Assembly: GCA_964658305.1 (NCBI GenBank)
Contig: OZ210884.1
Coordinates: forward strand, 3,100,001-3,164,000
Length of the DNA: 64,000 nt
Reading direction: 5' to 3'
From: Leptogorgia sarmentosa
Lineage: Eukaryota
Below the pieces are notes generated by a model. The model saw only the letters and a program-made list of their open reading frames with translations. It did no database searches and had not been told where the DNA came from. The position numbers were made by a program, and so were the translations under genes. This document shows, piece after piece, positions 1 through 64,000 of the stretch; the stretch's first letter is position 1, and every line of letters begins with the position of its first letter.

Positions 1-70
1 GTACATACCTGCTTACGATGACCCGAATAGCGCTGAGTTTTTGGAGTTTGCTGAAGTGGTGGCAGCAGCC
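1..70 (+). CDS. Gene A, SEA domain exon 1 (5'-truncated by the window edge): YIPAYDDPNSAEFLEFAEVVAAA
   Basis: Open frame from position 2, ending at donor GTAAGT (71), phase 0. Resembles the SEA N-terminal helix (D-x-x-S-x-E-F). YIPAY recurs in the gene B SEA exon at 52746. Confidence 0.8.
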
Positions 71-663
71 GTAAGTGTAACATTTGCTGTAAAAAATATT
101 GCCGGATCACTCTGAATAGCTATTCAAGTAGTAGGTATAAATAAAACTATAGTTCGATTGACCCAATTAGCGACAATCTCGCTCGGTTAAAAATATCTGG
201 ATCTTCTGAGAATTTAAAATGTCTACAATCATCATATAATTTTTAGAGCTGGTCTGTTGCATTTCAAAGCAAGACGGATGAATCACCCAGCCGTTTCTGT
301 ATATGTAGCCCTCCCTGAAAAAAATCGAAACATGCATGCAAGTTAACGGGAAAATATACCAATGATCTTGCATGCCATGACATCTTTTTTCGGAGAAAAA
401 AAATAATTGATTGAAAATCGGATTAAATAAACTGGAAAAAACGACTGCGTTATTTTCAATGGTACAAATTAGTGAAATATTAAATAATAAGCGATTGAAT
501 TTCCAATAACTATTGTTTTTCACGATCAAGAAATGACACCTGATTGTCTTCGTAGTGCCTCATTTTCACTGATAAAAATAATGTATAATAACCTTCATGG
601 AATAGTTGACACTAAGTTATAGCTATCATTTTGAAACACTTTGTATTTTATCTTTGCTTGCAG

Positions 664-731
664 GTACTGGAAAAATTATTAAAAACAAAATTTAGAGACA
701 GCGTGATTGGAGTGAGAGTAATTTCTTTATA
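664..731 (+). CDS. Gene A, SEA exon 2: VLEKLLKTKFRDSVIGVRVISL(Y)
   Basis: Acceptor tttgcttgcAG, donor GTAAGT. 68 nt, phase 0 to 2, same length and phase as gene B exons 53062-53129 and 61693-61760. Confidence 0.8.
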
Positions 732-839
732 GTAAGTTTGGGAAATCCGGTATTTGGATTTATGGGCTGAAAGTACTACTAAACAAGTATCGAATAAATA
801 TTATAGGGAATAATAGTAAGATAATTCATATTATTATAT

Positions 840-1146
840 AGACAAGCACTATATATGAGATATTCTGTAATCTGATTGGCTGAGCTACTCACTAGCTATT
901 ACTTCATATATAGTGAGTAGGACGAATTAATTATCTCACTCAAGTGAGCTTAAAACAAAATGGCTGAAAATGGCTGAGCGTTTCCCTCAAATGAATGATT
1001 TTAATAAATTTTATAATGTTCGCCTTTTGTCTATATAATAAAACAATTATACCATTCGCTCTCGTCGTATATGGCTGATAGCCAACTCGGCTGCGCCTCG
1101 TCGGCTATCAGCTCATATACGACTCGAGCTCATGGTATAATTGTTA
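840..1146. mobile_element. Short non-autonomous element with a long imperfect hairpin (1042-1145)
   Basis: Arms aacaattataccat/atggtataattgtt and gtcgtatatg-gctgatagcc/ggctatcagc-catatacgac around centre ggctgcgcc. Left boundary approximate. Confidence 0.5.
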
Positions 1147-1525
1147 AATAAATATTTTCCAGTATTGATTAAGATATAATTTTCATTTGTAAAGTTTGTA
1201 GTTTACACCACGTAATTTTATTATCGCATATAAAAAAATAATAATAAAATTTGCGATAATAAAATTTCGTGGTGTAAAGTTCAAACTTCATAAATATTAT
1301 CTTCACCACGCAAACATTCAAAGAATTAATGATAGTTTTATCACGAAACATGCAGAACAAATCCAACGAGGGCGATATCGTTCACAATTTGAGAAATACC
1401 TTTCATATATCTAACGAACTATTTATTATCCCATTGATAAAATTATATATTGCATATGCACAGAGAATCACGAGGCTAGGAGGCATATATTTACTACGTG
1501 CCTGTTTTGTCTTTTTATACATCAG

Positions 1526-1701
1526 CAAAGGATCTGTTGGAATCAATTATACATCAGTATTTGAGCCAAAAACTGCTGGAGTGAACGCGACCTCTTTAAC
1601 CACGGAATTGGATGCAGTGCTTGATAAGAACGACAATGGATCATTCTTAGGGGATCTGCAGGTGACAGATGATCCCCAGAAAAGTGCAGTTACCTTCACT
1701 G
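1526..1701 (+). CDS. Gene A, SEA exon 3: KGSVGINYTSVFEPKTAGVNATSLTTELDAVLDKNDNGSFLGDLQVTDDPQKSAVTFT
   Basis: Acceptor ttttatacatcAG, donor GTAGGT. 176 nt, phase 2 to 1. SEA GSV motif. Same length as 54095-54270. Confidence 0.85.
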
Positions 1702-2442
1702 GTAGGTTTATATAGTAATATATGTTGAGATCTAACAGTTATTATAGGAATTACTCAATAAAGATTTATAATCACTTTTCTTAGCTCGAGTGCGCTTGAG
1801 GAAAGAGCTGATTCAAATATGTGCGCAAAAAAGAACAAAATAACAAAACAAAGTATACCGAGAAGCATAATCTTATGATTTTAACGAAGAAAATAATTTT
1901 GAAATATCTCATACAGTGCATATCCTTTGCCAAAATAACGGTTTAACTGTTTTGCCTGTCTGAAATCGTTTGAAATTTCTTCGTAAAATAGCCTTCGAAT
2001 TTTCGGGTTACTGTGTTCCAAATCTATGATTTGACGAATAATTTCTGGTTAATAAAGATAGGAATTGAGATGCCGAGAGATTTGAAGCGGTAATTAGCTA
2101 CATATCCCTTGAATCATCAAAATAATATTTTCCGATTTGATAAGAACTCTTATCAATACAACAAAATATTCAGTGTCTATAGTTATGTTTAGTTATTCCC
2201 AGGATGAACGGAAGCGTAATTAAAATTTGACTCATCCACCGTCTTATAGGATGCTAACTAATTAGAGAAATCAGATTGATTGCAAATATCAAGCAAGCAC
2301 TTATTGTGGGTCTCGTTCTTACATTTATGGAGATAAATATGTGCTAACAAGAAGAATTTGTCGCACTATTCTTGCGTACAAGCATTCATAGTAATTGAAC
2401 TTTTCAACAAGTTTGTATTCCATTTATACTTTTTCATTACAG

Positions 2443-2577
2443 ATTATGATGAATGTAATCCCCCCAAAGACGTTCACACTCCTGACTGCGGAGATAACTC
2501 AGTATGCACCAATCTTGAAACAACTTACGAATGCACCTGCCTTGAAGGTTTCACGGGAACTGGGCGCAATTGTACTG
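2443..2577 (+). CDS. Gene A, calcium-binding EGF exon: DYDECNPPKDVHTPDCGDNSVCTNLETTYECTCLEGFTGTGRNCT
   Basis: Acceptor ttttcattacAG, donor GTACGT. 135 nt, phase 1-1. D-x-D-E-C start, six Cys, C-x-N-x4-Y-x-C signature. Confidence 0.92.
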
Positions 2578-2661
2578 GTACGTTTCTCTGAAAACACATA
2601 TAATAAGTGGAAATTCAAATTTCAACATGCTAAACATTTAATTTTAATCTTTTAAAATTAG

Positions 2662-2688
2662 ATGTAGATTCGGCACCTGTAGAGCGCG
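2662..2688 (+). CDS. Possible 27-nt microexon of gene A (DVDSAPVER)
   Basis: ttttaaaattAG|ATGTAGATTCGGCACCTGTAGAGCGCG|GTAATA. Phase 1-1, open, 84-nt upstream intron. Confidence 0.35.
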
Positions 2689-3818
2689 GTAATAATGTTA
2701 ATTACTCGTCGAGGAGTTTTCAAAATTGGCGTAAAAAAACAAACATCAGTAGGAACTTCTTTGGGAAGTAAAAAAGGATCTAGTTTGAAACATGATTAAA
2801 AAATAACACGAGAGTCACATATCACTAACAAAATACGTCTTTTATAGAGTATTGTTTAGGCTTTTTATGCTAGGAGTTACTATCGCAAGAAAAGTCCTGC
2901 CATAGCGCGCATAGGTAGGGTTATAGAAACAGTGACTTGTTCTCATGATACGATGATACAAAGTGAAACTAATCACGTAATGTTATGTTTCCGAGTTTTT
3001 AAAAAGCCTGGCCAAGATACGTTTCCTCGTAATACGATGCCAGGAAGTGAAATGTCATATAGCCTACCCGAGTATTCAGAAATAACGCGTGTGACAGCCT
3101 TCGTGATACGATCATACAAGGTGAAAATTATTACCGATACGATTAAGTTTACCACGTTTATATCTCGTTCTTTAAAAGACAATCGGAAGCTCAAAATAAT
3201 AATTCAAAATGTGATTCAATACGCATATTGTGTTTATGTTCCGTTCTTTAAAAAGAAACAGCTCGCTATTTAGGGTGAAGGTTTACTGTTAGGGTATAGT
3301 AAACACTAAAAATAAACACAAAACCTAACATTCTAATAAGGCTAGCAATATATAGTTGGACAGCAATACGTCTGCGACACTGCGTGCGCAGGTACAAACA
3401 TATGGTTTGATTCCTCCCCACTGAATGCATCCTCGAATGTACTGTTCCCCAAAATTCAGAATTACGACAATCGGAAGGAAGGACAAACACTAGATCCATA
3501 TTCGAGTTCACATAGGTCCGCGCCAACGACTGTAAAACATGAGCACTCACACGATGTTTCCCTCGCAGCACAAATATTGTTCGAAGCACCCCTCATTTTC
3601 TAGCTAAAATGATTTGGAGCTTTGAAAATTCCCCCAGAATTACGACATCTTCCAGGACAGACACAAATCGAGATTTCGACGATACATAGTTCCGCGCGAA
3701 AGACTGGATCGAGTGACGCCAAGAAGAGTGTGCTGCCTCGCTGTTGTTCGGCAGCAATAATATTGTCAAATTACTTACCAACGTTTGCAAAACTAAAGTG
3801 CAATATTTTCAATTTTAG

Positions 3819-3866
3819 TTGTGTCGACAACACCGACTTCACCAAATGTAACAACAACCCAACAAG
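3819..3866 (+). CDS. Gene A, 48-nt PTS microexon (VVSTTPTSPNVTTTQQ)
   Basis: ttttcaattttAG...CAAG|GTAC. Phase 1-1. Homologous to the exon in the 345-bp array. Confidence 0.75.
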
Positions 3867-4054
3867 GTACTCTTTCTTCTATGTTTTCGTTCTATAAACC
3901 AAATCGAGATTTCGACTATACATAGTTCCGCGCGAAAGACTGGATCGAGTGACGCCAAGAAGAGTGTGCTGCCTCGCTGTTGTTCGGCAGCAATAATATT
4001 GTCAAATTATTTACCAAAGTTTGCAAAACTAAAGTGCAATATTTTCAATTTTAG

Positions 4055-4102
4055 TTGTGCCGACAACATCGACTTCACCAAATGTAACAACAACCCAACA
4101 AG
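4055..4102 (+). CDS. Gene A, 48-nt PTS microexon (VVPTTSTSPNVTTTQQ)
   Basis: Same splice signals and phase as 3819-3866. Confidence 0.75.
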
Positions 4103-5754
4103 GTACTCTTTCTTCTATGTTTTCGCTCTATAAACCAAGGTGTTTTTTCTTACCTTTCGCCCGCTTAGGTAGTTTTAAAGCTCTAGGTGTTGTCTGGAAA
4201 ATCTGTCTTTCATTATTGCAACAATGTTGGAATAATGTCTGCAAAGTATAGGCGAATGCCTCATGGTATGCATACATAGTCAAATTGAAACAAAATACAA
4301 CAACAGTATCACTAAATCTGTGCTGAAACTTTTAATTTCAGCGATATTTTCCTCAAATTTGGGTCATTCCCTTGAACTTACTGTTGAAAAATAAAAATTC
4401 CACTCAAAATTGATTCTTATACGAATGAAACGAACTAGTCATTCGCATTAAAACAAATTTGGATGGAATTTGATAATTATGCTGTGTTATGCTGATTTTC
4501 AGTCAGCTTTGCAGAGTGGTATAATTTAATATTGAAACGTAAATAACTCGAAATCGTTAGTCACGGAAAAAATGTTAACTTCATCAATTGATGACCAGCT
4601 TGAGGCGTACGTCTCACAAAATGAGCAGTTGTGGCGGAAGGTCGAAAATTTAGAGGGGGGAGGGGTTGTACATATTAATAATATATTTGTGTTTACAGAC
4701 CTTGAGAACAATAGGTTTGAAAAGAAATTAGTTATGCAGAACAGGAATAATATTCGATATCAATATTCATATAATATTCATATATTATATGAATATGATA
4801 ATAATATTCATAATTATATGAATATGAGCTCCCCCTCCAATTATCGATCATCCATTTATGCTTCTTTGCAATAATACAAGAGTTCAATTGCAATTTTAAT
4901 TCACAATTTTTGCGATTCAAATATTGATTAAAATTTTTTGTTTCTCCTTTCAATGTAGCATCGTTGAACATCTTGCAAGGTAAGTCGATGAGTTTAGAAC
5001 CAGATAAATTACCCTTGTTATTCTACATCACCTAATACGAACCTAGGGTCGAACCAAGTTATACGTGATCGAGCATCTTATTGAATCTTTCTAATTTTTT
5101 AACAAAAGCTAGGGATCATAATTTCTTAAAACGTTCCTAAATTTCCTTTAACAAAAGTTGGAAACGTAAATAAAAAATTCTCAATGTCAATTTTCAAAGT
5201 GGATTCCTATGATCTGGAATAAAAACGTAACAATGTTCATTTTCAAAGTCGACGTCAAATTTTATCAACGTAAATAAAAATCTCATGGCAAAAAATTTAT
5301 CAAGATTTCTTAAAATAAGAAATTTATTTTTTTAATGAGAATTGATTTTCTTAATATAAGAAATATTTAATTTTCAAGAAATATTTTTCTTAAAACAAGA
5401 ACGAATTTCTAACTAATATTCTTAAAATAAGAAAATGTTTTCTTATGATTTCTGATGCATTGACAATAAGAAATATTTTTCTCAAAATGAGAAAATCAAT
5501 TTCTTTCCAGTGGAAAAATAAGAAAATAAAACACTGTAAAAACTGATAGGTTAAAATAACCTATTTTTAAACCTGATAAATATATATTATTTACCGGCTG
5601 GGAGAGTCCGGGTACTGATTCCCGAAACTTTTTTTAAATATCTGAATAGGCTAGTGCATCAAATTTTTGTGCGATTCGTGTACATCTTAAACTATCGTTC
5701 ACGTGTATCTATATAGCAGTACATTCACCGTATTTCTCTAAACATATTTTTCAG

Positions 5755-5857
5755 TTGATGATGTCGAAAGAGTGAAGTACATCGTCGTAACTACGCTTAT
5801 TTTCCTTGGAGTTTGCATAACATTCTCCCTAGCATTGACAATAATCTCAATTTCACT
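5755..5857 (+). CDS. Gene A, transmembrane exon: VDDVERVKYIVVTTLIFLGVCITFSLALTIISIS(L)
   Basis: Acceptor catatttttcAG, donor GTGAGT. Phase 1 to 2, open, about 25 consecutive uncharged and mostly hydrophobic residues. Confidence 0.75.
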
Positions 5858-7365
5858 GTGAGTAAATACCCTGCTACTATTAATATAAGCTGTTCAAAAT
5901 AGCTCCGAAGAAGTATTCGGACAAGATTTTTAATGAAGCCAGAAAAAGGTCGAATAGTCAAATCAATATGCAGTATTTTTCGAAATTTTAAAAATTGCTG
6001 CATAAAGCTGTAGTATGCAGGTTCAGTCTGCTAATCATATGGGAATTTGGTTCTTCTCTGTTGGCGTGTGAGTGTTAGAGGGGCTTATCAAATGAAATGG
6101 CGACAAATAATAAACGCATGCGTCGAACGTACATTCACTAACTGGAAATATTTTGAGTGGAAATGTGAGACAAGTATTACATGAGTTACATTGGCGAAAC
6201 CGATAAATTACTTACTGCAATTTACCGCTTAATTAAGTAAAAAATGTTTCAATCTTTACAAGATCTAATTAAAGATTCGTAAGGTTTACAAATATCGCAG
6301 GCAATTTGCTCAGCAAGATATCATTCGCTCGTTTTATGATTAAAAATGTTCATGGCTTATACATTAGACGAAATAACAAAATGGCGAAATAGCTCTTTTC
6401 AAGCGAAATTCAAAGGATATTTTGAGGTATATCTCAGCTATCTTTCGAGCTGTTTCAATCGATTTTAAGAGGTTAATACAACTTGCTTTGACGTTGTAAT
6501 CACGGTTTTGTTTTCTTCTTTAAACATAGTCGTTTTTAATGTTAAAAATGGGTAAATTCTAGAAACATTCAGCTTTCCAATGGTGATAGACCTATGGCAC
6601 CAACGAGATTATCTATTTAATTAACCGAGAAAGCCCAAACAATTAATTTGAATACATTTTAATCCAAGCTTATACAGGATAGTACCAAATACCAAGTACT
6701 TTGTCATGTTTCAGTTCAAAATAGAACAACCTGTGAGTGAACACGGCTAATTAAAATTCCAAAGGCCAGTATTTCTCCATCATGTCCATTATTTCTCGCC
6801 ATGGTCAACAATGGATTTTCCAAGAAGAAGTGTTCTTTTTACTTCTTATGTTGTTCATTTATATCCAATGATAGTGCTGCTATTTCCCCTCATATCTCAT
6901 TTTATGATTAACATATTCGGCTTCCCCACTGTTCTGTCTTCAAACAATGTTAATAATTGTGCAAACTTTCGATATTTTTAGTGCTTTTGGGAGAATTGGA
7001 TTTCGCAACTCGAGAAAGATTGAACGCTTTGAACTACAAGATAGCGAATACGCCGATTCCATCACAGCTCCAAATTATCGCAAAAGACCTGCAATGTCTA
7101 CCTACTATGATTAATTAGGCGATTGTTATTTTAAGTCGCCAATAACGATAATAGCGTAGTAGCTATATAACTAGCTAATTATAACTAGGCGTTTTGTAAG
7201 AAGCAATATATTCACCAAAAAATCGTATTTCGTACATGAATAGAAAACCAGACAGCACAATTACGACGAACATGTATCGTATACTGTTAAAAAGTAATGT
7301 TGAATATATACTCGTTCACACCAGCGTTTTAGGCATAATCGTCATTCATAAACATTTTTTTTTAT

Positions 7366-7476
7366 AATAATGTAATCAATTAAGGTAATTATAATCAATT
7401 ACAGTAAGGCAATAATGTAATCTATTAAGGTAATTGTAATCAATTAAGGTAATAATGTAATCAATTAAGGCAATTG
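7366..7476. repeat. Short degenerate tandem repeat of taatcaattaaggtaat
   Basis: About 5 imperfect copies visible. Confidence 0.7.
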
Positions 7477-9044
7477 TTTTCGGAAGTATCGTTTTTCAGC
7501 GACAAATATACGTAGTTTAATCCAAGGTGCAATTGGCTAGTTGTGTGTTATTGAGGGGCTTGTTATAATTTCTACGAGCGAAACTTTTCTTTTTCTCCCA
7601 CTTTCGAACGGACCCAACCGAATGCTGACGAATAATAAACTTTCAAATCGGGACACGTGACATGAGTATGCTGAAATATGACTGGCCGAGCTAGGAATAT
7701 TAAGCGCTTCCGATAAAATGTAAATTCGTTCATTTACCCAAGGTATTGCTCAAAATTTCAAGCTTAGAACAGTCTGAAAAATATTAGAATTCTCAAAATA
7801 TACCAAACCCCCATTATTATTTTACTCTGCTGAATTTCGCAAATGTCCAATTCGTCATTTACCGTAAGAAGGAAAACATTTTTGCGCGAAAGAGGAATAA
7901 ATAATCTTGGAGCGAAAGAAGGGCCGATTTTTCCGAGGAAAGGGGGGTAAAATTTAACCTGAAAGAGGGTAAAATTTTACTCCCAAAAGAGTGTGAATTT
8001 TACTACTAAAAAGAGATGAATTTTACTCGAATTGAATTTGATGAATTTTGGTAAATTTTATTCGAAAGGAGCAGAAATTTTGGAAAGCAGCCTTAAGGGT
8101 AGTGGTGAGGATGATTAACCGAGTGCGAGGTCAGTACGGGAAAGTTTTCCCTCAGGCAGACCGAGCGACGAAATAAACTGCGAGGTCTGTGTGTTGAAAA
8201 TCGAAGGAAATACGTTCCCGTACAGACCCCGCAGGAGTAATAATGGCTATTTGGGCAGGGTTAAAGGCAAGATAACCGAGCCTGAAGTTGCTCCATTTGG
8301 GCGCCATTTTGGGTTACCGTTCAAGGTTGAGTGGACGAAGGGCGAAGGCTAGATATCATTATATAAAGGCTTTCCAAAAAGTGAATACAAAGACCAAAAT
8401 TGTTCTTGCTATTTAAAACTGTAGTTCGTCCTTTAAGAGATCTGAAATCTTGACACTGGTCTCGAGGTATCAGATAATACACACTCGCTCTTTTTTTAAC
8501 TTGTACAAGAAGTACCGAGGTTGCTTCATAACAAATCTTGTGTATTTGTGCATAGCTACATATTTATAATTTCCATAAATTTAAGGTGTACGTACATGCA
8601 AGGTTATGTATAAGGTAACTGACGCGACAATAAAAAAAAAACTACAAGCCCTACGAATGCTTCTAAATTAATGTGCTTCAAGTTTATAAGTCCATGCATC
8701 TATATAGAGATAAATAGTTAATTGACAAAAAAGTCTGAAAAGCAGGATTATTCAACCCCATATTTTTCTAATAGCAATACCTCTGTCAGCTTTGTTGTGC
8801 GTTTTTCTGCTGTCATGCGCACGTGAATTTGACGCAGAATCTTCTAGAAAAAATTATGTACATCAATAAAGAAACACTTGAAATTATCATGAATATTTAA
8901 TTAATCAATGTAGGTTACGCTCGATGCGCCGATAATAATATTTTCAACAGTCACGATAGCAGCAGGAACTGGAAGTAGAGATAGAACAAAGCTTTCTCGT
9001 GTAGCGACACTGGAAAACAGATGATTACTTTTTATTGTTTACAG

Positions 9045-9096
9045 CCGCTTGGCATTTGCTCAGAAACAACGAGTGACAGCAAAATATATGCAGTGA
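9045..9096 (+). CDS. Gene A, probable last coding exon: short basic cytoplasmic tail (L)RLAFAQKQRVTAKYMQ*
   Basis: Strong acceptor tactttttattgtttacAG. Phase 2 matches the TM exon. TGA at 9094-9096, AATAAA about 90 nt downstream. An alternative acceptor near 6529 would give LRF*. Confidence 0.5.
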
Positions 9097-9184
9097 AAAT
9101 AATGAAATTGAGGACATTAAAATTGCTGGATTTTCCATCAATTTATGATGATGCTGCATTGCCGTCATTTATGGCTTTCACTAT

Positions 9185-9190
9185 AATAAA
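9185..9190 (+). promoter_or_regulatory. Candidate polyadenylation signal of gene A
   Basis: AATAAA downstream of the inferred stop. Weak, because the motif is common in AT-rich DNA. Confidence 0.3.
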
Positions 9191-12100
9191 TTTAGATTCT
9201 TGCAAGACCTTGATAAATGCAGAGTAGCAGTTCAAATAACATTGTGACGGCAGCACCGCTAATTGTGTAGGCATTAAACCCAGTCTAATTGTAATTCAGC
9301 CATGCAGTGCCCAACTAATTTAGTCTGGCTAGCTTACCACTTAACCAAACATACAGCTGCATAATCTTACCCAAATCAATTGCTAATGTTAAATTTACGC
9401 ACGTATACTGAATTACGCGTAGAAAATATTTCTTAGTTTGACCATATAAATATACATTATGAAATGTATACTAATTATTGAATGACTCCACCGCCTTATA
9501 TCAGATCCAAGTCAAAGTACGCATTCCCTTCCCTTCTTAAAGTACATATATCAGTAACCAGGTTTCGCCGAAAATCGTTAGCGTTATCAAGCAATCTAGT
9601 TTTATGCATTTTGGGTGATTTCCAACATAGCTACTGCATGTAAATTAGCCTACAGTACTAAATACTATACTATTTAATTTTAGTCGTCTTGTCCTAATGC
9701 GTTGTTAATAGACTCACAAAAAATTACTCCATCTTCAAATCTGTTGGAATTTGAAATTAATTAAACAAAATTTGAGAAAAAAAAGTATGGAATGAATTTC
9801 CTGTCAGCTGGACATCCACAGTGCTTGGTAACAGTCAAAACAAGCCAAAACAATGTTCCAAATGGTTGCTTAAATACTTTATGGAATTGAAAAGAAGATA
9901 TCATAACAACATAATTTTTGATGATTATTTTTTAAAAAATGGTTTGGAAAAGGCTAAACGATCGCGAGTTTGATTTCCATTCAATATGTAAACCAACTTC
10001 TGTTTGAATAACAAGAATCTAAAAATAAACAATACATCTTTCGGCAGTTGCTAAACTTTAAAAATAAACACTTTTGCTGATCATTGAGAAATATTGATTA
10101 GTGGTCACATTGGCTGGTGAAACATGCAGGCCGCTGTAATTCGAACAAATAAACCAATTGTTAGGTGTGAAAGAAACAGGAGGTTATGAAAATTGCAAAA
10201 TACCTTTATCGTAAATATTCAGATAACAATGAAAAATGAAAAATCTATCGAATGTATCAAAAACGTATATCACGCGTTATTTAAGTTTAAAACATCAAAA
10301 GGACAGCGCCATATAGTCATATCAAAACCAAATCTGTTGTTGTTTCGTGAGGAGAATCGGAATATCCTCTCTCATAGGCAAAGCCAAAGTTAATTTAATA
10401 GGAAGAAGACCAACCGCCCTGGCTTAGTCATCAACATCTAGCTAACCTTAAAACGCAATGAACACGAGTAGAGACCGGGAAAAACCCAACAAAAGATATT
10501 CCACAACGCTAGGTTGCCGGCTCAACAAACAATTATAATGTAAATATTTTCAAGTGTTAACAAATTGTGCTTTCATGGTCAATTACCATGCAGTCTTTTG
10601 TAATCAATTTTGCGTGGGTGATTATAAAACATACAAATCTTTGTAGTCATTCTACGTAGGACACGGCGGATGGCTTAATTAAACTCGGAATGCTTTAGAG
10701 TGGTCGATTACATTTAATTGCTTATATATACCTTATAACATTGAGTGAACTTTAGAGCTTCCTGCGCTTTTCCAATCAATTTAAATAAGTAATTTGTACT
10801 AAAGATGCAGTCATAACAGCTGTATCCCTTGAAACTTGTGTACCTTTAGTGTGGTAAATCCTACTCAAATATCGAATAGCCACTGTAGCTAATAACATAT
10901 TGTGATTGGCTGAGATATATTAGCTGGTTTTGTTTCCTATTATGAAGATAAAAGCCCAACATAGTGGTTTAAATAGAGCCATTAAAAACACAGATTTAAA
11001 TAGAAAATGTTTTATCAAGTGACGTTTCGTCTAAAGTAAAAACATAAAAACAACGTCCAGCTAAATAGACTATATTACAAGTCGAAATTTAACTAAACAC
11101 ACCAGCTATAAGGCCGGTGACGATATATTGAAATGAGGTACAATACACGGAATTTAGAGAGTATGATAATGATAATAATAAGTATTTAACAGGGTTTATA
11201 TTACTGCTTCCTATGATATGAGAAATTCCCAAGTGTTACGAAATTCTGGCAGTGTAAATGTACAGTATATAATATACAGCACCAGATCGTATATACTTGG
11301 GAAATGTGTCTTGAAGAGAAAGAAGGAAGAGGTTCGTGCGTTTTGAAGAGCGAACGACGAATCTGGTATCGCGATGAGGAAAAGCTTCGCTAAAGAGGCT
11401 CTGATTTGTGGCCGGATTTGAACAGATTGCTATCTTTCAAAGAAAATACAGAAATAGATTATTTTCTCAATAAAATGGCGATAGGTACAGTCTAACATAG
11501 GAGAGGTTAATTCATACAATTTGCATAACTTTCTTATAGCTTCTGGTTTAACGTGGTAAACGAATGGAATGGAAAAAGACATCTATATGAAAAACTGATT
11601 TATTCCTTATTTGATTCGAACATTGTTATTATATGAGAATGACCGTCATCTCCATAAGCATGACCGGCAATTACCTTGGTTATATCATTAAAATCAGTTG
11701 TTAACTTTCTGTTTCCAAGACGTATTCTAATCAATTCTGTTATACTTTAGTTATTTACAGCTGTTTACAAAACCGGTTGACGAAAATTGTGACTCGGTTT
11801 CGATCGAAATTAGTTTGTTTTACCCAAGACAACGCGGAGTCATGTCTACCTAATAAAAGACCTTTTGAATGAAGATTGTGGCAATTACCCAGCAATTCAC
11901 AGCACAATGACATACCGAATTTGGATTAGCTTTCTTTCGGAATATTCTTTATGTAATCTTTATGTAAAAACAACAAAGGATGTATTGATAATGCTGTGTT
12001 GTACAAATTGTCCCCAAAAAAGTCCTCTTTTGTTGTTAATCTCGAGTTATTGAACCTCTGGAAATTTAAATTAGGTTCTGACGAACAGCAACACAAACAC

Positions 12101-12998
12101 GGGTTGTTGTATATACTTCTGTCGTTCATGAACCATTTAATTTATTCTCAAAAGCATTACAACGCACGTTTGGCCGCAAAAGAGCTGACTTCTATCGAAG
12201 GGACAGCCTTCACAGAATATTTTTGCTAGAATTGTCCTCTGTGTTGATTTCGGTTTAACCTATGACGAGAATAAAGTTAAGCGCGGGACCACGGCATTCG
12301 TGTAGTCAAAAGCCTAAATCTCTTATCTCCTGAACATATCATGCGAACTCATTTTGAGTTTTCAACGTTGTCCAACAATGTGATAAAGCCATCAGTTTGG
12401 TGTGAGTATATCATAGGTTTATTAACAACAGCTTGTAATTCTCTTCTATATATTTTGGTCATAACAAGTTAGTGAAAAGTCTTCATCCGCTAAATATAGG
12501 GAACAATTATAGATGCAATCAACGATAACGTTATTATTATGTAAGTTTGTGGTCAATTATATTTTGCTACTATCCAAAGGGTGCACGCAATCCTCACTTT
12601 CTTTCACACTTAAAATGTTGTTTCCTTGTTGGAACTACTCAGCCTGTATTTATTAATTAAGCCAGTAATGTTTGTAACTCCAAGCATCCTTTTCTCTATA
12701 AAAACTCTGGTTAATAATTCACCGAGAGCCGTGTCGATCGCTTTTTTTAAATGCCAGTAGAATATATTGTAATTATTGCTAATCGTCAGCGCATTAACAG
12801 CATTGAACACTAATCAATTTCGCTCGATGATCAGCGTAAGTTTTTATTCTTTAAAGGTTAACAGCTACTAGCTATATGGCAATCGTTCGTCTTAGAACAG
12901 GAAATCTAGGAATCATAGGGTGTTGTTGCGTGCTTTCACAGGTTTTGTTTTTTCCGAGATGGGAATGAAGCAAATATTCGCAGCGTGTGTGTAACATA

Positions 12999-13213
12999 AT
13001 AACGAACAAGAGCAGGAAGGATAATCTCACTTGCTACCTAAACGATAAAACAGATTTGACGTTTCGACCGAAGGGCATTCGTCGAGAATTAGTAGAGGAA
13101 AGTAATTCCTAGAAATTCCAGTACTAATTCCCGACGAAGGCCCTTCGGTCGAAACGTCGAATCTGTTTTATTGTTAAGGTAGTGAGATTATCCTTCCTTC
13201 TCTTGTTCGTTAT
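12999..13213. mobile_element. 215-bp inverted repeat with a minimal hammerhead-ribozyme-like motif in each arm; Penelope-like terminal repeat remnant
   Basis: Arms ataacgaacaagag...gagaattagta and tactaattcccg...ctcttgttcgttat. Plus-strand motif ATTC-CCGACGA-AGGCC(CTTC)GGTC-GAAA-CGTC-GAAT at 13127-13162. Confidence 0.6.
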
Positions 13214-14584
13214 CCTGAAGTGCTATACCTACGCCGGCCCCGTGTGCTGTTGTGTGTCACATAGCAGCACTTTTTTGGTATTTTTTTTCCAAGAATACAA
13301 ATTTGTAAGTTCACTTTGTGTTCCGAGTACTGCTCATTGTGTTCCGAGTATTCTGTTCATTTTAGATTCTTTTGCTTCGCACAACACCCACGGGATTAAT
13401 TGTCCACGGAAATCGATCCATGCATGCATTGACAGGAAATCTTATTGTTCTGAATTTCCTAATATTTCCTGAAATTATCAAATATCATGATATAAATTTA
13501 TCGTGCGGATATGAAAGCTTTATTCTGCTCCTAAAAGTAATTCATCGCTTGCTTCTAATGTTTGTTTTGATTCGTTTTCACTGTTCCAAGCACTTTCGAT
13601 GTCCAGCTGACTGAGAAATTGGTTCAATTTTTTTTTATTTTCGAATATTAATAGATTTCAAAATTCCGAAAAGATTCGTACTACATATAATTACTGGTCT
13701 TTTCAGCAGGTTTGTATGTTGAAAACTTTGCAATACTATACAACACATTTGTTCAATAACAATTCATGGAACGGTGAAAGCACTTAGCTTTGAAAATCAA
13801 ATGTATTATTGTTTTGCTTCTTCCGAATCTCTTTATTTTCCCTTCACTTATTAAATTTAATTTCCCCACTGGAATATAACGTATGCAAGTGAATACTTTT
13901 TATAAATTCCTGATGCCATTGATTGGTTATATTTGAAATGTTGTTTTGGTTTGTTTTTAAGGTTGCCAAGCACTGCGGATATCCAGCGGTTATTGGGCTT
14001 ACTCCAATTTTTTTTTTGCAAATTTTCTATAAGATTTGAAGATACGATCATTTTTCGAAGTCGCGGTCAAGTTTGCATTCCGAGAACTTACAATAACACT
14101 TCATGGAGTAGCGTTTTCTTTAAAAGGTATGGTAGAGTCCAATACAACATTATTTAACGTGAAAGGTATACAAAATTAGCTAGTATAGTACACATTGCTA
14201 TTCACACATTGCTATAGTTCGCTTGGCTATATTAATATGCATTGCTATACATTGCTATACTTGGCTAGGCTAATCACATTGCTAATGCTACGAAGATCTT
14301 CAGATCCTAAAATGTCTAAAATAAAATTGAATTTATAATAAACATGTAGGTTATAGCGCTCCGGATATAATAGAAAAAAAAAGATGAAGTTAAATCATAG
14401 TGTCTCACGATTAGTTTAATGTCGTTATCCTTAATACAAGGTTTACATTCTGGTAGTGTTCTACATATTCCGCTATTACATGCAGAGGGTTGCACATAAT
14501 TAATGGCCTGATACCGGTAAACGATTTCCTGATCCGGCAAAACGTATAGTTCTAAAATATGCGCTTGTAGGAAGTTTTAGAAAT

Positions 14585-14675
14585 ATCTTCCCTCTCTATA
14601 GGAATAATTTCGTATTTTGTTTTATAATTTCGTATTATCTTCCCTCTCTATAGGAATAATTTCGTATTTTGTTTT
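14585..14675. repeat. Local ~40-bp direct duplication
   Basis: atcttccctctctataggaataatttcgtattttgtttt occurs twice. Confidence 0.8.
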
Positions 14676-17600
14676 GCGCAATCCAGGGCGTTTGCCTCAT
14701 TTAAGAAATAGTATATATACATTTCATGATTTATTTTACGTTGACCAAAATCTCATTCGCAAATTTTGCTGTTTCTTTTTTGCAGTTGATAATTCAGTTA
14801 TATAACTTTAATTTACATCATTTGTTTTGGCTCTTTAATTACGTAGTTATTTTCAGTATAAGTTGAAAGTTCACTATGGACTATATACTGGTTGCAACAA
14901 TTCCCGTTGCAAAAACTAAAGTATTATAATAATTTTATCCCTTCTAATTTAAAATATGAATCACCTCTGGTATTTACACTTTACATATAGATATCAGGTT
15001 TAGCTTCATTTTAATATATTCTACCATGTGAGCTCAATAAATTGAAAAGGACGGGGACTATTTGTCAGATAGAAATCTATTCTTCATTAACTCTTTCACA
15101 ATATACTTTATTTCGATCCCATATTTTTGTCAGAGCTATAGTTCTGATAACCAAACATAATTACGAAATTTTAACAGATTTCATAGAGAAACATATATGA
15201 CCGAGTGAACATTATACAAATAATGAATGTTTGTAAGTGCAATGGTATATGAATATTTTCATGAGGTGAAAGATGGAATGTTCTATTCAACGGGGCGAAT
15301 TTAAAGAAAATATATTATTGTGGAAGCGATAAATGACGAGAATTAATTGATGAGATACCCGAAAACTTTGAATGGCTGCAATAAATTTGTTTTCATTGCA
15401 TGCGTATATATTGCTCACACCCGTTGTTCTGAGCATACGCCAAGCGGCTGAAAACAATAAAACGGTAATTGTGTGTTTGCCAGGGCCTCCCTGAAACAGG
15501 CTTTGTTCTATCCCTATACTTCCAGTTCCTCGTGCCAGTTGCTATCTTTAGATTGGAAACAACGAGCGACTAGGTAGCGACATTCGATAGATATTAGCTT
15601 GTCTTAAAAGATACTGCCTGAACGATACAATGAATAAGGCAAGCAATTTTGACTCGTATACATTATATCGCGCGGCTAAATAGCTGTATCAAAGTTTTTT
15701 CGAAATAATTTCCTGAATTCCTTTGGAACAGTTATGATGTTTGGCGAAAACTATTTAGCATATTATCATACGCGCAAGCAGCGTAACCCACATAAAATAT
15801 TTGAGATGGTTTTAAGTGTTTACTATATGCTATTAATATCCAACAGAATGCATAATTTAATCTAGAAGATTTTGCGGGCAATTAACCGAAAATAGCACAT
15901 ATTTAGCTAAAGTAATACGGAACTTGAAGCACCGTCATTTGCATGAGTTTCTGGAAGGCGTCCGTATACTCAATAATTGTAACCTTCAAGCAAATAAGCC
16001 TTAAAATTTATGGAATATTCTAATATGTATAGCTATGCTCAAATTCACTATATTTGTTATGACGGCAACTTCAAACTTCTTTTTTTTCGTTTTTTTAAAG
16101 AGGGGCGGGGTATATCATCCGGTAATAATTACCTCGTGGCGACTGTCAATTAAGAGGTTCAGATCTGATAACGCACGAACTACGAATGTTTCGAATAGCT
16201 TACAAACGATCATTTCATAATTCATCAAAGAAAAATTCAAATATAAACAAAATTGAAAATGAGGAAAATAAATTCTAAATTGCATTAAGAACGAAACTAC
16301 CGACATATTAATGATTATTTTAAAGTAGTGCACTCGATGATTCACTAGAAATGAATTGTTCAATTGGTTATTAGTAAAAGATCTAGTATATTCTTTGTAT
16401 ACGGTGAATTGATATTCTTGTTTGGTATACCTAAAACCAAGTATACGGCAAAACATCTGACACGTCTAGCCCGATGTGAACGGGAATTTAATATTCTGTA
16501 GGAGGAAACCTTCGATTTGAATCGTATGCAATGAAATATAGCTAACAAAGCTATTTCGTATGCGATATGCATTAAATTCTATATCCAATTAAATATCGAT
16601 AGTTTACAATTCGCGCCGAGCTCCTTTGACTGTCCACAAGTCTCGTTCAGTAAATTTATTGGATAAGATATAAATAGTTGGCAAAATTTGATTACGAATA
16701 GGTGCACATTGTGGAAAAACTACAATACATTGTGGCCAAAATTGACGCAAAAAGAGTCAGATTAATCGCACGTATGAAGATAATTATATGCAAAATTGAC
16801 AAAATACAGCCTTTTGCAAAATAATTTATTTGCAGCTTCACGAACTTTATACGCCGCTCTTTCCACATACATAATGGTCGTGTCCTCTCTGGGAGGTCAA
16901 AAAGTTTAGCGAATGTAAAATTCTTGTTGCATGTTGCACAAATGTTCTTGAAATTACGAATCGAGCAACAGATTGGTTCTAGCTGAATGGATTATAAGTT
17001 ATAGTGGTCGAGTGGATAATTGTGGCTTTTCAAGGTTTAAAAATAACTGTACTAGGAATAACTATTTGTTGACTTTTCTCCACCCGAACAAGCCACTGCA
17101 ACCAATTCTCTGGTCGTATCAAAACTGGCTAACAGGGATATTTTTATAAGAGTTTCATATATTTCGCAATATGAATGTATACTCTACGATCATAACTTAC
17201 GTTGTATAGCTCATAGCTGTTTCAAATTCCATATAGACAGCAAAAATTTTCAGCCAAGCTGATAAAATTTCCCGTGAATAAGGACGCTAGATCTTGTGAG
17301 ACGAATTCCACGTAATGTGGCCTACCGTAATCATAATAAATAATTCTTTAATGCATATGATCATGAGGTCGAGTAGGATATGAAGAATTATTAAGGCTAA
17401 TTATTATAAAGGTGTGTTATCTATTTGCCGAAGGCAAGTGCGACAAATCGGGGCAAAGAACACAAACTGCGGCCTTAATAATTCACCATATCGTACGAGA
17501 ACCGAATTTGAAGGGGGGTTACAGTCCCTAATGTAAACAAACGCTTTGTTTACATTTTGAGTTGCTATATTTGTAAAATTTGATTGAACTACTGAATATT

Positions 17601-18127
17601 TGACACTTTTCGGGTTTGCTATGCTCCTAAAACAATGTGAACCAGCGTTTCGATTCAAAAAAGTTTCAAAAATTGCGAAATTTGGACAATGTTTACGTTT
17701 AGTAGTCTCCTTTTGTTATGAGCAGAACCGATGCGCAGAATCGACTGTAACCCCTCTTTAACAATTGTCTTATTGTCTAATTGTATCATGATTCGATTTA
17801 GTGTAAACGATTGCATTGTAAACAAGAACTTGTATCTTTCGCCGCTTTAACATAAGCAGCATAAATGAGTCGACGTCATAATGTCATATAATTTTCGACA
17901 TGCGACATAATTACGTCATAATTTCGTACATGTGTTTTACCGAGTAGAAATGAAGAATTCACCCACTGCTCTTAACAAATCAAAACTCTTGTATTATTTT
18001 AAATAAATAACAATTAATTTTATAGAGAACAATTTCCGCTGAGATCCTCGCTCGATGTGGTATCAACTTGTTTTTATTTGTTTTAGCTATTACTGATATT
18101 ATCGATGCTTCTTTTCTGTTGACACAG

Positions 18128-18194
18128 ATGTCTTTTGGATGGAAGATCGTCGCGATTAGGTTCATTGCGAGTTTGGTATTTTGCAAAGTTGAAG
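18128..18194 (+). CDS. Gene B, first coding exon: signal peptide MSFGWKIVAIRFIASLVFCKVE(x)
   Basis: ATG directly after acceptor cttttctgttgacacAG, donor AG|GTAGCT. 67 nt ending in phase 1, compatible with the downstream phase-1 exons. Basic residue followed by a hydrophobic stretch. Confidence 0.65.
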
Positions 18195-18924
18195 GTAGCT
18201 ACTATGAGGCACGACTAATAAATTAATACTAGAAATATATGCATGCCGCAACTTTAAAACAAAACGTTAGGAAATTTCCCCCCAAAACAATATAGTGAAT
18301 GGATTTAAAACACAACATTGAAGTGGGGTGGTGATAGGGGAGAGAGCCATTATTGTTGGTGATTATTAACGCAATGCCATTGCTAAAACCGTTGATGTTA
18401 AAACTACTTTTTTGAATGATTCTACAGAATATTGCGCAACTACATTTTGGAAAAAAAAGCTTGAAAATATCATCCATTTACCAAACATAAACCTATACTA
18501 GTAGTCTTTCGAAATCGAACTGTGAACAGTTTGTACGTTGGTACGCAAAAATTTTAGTTCAATCACTTTAAGGTGGCCCCCTATAGTTATTGCGTTGTAT
18601 AGCACGCTTTTTGCAATAACATCCGACATTTCTTCATTTTGTAAGTCACGAAATCTGCCAGTAACATAGCCCCAATAATGGAAACTGCAAAAAAGTAAAT
18701 ATGTACGTGTTGACAAAAATCTTCGTTGCCATAACAAGAGGTATTCAAAATAGCTCAAATTTTGCAGTTTTTCGTAATTTTTCTTATTTGTGTCAAAATT
18801 TAGGCCAAAGTGTTTAAAATTTTTTTGTTCAATTTGGAATACTAGTGGAACATTATATAAAAAATTAACATAACTGTTAAAGGATGATTGATTGTAGGAA
18901 AACGACTCATCATTCGCACAGTCA

Positions 18925-21270
18925 TACAAAAACATTTCTTTTTTAGAGTCTGGTTTGATTGTATTATGTAATATATTGAAAATATCTAAAGTTCGCAAAA
19001 AACTAAAGTAGCTAAAAAATTTTCAAATTTTAGTAGTGTCGACAACGATTGTGACAACAACCGAGCCAGGTAATTTTTCTTTTAGTATTTTGTTCTAAGA
19101 AGAAATTTTTGCTGCATTTGTTTGCTGACATTTAAATGCTTCATTATTAATGCAGACAATATATTGGTTAAACCAGCGATTCCTTTCATACTTCTTTGGA
19201 AGTAAAAAGGGGTCAATAATGATTGATTATAGTTGGAAAATGACACATCAGTCGCCCATTAAAACAAAAACAAGTCTTTTTTAGAGTCTGGTTTGATTTA
19301 ATTTGATAAAAATGTGAAATTATCAAAAGTTCGCAAAATTAAAGTATGAAATGTTCAATTTTAGTTTTGTCTACAACGCCAAGTTCATCGATTGTGATTA
19401 CAACCGAACCAGGTAATTTTTCTTTCAATATTTTGTTCTAAAAAGAATTTTTTCCTGCATTTTCTTGCCTTACATTTGAAATTTCAGTATTGGTGGAAAC
19501 AATATTTACGAAAACCAGGGATTCCTTTCATATTTCCATGGTAGTAAATAGGGGGTCTATAATGATGATTGTTGGAAAATGGCACATCAGTCGAAAATGA
19601 ATACAGGAACAAGTCTTTTTTAGAGTCTGTTTTGATTTGATTTATTATGTAATATAGTGAAATTATTTTAAGTTCGCAAAACTAAAGTATAAAATTTTAA
19701 ATTTTAGTAGTGTCGTCAACGCCAATTTCATCGATTGTGACAACAACAGAACCAGGTAATTTTTCTTTTAGTATTTTGTTTTGAAAATAAATTTTTCCAG
19801 CATTTTGTGGCATTACATTTTAAGTTTCATTATTGGTGGAGATAATATTTATGAAAACCAGCGATTCCTTTCATATTTCCATGATAGTAAATAGGGGTCT
19901 ATAATGATGATTGTTGGAAAATGGCACATCAGTCGAAAATGAATACAGGAACCAGTCTTTTTTAGAGTCTGGTTTGATTTGATTTATTATGTAATATAGT
20001 GAAATTATTTTAAGTTCGCAAAACTAAAGTATAAAATTTTAAATTTTAGTAGTGTCTACAACGCCAAGTTCATCGATTGTGATTACAACCGAATCAGGTA
20101 ATTTTTCTTTCAATATTTTGTTCTAAAAAGAATTTTTTCCTGCATTTTGTTGCCTTACAATTGAAGTTTCAGTATTGGTGGAAACAATATTTACGAAAAC
20201 CAGCGATTCCTTTCATATTTCCATGGTAGTAAATAGGGGGTCTATAATGATGATTGTTGGAAAATGGCACATCAGTCGAAAATGAATACAGGAACAAGTC
20301 TTTTTTAGAGTCTGTTTTGATTTGATTTATTATGTAATATAGTGAAATTATTTTAAGTTCGCACAACTAAAGTATAAAATTTTAAATTTTAGTAGTGTCG
20401 TCAACGCCAATTTCATCGATTGTGACGACAACCGAACGAGGTAATTGTTCTTTTAGTATTTTGTTCTAAAAATAAATTTTTTCTGCATTTAATTGCCTTA
20501 CATTTGAAGTTTCATTAATGGTGGAGACAATATTCAGGAAAAGCAGCGATTCCTTTCATATTTCCATGGTAGTAAATGGGGGTCTATAATGATGATCGTT
20601 CTGAAATGGCACATCAGTCGAAAATGAATACAAAAACAAGTCTTTTTTAGAGTCTGGTTTGATTTTATCATGTAATATAGTGAAATTTTCTAAAGTTCGC
20701 CAAAACTATCGTATAAAATTTTCAATTTTAGTTGTATCGACAACGCCAAGTTCATCAATTGTGACAACAACCGAACCAGGTAATTTTTCTTTTTGTATTT
20801 TGTTCTAAAAAGAAATTTTTGCTGCATTTTGTTGCATGGCTGCGTTAAAATTCTTCATTATTGGTGGAGACAATATTTAGGAAAACCAGCGATTCCTTTC
20901 ATATATGCTTGGGAGTAAATAGGGGTCTATAATGATGAGTGTTGGAAAATGGCACATCAGTTGAAAATGAATACAAAAACAAGTCTTTTTTAGAGTCTGG
21001 TTTGATTGTATTATGTAACATAGTGAAATTATCTAAAGTTCGCAAAACTAAAGCGGCTAAAAAATTTTCAATTTCAGTAGTGTCGACAACGCCATGTTCA
21101 TCGATTGTGACAACAACCGAGTCAGGTAATTTTTCTTTTAGCATTTTGTTCTAAAAAGAAATTTTCCCTGCATTTTGTTGCCTTATATTTGAATGTTTCA
21201 TTTTTTGTCGAGACAAAGTTTTATAAACTAGCTATTCCTTTCATGTCTCGTTCGAAGTAAAAATGGGACA
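18925..21270 (+). repeat. Block 1 of the ~345-bp intron+microexon array, 7 units
   Basis: Exons at 19034-19069 (36 nt), 19365-19412, 19708-19755, 20050-20097, 20393-20440, 20732-20779, 21078-21125. All AG..GT, phase 1-1, no stops. Confidence 0.92.
19365..19412 (+). CDS. Representative 48-nt PTS microexon of gene B (VLSTTPSSSIVITTEP)
   Basis: caattttAG|TTTTGTCTACAACGCCAAGTTCATCGATTGTGATTACAACCGAACCAG|GTAATT. Confidence 0.8.
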
Positions 21271-21481
21271 TTCAATTTTGTCGTAAATTAATTAAACCTG
21301 GTACAAATAATTTATAAGTAAAGTGCCTGTCTGTAGCCGAGAAAGAGACATGTAGATTTTAAAAGTAATAATCCTACAGCAAGTTTTGAGTAATAATAAA
21401 CACACAAACTTGCCCTAATTTTAAAGCGATGTAGCTACACAATATTGTGTTTTTTAAAACTTTAATTTTTCCTTATCACAG

Positions 21482-21754
21482 ATAATGCTACATGTGAAGC
21501 AACAGGTGATCCACATTACACAACATTCGATGGAAGACGTTTCGAGTTCATGGGAAAATGTGAATATGTTCTGGCTAAAGACTGTGTGAACAACTCATTT
21601 GAAATCAGACATGTTAATGAACCTTGTGGAAATGGACAACCTTCCTGCACGAAATCACTCACTGTGATTTTCCCATCAATTGAAAAGATCAAACTTCTTC
21701 GAGGAAGTGTAGTTTATAATAACATGCCGATCTCATTACCAGCAACATATGGTG
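21482..21754 (+). CDS. Gene B, vWD domain exon 1, copy 1: [35 protein letters not shown]...LPATYG
   Basis: Acceptor ccttatcacAG, donor GTAAGT. 273 nt, phase 1-1. C-x3-GDPHY-x-TFDG von Willebrand D signature. Confidence 0.95.
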
Positions 21755-21894
21755 GTAAGTTAAATAAATAAACAGCAGGTAAGTTGCGCGACGCTACGAT
21801 ATATTATATTTCATATAAAAAAAGGAGTGCTCAATGGAAAAAAACCGACGTAAAGCGCATGGAAGGATATACAGTCGGGTATTTTTCTTTATAA

Positions 21895-22262
21895 ATAGCC
21901 ATATAAAAACACGGGCGTTGTTTGAGTGCTCATTAGAAAACCCGTGTTTCTAAAACACGATAGAAAGGCGAGAATTTCCCAGCGGGTTGCGTCGATTGCG
22001 CGGGAAATTACAAAACAAAATGAATCTTTGAATGAATGTAAATAAAATCAATAAATTAATTTTTTAATTTTTTTTAAAAGCATGATTGAAATTGAAAACA
22101 ATTTTTCCGTGTCTTTATTGAGTTATAGGAATACAAAGGTATAGGAAGTTTCGGAGAAACTCGAAATTGTGTGGATTCCTACGGAATTTCTCGTTTCTCC
22201 AAAATTTCCAAGCCTGTTTTTATAACTCTATAGAAAGACGAAAATTGTTTTTTCTTTTTTAA
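21895..22262. mobile_element. Intronic non-autonomous hairpin element (second copy about 30918-31285)
   Basis: Imperfect inverted arms aaacaatttttccgtgtctttattgagttata / tataactctatagaaagacgaaaattgttt and ggagaaactcgaaatt / aatttctcgtttctcc. Boundaries approximate. Confidence 0.45.
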
Positions 22263-22719
22263 ATATCAAGACATTGATAGTTATTTTTCATACGTTGATG
22301 TATTGGTGCATATGAAAAGAATTTCAATCATAATTCTAATCCAAAAATCTTGTTTATAACGTTAATTTTTTTGGCAGGGAAAATTTGAGATTGACGATGA
22401 ATTACATTCCAAAATATATTTCTATTTATTGTGCGTTTGTATAGCTACCTGTGTTTTTAGGACCAATCTCTTTTTTATTTTCACTCGTTTGTACATACAT
22501 TGAGTGCAAGTTCAGTAAAATGTACTTGATGCGTAATTTTTGTGCCTTTTCCAATAAATTAGTGATTGCATTTATAACGAAATACTGTAGTGCTAGACGT
22601 GATAGTACATTGAAGAACAGCGTCACATGCAAAGTAACACTGCTTGTATATGTATAGTTAAATACAGCGAAACTCGTTATTAGAGAATAAAGATTTTAAA
22701 AGTCCCTCTTCTTTATTAG

Positions 22720-23226
22720 TTGTAACTATAGAGCTCCACGGCGGAGTAACATGGGTAAAAGGTGACGGTATTACAGTGGAGTGGAATAATGTGTATAACG
22801 TGAAAGTGACGGTGCTTGGTCGTTATCTGAACAGAACATGTGGTTTGTGTGGGACATTTAATCGAAACCCGAGTGATGACTTCTTAAGACGGAATGGTGT
22901 AAACTCAGGCAATGCAGTGGAATTTGGAAATTCTTGGAAAATTGATCCTGACTGTGAGAATGCAACAGAGTTGGAACACCCATGTAACACTCATCCGGAA
23001 AGAAATGCATCAGCTGTAGCTAACTGTTCTGCATTAAGAACTTCACTTTTTGAAAACTGTACTATTTCTCCAGGATGCTATATCGCTGATTGTGAATATG
23101 ATATGTGTGGGTGTGGTGGTGATCGTACAGTTTGTTTCTGTCAAGCAATACAGGCTTATGTCCGTGACTGCTCCTCAACTGGAGTAACCATCGACTGGCT
23201 GAGTGATCCTCGTTTCGAACAATGCG
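22720..23226 (+). CDS. Gene B, vWD C-terminal half plus C8 domain exon, copy 1
   Basis: Acceptor ctttattAG, donor GTATGT. 507 nt, phase 1-1. TCGLCGTFN..DDF..FGNSWK (vWD), then Cys-rich CEYDMC..CFCQAIQAYVRDC..IDW (C8). Confidence 0.95.
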
Positions 23227-23426
23227 GTATGTTATGTTTTTTCTCAGTTTATGTGGCGAATTTTAATCGCATGTAGCATGCAACATCAATTGCGCTAAAA
23301 CTACCACTGTCTTCGTAAATGATCGCTACAATAAGGCAAAGCCCCTTTAATTGTTGGTACGTTTTGCCCTTTGTGGATATTTGGCAGAATTGTTAATTGG
23401 GCCTCCTAAAATCTCAGGTGCTCGCT

Positions 23427-23693
23427 CACATTCAATTTTGTCCTAAATTATTTAAGCCTGGTACAATTAATTTATAAGTAATTAAGTGCCTGTATCTACC
23501 CGTTAAAGAGACAAGTAGATTTTAAAATTATTAAGCAAACAACATGTTTTGAATACTAATAAAAACAATAACTCCCCTATTTTTAAAGCGATATACACAA
23601 TTAATATTTTGTTTTAAAAACTTTTGTTTTTCCGTATCACAGCCTATAGTACATTTGCAGCAACAGGTGATACACATTACACAACATTCGATG
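23427..23693 (+). pseudogene. Decayed copy of the intron end and first ~17 codons of a vWD exon (GDPH changed to GDTH); second copy at 32451-32717
   Basis: Aligns by eye to 21268-21532. Truncated after TFD and out of frame with the following EGF exon. Confidence 0.75.
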
Positions 23694-23715
23694 TGTATTT
23701 ATTTTGGTTATATAG

Positions 23716-23832
23716 GTACTCCATGTGCTAGCATTCCATGCTTAAACGATGGTTCTTGCACAAATAATGGTTCGTTTTCATTCTCCTGCTCATGTCTTGC
23801 TGGGTTCTCAGGTGCTCGTTGTGAAAACGAAG
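23716..23832 (+). CDS. Gene B, EGF exon, copy 1: GTPCASIPCLNDGSCTNNGSFSFSCSCLAGFSGARCENE
   Basis: Acceptor ggttatatAG, donor GTATAT. 117 nt, phase 1-1, six-Cys EGF pattern. Confidence 0.92.
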
Positions 23833-24133
23833 GTATATAATTTTTGTCAGGGTTTAATTAATTCTTTGTAGGTAAATTTGAAGATTAGTGCATATTATCG
23901 TCAAATTTTGCAACAGATAAAGGTTTGTTCGAAAAACAGCTATGATTGTAAGAGGATATCATCATCCCAAAAAGGGAAGAATCAAGATGCAAAATATAAC
24001 ATGAAATATTAATGGCAAGATATCTAAATCGAAACACAAGTTAAATTTGTCATTTTCCGGTAAGGGAGGGCTACCCTGCTGGTCTACGGAGTATTTTTCA
24101 AACATGAAGTATTTGTAAATTGTGAGCTTTCCG

Positions 24134-24268
24134 GTCAAAACGTCTCCAAGTCAAAACGTCCCCAAGTCAAAACGTCCTCAAGTCAAAACGTCCCCGAGTC
24201 AAAACGTCCCCAAATCAAAACGTCCCCGAGTCAAAACGTCCCCAAGTCAAAACGTCCCCGAGTCAAAA
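24134..24268. repeat. 16-bp minisatellite (gtcaaaacgtccccaa), 8 copies plus a partial
   Basis: Directly visible. Adjoins the Helitron fragment. Confidence 0.95.
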
Positions 24269-24289
24269 TTTATTTAATAATCCTCACCC

Positions 24290-25747
24290 AATGCGTAATC
24301 TGACCCAAACCTCAGAAATCAAACATCAGTTTCAGAATTTGACCTTGGTCACAAAATACTGACCCACTACCTGCACCGTACATTGGCTTATCACCAACAG
24401 GTGGCAATTGACCAAATTCACCCATCAAAATTACTGACATACCACCAAATGGGATATCCTGCTTTCCAGTGCCAGCACGTAATCGATTGTCCAGTGATGA
24501 TAACATTTTATGTCCAATCATCGACATTTCATCTACAATCAGATACCTCTTACCTTCAAGTCGCAACTGTAATCGCTGCAATGAGTCACCCTGCCTGCAA
24601 GTCCTTATATTCATGAAAAGGAAGTTGAGCAGCAGAATGCAACGTTTGACCATTAATGCTAAAGGCTGCAATGCCAGTTGTTGCTGTAACAATGCACTGG
24701 GCACCGAATACCTGCTTTACCACACTAGTTATCAGATATGTCTTACCTGTCCCAGCTGTTCCACTCACAATCATGTGAACAGCTACTGCAATATCACCAT
24801 TGTGCGAGGTGATTACGTCAAAAGCAATTCGTTGTTTTTCATTCAAGGTTGTTATGTCAGTGACGCAGAGGTGATCTTCATTGTACTGTTGTCCAAGTTC
24901 TTCAGCTTCCCTTCTTTTACTATAAATCCATCCTGGTGATTCTCTTAACAAATCCCTAGGTATAGCTCTGATCTCTTCAAACCAATCTACTGCCTCATTG
25001 TCTGACATCTCATTCCCTGCTTCTTGAAACTGTTGCTTGAGTCTGCATAACAACATCCAATCGTCAACTTCCTCCTCGTTGAAAGCATCGGCATCACCTT
25101 CATCATCGCTTTCTCATCATTCTCCTCATCGTCACTTTGACAATTTTGTGCAGCATGAACCAAATCTGTTTCCTCTGAATATTTAAACACATAATCTTCT
25201 GCAGAATCACATAGAAGAAACATATCGTACGTCCTGAAAAACATATGATTACTTCCCTCCTCATTATTTCAAGCATTTGAAGGCTCCCCTTCCCATGGCT
25301 TGAACGTTATTAGCTGAAACGTAGAGTATTGACAAAAATCTGGACCACCAGGATTGGATGAAACCTTTGAAAATGTCCTCACAATGCATGGATTTTTCCG
25401 TCTGGTCAACGCACCTCTGAATTTAGTATACTGGGATATATACTGCATCAGACTTAATTGGGACAGTCCTATATACCTACTATTAACAGCTGGACGTTCT
25501 CCACAGTCTTTAAGCAATGTTTTCATCTGCTTCACTTTCAGGATCAACAATAACCTTTCGACTGTTCTCTAAACAAACAGTAACAAAGCCAAATGAACAT
25601 CTTATTAGAGGCAAACTTGGTAACATATGTCCAGTTTCTAAAGCTGCCATATCTCTGTCTCCAGCTATTTAAATCATAGCTTTCCTGATAGCCGAAGATT
25701 CTTCATCATTATTCTGTAATGAAGAAACAGTCAACTTTAATATATCA
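24290..25747 (-). mobile_element. Helitron-type RepHel fragment (Pif1-family helicase N-half), frameshifted, copy 1
   Basis: Motif I SGTAGTGKT, Ia ATTGIAA..GQTLHS, II LIVDEMSMIG, III PFGG..ILMGEFGQLPPV. Upstream GDRDMAALETGHMLPSLPL is typical of the RepHel linker region. Several frameshifts and stops. Confidence 0.85.
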
Positions 25748-28700
25748 GTTTAAATTCTTCATTATTGGTGGAGACAATATTTATGAAAATCAGCGATTCC
25801 TTTCATATTTCCATGATAGTAAATAGGGGTCTATAATGACGATTTTTGGAAAATAGCACATCAGTCGAAAAAGAATAAAAAAAACAAGTCTTTTTTAAAA
25901 TCTGGAATAATTTTATTATGTAATATAGTGAAATTATCTAAAGTTCGCCAAATTAAAGTAGCTCAAAAATTTTCAATTTTAGTAGTGACGACAACGCCAA
26001 GTTCATCGATTGTGACAACAACCACACCAGGTAATCTTATTTTGTTCTAAAAAGAAATTTTCCTGCATTTAATTGCCTTACATTTGAAGTTTCATTTCTG
26101 GTGGAGACAATATTTAGGAAAACCAGCGATTCCTTTCATATTTGCTTGGGAGTAAATAGGGGTCTATAACGATGAGTGTTGGAAAATGGCACATCAGTTG
26201 AAAATGAATACAAAAACAAGTCTTTTTTAGAGTCGGTTTTGATTTTATAATGTAATATAGTGAAATTATCTAAAATTCGCATAGCTAAAGTTGCTAAAAA
26301 TTTTTCAATTTTAGTTGTGCCGACAACGCCAAATTCATCGATGGAGACAACAACCGAACCAGGTAATTTTTCTTTAAGTATTTTGTTCTAAAAGGAATTT
26401 TTTCCTCCATTTTGCTGGATTGCGTTCAAATTCTTCATTATTGGAGGGTACAATATTTAAGAAAAACCAGCGGTTCCTTTCATTTTTGCTTGGGAGTATA
26501 AATAAGGCTCTATAATGACGATTGTTGGAAAATGGCACATCAGTTGAAAATGAAGACAAAAACAAGTCTTTTTTAGAGTCTTGTTTGATTTTATTATGTA
26601 ATATAGCGAAATTATCTAAAGTTCGCACAACTAAAGTAGCTAAAAATTTTTCAATTTTAGTTATGCCGACAACGCCAAATATATCGATAGTGACAACAAC
26701 CGAACCAGGTAATTTTTCTTTTAGTATTTTGCTCTAAAAGGAATTTTTTCCTCCATTTTGCTCGCTTGCGTTCAAATTCTTCATTATTGGAGGAGACAAT
26801 ATTTATGAAAAACCACCATTTTTGCTTGGGAGTATAAATAAGGGTCTATAATGACGATTGTTAGAAAATGGCACGTCAGTCGAAAATGAAGCAAAAACAA
26901 GTCTTTTTTAGTGTCTGGTTTCATCTTATTATGTAATATAGTGAAATTGTCTGAATTTCGCACAACTAAAGTAGCTAAAAATTTTTCGACAACGCCAAAT
27001 TCATCGATAGTGACAACAACAGAACCAGGTAATTTTTCTTTCAGTATTGATGAAAAACCAGCGGTTCCTATCATTTTTGCTTTGGAGTATAAATAAGGGT
27101 CTATAATGACGATTGTTGGAAAATGGCACATCAGTCGAAAATAAAGACAAAAACAAGTCTTTTTTTAGAGTCTGGTTTGATTTTATTATGTAATATAGCG
27201 AAATTATCTAAAATTCGCACAGCTAAAGTAGCTAAAAATTTTTCAATTTTAGTTGCGTCGACGACGCCATATTCATCGATAGTGACAATAACCGAACCAG
27301 GTAATTTTTCTTTTAGTATTTTGTTCTAAAAGGATTTTTTTCCTCGATTGTGCTAGCTTGCGTTCAAATTCTTCATTATTGGAGGAGACAATATTTATGA
27401 AAAACCAGCGGTTCCTTTCATTTTTGCTTGGGAGTATAAATAAGGGTCTATAATGACGATTGTTGGAAAATGGCACGTCAGTCGAAAATGAAGACAAAAA
27501 CAAGTCTTTTTTTAGAGTCTGGTTTGATCTTATTATGTAATATAGTGAAATTGTCTAAAAGTCGCACAACTAAAGAAGCTAAAAATTTTTCGACAACGCC
27601 AAATTCATCGATTGTAACAACAACCGAGCCAGGTAATTTTTTTTTTGGCATTTTGTTCTAAGAAGAATTTTTCCAGGATTCTGTTGGCTTATATTTAAAT
27701 GTTTGATTATTGGTGGAGACAATCTTTTTTAAACCACCGATTCTTTTCATACTTCTTTGGAAGTAAAAAGGGGTGAATAATGATTGATTAGTTGGAAAAT
27801 GGCACATCAGTCGCAAATGAAAACAAAAACAAGCCTTTTTTAGAGTCTGGTTTAATTTCATTTGAAAAAAATGTGAAATTATCTAAAGTTCGCAACACTA
27901 AAGAGTAAAATTGTCAATTTTAGTTGTGTCGACAACGCCAATTTCATTGATTGAGACAACAACCGGCCCAGGTAAATTTTCTTTTGTATTTCCTTCTAAA
28001 ACAAATTTGCTCCTGCATTTTGTTGGCTTGCATTTAATTGTTTCATTGTTTGTGGAGATAATATTAATATTATTAAACCAGGGATCGATCCTTTTATTAT
28101 TTCTGTTGAAGTAAAAAGGGGATCAATAATGATTGCTTGAACGTTGGAAAATAGCACATCTGTCGCGCATTAAAATGCGTCATTATTGGAGAAGACAATA
28201 TTTGATAAACCAGCGATTCCCTTTATATTTCTTTGGGAGTAAACATGGCCGTGTCTATAATGATTGATCCTTGGAAAATGGCACATCAGTATCACATTAA
28301 TAGCAAAACGTGTCTTTTTTAGAATGTGCGTTGCATTTATTATGTAATATACTGAAATTATCTAACGTTCGCAACACTGAAGTATAATATCCTCAATTTT
28401 AGTAGTGTCGACAACGCCAATTTCATCGATTGAGACAACAACCGGGCCAGGTAACTTTTCCTTTAGTGTTTCCTTCCAAAACGAATTTGATCTTGCATTT
28501 TTTGGCTTACATTTAAATGCTTCATTATTGATGCAGACAATATTTTTTAAACCCGCGATTCCTTTCATACTTCTTTGGAAGTAAAAAGGGGTCAATAATG
28601 ATGGAATAGTTGGAAATGGCACATCAGTCGCAAATTAAAACAAAAACAAGTCTTTTTAAGAGTCTGGATTGATTCCATTTGATAAAAATGTGAAATTATC

Positions 28701-30295
28701 TGTCGTTCGCAACACTAAAGAATAAAACTATCAATTTTAGTAGTGTCGACAACGCCAATTTCATCGATTGAGGCAACAACCGGGCCAGGTAACTTTTCTT
28801 TTAGTATTTCCCTCTAAAATGAATTTGATCCTGCATTTTTTTGGCTTACATTTAAATGCTTCATTATTGTTGCAGACAATATTTTTTAAACCAGCGATTA
28901 CTTTCATAATTCTTTGGAAGTAAAAAGGGGTCAATAATTATTGATTAGTTGGAAAATGGCACATCAGTCGCACATTAAAACAAGAACAAATCTTTTTTAG
29001 AGCCTGGTTTGATTTCATTTGATAAAAATGTGAAATTATCTAAGGTTCGCAACACTAAAGAATTAATCTATCAATTTTAGTAGTGTCGACAACGCCAATT
29101 TCATCGATTGAGACAACAATCGGGCCAGGTAACTTTTCTTTTAGTATTTCCTACTAAAACGAATTTGATCCTGCATTTTTTTGGCCTACATTTAAATGCT
29201 TCGTTATTGATGCAGACAATATTTTTTAAACCAGCTATTCCTTTCATGCTTCTTTGCAAGTAAAAAGGGGTCAATAATGATTGATTAGTTGGAAATGGCA
29301 CATCAGTTGCAAATTAAAACAAAAACAAGTCTTTTTTACAGTCTGGTTTGTTTTCATTTGATAAAAATGTGAAATTATCTGTGGTTCGCAACACTAAAGA
29401 ATAAAACTATCATTTTTAGTAGTGTCGGCAACGCCAATTTCATCGATTGAGACAACAACTGGGCCAGGTAACTTTTCTTTTAGTATTTCCTTCTAAAACG
29501 AATTTGATCCTGCATTTCTTTGGCCTACATTTAAATTCTTCATTATTGATGCAGACAATATTTTTTAAACCAGCTATTCCTTTCATGCTTCTTTGCAAGT
29601 AAAAAGGGGTCAATAATGATTGATTAGTTGGAAAATGACACATTTGTCGCCCATTAAAACAAAAACAAGTCTTTTTTAGAGTCTGGTTTGATTTCATTTG
29701 ATAAAAATGTGAAATTCGTAAAAAAGTTCGCAAAATTAAAGTATGAAATGTTCAATTTTAGTAGTGTCATCAACGCCAATTTCATCGATTGTGACAACAA
29801 CTGAACCAGGTAATTTTTCTTTTGGTATTTTGTTCTGAAAAGAAATTTTTCCTGCAATTTGTTGCCTAACATTTTAAGTTTCATTACTGGGGAGACAATA
29901 TTTATGAAACTAGCGATTCCTTTCATATTTCCATGGTAGTAAATAGGGGTCTATGATGTTGATTGTTGGAAAATGGCACATCAGTCGAAAATGAAAACAG
30001 GAACATGTCAATTTTAGAGTCTGGTTTGATTTTATTATGTAATATAGTGATATTATATGAAATTCGCACAACTAAAGTAGCTAAAAAACTTTCAATTGTA
30101 GTTGTGTCGACAACGCCATGTTCATCAATTGTGACAACAGCCGGGCAAGGTAATTTTTCTTTTAATATTTTGTTCTACGAAGAAATTTTTCCTGCGTTTT
30201 GTTTGTTTACATTTGAATGTTTCATTTTTTGTCGAAACATAGTTTTACAAACTAGCTATTCCTTTCATGTTTCGTTTGAAGTAAAAATGGGACAT
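25748..30295 (+). repeat. Block 2 of the intron+microexon array, 13 units (11 with intact splice sites)
   Basis: 48-nt exons start at 25983, 26315, 26661, 27253, 27924, 28403, 28741, 29081, 29420, 29762, 30102. Units near 26985 and 27590 lack the acceptor. Confidence 0.92.
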
Positions 30296-30507
30296 TCAAT
30301 TTTGTCGGAAATTAATTAAACCTGGTACAAATAATTTATAAGTAAAGTGCCTGTATATATAGCCGATAAACAGACATGTAGATTTTAAAAGTAATAATCC
30401 TACAGCATGTTTTGAATACTAATAAAAACACTAACTTGCCCTAATTTTAAAGCGATGTAGCTACACAACATTGTTTTTTTAAAAACTTTAATTTTCCCTT
30501 ATTACAG

Positions 30508-30780
30508 TCGAGGCTACATGTGAAGCAACAGGTGATCCACATTACACAACATTCGATGGAACACGTTTCGAGTTCATGGGAAAATGTGAATATGTTCTGG
30601 CTAAAGACTGTGTGAACAACTCATTTGAAATCAGACATGTTAATGAACCTTGTGGAAATGGACAACCTTCCTGCACGAAATCACTCACTGTGATTTTCCC
30701 ATCAATTGAAAAGATCAAACTTCTTCGAGGAAGTGTAGTTTATAATAACATGCCGATATCATTACCAGCAACATATGGTG
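30508..30780 (+). CDS. Gene B, vWD exon 1, copy 2: [27 protein letters not shown]...
   Basis: Acceptor cccttattacAG, donor GTAAGT. 273 nt, near-identical to 21482-21754. Confidence 0.95.
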
Positions 30781-31743
30781 GTAAGTTAAATAAATAAACA
30801 GCACGTAAGTTGCGACGCTACGATATATTATATTTCATATAAAAAAAGGAGTGCTCAATGGAAAAAACCCGACGTAAAGCGCATGGAAGGATATACACTG
30901 GGGTATTTTTCTTGATAAATAGCCATATAAAAACACGGGCGTTGTTTGAGTGCTCATTAGAAAACCCGTGTTTCTAAAACACGATAGAAACGCGAGAATT
31001 TCCCCGCGGGTTGCGTCGATTGAGCGGGAAATTACAAAACAAAATAAATCTTTGAATGAATGTAAATAAAATCAATAAATTAATTTTTTAATTTTTTTTA
31101 AAACCATGATTGAAATTGAAAACAATTTTTCCGTGTCTTTATTGAGTTATAGGAATACAAAGGTATAGGAAGTTTCGGAGAAACTCGAAATTGTGTGGAT
31201 TCCTACGGAATTTCCCGTTTCTCCAAAATTTCAAAGCGTGTTTTTATAACTCTATAGAAAGACGAAAATTGTTTTTTCTTTTTTAAATATCAAGGCATTG
31301 ATAGTCATTTTTCATACGTTGATGTATTTGTGCATATGAAAAGAATTTGAATCATAATTCTAATCCAAAAATCTTGTTTATAACATTAATTTTTTTAGCA
31401 GGAAAAATTTGAGATTGTCGATGAATTACACTCCTAAATATATTTCTATTTCTTGTACGTTTGTATAGCTACCTGTGTTTTCAGGACCAATCTCTTTTTC
31501 ATTTTCACTCGTTTGTACATACATTGAGTGCAAGTTCAGTAAAATGTACTTGATGCGTAATTTTTGTGCCTTTTCCAATAAATTAGTGATTGCATTTATA
31601 ACGAAATACTGTAGTGCTAGACGTGATAGTACATTGAAGAACAGCGTCACATGCAAAGTAACACTGCCTGTATAAGTATAGTTAAATACAGCGAAACTCG
31701 TTATTAGAGAATAAAGATTTTAAAAGTCCCTCTTCTTTATTAG

Positions 31744-32250
31744 TTGTAACTATAGAGCTCCACGGCGGAGTAACATGGGTAAAAGGTGACGGTATTACAG
31801 TGGAGTGGAATAATGTGTATAACGTGAAAGTGACGGTGCTTGGTCGTTATCTGAACAGAACATGTGGTTTGTGTGGGACATTTAATCGAAACCCGAGTGA
31901 TGACTTCTTAAGACGGAATGGTGTAAACTCAGGCAATGCAGTGGAATTTGGAAATTCTTGGAAAATTGATCCTGACTGTGAGAATGCAACAGAGTTGGAA
32001 CACCCATGTAACACTCATCCGGAAAGAAATGCATCAGCTGTAGCTAACTGTTCTGCATTAAGAACTTCACTTTTTGAAAACTGTACTATTTCTCCAGGAT
32101 GCTATATCGCTGATTGTGAATATGATATGTGTGGGTGTGGTGGTGATCGTACAGTTTGTTTCTGTCAAGCAATACAGGCTTATGTCCGTGACTGCTCCTC
32201 AACTGGAGTAACCATCGACTGGCTGAGTGATCCTCGTTTCGAACAATGCG
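31744..32250 (+). CDS. Gene B, vWD C-half plus C8 exon, copy 2
   Basis: 507 nt, same translation as copy 1. Confidence 0.95.
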
Positions 32251-32739
32251 GTATGTTATGTTTTTTCTCAGTTTATGTGGCGAATTTTAATCGCATGTAG
32301 CATGCAACATCAATTGCGCTAAAACTACCACTGTCTTCGTAAATGATCGCTACAATAAGGCAAAGCCCCTTTAATTGTTGGTACGTTTTGCCCTTTGTGG
32401 ATATTTGGCAGAATTGTTAATTGGGCCTCCTAAAATCTCAGGTGCTCGCTCACATTCAATTTTGTCCTAAATTATTTAAGCCTGGTACAATTAATTTATA
32501 AGTAATTAAGTGCCTGTATCTACCCGTTAAAGAGACAAGTAGATTTTAAAATTATTAAGCAAACAACATGTTTTGAATACTAATAAAAACAATAACTCCC
32601 CTATTTTTAAAGCGATATACACAATTAATATTTTGTTTTAAAAACTTTTGTTTTTCCGTATCACAGCCTATAGTACATTTGCAGCAACAGGTGATACACA
32701 TTACACAACATTCGATGTGTATTTATTTTGGTTATATAG

Positions 32740-32856
32740 GTACTCCATGTGCTAGCATTCCATGCTTAAACGATGGTTCTTGCACAAATAATGGTTCGTT
32801 TTCATTCTCCTGCTCATGTCTTGCTGGGTTCTCAGGTGCTCGTTGTGAAAACGAAG
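32740..32856 (+). CDS. Gene B, EGF exon, copy 2
   Basis: 117 nt, same translation as copy 1. Confidence 0.92.
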
Positions 32857-33157
32857 GTATATAATTTTTGTCAGGGTTTAATTAATTCTTTGTAGGTAAA
32901 TTTGAAGATTAGTGCATATTATCGTCAAATTTTGCAACAGATAAAGGTTTGTTCGAAAAACAGCTATGATAGTAAGAGGATATCATCATCCCAAAAAGTG
33001 AAGAATCAAGATGCAAAATATAACATGAAATATTAATGGCAAGATATCTAAATCGAAATACAAGTTAAATTTGTCATTTTCCGGTAAGGGAGGGCTACCC
33101 TGCTGGTCTACGGAGTATTTTTCAAACATGAAGTATTTGTAAATTGTGAGCTTTCCG

Positions 33158-33292
33158 GTCAAAACGTCTCCAAGTCAAAACGTCCCCAAGTCAAAACGTC
33201 CTCAAGTCAAAACGTCCCCGAGTCAAAACGTCCCCAAATCAAAACGTCCCCGAGTCAAAACGTCCCCAAGTCAAAACGTCCCCGAGTCAAAA
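33158..33292. repeat. 16-bp minisatellite, copy 2
   Basis: Same array as 24134-24268. Confidence 0.95.
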
Positions 33293-33313
33293 TTTATTTA
33301 ATAATCCTCACCC

Positions 33314-34772
33314 AATGCGTAATCTGACCCAAACCTCAGAAATCAAACATCAGTTTCAGAATCTGACCTTGGTCACAAAATACTGACCCACTACCTGCAC
33401 CGTACATTGGCTTATCACCAACAGGTGGCAATTGACCAAATTCACCCATCAAAATTACTGACATACCACCAAATGGGATATCCTGCTTTCCAGTGCCAGC
33501 ACGTAATCGATTGTCCAGTGATGATAACATTTTATGTCCAATCATCGACATTTCATCTTCAATCAGATACCTCTTACCTTCAAGTCGCAACTGTAATCGC
33601 TGCAATGAGTCACCCTGCCTGCAAGTCCTTATATTCATGAAAAGGAAGTTGAGCAGCAGAATGCAACGTTTGACCATTAATGCTAAAGGCTGCAATGCCA
33701 GTTGTTGCTGTAACAATGCACTGGGCACCGAATACCTGCTTTACCACACTAGTTATCAGATATGTCTTACCTGTCCCAGCTGTTCCACTCACAATCATGT
33801 GAACAGCTTCTGCAATATCACCATTGTGCGAGGTGATTACGTCAAAAGCAATTCGTTGTTTTTCATTCAAGGTTGTTATGTCAGTGACGCAGAGGTGATC
33901 TTCATTGTACTGTTGTCCAAGTTCTTCAGCTTCCCTTCTTTTACTATAAATCCATCCTGGTGATTCTCTTAACAAATCCCTAGGTATAGCTCTGATCTCT
34001 TCAAACCAATCTACTGCCTCATTGTCTGACATCTCATTCCCTGCTTCTTGAAACTGTTGCTTGAGTCTGCATAACAACATCCAATCGTCAACTTCCTCCT
34101 CGTCGAAAGCATCGGCATCACCTTCATCATCGCTTTCCTCATCATTCTCCTCATCGTCACTTTGACCATTTTGCGCGGCATGAACCAAATCTGTTTCCTC
34201 TGAATATTTAAACACATAATCTTCTGCAGAATCAGATAGAAGAAACATATCGTACATCCTGATAAACATATCATTACTACCCTCCTCATTATTCCAAGCA
34301 TTTGAAGGCTCCCCTTCCCATGGCTTGAACGTTATTAGCTGAAACGTAGAGTATTGACAAAAATCTGGACCACCAGGATTGGAAGAAACCTTTGAAAAAG
34401 TCCTCACAATGCATGGATTTTTCCGTCTGGTCAACGCTCCTCTGAATTTAGTATACTGGGATATATACTGCATCAGACTTAATTGGGACAGTCCTATATA
34501 CCTACTATTCACAGCAGGACGTTCTCCATAGTCTTTAAGCAATGTTTTCATCTGCTTCATTTTCAGGATCAACAATAACCTTTCGACTGTTCTCTAAACA
34601 AACAGTAACAAAGCTAAATGAACATCTTATTAGAGGCAAACTTGGTAACATATGTGCAGTTTCTAAAGCTGCCATATCTCTGTCTCCAGCTCTTTAAATC
34701 ATAACTTTCCTGATAGCCGAAGATTCTTGATCATTATTCCGTAATGAAAAAACAGTCAACTTTAATATATCA
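33314..34772 (-). mobile_element. Helitron-type RepHel/Pif1 helicase fragment, copy 2 (longer open frame, 33610-34575)
   Basis: 321-aa ORF with Walker A GTAGTGKT. Shares with copy 1 the frameshift before motif II and the truncation after motif III. Confidence 0.85.
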
Positions 34773-37700
34773 GTTTAAATTCTTCATTATTGGTGGAGAC
34801 AATATTTATGATAACCAGCGATTCCTTTCATATTACCATTATAGTAAATAGGGGTCTATAATGACGATTTTGGGAAAATAGCACATCAGTCGAAAAAGAA
34901 TAAAAAAACAAGTCTTTTTTAAAATCTGGAATAATTTTATTATGTAATATAGTGAAATTATCTAAAGTTTGCAAAACTCTCGTATAAAATTTTCAATTTT
35001 AGTTGTGTCGACAACACCAAGTTTATCGATTGTGACAACAACCGATCCAGGTAATTTTTCTTTTAGTATTTTGTTCGAAAAAAAAATTTTAAGTTTCATT
35101 ATTGGTGGAGACAATATTAATGAAAACCAGCGATTCCTTTCATATTTCCATGGTAGTAAATTTAGGGGTCTATATTGATGAGTGTTGGAAAATGGCACAT
35201 CAGTTGACAAATATTTTTTAAAGTCTGGTTTGATTCTATTATGTAATATAGTGAAATTATCTAAATTTTAGTTGTGCCGACAACGCCAAATTCATCGATA
35301 GTGACAACAACCGAACCAGGTAATTTTTCTTTTAGTATTTTTGTTCTAAAAGGAATTTTTTCCTCCATTTTGCTGGCTTGTGTTCAAATACTTCATTATT
35401 GGAGGAGACAATATTTATGAAAAACCAGCGGTTCCTTTCATTTTGGCTTGGGAGTATAAAAAAAGGTCTATAATGACGATTGTTGGAAAATGGCACATCA
35501 GTCGAAAATGAATACAAAAACAAATATTTTTTAGAGTCTGGTTTGATTTTATTATGTAATATAGTGAAACAATCTAAAGTTCCCAAAACTAAAGAATAAA
35601 ATTTGAAATTTTAGCAGTGTCGTCAACGCCAATTCCATCGAATGTGACAACAACCGAACGAGGTAATTTTTCTTTTAGTATTTTGTTCTAAAAAGAAATT
35701 TTTCCTGCATTTTGTTGCCTTACATTTGAAGTTTCATTATTGGTGGAGATAATGTTTATGAAAACCAGCGATTCCTTTCATATTTCCATGGTAGTAAATA
35801 GGGGTCCATAATGATGATTGTTGGATAATGGCACATCAGTCGAAAATGAATACAAAAACAAGTCTTTTTTAGAGACTGGTTTGATTTTATCATGTAATAT
35901 TATGGTAATCGTGAAATTATCTAAAGTTTGCAAAACTATCGTATAAAATTTTCAATTTTAATTTTAGTTGTGTCTACAACGCCAAGTTCATCGATTGTGA
36001 CAACAACCGAACCAGGTAAATTTTTTTAGTATTTTTTTCTAAAGGGAAATTTTTTCTCCATTTTTTTGGCTTGTGTTTAAATTCTTCATTATTGGCGGAG
36101 ACAATATTTATGAAAACCAGCGATTCCTTTCATATTTCCATGTTAGTAAATAGGGGTCTATAATGATGATTGTTGAAAATGGCATATCAGTCGAAAATGA
36201 ATACAAAAACAAATCTTTTTTAAAGTCTCGTTTGATTTTATTATGTAATAAAGTGAAATTATCTAAAGTTCGCAAAGCTAAACTAGCTAAAAATTTTTCA
36301 AATTTAGTAGTGTCCACAACGCCAAGTTCATCGATGGGACAACAACCGAACCAGGGAATTTTTCTTTTAGTATTTTGTTCTAAAAAGAAATTTTTCTGCA
36401 TTTTGTTCCCTTACATTTGAAGTTTCGTTATTGGTGGAGACAATATTTAAGAATACCAGCCATTCTTTTCATATTTTCATGGTAGAAAATTGGGGTCTAT
36501 AATTATGATTGTTGGAAAATGCCACATCAGTCGAAAATGAATCCGAAAACAAATATTTTTTAAAGTCTGGTTTGATCTTATTATGTAATATAGTGAAACA
36601 ATCTAAAGTTCGCAAAACTAAAGAATAAAATTTAAAATTTTAGTAATGTCGTCAACGCCAATTTCATCGATTGTGACAACAACCGAACCAGGTAATTTTT
36701 GCTTTAGTATTTTGTTCTAAAAAAAGATATTGCTGCATTTTGTGGCCTTACATTTGAAGTTTAATTATTGGTGGAGACAATAATTATGAAAACGAGCGAT
36801 TCCATTCATATTTCCGTGGTAGTAAATACGGGTCTATAATGATGATTGTTGGGAAATGGCACATCAGTTGAAAATGAATGAATGAGTCTGGTTTGATTTT
36901 AATATGTAATATAGTGAAATTATCTAAAGATCGCAAAACTAAATTATCTAAAAAAATTTCAATTTTAGTTGTGTCGTCAACGCGAATTTCATCGATTGTG
37001 ACAACAATCGATCCAGGTAATTTTCCTTTTAGTATTTTGTTGTAAAAAGAAATTTTTCATGCATTTTGTTGCCGTATACATTTGATGTTTCAGTATTGGT
37101 GGAGACAATATTTATGAAAGCCAGCGATTCCTTTCATATTTCCATGGTTGTAAATAGGGTCCATAATGATGATTGTTGGATAATGGCACATCAGCCGAAA
37201 ATGAATACAAAAACAAGTCTTTTTTAGAGACTGGTTTGATTTTATCATGTAATATTATGGTAATCGTGAAATTATCTAAAGTTCGCAAAACTATCGTATA
37301 AAATTTTCAATTTTAATTTTAGTTGTGTCGACAACGCCAAGTTCATCGATTGTGACAACAACCGAACCAGGTAAATTTTTTTAGTATTTTTTTCTAAAAG
37401 GAAATTTTTTCTGCATTTTTTTGGCTTGCGTTTAAATTCTTCATTATTGGCGGAGACAATATTTATGAAAACCAGCGATTCCTTTCATATTTCCATGGTA
37501 GTAAATAGGGGTCCATAATGATGACTGTTGGAAAATGGCACATCAGTCGAAAATGAATAATACAAAAACAAATCTTTTTTAAAGTCTGGTTTGATTTTAT
37601 TATGTATTATAGTGAAATTATCTAAAGTTCGCAATACTAAAGTAGCTAAAAAATTTTCAATTTTACTAGTGTCCATAAAGCCAAGTTCATCGATTGTGGC

Positions 37701-40700
37701 GACAACTGAACCAGGTAATTTTTCTTTTAGTATTTTGTTCTAAAAAGAAATTGTTCAGGCATTTTGTTGCCTTACATTTTAAGTTTTATTATTGGTGAAG
37801 ACAATATTTATGAAAACCAGCGATTCCTTTCATATTTCCATGGTAGTAAATGGGGGTCTATAATGATGATTGTTGAAAATGGCGCATCAGTCGCAAATGA
37901 ATACAAAAACAAATACTTTTTAAAGTCTGGCTTGATTTTGTTATGTAATATAGTGAAACAATCTAAAGTTCCCAAAACTAAAGAATAAAATTTGAAATTT
38001 TAGCAGTGTCGTCAACGCCAATTCCATCGAATGTGACAACAACCGAACGAGGTAATTTTTCTTTTAGTATTTTGTTCTAAAAAGAAATTTTTCCTGCATT
38101 TTGTTGCCTTACATTTGAAGTTTCATTATTGGTGGAGACAATATTTATGAAAACCAGCCATTCCTTTCATATTTCCATGGTAGTAAATAGGGGTCCAGAA
38201 TGATGATTGTTGGATAATGGCACATCAGTCGAAAATGAATACAAAAACAAGTCTTTTTTAGAGACTGGTTTGATTTTATCATCTAATATTATGGTAATCG
38301 TGAAATTATCTAAAGTTCGCAAAACTGTCGTATAAAATTTTCTTTTTTAATTTTAGTTGTGTCGACAACGCCAAGTTCATCGATTGTGACAACAATCGAA
38401 CCAGGTAATTTTTTTTAGTATTTTTTTCTAAAAGGAAATTTTTTCAGCATTTTTTTGGCTTGCGTTTAAATTCTTCATTATTGGCGGAGACAATATTTAT
38501 GAAAACCAGCGATTACTTTCATATTTCCATGGTAGTAAACAGCGGTCTATAATGATGATTGTTGCAAAATGGCACATCAGTCGAAAATGAATAATACAAA
38601 AACAAATATTTTTTAAAGTCTCGTTTGATTTTATTATGTACAATTATAGTGAAATTATCTAAAGTTCGCAAAACTAAAGTAGCTAAAAAATTTTCAATTT
38701 TACTATAGTGTCCACAAAGCCAAGTTCATCGATTGTGGCGACAACCGAACCAGGTAATTTTTCTATTAGTATTTTGTTCTAAAAAGAAATTGTTCAGTCA
38801 TTTTGTTGCCTTACATTTTAAGTTTTATTATTGGTGAAGACAATATTTATGAAAACCAGCGATTCCTTTCATATTTCCATGGTAGTAAATGGGGGTCTAT
38901 AATGATGATTGTTGAAAATGGCGCATCAGTCGCAAATGAATACAAAAACAAATCTTTTTTAAAGTCTGGTTTGATTTTATCATGTAATATTATGGTAATC
39001 GTGAAATTATCTAAAGCTCGCAAAACTATCGTATAAAATTTTCAATTTTAATTTCAGTTGTGTCTACAACGCCAAGTTCATCGATTGTGACAACAACCGA
39101 ACCAGGTAAATTTTTTTAGTATTTTTTTTTAAAAGGAAATTTTTTCGGCATTTTTTTGGCTTGCGTTTAAATTCTTCATTATTGGCGGAGACAATATTTA
39201 TGAAACCAGCGATTCCTTTCATATTTCCATGGTAGTAAATAGGGGTCCATAATGATGATCGTTGGATAATGGCGCATCAGTCGAAAATGAATATAAAAAC
39301 AAGTCTTTTTTAGAGACTGGTTTGATTTTATCATCTAATATTATGGTAATCGTGAAATTATCTAAAGTTCGCAAAACTATCGTATAAAATTTTCAATTTT
39401 AATTTTAGTTGTGTCGACAACGCCAAGTTCATCGATTGTGACAACAACCGAACCAGGTAATTTTTTTTAGTATTTTTTTCTAAAAGGAAATTTTTTCTGC
39501 ATTTTTTTGGCTTGCGTTTAAATTCTTCATTATTGGCGGAGACAATATTTATGAAAACCAGCGATTCCTTTCATATTTCCATGTTAGTAAATAGGGGTCT
39601 ATAATGATGATTGTTGAAAATGGCACATCAGTCGAAAATGAATACAAAAACAAATCTTTTTTAAAGTCTCGTTTGATTTTACTATGTAATAAAGTGAAAT
39701 TATCTAAAGTTCGCAAAGCTAATCTAGCTAAAAAATTTTCAAATTTAGTAGTGTCCACAACGCCAAGTTCATCGATGGGACAACAACCGAACCAGAGAAT
39801 TTTTCCTTTGGTATTTTGTTCTAAAAAGAAATTTTTCCTGCATTTTGTTCCCTTACATTTGAAGTTTCATTATTGGTGGAGACAATATTTATGAAAACCA
39901 GCGATTACTTTCATATTTCCATGGTAGTAAATAGGGGTCTATAATCATGATTGGAAAATGGCACATCAGTCGAAAATGAATAATACAAAAACAAATATTT
40001 TTTAAAGTCTGGTTTGATTTTATTATGTACAATTATAGTGAAATTATCTAAAGTTCGCAAAACTGAAGTAGCTAAAAAAATTTCAATTTTACTATAGTGT
40101 CCACAAAGCCAAATTCATCGATTGTGGCGACAACCGAACCAGGTAATTTTTCTATTAGTATTTTGTTCTAAAAAGAAATTGTTCAGTCATTTTGTTGCCT
40201 TACATTTTAAGTTTTATTATTGGTGAAGACAATGTTTATGAAATCCAGCGATTCCTTTCATATTTCCATGGTAGTAAATGGGGGTCTATAATGATGATTG
40301 TTGAAAATGGCGCATCAGTCGCAAATGAATACAAAAACAAATCTTTTTTAAAGTCTGGTTTGATTTTATCATGTAATATTATGGTAATCGTGAAATTATC
40401 TAAAGCTCGCAAAACTATCGTATAAAATTTTCAATTTTAATTTCAGTTGTGTCTACAACGCCAAGTTCATCGATTGTGACAACAACCGAACCAGGTAAAT
40501 TTTTCTAGTATTTTTTTTTAAAAGGAAATTTTTTCTGCATTTTTGTGGCTTGCGTTTAAATTCTTCATTATTGGCGGAGACAATATTTATGAAACCAGCG
40601 ATTCCTTTCATATTTCCATGGTAGTAAATAGGGGTCCATAATGATGATCGTTGGATAATGGCGCATCAGTCGAAAATGAATACAAAAACAAGTCTTTTTT

Positions 40701-43700
40701 AGAGACTGGTTTGATTTTATCATCTAATATTATGGTAATCGTGAAATTATCTAAAGTTCGCAAAACTATCGTATAAAATTTTCAATTTTAATTTTAGTTG
40801 TGTCGACAACGCCAAGTTCATCGATTGTGACAACAACCGAACCAGGTAATTTTTTTTAGTATTTTTTTCTAAAAGGAAATTTTTTCTGCATCTTTTTGGC
40901 TTGCGTTTAAATTCTTCATTATTGGCGGAGACAATATTTATGAAAACCAGCGATTCCTTTCATATTTCCATGTTAGTAAATAGGGGTCTATAATGATGAT
41001 TGTTGAAAATGGCACATCAGTCGAAAATGAATACAAAAACAAATCTTTTTTAAAGTCTCGTTTGATTTTACTATGTAATAAAGTGAAATTATCTAAAGTT
41101 CGCAAAGCTAATCTAGCTAAAAAATTTTCAAATTTAGTAGTGTCCACAACGCCAAGTTCATCGATGGGACAACAACCGAACCAGAGAATTTTTCCTTTGG
41201 TATTTTGTTCTAAAAAGAAATTTTTCCTGCATTTCGTTCCCTTACATTTGAAGTTTCATTATTGGTGGAGACAATATTTATGAAAACCAGCGATTACTTT
41301 CATATTTCCATGGTAGTAAATAGGGGTCTATAATCATGATTGGAAAATGGCACATCAGTCGAAAATGAATAATACAAAAACAAATATTTTTTAAAGTCTG
41401 GTTTGATTTTATTATGTACAATTATAGTGAAATTATCTAAAGTTCGCAAAACTGAAGTAGCTAAAAAATTTTCAATTTTACTATAGTGTCCACAAAGCCA
41501 AATTCATCGATTGTGGCGACAACCGAACCAGGTAATTTTTCTATTAGTATTTTGTTCTAAAAAGAAATTGTTCAGGCATTTTGTTGCCTTACATTTTAAG
41601 TTTTATTATTGGTGAAGACAATATTTATGAAAACCAGCGATTCCTTTCATATTTCCATGGTAGTAAATGGGGGTCTATAATGATGATTGTTGAAAATGGC
41701 GCATCAGTCGCAAATGAATACAAAGACAAATACTTTTTAAAGTCTGGCTTGATTTTGTTATGTAATATAGTGAAACAATCTAAAGTTCCCAAAACTAAAG
41801 AATAAAATTTGAAATTTTAGCAGTGTCGTCAACGCCAATTCCATCGAATGTGACAACAACCGAACGAGGTAATTTTTCTTTTAGTATTTTGTTCTAAAAA
41901 GAAATTTTTCCTGCATTTTGTTGCCTTACATTTGAAGTTTCATTATTGGTGGAGACAATATTTATGAAAACCAGCCATTCCTTTCATATTTCCATGGTAG
42001 TAAATAGGGGTCCAGAATGATGATTGTTGGATAATGGCACATCAGTCGAAAATGAATACAAAAACAAGTCTTTTTTAGAGACTGGTTTGATTTTATCATC
42101 TAATATTATGGTAATCGTGAAATTATCTAAAGTTCGCAAAACTGTCGTATAAAATTTTCTTTTTTAATTTTAGTTGTGTCGACAACGCCAAGTTCATCGA
42201 TTGTGACAACAATCGAACCAGGTAATTTTTTTTAGTATTTTTTTCTAAAAGGAAATTTTTTCAGCATTTTTTTGGCTTGCGTTTAAATTCTTCATTATTG
42301 GCGGAGACAATATTTATGAAAACCAGCGATTACTTTCATATTTCCATGGTAGTAAATAGGGGTCCATAATGATGATCGTTGGATAATGGCGCATCAGTCG
42401 AAAATGAATACAAAAACAAGTCTTTTTTAGAGACTGGTTTGATTTTATCATCTAATATTATGGTAATCGTGAAATTATCTAAAGTTCGCAAAACTATCGT
42501 ATAAAATTTTCAATTTTAATTTTAGTTGTGTCGACAACGCCAAGTTCATCGATTGTGACAACAACCGAACCAGGTAATTTTTTTTAGTATTTTTTTCTAA
42601 AAGGAAATTTTTTCTGCATCTTTTTGGCTTGCGTTTAAATTCTTCATTATTGGCGGAGACAATATTTATGAAAACCAGCGATTCCTTTCATATTTCCATG
42701 TTAGTAAATAGGGGTCTATAATGATGATTGTTGAAAATGGCACATCAGTCGAAAATGAATACAAAAACAAATCTTTTTTAAAGTCTCGTTTGATTTTACT
42801 ATGTAATAAAGTGAAATTATCTAAAGTTCGCAAAGCTAATCTAGCTAAAAAATTTTCAAATTTAGTAGTGTCCACAACGCCAAGTTCATCGATGGGACAA
42901 CAACCGAACCAGAGAATTTTTCCTTTGGTATTTTGTTCTAAAAAGAAATTTTTCCTGCATTTCGTTCCCTTACATTTGAAGTTTCATTATTGGTGGAGAC
43001 AATATTTATGAAAACCAGCGATTACTTTCATATTTCCATGGTAGTAAATAGGGGTCTATAATCATGATTGGAAAATGGCACATCAGTCGAAAATGAATAA
43101 TACAAAAACAAATATTTTTTAAAGTCTGGTTTGATTTTATTATGTACAATTATAGTGAAATTATCTAAAGTTCGCAAAACTGAAGTAGCTAAAAAAATTT
43201 CAATTTTACTATAGTGTCCACAAAGCCAAATTCATCGATTGTGGCGACAACCGAACCAGGTAATTTTTCTATTAGTATTTTGTTCTAAAAAGAAATTGTT
43301 CAGGCATTTTGTTGCCTTACATTTTAAGTTTTATTATTGGTGAAGACAATATTTATGAAAACCAGCGATTCCTTTCATATTTCCATGGTAGTAAATGGGG
43401 GTCTATAATGATGATTGTTGAAAATGGCGCATCAGTCGCAAATGAATACAAAAACAAATACTTTTTAAAGTCTGGCTTGATTTTGTTATGTAATATAGTG
43501 AAACAATCTAAAGTTCCCAAAACTAAAGAATAAAATTTGAAATTTTAGCAGTGTCGTCAACGCCAATTCCATCGAATGTGACAACAACCGAACGAGGTAA
43601 TTTTTCTTTTAGTATTTTGTTCTAAAAAGAAATTTTTCCTGCATTTTGTTGCCTTACATTTGAAGTTTCATTATTGGTGGAGACAATATTTATGAAAACC

Positions 43701-46700
43701 AGCCATTCCTTTCATATTTCCATGGTAGTAAATAGGGGTCCAGAATGATGATTGTTGGATAATGGCACATCAGTCGAAAATGAATACAAAAACAAGTCTT
43801 TTTTAGAGACTGGTTTGATTTTATCATCTAATATTATGGTAATCGTGAAATTATCTAAAGTTCGCAAAACTGTCGTATAAAATTTTCTTTTTTAATTTTA
43901 GTTGTGTCGACAACGCCAAGTTCATCGATTGTGACAACAATCGAACCAGGTAATTTTTTTTAGTATTTTTTTCTAAAAGGAAATTTTTTCAGCATTTTTT
44001 TGGCTTGCGTTTAAATTCTTCATTATTGGCGGAGACAATATTTATGAAAACCAGCGATTACTTTCATATTTCCATGGTAGTAAACAGCGGTCTATAATGA
44101 TGATTGTTGCAAAATGGCACATCAGTCGAAAATGAATAATACAAAAACAAATATTTTTTAAAGTCTCGTTTGATTTTATTATGTACAATTATAGTGAAAT
44201 TATCTAAAGTTCGCAAAACTAAAGTAGCTAAAAAATTTTCAATTTTACTATAGTGTCCACAAAGCCAAGTTCATCGATTGTGGCGACAACCGAACCAGGT
44301 AATTTTTCTATTAGTATTTTGTTCTAAAAAGAAATTGTTCAGTCATTTTGTTGCCTTACATTTTAAGTTTTATTATTGGTGAAGACAATATTTATGAAAA
44401 CCAGCGATTCCTTTCATATTTCCATGGTAGTAAATGGGGGTCTATAATGATGATTGTTGAAAATGGCGCATCAGTCGCAAATGAATACAAAAACAAATCT
44501 TTTTTAAAGTCTGGTTTGATTTTATCATGTAATATTATGGTAATCGTGAAATTATCTAAAGCTCGCAAAACTATCGTATAAAATTTTCAATTTTAATTTC
44601 AGTTGTGTCTACAACGCCAAGTTCATCGATTGTGACAACAACCGAACCAGGTAAATTTTTTTAGTATTTTTTTTTAAAAGGAAATTTTTTCGGCATTTTT
44701 TTGGCTTGCGTTTAAATTCTTCATTATTGGCGGAGACAATATTTATGAAACCAGCGATTCCTTTCATATTTCCATGGTAGTAAATAGGGGTCCATAATGA
44801 TGATCGTTGGATAATGGCGCATCAGTCGAAAATGAATATAAAAACAAGTCTTTTTTAGAGACTGGTTTGATTTTATCATCTAATATTATAGTAATCGTGA
44901 AATTATCTAAAGTTCGCAAAACTATCGTATAAAATTTTCAATTTTAATTTTAGTTGTGTCGACAACGCCAAGTTCATCGATTGTGACAACAACCGAACCA
45001 GGTAATTTTTTTTAGTATTTTTTTCTAAAAGGAAATTTTTTCTGCATTTTTTTGGCTTGCGTTTAAATTCTTCATTATTGGCGGAGACAATATTTATGAA
45101 AACCAGCGATTCCTTTCATATTTCCATGTTAGTAAATAGGGGTCTATAATGATGATTGTTGAAAATGGCACATCAGTCGAAAATGAATACAAAAACAAAT
45201 CTTTTTTAAAGTCTCGTTTGATTTTACTATGTAATAAAGTGAAATTATCTAAAGTTCGCAAAGCTAATCTAGCTAAAAAATTTTCAAATTTAGTAGTGTC
45301 CACAACGCCAAGTTCATCGATGGGACAACAACCGAACCAGAGAATTTTTCCTTTGGTATTTTGTTCTAAAAAGAAATTTTTCCTGCATTTTGTTCCCTTA
45401 CATTTGAAGTTTCATTATTGGTGGAGACAATATTTATGAAAACCAGCGATTACTTTCATATTTCCATGGTAGTAAATAGGGGTCTATAATCATGATTGGA
45501 AAATGGCACATCAGTCGAAAATGAATAATACAAAAACAAATATTTTTTAAAGTCTGGTTTGATTTTATTATGTACAATTATAGTGAAATTATCTAAAGTT
45601 CGCAAAACTGAAGTAGCTAAAAAAATTTCAATTTTACTATAGTGTCCACAAAGCCAAATTCATCGATTGTGGCGACAACCGAACCAGGTAATTTTTCTAT
45701 TAGTATTTTGTTCTAAAAAGAAATTGTTCAGTCATTTTGTTGCCTTACATTTTAAGTTTTATTATTGGTGAAGACAATGTTTATGAAATCCAGCGATTCC
45801 TTTCATATTTCCATGGTAGTAAATGGGGGTCTATAATGATGATTGTTGAAAATGGCGCATCAGTCGCAAATGAATACAAAAACAAATCTTTTTTAAAGTC
45901 TGGTTTGATTTTATCATGTAATATTATGGTAATCGTGAAATTATCTAAAGCTCGCAAAACTATCGTATAAAATTTTCAATTTTAATTTCAGTTGTGTCTA
46001 CAACGCCAAGTTCATCGATTGTGACAACAACCGAACCAGGTAAATTTTTCTAGTATTTTTTTTTAAAAGGAAATTTTTTCTGCATTTTTGTGGCTTGCGT
46101 TTAAATTCTTCATTATTGGCGGAGACAATATTTATGAAACCAGCGATTCCTTTCATATTTCCATGGTAGTAAATAGGGGTCCATAATGATGATCGTTGGA
46201 TAATGGCGCATCAGTCGAAAATGAATACAAAAACAAGTCTTTTTTAGAGACTGGTTTGATTTTATCATCTAATATTATGGTAATCGTGAAATTATCTAAA
46301 GTTCGCAAAACTATCGTATAAAATTTTCAATTTTAATTTTAGTTGTGTCGACAACGCCAAGTTCATCGATTGTGACAACAACCGAACCAGGTAATTTTTT
46401 TTAGTATTTTTTTCTAAAAGGAAATTTTTTCTGCATCTTTTTGGCTTGCGTTTAAATTCTTCATTATTGGCGGAGACAATATTTATGAAAACCAGCGATT
46501 CCTTTCATATTTCCATGTTAGTAAATAGGGGTCTATAATGATGATTGTTGAAAATGGCACATCAGTCGAAAATGAATACAAAAACAAATCTTTTTTAAAG
46601 TCTCGTTTGATTTTACTATGTAATAAAGTGAAATTATCTAAAGTTCGCAAAGCTAATCTAGCTAAAAAATTTTCAAATTTAGTAGTGTCCACAACGCCAA

Positions 46701-47470
46701 GTTCATCGATGGGACAACAACCGAACCAGAGAATTTTTCCTTTGGTATTTTGTTCTAAAAAGAAATTTTTCCTGCATTTCGTTCCCTTACATTTGAAGTT
46801 TCATTATTGGTGGAGACAATATTTATGAAAACCAGCGATTACTTTCATATTTCCATGGTAGTAAATAGGGGTCTATAATCATGATTGGAAAATGGCACAT
46901 CAGTCGAAAATGAATAATACAAAAACAAATATTTTTTAAAGTCTGGTTTGATTTTATTATGTACAATTATAGTGAAATTATCTAAAGTTCGCAAAACTGA
47001 AGTAGCTAAAAAATTTTCAATTTTACTATAGTGTCCACAAAGCCAAATTCATCGATTGTGGCGACAACCGAACCAGGTAATTTTTCTATTAGTATTTTGT
47101 TCTAAAAAGAAATTGTTCAGTCATTTTGTTGCCTTACATTTTAAGTTTTATTATTGGTGAAGACAATGTTTATGAAATCCAGCGATTCCTTTCATATTTC
47201 CATGTTAGTAAATAGGGGTCTATGATGATGATTGTTGAAATTGGCACATCAGTCGAAAATGAATGAATGAGTCTGGTTTGATTTTAATATGTAATAAAGT
47301 GAAATTATCTGAAGTTCGCAAAACTAAATTATCTAAAAAAATTTCAATTTTAGTTGTGTCGTCAACGCCAATTTCATCGATTGTGACAACAACCGATCCA
47401 GGTAATTTTCCTTTTAGTATTTTGTTGTAAAAAGAATTTTTTCATGCATTTTGTTGCCGTATACATTTGA
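34773..47470 (+). repeat. Block 3a of the intron+microexon array, 37 units with higher-order structure
   Basis: Exon 3' ends counted from 35050 to 47401 at about 340-353-bp spacing. Identical ORF-track translations recur at offsets 1389 and 5545. Confidence 0.95.
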
Positions 47471-47484
47471 CCCAGTAAGCACAC

Positions 47485-47810
47485 CGACGTCGATTCAACG
47501 TCGAATCGACGTTACTACCTGACGTCGAAACGACGTCGAAAAACAGGTCGAAAACGCAAATCGAATCGACGTTAGACTTTCGACGTCGATTCAACGTTGA
47601 CGTTTCGACGTCGATTCAACGTTGACGTTTCGACGTCGATTCAACGTTGAACTTTCGACGTCGATTCAACGTTGACTTTTCGACGTCGATACGACGTCGA
47701 AAAACAGGTCGAAAACGCAAATCGAATCGACGTTAGACTTTCGACGTCGATTCAACGTTGACGTTTCGACGTCGATTCAACGTTGACTTTTCGACGTCGA
47801 TAGTACGTTG
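47485..47810. repeat. Left subterminal repeats, ~25-bp unit cgacgtcgattcaacgttgacgttt
   Basis: Directly visible, with palindromic TCGACGTCGA cores. Confidence 0.9.
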
Positions 47811-49736
47811 GAAAATGCGACGAAGTTGCAAATTGATCAAAATTAATAAATTTTCTGTTGCAATTTGTTTTGATGATATATTTATTTTCGAACTCAGTCA
47901 GTATCTTACATATTACATATTATATACTTTAATACACTTGATTATTTACAAACACCGAACTGTAATTAAGCGATTCCAATTTGGACCTATATATATTATA
48001 CTATCTGCACTAATTTATTATCAACTAGCTATACGTTAATTAATTTTTTACCACGAAATTATTATAAAGAACATCTTACAAGTTTGGTAAAATTGCCAAG
48101 ATTGGTTGTGAAATGTAGAATCCTGGCAAATTTTGTATTCTTCTGCAGTTACAGTTATCAATCTTGTGTATGGACTATATGTTTATTATGAAAAATGTCC
48201 CATAATGATCGATTATAGATAGACTTTCTACTTCCCCCTTTCCTGTCCGGAGCATACTTTAAAATCTGTCCCATTGCTTTATAAACATCACTTTCGGTGC
48301 TCTAATAAGTGAAAAATATCAATTAATTAAGCCTGTCTCTCTAATGTAGCTACAGTATATCCCTCTACATAACTAAACAGTTATCTTTTTGATGGCTTTG
48401 TTAATCGATTTATTGAAAGCAAGTAATTCTCAATTTTCATCTTCAACACAATATGTGTGCCAGCCAGTATGGAATTAGCATAGCAATGGCATTGTAGTTC
48501 AGGTTTATAGTCTCGATCTACTGTAGCCAGTTTAAGTCAACAAATTTTGAAAGGATATCAAAAAAATCAGTTTGCTTAATTGCTTTTGCCAAACCTGATG
48601 AGTTATGTCCCTACTATAACTAGTGATTATTTGCTTAACAAACCTGATGAGTTATGCATGACCCTACTAACTAGTGATTATTTGCTTAAAGCCCCCCCCC
48701 CTTAAAAAATTCGCTTCCACTGCCTCTTTGTATGCTCAGTCTGTATAATAGGTTGTCTGAAATTCTATTTTAAAAAATTGAAAAACCAGCCTAAATCAAT
48801 TACAAAAAATTTCCTACGCAGAAATACTCGGTTTTTAATATATCACTGATGAAACCAGGCTGACAAAGTCTAACTAAACTACTAGATTGATTTGGATTGT
48901 AAAATGTAACTCTACTAATCAAATACACAAACGTTACACATCATTGTCGAGGCAAGAGCTATGAATCGACTTTTCTCTTGCATAGTAAGAATATATGATA
49001 CAGAATTAACCTTTATGTAGAAGCGATTAATTTTGTGAATTATAGTGCTGATCACTAGTGTTCCAGTTCAGTTTATTGAACCAGCACTTTTGAAGCACGA
49101 GCACTTCGAACTTCGAAGCGCATCGCAGTGCACACTGATTGAACGAAATATAAAGCGATATATCACAAAATAAAAATAAACAAGTTGCATATTATACTAA
49201 CCTTTTCTGTAGTCTTGAATTAAATCAACTAAATGAACGGGAAATTATCCCCAAAAGACAAGAACAACGACAAGCAATGAAATCCTTTGTGTGAAATTTT
49301 GAATACACGCGGTTTGTGAGCGTCTATGACAACACTTCCCATGATTCTCAGTCTCGTGTCATCGCCGATTGTATACCGAGCCGAACGGCCCGAACCGAGT
49401 TTGGGCCGAATGCGCGACACCTTATTCGTATTACTATTTCGCCAAAGTCCAAACACGCGTGCAATTTTTCATTAATACTTCTCGAACCGAGTAATTTCCT
49501 ATACATATTATACCTCAAATTCAAATTGTCCAATGAAAAAACAGCATTTGTACCACGTGATAGTGTGATTTTTTACGGTATTTCCCTCGATTTGACCTTG
49601 GGAGGGTAATTCCACTTTATATTCCCCTCTACTTGGACTTTGACCTCCTGCCTGGCCTGTTTTGCGGGCAATTTCCTTGTCAACATGGCCGACAAAACAC
49701 AGAATGTGTCGAAGATGAAAAATTTTCGGTATAATA

Positions 49737-49880
49737 TATCTGTTATCGACCTTTCACTCGGGGTATTCCACAAAAAAATACCCCTCGGAATGAAATATTC
49801 CTCGGGCTGCGCCCTCGGAATATTTCATTCCTCAGGGTATTTTTTTGTGGAATACCCCTCGTTCCAGGTCGATAACTGAT
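49737..49880. repeat. ~145-bp imperfect palindrome inside the TIR element
   Basis: gggtattccacaaaaaaatacccctcggaatgaaatattcctcgggc-tgc-gccctcggaatatttcattcctcagggtatttttttgtggaatacccc. Confidence 0.85.
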
Positions 49881-50139
49881 AAAAATACCCTACCTAAAAA
49901 TTCAAAATTATTTAAAAACTATCAATGTCTTAATAAATACGATCAATCACATGTTGAAAAAGGTTGAAATAGCAAACGTAGTCGTCGGTACGAACTTTGC
50001 CCAAAAGATCAGTTTCTAAAGTGTTGATATGCAATTGTATGTTGGGGTATAAATTAAAATATGCTGATCCATATTCAACGTCAGCTATAGGGCCCAAAAC
50101 GTAAATATATATATTTTTAATTAGTTGTTTTAATGTTCA

Positions 50140-50790
50140 GGTCAGGTTAACGACGTCGATTGAACGTCGAAACGAGGTCAATTTTTCGACGTCGATATTA
50201 AGTCAGCATAACGACGTCGATTGAACGTCGAAACGAGGTCAATTTGTCGACGTCGATATTAAGTCAGGATAACGACGTCAATTGAACGTCGAAACGAGGA
50301 CAATTTTTCGACGTCGATATTAAGTCAGGATAACGACTTCGATTGGACGTCGAAACGAGGTCAATTTGTCGACGTCGATATTAAGTCAGGATAACGACGT
50401 CAATTGAACGTCGAAACGAGGACAATTTTTCGACGACGATATTAAGTCAGGATAACGACTTCGATTGGACGTCGAAACGAGGTCAATTTGTCGACGTCGA
50501 TATTCAGTCAGGATAACGACGTCGATTGAACGTCGAAACGAGGTCAATTTTTCGACGTCGATATTAAGTCAGGATAACGACGTCGATTTAACGTCGAAAC
50601 GAGGTCAATTTGTCGACGTCGATATGAGGTCAGGTTAACGACGTCGATTCAACGTCGAAACGAGGTCAGTTTGTCGACGTCGATATGAGGTCAGATTAAC
50701 GACGTCGATTCAACGTCGAAACGAGGTCAATTTGTCGACGTCGATATGAGGTCAGGTTATCGACGTCGATTCAACGTCGATATATAGTCG
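50140..50790. repeat. Right subterminal array, 61-bp unit, about 10 copies
   Basis: aacgacgtcgattgaacgtcgaaacgaggtcaatttttcgacgtcgatattaagtcaggat with period 61. Confidence 0.92.
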
Positions 50791-50854
50791 ATCGACGTCC
50801 CGACCAAATATCAACCTAAATTCGACGTCGAAACGACGTCGTGTGTTTGCTGGG

Positions 50855-52220
50855 GATGTTTTAGTATTGGTGGAGACAATATTTATGAAAACCAGCGATT
50901 CCTTTCATATTTCCATGGTAGTAGATAGGAGTCTATAATGATGATTGTTGGAAAATGGCACCTCAGTCAAAAATGAATACAAAAACAAATCTTTTTTAAA
51001 GTCTGATTTGATTTTATTATGTAGTAAAGTGAAATTATCTAAAGTTCGCAAAGCTAAAGTAGCTAAAAAATTTTCAAATTTAGTAGTGTCCACAACGCCA
51101 ACTTCATTGATTGTGGCAACAACCGTACCAGGGAATTTTTCTTTTAGTATTTTGTTCTAAGAAGAAATTTTTCCTTCATTTTGTTCCCTTACATTTTAAG
51201 TTTCATTATTGTTGGATTCAAAATTTATGAAAACCAGCAATTCCCTTAATATTTCCATGGTAGTAAATACGGGTCTATATTGATGGTTGTTGGAAAATGC
51301 CGCATCAGTCGAAAATGAATGCAAAAACAAATATTTTTTAAAGTCTGGTTTGATTTTATTATGTGATATAGTGAAACAATCTAAAGCTCGCAAAACTAAA
51401 GAATAAAAGTTAAAATTTTAGTAGTGTCGTCAACGCCAATTCCATCGATTGTGACAACAACCGAACCATGTAATTTTCCTTTTAGTATTTTGTTGAAAAA
51501 AGAAATTTTTCGTGCATTTTGTTGCCTTATACATTTGAAGTTTCAGTATTGGTGGAGACAATATTTATGAAAACCAGCGATTCCTTTCATATTTCCATGG
51601 TAGTAGATAGGGGTCTATAATGATGATTGTTGGAAATTGCCACTTCAGTCGAAAATGAATACAAAAACAAATATATTTTAAAGTCTGGTTTGATTTTATT
51701 ATGTGATATAGTGAAACAACTAAAGTTGGCAAAACTAAAGAATAAAATTTTAAATTTTAGCAGTGTTGTCAACGCCAATTCCATCGATTGTGACGACACC
51801 CGAACCAGGTAAATTTTCTTTTAGTTTTAATTTTTGTTCTAAAAGGAAATATTTCCAGCATTTTGTTACCTCACATTTGAAGTTTCATTATTGGTGGAGA
51901 CAATATTTAGGAAAACCAGCGGATTCCTTTCATATTTCCATAGTAGTAAATGGGAGTCTATAATGATTTATCGTTGGAAAATGGCACATCAGTCGCATAT
52001 TAACAGAAAAACAAGTCTTTTTTAAAGTCTGGTTTGATTTTATTGTTTAATATAATGAAATTATCTAAAGTTCGCAAAACTAAAGTATAAAATTTTCAAT
52101 TCTAATAGTGCCGACAACACGAATTTCAACGACTGTCGCCACAACCCAGCCAGGTACAGTTTTCTAAGTATTTTTTTCCAAAAATCTTTTTTGGGCGCTT
52201 TCAAGTTTCAGTATTTATAA
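50855..52220 (+). repeat. Block 3b of the intron+microexon array, 4 units
   Basis: Exons 51084-51131 (donor GG, dead), 51422-51469, 51761-51808, and divergent terminal 45-nt exon 52109-52153 (VPTTRISTTVATTQP). Confidence 0.9.
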
Positions 52221-52745
52221 AGCACAATCTAATTTAGTAGCTAGTGTTTTCAATACAAGTTAACTATAGCTACTATACAAATATTACTGCTCAACTTTAA
52301 GTTTCAAGCGTGAGAAGAGCTCGCGTTACTTTATGATCTCAGTTAGTGTGAGGTCACCCGTGCGTAGCGGGATAATAAGGACTTCTCCATAGAAACATCT
52401 ATCTTAAAGCAAGCAGCTGCAATCTCAGGCTAATAGAACTGTTATAAACTAACCATTGGAGAAAAACTTCTTTGTTGAAAGCAAATCAATTAAGGGAAAC
52501 AACAACATTAAATAGGAGATCAGAAATCTATTCCAAAAGTCGCTATGTGGATTGAACTTCAACTCGTGAAAATTCATGCATGTGTGTATATCGAGCAGAA
52601 TACACGTCTGCAAACTAACTGGCATATTAAAGTAACCATCTGTCTTAACGAAAAATTCAGCTTAACCTGGTAATGTTTTAGCTTTGATATACCTTTCGAA
52701 TGAATAAATACATATTTATATTCCAATGCTTTTTTTCCACTATAG

Positions 52746-52861
52746 ATGCTGCAGTGTCGTTCCGGCTTCAATTTGTAATAATAAATATTGTTTACATACC
52801 GGCGTATAATAATTCAACAAGTCAGGAATACATTGTTTTGACGCAACGAATTATAGTGGAG
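52746..52861 (+). CDS. Gene B, SEA exon 1, copy 1: DAAVSFRLQFVIINIVYIPAYNNSTSQEYIVLTQRIIVE
   Basis: Acceptor ttttttccactatAG, donor GTATGA. 116 nt, phase 1 to 0. YIPAY..S.E[YF] matches gene A. Confidence 0.85.
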
Positions 52862-53061
52862 GTATGAAAATTGCTTCTTTATTAATGTTAAGATTTTTCT
52901 ATCAACGCATGTACGCGTATTGAGAAACAACATATTCTAAAATAATGTGAGAGTTACCACATAATAATTATTATGTCCAAGAAGGATATGCATGCACAGG
53001 TCGTCTGTGAAGTCCTGTCGTGTTTATAATTAGTAAACCTCCCTATTTTATTTCATTGCAG

Positions 53062-53129
53062 TGGACGAGATTGTTGCAAAGATCATCACTGCGTTCAAAT
53101 CGTCCATCATACAGGATTTTAAGATTATC
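53062..53129 (+). CDS. Gene B, SEA exon 2, copy 1: WTRLLQRSSLRSNRPSYRILRL(S)
   Basis: Acceptor tttcattgcAG, donor GTAAGT. 68 nt, phase 0 to 2. Confidence 0.82.
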
Positions 53130-54094
53130 GTAAGTTCGTTATTCCATGGTTATCATACCTTAACACAGCAGCGACGAGGCGTATATAGAATACCTAAGCA
53201 CGGGCCTCGATTATTACTCCAAATCCGGCAAAGCTTGTTTCTACAGAGATCATTGAATTAGTGAATTCGTGTTTAACTACGTTGTTATTGCTTATTGCTG
53301 TACGGCAATGTTACGTCCAATTCTATTGACAGTACACAAATATACCGACGGTTACTTATTAATGACAAGGTTTAGATTTTAACGAAAGCAAACGACGGTG
53401 TTTGACAACAGGCACCCCATTTGTGAACCTATCATACTGTTTATTGACTACAACGGCTCCATCCACTTCCGGTTCGTGTCCGCTTAGTCAAAAACATCGT
53501 TCGCCTAAGCTCACTAATCTCGCTTCCACTATCACTACCTTTGAGTGACCTTTGCGGCATGTGATTGGTTAGGTTTTACTATCGCATCGGATGCTTCATT
53601 TTCCCTTAATGTAGTAGAGGTACTGGAAGTAAATGTCATAATTATGTAAACCTCCTTACAATTAGTAGGCTATTACTTGTTCCTCTTTACAAACACTTTT
53701 TATTACGTGAGATTTCACATATTGACTTTGTGCAAGGTTCAATTTTGATTTCATCTGAGAGGTTATGCTGCATGGCACATTGATCGTGTGCATGATATTT
53801 ATTTGAAACGCTGTATTTTTGAAGCTTCTTCTGCGCTAATGTGGTTATGATATAGTTTTCAAAAAAATCTGTAGAGAGTTATCTAAACACCTATTACAAT
53901 ATTACTGTACATCGAAGCCTAAATATAATAATCAATTCCATGAACACGTTTAAAACGGACATTAAAACATTATAAAATTTTGGCCATGATAAATATGTCC
54001 TATTAAGAGTGTCTATATATGTTACAGACAACGTGCATATTTCACAGACGTCAAAAAATGTTGAAATCATGCCTCCGGTTCTATCTATTTTTAG

Positions 54095-54270
54095 ACCGGG
54101 ATCTGTCGTGGTAGACTCCGTGGTAACATTGAACGATACGATTGCATTGAATAATTCAATGTTAGAGAGTGAACTTGGCGGAAGTTTGAACGCAACAAGT
54201 GATGGGTTCTTTCTGGGTGACGATTTTAAACTCAGTAACAGTACAGATGCATCGCCTTTCTCGATTTCAG
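54095..54270 (+). CDS. Gene B, SEA exon 3, copy 1: PGSVVVDSVVTLNDTIALNNSMLESELGGSLNATSDGFFLGDDFKLSNSTDASPFSIS
   Basis: Acceptor ctatttttAG, donor GTATTT. 176 nt, phase 2 to 1. GSVVV motif. Confidence 0.9.
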
Positions 54271-54446
54271 GTATTTCCGTTTCTTCTAGCAAGAATCTAG
54301 CGACATCTTTATGCAGCTCTTGCCACATCACATAAATATTGATAGAAAGAATGAAAGCAAAATTTCCGGAAATCCTTAAATTAGCTGAATAATATTGTTA
54401 AAGTTATCATCATGATATTGCACTATTATTTGGTCCTTTGTTTGCC

Positions 54447-57400
54447 ACAAGTCTTTTTTAGAGTCTGGTTTGATTTTATTTATTATGTAATATAGTGGAA
54501 TTATCTAAAGTTTGCAAAACTAAAGTAGCTAAAAAATTTTCAATTTTAGTAGTGTTCACAACGCCAAGTTCATCGATGGTGACAACAACCGAACCAGGTA
54601 ATTTTTCTTTTAGTGTTTTGTTCTAAAAAGAAATTGTTCAGGCATTTTGTTGCCTTACATTTTAAGTTTTATTATTGGTGAAGACAATATTTATGAAAAC
54701 CAGCGATTCCTTTCATATTTCCACGGTAGTAAATGGGGCTCTATAAGGATGATTGTTGAAAATGGCGCATCAGTCGAAAATGAATACAAAAACAAATATT
54801 TTTTAAAGTCTGGTTTGATATTACTATGTAATATAGTGAAACAATCTAAAGTTCCCAAGACTAAAGAATAAAGTTTGAAATTTTAGTAGTGTCGTCAACG
54901 CCAACTCCATCGAATGTGACAACAACCGAACGAGGTAATTTTTCTTTTCGTATTTTGTTCTGAAAAGAAATTTTTGCTGCATTTTGTTGCCTTACATTTG
55001 AAGTTTCATTATTGGTGGAGACAATATTTATGAAAACCAGCGATTCCTTTCATATTTCCATGGTTGTAAATAGGGGTCCATAATGATGATTGTTGGATAA
55101 TGGCACATCAGCCGAAAATGAATACAAAAACAAGTCTTTTTTAGAGACTGGTTTGATTTTGTCATGTAATATTATGGTAATCGTGAAATTATCTAAAGTT
55201 CGCAAAACTATCGTATAAAATTTTCAATTTTAATTTTAGTTGTGTCGACAACGCCAAGTTCATCGATTGTGACAACAACCGAACCAGGTAAATTTTTTTA
55301 GTATTTTTTTCTAAAAGGAAATTTTTTCTTCATTTTTTTGGCTTGCGTTTAAATTCTTCATTATTGGCGGAGACAATAATTATGAAAACCAGCGATTCCT
55401 TTCATTTTTCCATGGTAATAAATAGGGGTCTATAATGATGATTGTTGGAAAATGGCACATCAGTCGAAAATGAATAATACAAAAACAAATATTTTTTAAA
55501 GTCTGGTTTGATTTTATTATGTACAATTATAGTCAAATTATCTAAAGTTCGCAAAACTAAATTATCTAAAAAAATTTCAATTTTAGTTGTGTCGTCAACG
55601 CCAATTTCATCGATTGTGACAACAACCGATCCAGGTAATTTTCCTTTTAGTATTTTGTTGTAAAAAGAAATTTTTCATGCATTTTGTTGCCGTATACATT
55701 TGATGTTTCAGTATTGGTGGAGACAATATTTATGAAAACCAGCGATTCCTTTCATATTTCCATGGTAGTAGATAGGAGTCTATAATGATGATTGTTGGAA
55801 AATGCCACATCAGTCGAAAATGAATACAAAAACAAATATTTTTTAAAGTCTGGTTTGATTTTATTATGTATTATAGTGAAATTATCTAAAGTTCGCAAAA
55901 CTAAAGTAACTAAAAAATTTTCAATTTTACTATAGTGTCCACAAAGCCAAGTTCATCGATTGTGGCGACAACCGAACCAGGTAATTTTTCTATTAGTATT
56001 TTGTTCTAAAAAGAAATTGTTCAGGCATTTTGTTGCCTTACATTTTAAGTTTTATTATTGGTGAAGACAATATTTATGAAAACCAGCGACTCCTTTCATA
56101 TTTCCATGGTAGTAAATGGGGGTCTATAATGATGATTGTTGGAAAATGGCACATCAGTCGAAAATGAATACCAAAACAAATCTTTTTTAAAGTCTGGTTT
56201 GATTTTACTATGTAATATAGTGAAACAATCTAAAGTTCGCAAAACTAAATAATAAAATATAAAATTTTAGTATTGTCGTCAACGCCAATTGCATCGATTG
56301 TGACAACAACCGAACCAGGTAATTTTTCTTTTAGTATTTTGTTCTAAAAAGAAATTTTTCCTGCATTTTGATGCCGTACATTCGAAGTTTAATTAATGGT
56401 GGAGACATTATTTATGAAAACCAGCGATTCCTTTCATATTTCCATGGTAGTAAATAGGGCTCTATAATGATGATTGTTGGAAAATGGCACATCAGTCGAA
56501 AATGAATAATACAAAAACAAATATTTTTTAAAGTCTGGTTTCATTTTATTATGTATTATAGTGAAAGTATCTAAAGTCCGCAAAACTAAAGTAGCTAAAA
56601 AATTTTCAATTTTACTAGTGTCCACAAAGCCAATTCCATCGATTGTGGCGACAACCGAACCAGGTGATTTTTCTTTTAGTATTTTGTTCTAAAAAGAATT
56701 GTTCAGGCATTTTGTTGCCTTACATTTTAAGTTTTATTATTGGTGAAGACAATATTTATGAAAACAAGCGATTCCTTTCATATTTCCATGGTAGTATATG
56801 GGGGTCTATAATGATGATTGTTAAAAATGGCGCATCAGTCGCAAATGAATACAAACACAAATCTTTTTTAAAGTCTGGTTTGATTTTACTATGTAATATA
56901 GTGAAACAATCTAAAATTCGCAAAACTAATGAATAAAATATAAAATTTTAGTAGTGTCGTCAACGCCAATTCCATCGATTGTGACAACAACCGAACAAGG
57001 TAATTTTTCTTTTAGTATTTTGTTCTAAAAAGAAATTTTTCTGCATTTTGTGGCCTTACATTTTAAGTTTCATTATTGGTGGAGACAATATTTATGAAAA
57101 CCAGCGATTCCTTTCATATTTCCATGGTATTAAATGGGGATCTATAATGATGATTGTTGAAAATGGCGCATCAGTCGAAAATGAATACAAAAACAAATCT
57201 TTTTTAAAGTCTGGTTTGATTTTACTAGCTATGTAATATAGTGAAACAATCTAAAGTTCACAAAACTAAAGAATAAAATATAAAATTTTAGTTGTGTCGT
57301 CAACGCCAATTCCATCGATTGTGACAACAACCGAACAAGGTAATTTTTCTTTTAGTATTTTGTTCTAAAAAGAAATTTTTCCTGCATTTTGATGCCGTTC

Positions 57401-60400
57401 ATTCGAAGTTTAATTATTTGTGGAGACAATATTTATGAAAACCAGCGATTCCTTTCATATTTCCATGCTAGTAAATAGGGGTCCATAATGATGATTGTTG
57501 GATAATGGCACATCAGCCGAAAATGAATACAAAAACAAGTCTTTTTTAGAGACTGGTTTGATTTTGTCATGTAATATTCTGGTAATCGTGAAATTATCTA
57601 AAGTTCGCAAAACTATCGTATAAAATTTTCAATTTTAATTTTAGTTGTGTCGACAACGCCAAGTTCATCGATTGTGACAACAACCGAACCAGGTAAATTT
57701 TTTTAGTATTTTTTCTAAAAGGAAATTTTTTCTGCATTTTTTTGGCTTGCGTTTAAAATCTTCATTATTGGCGGAGACAATATTTATGAAAACCAGCGAT
57801 TCCTTTCATTTTTCCATGGTAGTAAATAGGGGTCTATAATGATGATTGTTGGAAAATGGCACATCAGTCGAAAATGAATAATATAAAAACAAATATTTTT
57901 TAAAGTCTGGTTTGATTTTATTATGTACAATTATAGTCAAATTATCTAAAGTTCGCAAAACTAAATTATCAAAAAAATTCAATTTTAGTTGTGTCGTCAA
58001 CGCCAATTTCATCGATTGTGACAACAACCGATCCAGGTAATTTTCCTTTTAGTATTTTGTTGTAAAAAGAAATTTTTCATGCATTTTGTCGCCGTATACA
58101 TTTGATGTTTCAGTATTGGTGGAGACAATATTTATGAAAACCAGCGATTCCTTTCATATTTCCATGGTTATAGATAGGAGTCTATAATGATGATTGTTGG
58201 AAAATGCCACATCAGTCGAAAATGAATACAAAAACAAATATTTTTTAAAGTCTGGTTTGATTTTATTATGTATTATAGTGAAATTATCTAAAGTTCGCAA
58301 AACTAAAGTAACTAAAAAATTTTCAATTTTACTATAGTGTCCACAAAGCCAAGTTCATCGATTGTGGCGACAACCGAACCAGGTAATTTTTCTATTAGTA
58401 TTTTGTTCTAAAAAGAAATTGTTCAGGCATTTTGTTGCCTTACATTTTAAGTTTTATTATTGGTGAAGACAATATTTATGAAAACCAGCGATTCCTTTCA
58501 TATTTCCATGGTAGTAGATAGAAGTCTATAATGATGATTGTTGGAAAATGGCGCATCAGTCGAAAATGAATACAAAAACAAATACTTTTTAAAGTCTGGT
58601 TTGATTTTATTATGTAATATAGTGAAACAATCTAAAGTTCCCAAACTAAAGAATAAAATTTGAAATTTTAGTAGTGTCGTCAACGCAAATTCCATCGAAT
58701 GTGACAACAACCGAACGAGGTAATTTTCTTTTAGTATTTTGTCTTAAAAAGAAATTTTTCCTGCATTTTGTTGCCTTACATTTGAAGTTTCATTATTGGT
58801 GGAGACAATATTAATGAAAACCAGCGATTCCTTTCATATTTCCATGGTAGTAAATAGGGGTCCATAATGATGCATGATTTTTGGATAATGGCACATCAGT
58901 CGAAAATGAATACAAAAACAAATCTTTTTTAAAGTCTGGTTTGAGTTTACTATGTAATATAGTGAAACAATCTAAAATTCGCAAAACTAAGGAATAAAAT
59001 ATAAAATTTTAGTAGTGTCGTCAACGCCAATTCCATCGATTGTGACAACAACCGAACAAGGTAATTTTTCTTTTAGTATTTTGTTCTAAAAAGAAATTTT
59101 TCCTGCATTTTGATGCCGTTCATTCGAAGTTTAATTATTTGTGGAGACAATATTTATGAAAACCAGCGATTCCTTTCATATTTCCATGGTAGTAAATAGA
59201 GGTCCATAATGATGATTGCTGGATAATGGCACATCAGCCGAAAATGAATACAAAAACAAGTCTTTTTTAGAGACTGGTTTGATTTTGTCATGTAATATTC
59301 TGGTAATCGTGAAATTATCTAAAGTTCGCAAAACTATCGTATAAAATTTTCAATTTTAATTTTAGTTGTGTCGACAACGCCAAGTTCATCGATTGTGACA
59401 ACAACCGAACCAGGTAAATTTTTTTAGTATTTTTTCTAAAAGGAAATTTTTTCTGCATTTTTTTGGCTTGCGTTTAAAATCTTCATTATTGGCGGAGACA
59501 ATATTTATGAAAACCAGCGATTCCTTTCATTTTTCCATGGTAGTAAATAGGGGTCTATAATGATGATTGTTGGAAAATGGCACATCAGTCGAAAATGAAT
59601 AATATAAAAACAAATATTTTTTAAAGTCTGGTTTGATTTTATTATGTACAATTATAGTCAAATTATCTAAAGTTCGCAAAACTAAATTATCTAAAAAAAA
59701 TTCAATTTTAGTTGTGTCGTCAACGCCAATTTCATCGATTGTGACAACAACCGATCCAGGTAATTTTCCTTTTAGTATTTTGTTGTAAAAAGAAATTTTT
59801 CATGCATTTTGTTGCCGTATACATTTGATGTTTCAGTATTGGTGGAGACAATATTTATGAAAACCAGCGATTCCTTTCATATTTCCATGGTTATAGATAG
59901 GAGTCTATAATGATGATTGTTGGAAAATGCCACATCAGTCGAAAATGAATACAAAAACAAATATTTTTTAAAGTCTGGTTTGATTTTATTATGTATTATA
60001 GTGAAATTATCTAAAGTTCGCAAAACTAAAGTAACTAAAAAATTTTCAATTTTACTATAGTGTCCACAAAGCCAAGTTCATCGATTGTGGCGACAACCGA
60101 ACCAGGTAATTTTTCTATTAGTATTTTGTTCTAAAAAGAAATTGTTCAGGCATTTTGTTGCCTTACATTTTAAGTTTTATTATTGGTGAAGACAATATTT
60201 ATGAAAACCAGCGATTCCTTTCATATTTCCATGGTAGTTGATAGGAGTCTATAATGATGATTGTTGGAAAATGCCACATCAGTCGAAAATGAATACAAAA
60301 ACAAATATTTTTTAAAGTCTGGTTTGATTTTATTATGTAATATAGTGAAACAAGTAAAGTTCGCAAAACTAAAGAATAAAATTTAAAATTTTAGTACGGT

Positions 60401-60850
60401 CGTCAACGCCAATTCCATCGATTGTGACAACAACCGAACCAGGTAATTTTTCTTTTGGTATTTTGTTCTAAAAAGAAATTTTTCGTACATTTTGTTGCCT
60501 TACATTTGAAGTCTCAGTATTGGTGGAGACAATATTTACGAAAACCAGCGATTCCTTTCGTATTTCCATGGTAATAGGGGTCTATAATGATGATTGTTGG
60601 AAAATGGCACATCAGTCGCACATTAACAGAAAACAAGTCTTTTTTAAAGTCTGGTTTGATTTTATTGTGTAATATAGTGAAATTATGAAAAGTTCGGAAA
60701 ACTGAAGTATAAAATTTTCAATTCTAATACTGTAGTGCCGACAACACGAATTTCAACGACTGTCGCCACAACCCAGCCAGGTACAGTTTTCTAAGTATTT
60801 TTTTCCAAAAATCTATTTTGGGCGCTTTCAAGTTTCAGTATTTATAAAGC
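54447..60850 (+). repeat. Block 4 of the intron+microexon array, 19 units
   Basis: First exon 54550-54597, terminal divergent exon 60736-60780. All counted units keep AG and GT. Confidence 0.93.
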
Positions 60851-61376
60851 ACAATCTAATTTAGTAGCTAGTGTTTCAATACAAGTTAACTATAGCTACT
60901 ATACAAATATTGCTGCTCAACTTTAAGTTTCAAGCGTGAGAAGAGCTCGCGTTACTTTATGATCTCAGTTAGTGTGAGGTCACCCGTGCGTAGCGGGATA
61001 ATAAGGACTTCTCCATAGAAACATCTATCTTAAAGCAAGCAGCTGCAATCTCAGGCTAATAGAACTGTTATAAACTAACCATTGGAGAAAAACTTCTTTG
61101 TTGAAAGCAAATCAATTAAGGGAAACAACAACATTAAATAGGAAATCAGAAATCTATTCCAAAAGTCGCTATGTGGATTGAACTTCAACTCGTGAAAATT
61201 CATGCATGTGTGTATATCGAGCAGAATACACGTCTGCAAACTAACTGGCATATTAAAGTAACCATCTGTCTTAACGAAAAATTCAGCTTAACCTGGTAAT
61301 GTTTTAGCTTTGAAATGATATACCTTTCGAATGAATAAATACATATTTATATTCCAATGCTTTTTTTCCACTATAG

Positions 61377-61492
61377 ATGCTGTAGTGTCGTTCCGGCTTC
61401 AATTTGTAATAATAAATATTGTTTACATACTGGCGTATAATAATTCAACAAGTCAGGAATACATTGTTTTGACGCAACGAATTACAGTGGAG
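61377..61492 (+). CDS. Gene B, SEA exon 1, copy 2: DAVVSFRLQFVIINIVYILAYNNSTSQEYIVLTQRITVE
   Basis: Duplicate of 52746-52861 with the same splice sites. Confidence 0.85.
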
Positions 61493-61692
61493 GTATGAAA
61501 ATTGCTTCTTTATTAATGTTAAGATTTTTCTATCAACGCATGTACGCGTATTGAGAAACAACATATTCTAAAATAATGTGAGAGTTACCACATAATAATT
61601 ATTATGTGCAGGAAGGATATGACTGCACAGGTCGTCTGTGAAGTCCTGTCGTGTTCATAATTCTTAAACCTCCCTATTTTATTTCATTGCAG

Positions 61693-61760
61693 TGCACGAG
61701 ACTATTGCAAAATTCATCACTGCGTTTATATGGTCCATTATGCAGGATTTTAGGATTATC
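61693..61760 (+). CDS. Gene B, SEA exon 2, copy 2: CTRLLQNSSLRLYGPLCRILGL(S)
   Basis: Duplicate of 53062-53129 with the same splice sites, open frame. Confidence 0.82.
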
Positions 61761-62727
61761 GTAAGTTCGTTATTCCGTGGTTATCATACCTTATTACAGA
61801 ACCGACGAGGCATGCAGAGTTACATAAGCACGGAGTTCGATTATTACTCCAAATCCGGCAAAGCTTGTTTCTACAGAGATCATTGAATTAGTCAAGTCGT
61901 GTTTAACTATGTTGTTATGCCTTATTGTTGCACGGCAATGTTTCGCCAATTCTATTGACAGTACACAACTATACCGACGGTTACTTATTAATGACAAGGT
62001 TTAGATTTTAACAAAAGCAAACGACGGTGTTTGACAACAGGCACCCTATTTGTGAACCAATCATACTGTTTATTGACTACAACGGCTCCATTCACTTCCG
62101 CTTCGTGTCCGCTTAGTCAAAAACATCGTTTGCCTAAGCTCACTAATCTCGCTTCAACTATCACTACCTTTGAGAGACCTATGCGGCATGTGATTGGTTA
62201 GGGTTAATTGACTATCGCATCGAATGCTTCATTTTCCCTTTATGTAGTAGAGGTGCTGGAAGTGAATGTCATAATTATGTAAACCTCCTTACAATCAGTA
62301 GGCTATTACTTGTTCCTCTTTACAAACACTTTTTATTACGTGAGATTTCACATATTGACTTTGTGCAAGGTTCAATTTTGATTTCATCTGAGAGGTTATG
62401 CTGCATGGCACATTGATCGTGTGCATGATATCTATTTGAAACGCTGTATTTTTGAAGCTTCTTCTGCGCTAATGTGGTTATGATATAGTTTTCAAAAAAA
62501 TCTGTAGAGAGTTATCTAAACACCTATTACAATATTACTGTACATCGAAGCCTAAATATAATAATCAATTCCATGAACACGTTTAAAACGGACATTAAAA
62601 CATTATAAAATTTTGGCCATGATAAATATGTCCTATTAAGAGTGTCTATATATGTTACAGACAACGTGCATATTTCACAGACGTCAAAAAATGTTGAAAT
62701 CATGCCTCCGGTTCTATCTATTTTTAG

Positions 62728-62903
62728 ACCGGGATCTGTCATTGTAGACTCCGTCGTAACATTGAACGATACGATTGCATTGAATAATTCAATGTTAGAG
62801 AGTGAACTTGGCGGAAGTTTGAACGCAACAAGTGATGGGTTCTTTCTGGGTGACGATTTTAAACTCAGTAACAGTACAGATGCATCGCCTTTCTCGATTT
62901 CAG
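62728..62903 (+). CDS. Gene B, SEA exon 3, copy 2 (PGSVIVDSVV...)
   Basis: Duplicate of 54095-54270. Confidence 0.9.
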
Positions 62904-63079
62904 GTATTTCCGTTTCTTCTAGCAAGAATCTAGCGACATCTTTATGCAGCTCTTGCCACATCACATAAATATTGATAGAAAGAATGAAAGCAAAATTTCC
63001 GGAAATCCTTAAATTAGCTGAATAATATTGTTAAAGTTATCATCATGATATTGCACTATTATTTGGTCCTTTGTTTGCC

Positions 63080-64000
63080 ACAAGTCTTTTTTAGAGTCTG
63101 GTTTGATTTTATTTATTATGTAATATAGTGGAATTATCTAAAGTTTGCAAAACTAAAGTAGCTAAAAAATTTTCAATTTTAGTAGTGTTCACAACGCCAA
63201 GTTCATCGATGGTGACAACAACCGAACCAGGTAATTTTTCTTTTAGTGTTTTGTTCTAAAAAGAAATTGTTCAGGCATTTTGTTGCAAAATTATACTTTC
63301 TAATGTTGTATACATTTGAAGTTTCATTATTGGTGGAGACAATATTTATGAAAACCAGCGATTCCTTTCATATTTCCATGGTTGTAAATAGGGGTCCATA
63401 ATGATGATTGTTGGATAATGGCACATCAGCCGAAAATGAATACAAAAACAAGTCTTTTTTAGAGACTGGTTTGATTTTGTCATGTAATATTATGGTAATC
63501 GTGAAATTATCTAAAGTTCGCAAAACTATCGTATAAAATTTTCAATTTTAATTTTAGTTGTGTCGACAACGCCAAGTTCATCGATTGTGACAACAACCGA
63601 ACCAGGTAAATTTTTTTAGTATTTTTTTCTAAAAGGAAATTTTTTCTTCATTTTTTTGGCTTGCGTTTAAATTCTTCATTATTGGCGGAGATATTTTTTA
63701 AAGTCTGGTTTGATTTTATTATGTACAATTATAGTCAAATTATCTAAAGTTCGCAAAACTAAATTATCTAAAAAAATTTCAATTTTAGTTGTGTCGTCAA
63801 CGCCAATTTCATCGATTGTGACAACAACCGATCCAGGTAATTTTCCTTTTAGTATTTTGTTGTAAAAAGAAATTTTTCATGCATTTTGTTGCCGTATACA
63901 TTTGATGTTTCAGTATTGGTGGAGACAATATTTATGAAAACCAGCGATTCCTTTCATATTTCCATGGTAGTAGATAGGAGTCTATAATGATGATTGTTGG
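63080..64000 (+). repeat. Block 5 of the intron+microexon array (runs off the window)
   Basis: Exons 63183-63230, 63558-63605, 63789-63836. Confidence 0.9.

Follow-up and report, generated by a model that had tools for sequence, protein, structure and literature searches.

A tandem array of microexons, each duplicated together with its own intron, appears to encode the stalk, rich in Thr and Ser, of a single large mucin in the 64-kb window (the whole stretch of DNA that we analysed); the mucin is probably membrane-tethered and its source probably an octocoral. The microexons are joined to each other in contigs that are likely RNA, and we put the probability of this reading at about 85%.

An array of symmetric microexons

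A search with one unit as the query (nhmmer) returned 85 matches, two of which lie in an upstream gene and 83 of which form the array, with a period of 345 bp and blocks of 7, 13, 41, 19 and 3 units (Table 1), which confirmed the count in the preliminary description of this DNA. One 16-unit block is present twice at 99.95% identity, which leaves the exact number of units uncertain. Array 3 contains a 5,545-bp near-identical duplication and an insertion of 3.4 kb. The AG and GT borders are kept in 74 of the 83 units, and these intact exons (59 of 48 nt, 14 of 45 nt and one of 36 nt) are all in phase 1-1 and free of stops, as had been described for the copies checked earlier. They encode 37 distinct peptides. 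The repeat part of the gene model comes to 1,166 aa, close to the stalk of about 1,150 aa first estimated from about 74 exons, and is 61% S/T/P (T 27%, S 21%, P 13%). The spacers between neighbouring units vary from 183 to 431 nt, with a multiple of 3 in 16/77. Cores are richer in GC (48%) than spacers (28%); mean column conservation is 0.91 in cores and 0.88–0.91 in spacers.

The splice signals were partly as first described. AG is the acceptor of all 74 intact units, but the strong polypyrimidine tract did not hold up, the tract being T/A-rich with 5–10 pyrimidines in 12 bases. CAG/GTAA is the usual but not the universal donor, with GTAC in units 61 and 80, GTGA in unit 68 and CAT/GT in unit 59. 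The branch-like motif claimed for each unit (CTAA/YTRAY) occurs in 53 of the 74, a frequency given without a chance control, and is missing from the remaining intact units. We also applied an exon test that demanded YAG, a pyrimidine-rich tract, a length of 3n, GT followed by A or G, an open frame and S+T+P of at least 50%, its pyrimidine threshold having been lowered from 8 to 7 of 12 after a real monomer failed the first version. This test was passed by 48 of 76 real monomers versus none of 1,900 dinucleotide shuffles; with the PTS condition removed, 59/76 real monomers and 335/1,900 shuffles passed. Read in the other two forward frames, the joined cores contain 80 and 7 stops, but one reverse-strand frame is likewise stop-free, so the open frame by itself is weak proof.

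Selection on the frame of the cores

Indel events that are not a multiple of 3 number 66 in 216 spacer columns and one in 48 core columns. When indels were collapsed to 16 events in 87 homopolymer-free columns, P was 0.010 with the single core event included and, conservatively, 0.0016 for splice-intact cores only, in which no frameshifting indel was present; the comparison of indels proposed earlier thus came out in favour of coding cores. The sole core frameshift is confined to six donor-dead units, and unit 58, a close relative of these six, has a dead donor and an intact frame; frameshift following donor loss was seen as one event only. The nine broken units comprise the six of 47 nt without GT, two that lack the acceptor and one that is in frame but has GG as its donor. 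Another GT lies 15 nt downstream of the 47-nt units. The proposed dN/dS check did not show purifying selection on core residues (pN/pS 1.16, Fisher P=0.43) and was dropped as support for coding cores, and stop avoidance in the cores is weak (0 of 5 possible changes). The frame is under selection, and residue identity is not constrained.

Splice joints in RNA-like contigs

Contigs from 15 runs were examined. No run was recorded as RNA, and three (X5, X8 and X9) were judged to be RNA because their contigs are spliced. In record 17 of X8 the two vWD exons and the EGF exon are contiguous, with the introns absent; the reading of this record covers it up to the EGF exon, past which it has 115 nt more. 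Core-to-core joints were found in X5 and X8 at a depth of 18–94 and in a single 78-nt record of X9. Record 23 of X9 matches exactly the first 28 nt of unit 7, as it does no other unit. The DNA-like run X4 reads through the introns, with a depth of 0 at the sole core-to-core joint tabulated across all runs. The junction types seen all match neighbouring intact pairs (6/6): the strongest fits pairs 65-66, 72-73 and 77-78 of array 4, and one type in X5 fits only pairs 15-16 to 18-19 of array 2. None of the 69 neighbour junction 31-mers was found in the window DNA. The selection on frame and these joints of the predicted type support that the cores are exons, as first proposed. The contig joints listed, a table without eight low-support joints, include none that links a repeat exon to a domain exon, and contigs are unable to demonstrate a single transcript. 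The exact core motif had no match in metagenome contigs.

It is possible that regulated or stochastic skipping of symmetric exons, together with NAGNAG choice, sets the stalk length of this same gene within one animal, tuning by splicing having been proposed in the preliminary description. The shared phase of all 74 intact exons would permit it, a second AG lies 3 nt downstream in 22 of the 59 48-nt exons, the nine dead units must be skipped already, and precedents were proposed for chicken Muc13 (PMC1552070) and reported for SmPoMuc (PMC2576457). However, no exon skipping was seen among the contig joints listed, and no observed junction requires it because all six types fit neighbouring units; short contigs of near-identical exons cannot separate neighbours from skips.

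One reading frame through repeat and domain exons

The signal, repeat, vWD-C8, EGF and SEA exons join into a gene model of 87 exons, 6,079 nt and 2,026 aa with no stop, in line with the earlier statement that the phases of the cores match those of the flanking exons. The putative signal peptide has a hydrophobic stretch with a Kyte-Doolittle value of 2.44 over 11 aa. SEA copy b differs from copy a at 3, 11 and 3 positions in exons 1, 2 and 3. SEA exon 1 reached E=1.1e-4 against Pfam SEA, with 22.7 bits against a gathering cut-off of 26.4 (a fragment), and SEA exon 3 matches three octocoral proteins with SEA above the Pfam cut-off (HMMER). Three of the nine HMMER matches of exon 3 (P0030, P0035 and P0037) were repeat-driven and were set aside, and none of 45 candidates from a word-based protein search with this exon was significant. 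The third exon of SEA copy a starts with GSVVV, which we take to be the SEA motif. Comparison with the Atlas pointed to SEA as look-alike (0.84), which serves only as a lead. A transmembrane segment is absent within the 64-kb window, and the gene continues past its end.

Table 1 Features of the locus and of its upstream paralog, in positions of the window
Feature	Position	Strand	Details
Two 48-nt exons of the same family, upstream paralog	3819..4102 (3819-3866, 4055-4102)	+	between EGF and transmembrane exons
First coding exon, predicted signal peptide	18128..18194	+	22 aa, ends phase 1; AG/ATG start, G/GT end
Array 1	18884..21269	+	units 1-7, 7 intact exons, 108 aa
Array 1 exon ends	36-nt exon 19034-19069; last exon 21078-21125	+	
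vWD exon 1, copy a	21482..21754	+	phase 1-1; Pfam VWD E=5.9e-20; spliced onward in X8 record 17
vWD exon 2 + C8, copy a	22720..23226	+	phase 1-1; Pfam VWD 1.6e-12, C8 3.6e-13; spliced in X8 record 17
EGF exon, copy a	23716..23832	+	phase 1-1; Pfam EGF 2.3e-06; spliced in X8 record 17
Array 2	25748..30310	+	units 8-20, 11 intact exons, 176 aa
Acceptor-less units			array 2, units 11 and 13
vWD exon 1, copy b	30508..30780	+	6 differences from copy a
vWD exon 2 + C8, copy b	31744..32250	+	identical to copy a
EGF exon, copy b	32740..32856	+	identical to copy a
Array 3	34772..52184	+	units 21-61, 34 intact exons, 535 aa
47-nt donor-dead units			array 3, units 25, 35, 39, 44, 51, 55
GG-donor unit			array 3, unit 58
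SEA copy a	52746..54270	+	exons 52746-52861, 53062-53129, 54095-54270; phases 1-0, 0-2, 2-1
Array 4	54447..60811	+	units 62-80, 19 intact exons, 299 aa
SEA copy b	61377..62903	+	exons 61377-61492, 61693-61760, 62728-62903; sizes and phases as copy a
Array 5	63080..64000	+	units 81-83, 3 intact exons; continues past window end

Several tandem genes, a decaying pseudogene or a partial over-expansion in the assembly, instead of one 2,000-aa frame, would fit with the long, almost identical duplications (2 mismatches in 3,696 bp), the mobile-element pieces within introns and a C-terminus beyond the window. We consider this unlikely, as the 87 exons show no stop or phase clash and a single signal exon was recognised. 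The letters of both vWD copies are present in the DNA-like X4 and those of each copy in an RNA-like contig, including the copy-b letter at one site of vWD exon 1 in an X5 contig, and a 16-unit overcount would alter the length and not the design. One large mucin gene is the reading that we retain.

The upstream paralog and octocoral relatives

The closest sequences are octocoral SEA-EGF-TM and vWD-C8-EGF proteins (XP_028414303.1, CAB4000659.1 and CAB4012177.1), and the best protein matches are from Paramuricea (65%, 74%) and Dendronephthya. Identity to octocoral proteins is 51–74% for the vWD exons and 43–58% for SEA exon 3. The upstream paralog has seven exons open in one frame, and its EGF is 55% identical (24/44) to that of CAB4000659.1; both proteins end in a hydrophobic segment. 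The likeness of the paralog to the array unit is limited to the exon with about 60 nt upstream and about 27 nt downstream. PTS repeats were absent from the annotated octocoral relatives, with at most 47% S+T+P in 32 aa among 11 selected matches; this absence may be real, or the microexons may have been missed by annotation. It is very unlikely that the units are an intronic satellite of a vWD/EGF/SEA protein without a PTS stalk, with joints from splicing noise or another locus: the relatives without a PTS-rich window, a pN/pS of about 1 and the lack of repeat-to-domain joints among those listed would agree with this, but indels outside 3n are depleted in cores only, GT is retained in 76/83 units, the joints come from three runs in two studies, some of them with variants that only array 2 or only unit 7 has, and the paralog retains the exon and its flanks only.

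Comparison with known mucins and repeat-exon genes

The predicted protein has the long Pro/Thr/Ser-rich tandem-repeat domain of mucins and the SEA domain of membrane-tethered mucins of the MUC1/MUC13 type; the transmembrane segment and cytoplasmic tail of that type would lie beyond the window. The repeats are separate spliced exons in the runs judged to be RNA, and column conservation and higher-order duplications indicate that exon and intron were duplicated and homogenised together. The novelty implied in the preliminary description was not borne out, since the design was published for chicken Muc13 in 2006 and for SmPoMuc of Schistosoma mansoni in 2008. Chicken Muc13, a signal-PTS-SEA mucin, is described as having one near-identical PTS repeat per exon, as in this gene, with splicing proposed as a control of length, and a zebrafish homologue as having a multi-exon PTS (Lang, Hansson and Samuelsson; PMC1552070). 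The chicken gene is reported to have at least 12 repeats of 20 aa, compared with at least 74 of 15–16 aa here (PMC1552070); unlike in chicken Muc13, several PTS blocks here alternate with vWD-C8-EGF and SEA, and the likeness is one of design. In SmPoMuc, a 27-bp exon and the introns on either side are reported to make up a tandem repeat of roughly 1 kb that evolves in concert, with variable copy number and splice-made length variants (PMC2576457). Spider silk genes and Coccidioides SOWgp are cited there as sharing the exon-plus-intron repeat design. SmPoMuc resembles the present array in the tandem duplication of exon and intron, a likeness of design for which no homology is claimed, and is described as a multigene family whose genes carry no more than 20 repeats and whose transcripts show exon repetition (PMC2576457), whereas here a single locus holds 83 or more units of 345 bp, with entire domain cassettes duplicated.

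SEA and PTS also alternate, as here, in the secreted SEA/PTS mucin-like family of Xenopus tropicalis, the summary of which mentions no vWD-C8-EGF cassettes (PMC4948705). In chicken MUC2 the PTS is reported to be divided among several exons, one splice variant being in frame, and alternative splicing is reported to make Xenopus FIM-C.1 polymorphic (PMC3549977, PMC7177656, PMC7853314). Gel-forming mucins (MUC2/5/6/19) are described with three N-terminal VWD-C8-TIL units ahead of the PTS (PMC4948705), and this class was rejected because the gene here has two VWD-C8 units, with an EGF after each and PTS blocks between them. The C-terminal cystine knot of this class would fall in the part of the gene beyond the window. 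MUC4-like mucins have a NIDO-AMOP-VWD module (PMC9080433) and were rejected as well, the stretch from the signal exon to vWD holding repeat units only. The one-repeat-per-exon design is therefore already known from chicken Muc13 and SmPoMuc, and what is new is the lineage, the scale and the duplication of entire vWD-EGF cassettes and SEA cassettes between repeat units. In searches of the open-access literature we found no report of such a mucin design in a cnidarian.

Evolution of the locus and its implications

Repeats would be gained or lost by unequal crossing-over between units, a process that would also copy entire domain cassettes in phase 1-1. Both the vWD-EGF duplication (9.0 kb) and the SEA duplication (8.6 kb) start and stop inside repeat units. 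Since all modules are symmetric, the frame survives every gain and every loss. A unit losing a splice site would turn into intron. The upstream paralog and the octocoral relatives suggest that the gene would end in a transmembrane segment past the window, and O-glycosylation of the stalk is predicted from general mucin knowledge. Most intact exons would be included by default, with regulated skipping possible. A more far-reaching and rather doubtful proposal is that the symmetric intron-plus-microexon cassette made an octocoral SEA/EGF/vWD membrane-protein family into mucins here, serves as the crossover substrate that duplicates domains, and sets stalk length cell by cell through regulated skipping; the cassette has two copies in the upstream paralog, at least 83 in its neighbour and none in the annotated relatives.

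The locus warns that repeat masking can conceal more than 1,100 codons. With 37 distinct peptides in 74 exons, long reads could test whether mucin length is tuned by splicing. The array is a coding satellite under frame-only selection, in which dead units retire into intron. A likely cnidarian joins the animals with one-repeat-per-exon mucins, which bears on the 2006 proposal of an ancestral design (PMC1552070), against which stands repeated origin through gain of repeats (PMC9417175).

Architecture of the repeat array

The repeat array at 18925..64000 is a real feature of the locus. Tandem Repeats Finder placed arrays of period 340-351 within 18,884-60,811, and when a single acceptor-core-donor segment served as the nhmmer query, there were 85 matches, all on the plus strand. 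Eighty-three of these lay inside the array, in blocks of 7, 13, 41, 19 and 3 units, and the other two are the repeat exons of an upstream paralog (see table). The small exon, or core, was preceded by AG and followed by GT in 74 of the 83 units, and these intact cores were 48 nt (59 units), 45 nt (14) or 36 nt (1) long. The unit and intact-exon counts of the preliminary description were therefore right. GC content was 48% in cores vs 28% in intron spacers. In all six 47-nt cores the GT was replaced by GG or AG; unit 58 had a GG donor with its frame kept, and units 11 and 13 had lost the acceptor.

Two further observations concern splice sites. In the 14 units of 45 nt (for example 37670, 52109 and 55936), the first acceptor AG is missing or out of place, and splicing at a second AG would shorten the exon by exactly 3 nt in frame; both AGs were present in 22 of the 59 48-nt exons. 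Donor-dead 47-nt units 35, 39, 44, 51 and 55 (for example 39749-39810) had G|GTATTT 15 nt downstream, resembling the SEA3 donor. If this site were used, the frame would shift and the protein would end ahead of any membrane anchor.

Gene model

For exons outside the repeats, splice sites were read off the DNA sequence. Pfam identified VWD in the exon at 21,482, VWD and C8 at 22,720, EGF at 23,716 and, as a partial match only, SEA at 52,746. Joining a predicted signal-peptide exon to the 74 intact cores, both vWD-C8-EGF cassettes and both SEA domains, each of three exons, gave a model of 6,079 nt and 2,026 aa without stops, with phase 1 at the start and end of all cores and all cassettes. The repeat part comprised 1,166 aa with 37 distinct peptides and 61% Ser/Thr/Pro, and the gene extends past the window end.

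A dead vWD1 copy, consisting of the acceptor and the first ~54 nt, adjoined the 5' side of the EGF exon at 23643-23696 and 32667-32720. SEA exon 2 (53062-53129 vs 61693-61760) differed at 11 of 68 nt between copies, whereas the neighbouring SEA exons differed at 3 of 116 and 3 of 176 nt; this divergence is local and lies just ahead of the GSVVV site.

Spliced joints in sequencing contigs

Contigs of four of 15 sequencing runs, none of the 15 recorded as RNA, were compared with 20,990-23,900 at 85% likeness, and the RNA status of X5, X8 and X9 was judged from contig behaviour. X4 covered 30 of 30 bins, one contig passing through introns, and behaves as DNA. X8 behaves as RNA, because its record 17 (1,002 nt) directly joins vWD1, vWD2 and EGF and leaves out the dead vWD1 5' fragment at 23,643. 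X5 and X9 were similar, X5 also having some intron cover.

X5 and X8 contigs exited at a core end and re-entered at a core start at depths of 18-94 and a period of 48 or 45 nt, and the compared interval contains one core only. An X8 loose end ran from a core tail into a core start, and X9, from a different study, gave a 78-nt core-to-core record whose second half was exact for unit 7 only. One of these core-to-core joints had figures for all four runs, with an X4 depth of 0; for the other joint types, X4 was absent among the rows listed. All six junction types among these joints fit neighbouring intact pairs, one fitting only pairs within units 15-19, and none of 69 neighbour-junction 31-mers was contiguous in window DNA. 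Among the joints listed for the four runs over this interval, we saw none between a core and a domain exon, and none required exon skipping. X8 record 17 ran 115 nt past EGF, where the intron bin had depth 0; going by its position and the depth there, this extension would fit spliced cores. Within a vWD intron, X4 contig depth of up to ~100,000 at 21821-22270 marks an abundant interspersed repeat.

Selection on cores and spacers

Indels were counted in 70 distinct monomers, each aligned to the majority sequence of the set. The 216 spacer columns held 88 events, of which 66 had lengths not divisible by three, and the core carried two, an in-frame 12-nt deletion in unit 1 and a 1-nt deletion common to all six donor-dead 47-nt units. 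A stricter count left out columns near homopolymer runs and pooled events ≤2 nt apart; it gave 16 events in 87 spacer columns and a single event in 43 core columns (P=0.010; P=0.0016 with intact cores only). These P values are only rough because events are not fully independent. The expectation that frameshifts would be rarer in cores thus held, with none in splice-intact cores. Unit 58, the nearest to the 47-nt units, has a dead donor and an intact frame, which suggests from a single event that donor loss may have preceded the core frameshift.

The dN/dS comparison proposed earlier gave no sign of purifying selection on residues: the alignment showed 14 synonymous changes out of a possible 38 and 38 non-synonymous ones out of 83 (pN/pS = 1.16), and residue identity of the cores is without constraint. 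None of five possible stop-making changes was seen. Substitution conservation was about equal (cores 0.91 vs spacers 0.88-0.91), as would follow from joint homogenisation of exon and intron. Overall, that the cores are coding is well supported (probability about 0.85).

Growth of the locus

Second copies of the vWD-C8-EGF cassette, introns included, and of the SEA cassette lie at offsets of 9,024 bp and 8,633 bp and match at 96.8% over 5.2 kb and at 93.7% over 3.2 kb, respectively. A block of 16 units also recurs, shifted by 5,545 bp, with 2 mismatches in 3,696. Both cassette duplications begin and finish inside repeat units, and they probably arose by unequal crossing-over between units, tolerated because every module is phase 1-1. 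Either a very recent duplication or over-counting in the assembly could account for the 16-unit block. Bases diagnostic of vWD copy b occurred in X4 and one X5 contig, and X8 record 17 agrees with copy a.

Broken PIF1-like pieces, presumably of Helitron type, occupy the intron downstream of the EGF exon, next to a 16-bp minisatellite; a second copy lies ~9,024 bp downstream, the remnant having likely been duplicated along with the cassette. A 3.4-kb insertion has inverted ends (CCCAG..CTGGG), contains repeats of 25 and 61 bp and seems to have duplicated a 2-bp target; it is likely a non-autonomous DNA transposon.

Features of the paralog and probable mobile elements in the window
Feature	Position	Strand	Remarks
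Paralog 3' end	1-5857	+	
Paralog SEA exons	1-70, 664-731, 1526-1701	+	
Paralog EGF, calcium-binding-type	2443-2577	+	
Older spacer remnant	2757-2869		within paralog 3' end
Paralog repeat exons (n=2), 236-bp unit	within 3,819-4,102	+	nhmmer
Paralog hydrophobic exon	from 5755	+	
PIF1-like helicase pieces	24315-25113	-	two frames; Pfam E=5e-12, 1e-10
3.4-kb insertion	47471-50856		in spacer between units 57 and 58

Relatives and known mucins

SEA exon sizes of 68 and 176 nt in the paralog equal those of the repeat gene, and 26 of 88 aligned SEA residues are identical (score 98, shuffle maximum 64). The paralog SEA, EGF, two cores and hydrophobic exon form a single open frame, and likeness between the 236-bp and 345-bp units is confined to the exon and near flanks. 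Top protein matches of the vWD exons, and also of SEA exon 3, came from the octocorals Paramuricea and Dendronephthya, making an octocoral the likely source of the DNA. Because the SEA exon 3 relatives are SEA-EGF-transmembrane proteins matching the paralog tail, the repeat-gene protein is likely membrane-tethered. No PTS-rich (Pro/Thr/Ser-rich) window was found in 11 selected relatives, all annotated proteins, in which annotation may have missed microexons.

The locus falls outside both gel-forming and MUC4-type mucins. In design it works in like manner to chicken Muc13 and SmPoMuc. Passages of PMC1552070 describe one PTS repeat per exon in chicken Muc13, possibly the ancestral design, and PTS spread over multiple exons in zebrafish. 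Passages of PMC2576457 describe for SmPoMuc a 27-bp exon inside a ~1 kb genomic repeat that occurs at most 20 times in a gene; the repeats evolve in concert, transcripts vary by splicing, and the paper names spider silk and SOWgp as comparable cases. The word 'exon' is absent from the main text of PMC9080433, and we found no report of a cnidarian one-repeat-per-exon mucin in searches of the main texts of an open-access collection. Control of PTS length through splicing was proposed in a passage of PMC1552070; that splicing tunes the stalk length here is a tentative and rather doubtful idea. The design is already known, and what is new is its lineage, its scale and the duplication of domain cassettes.
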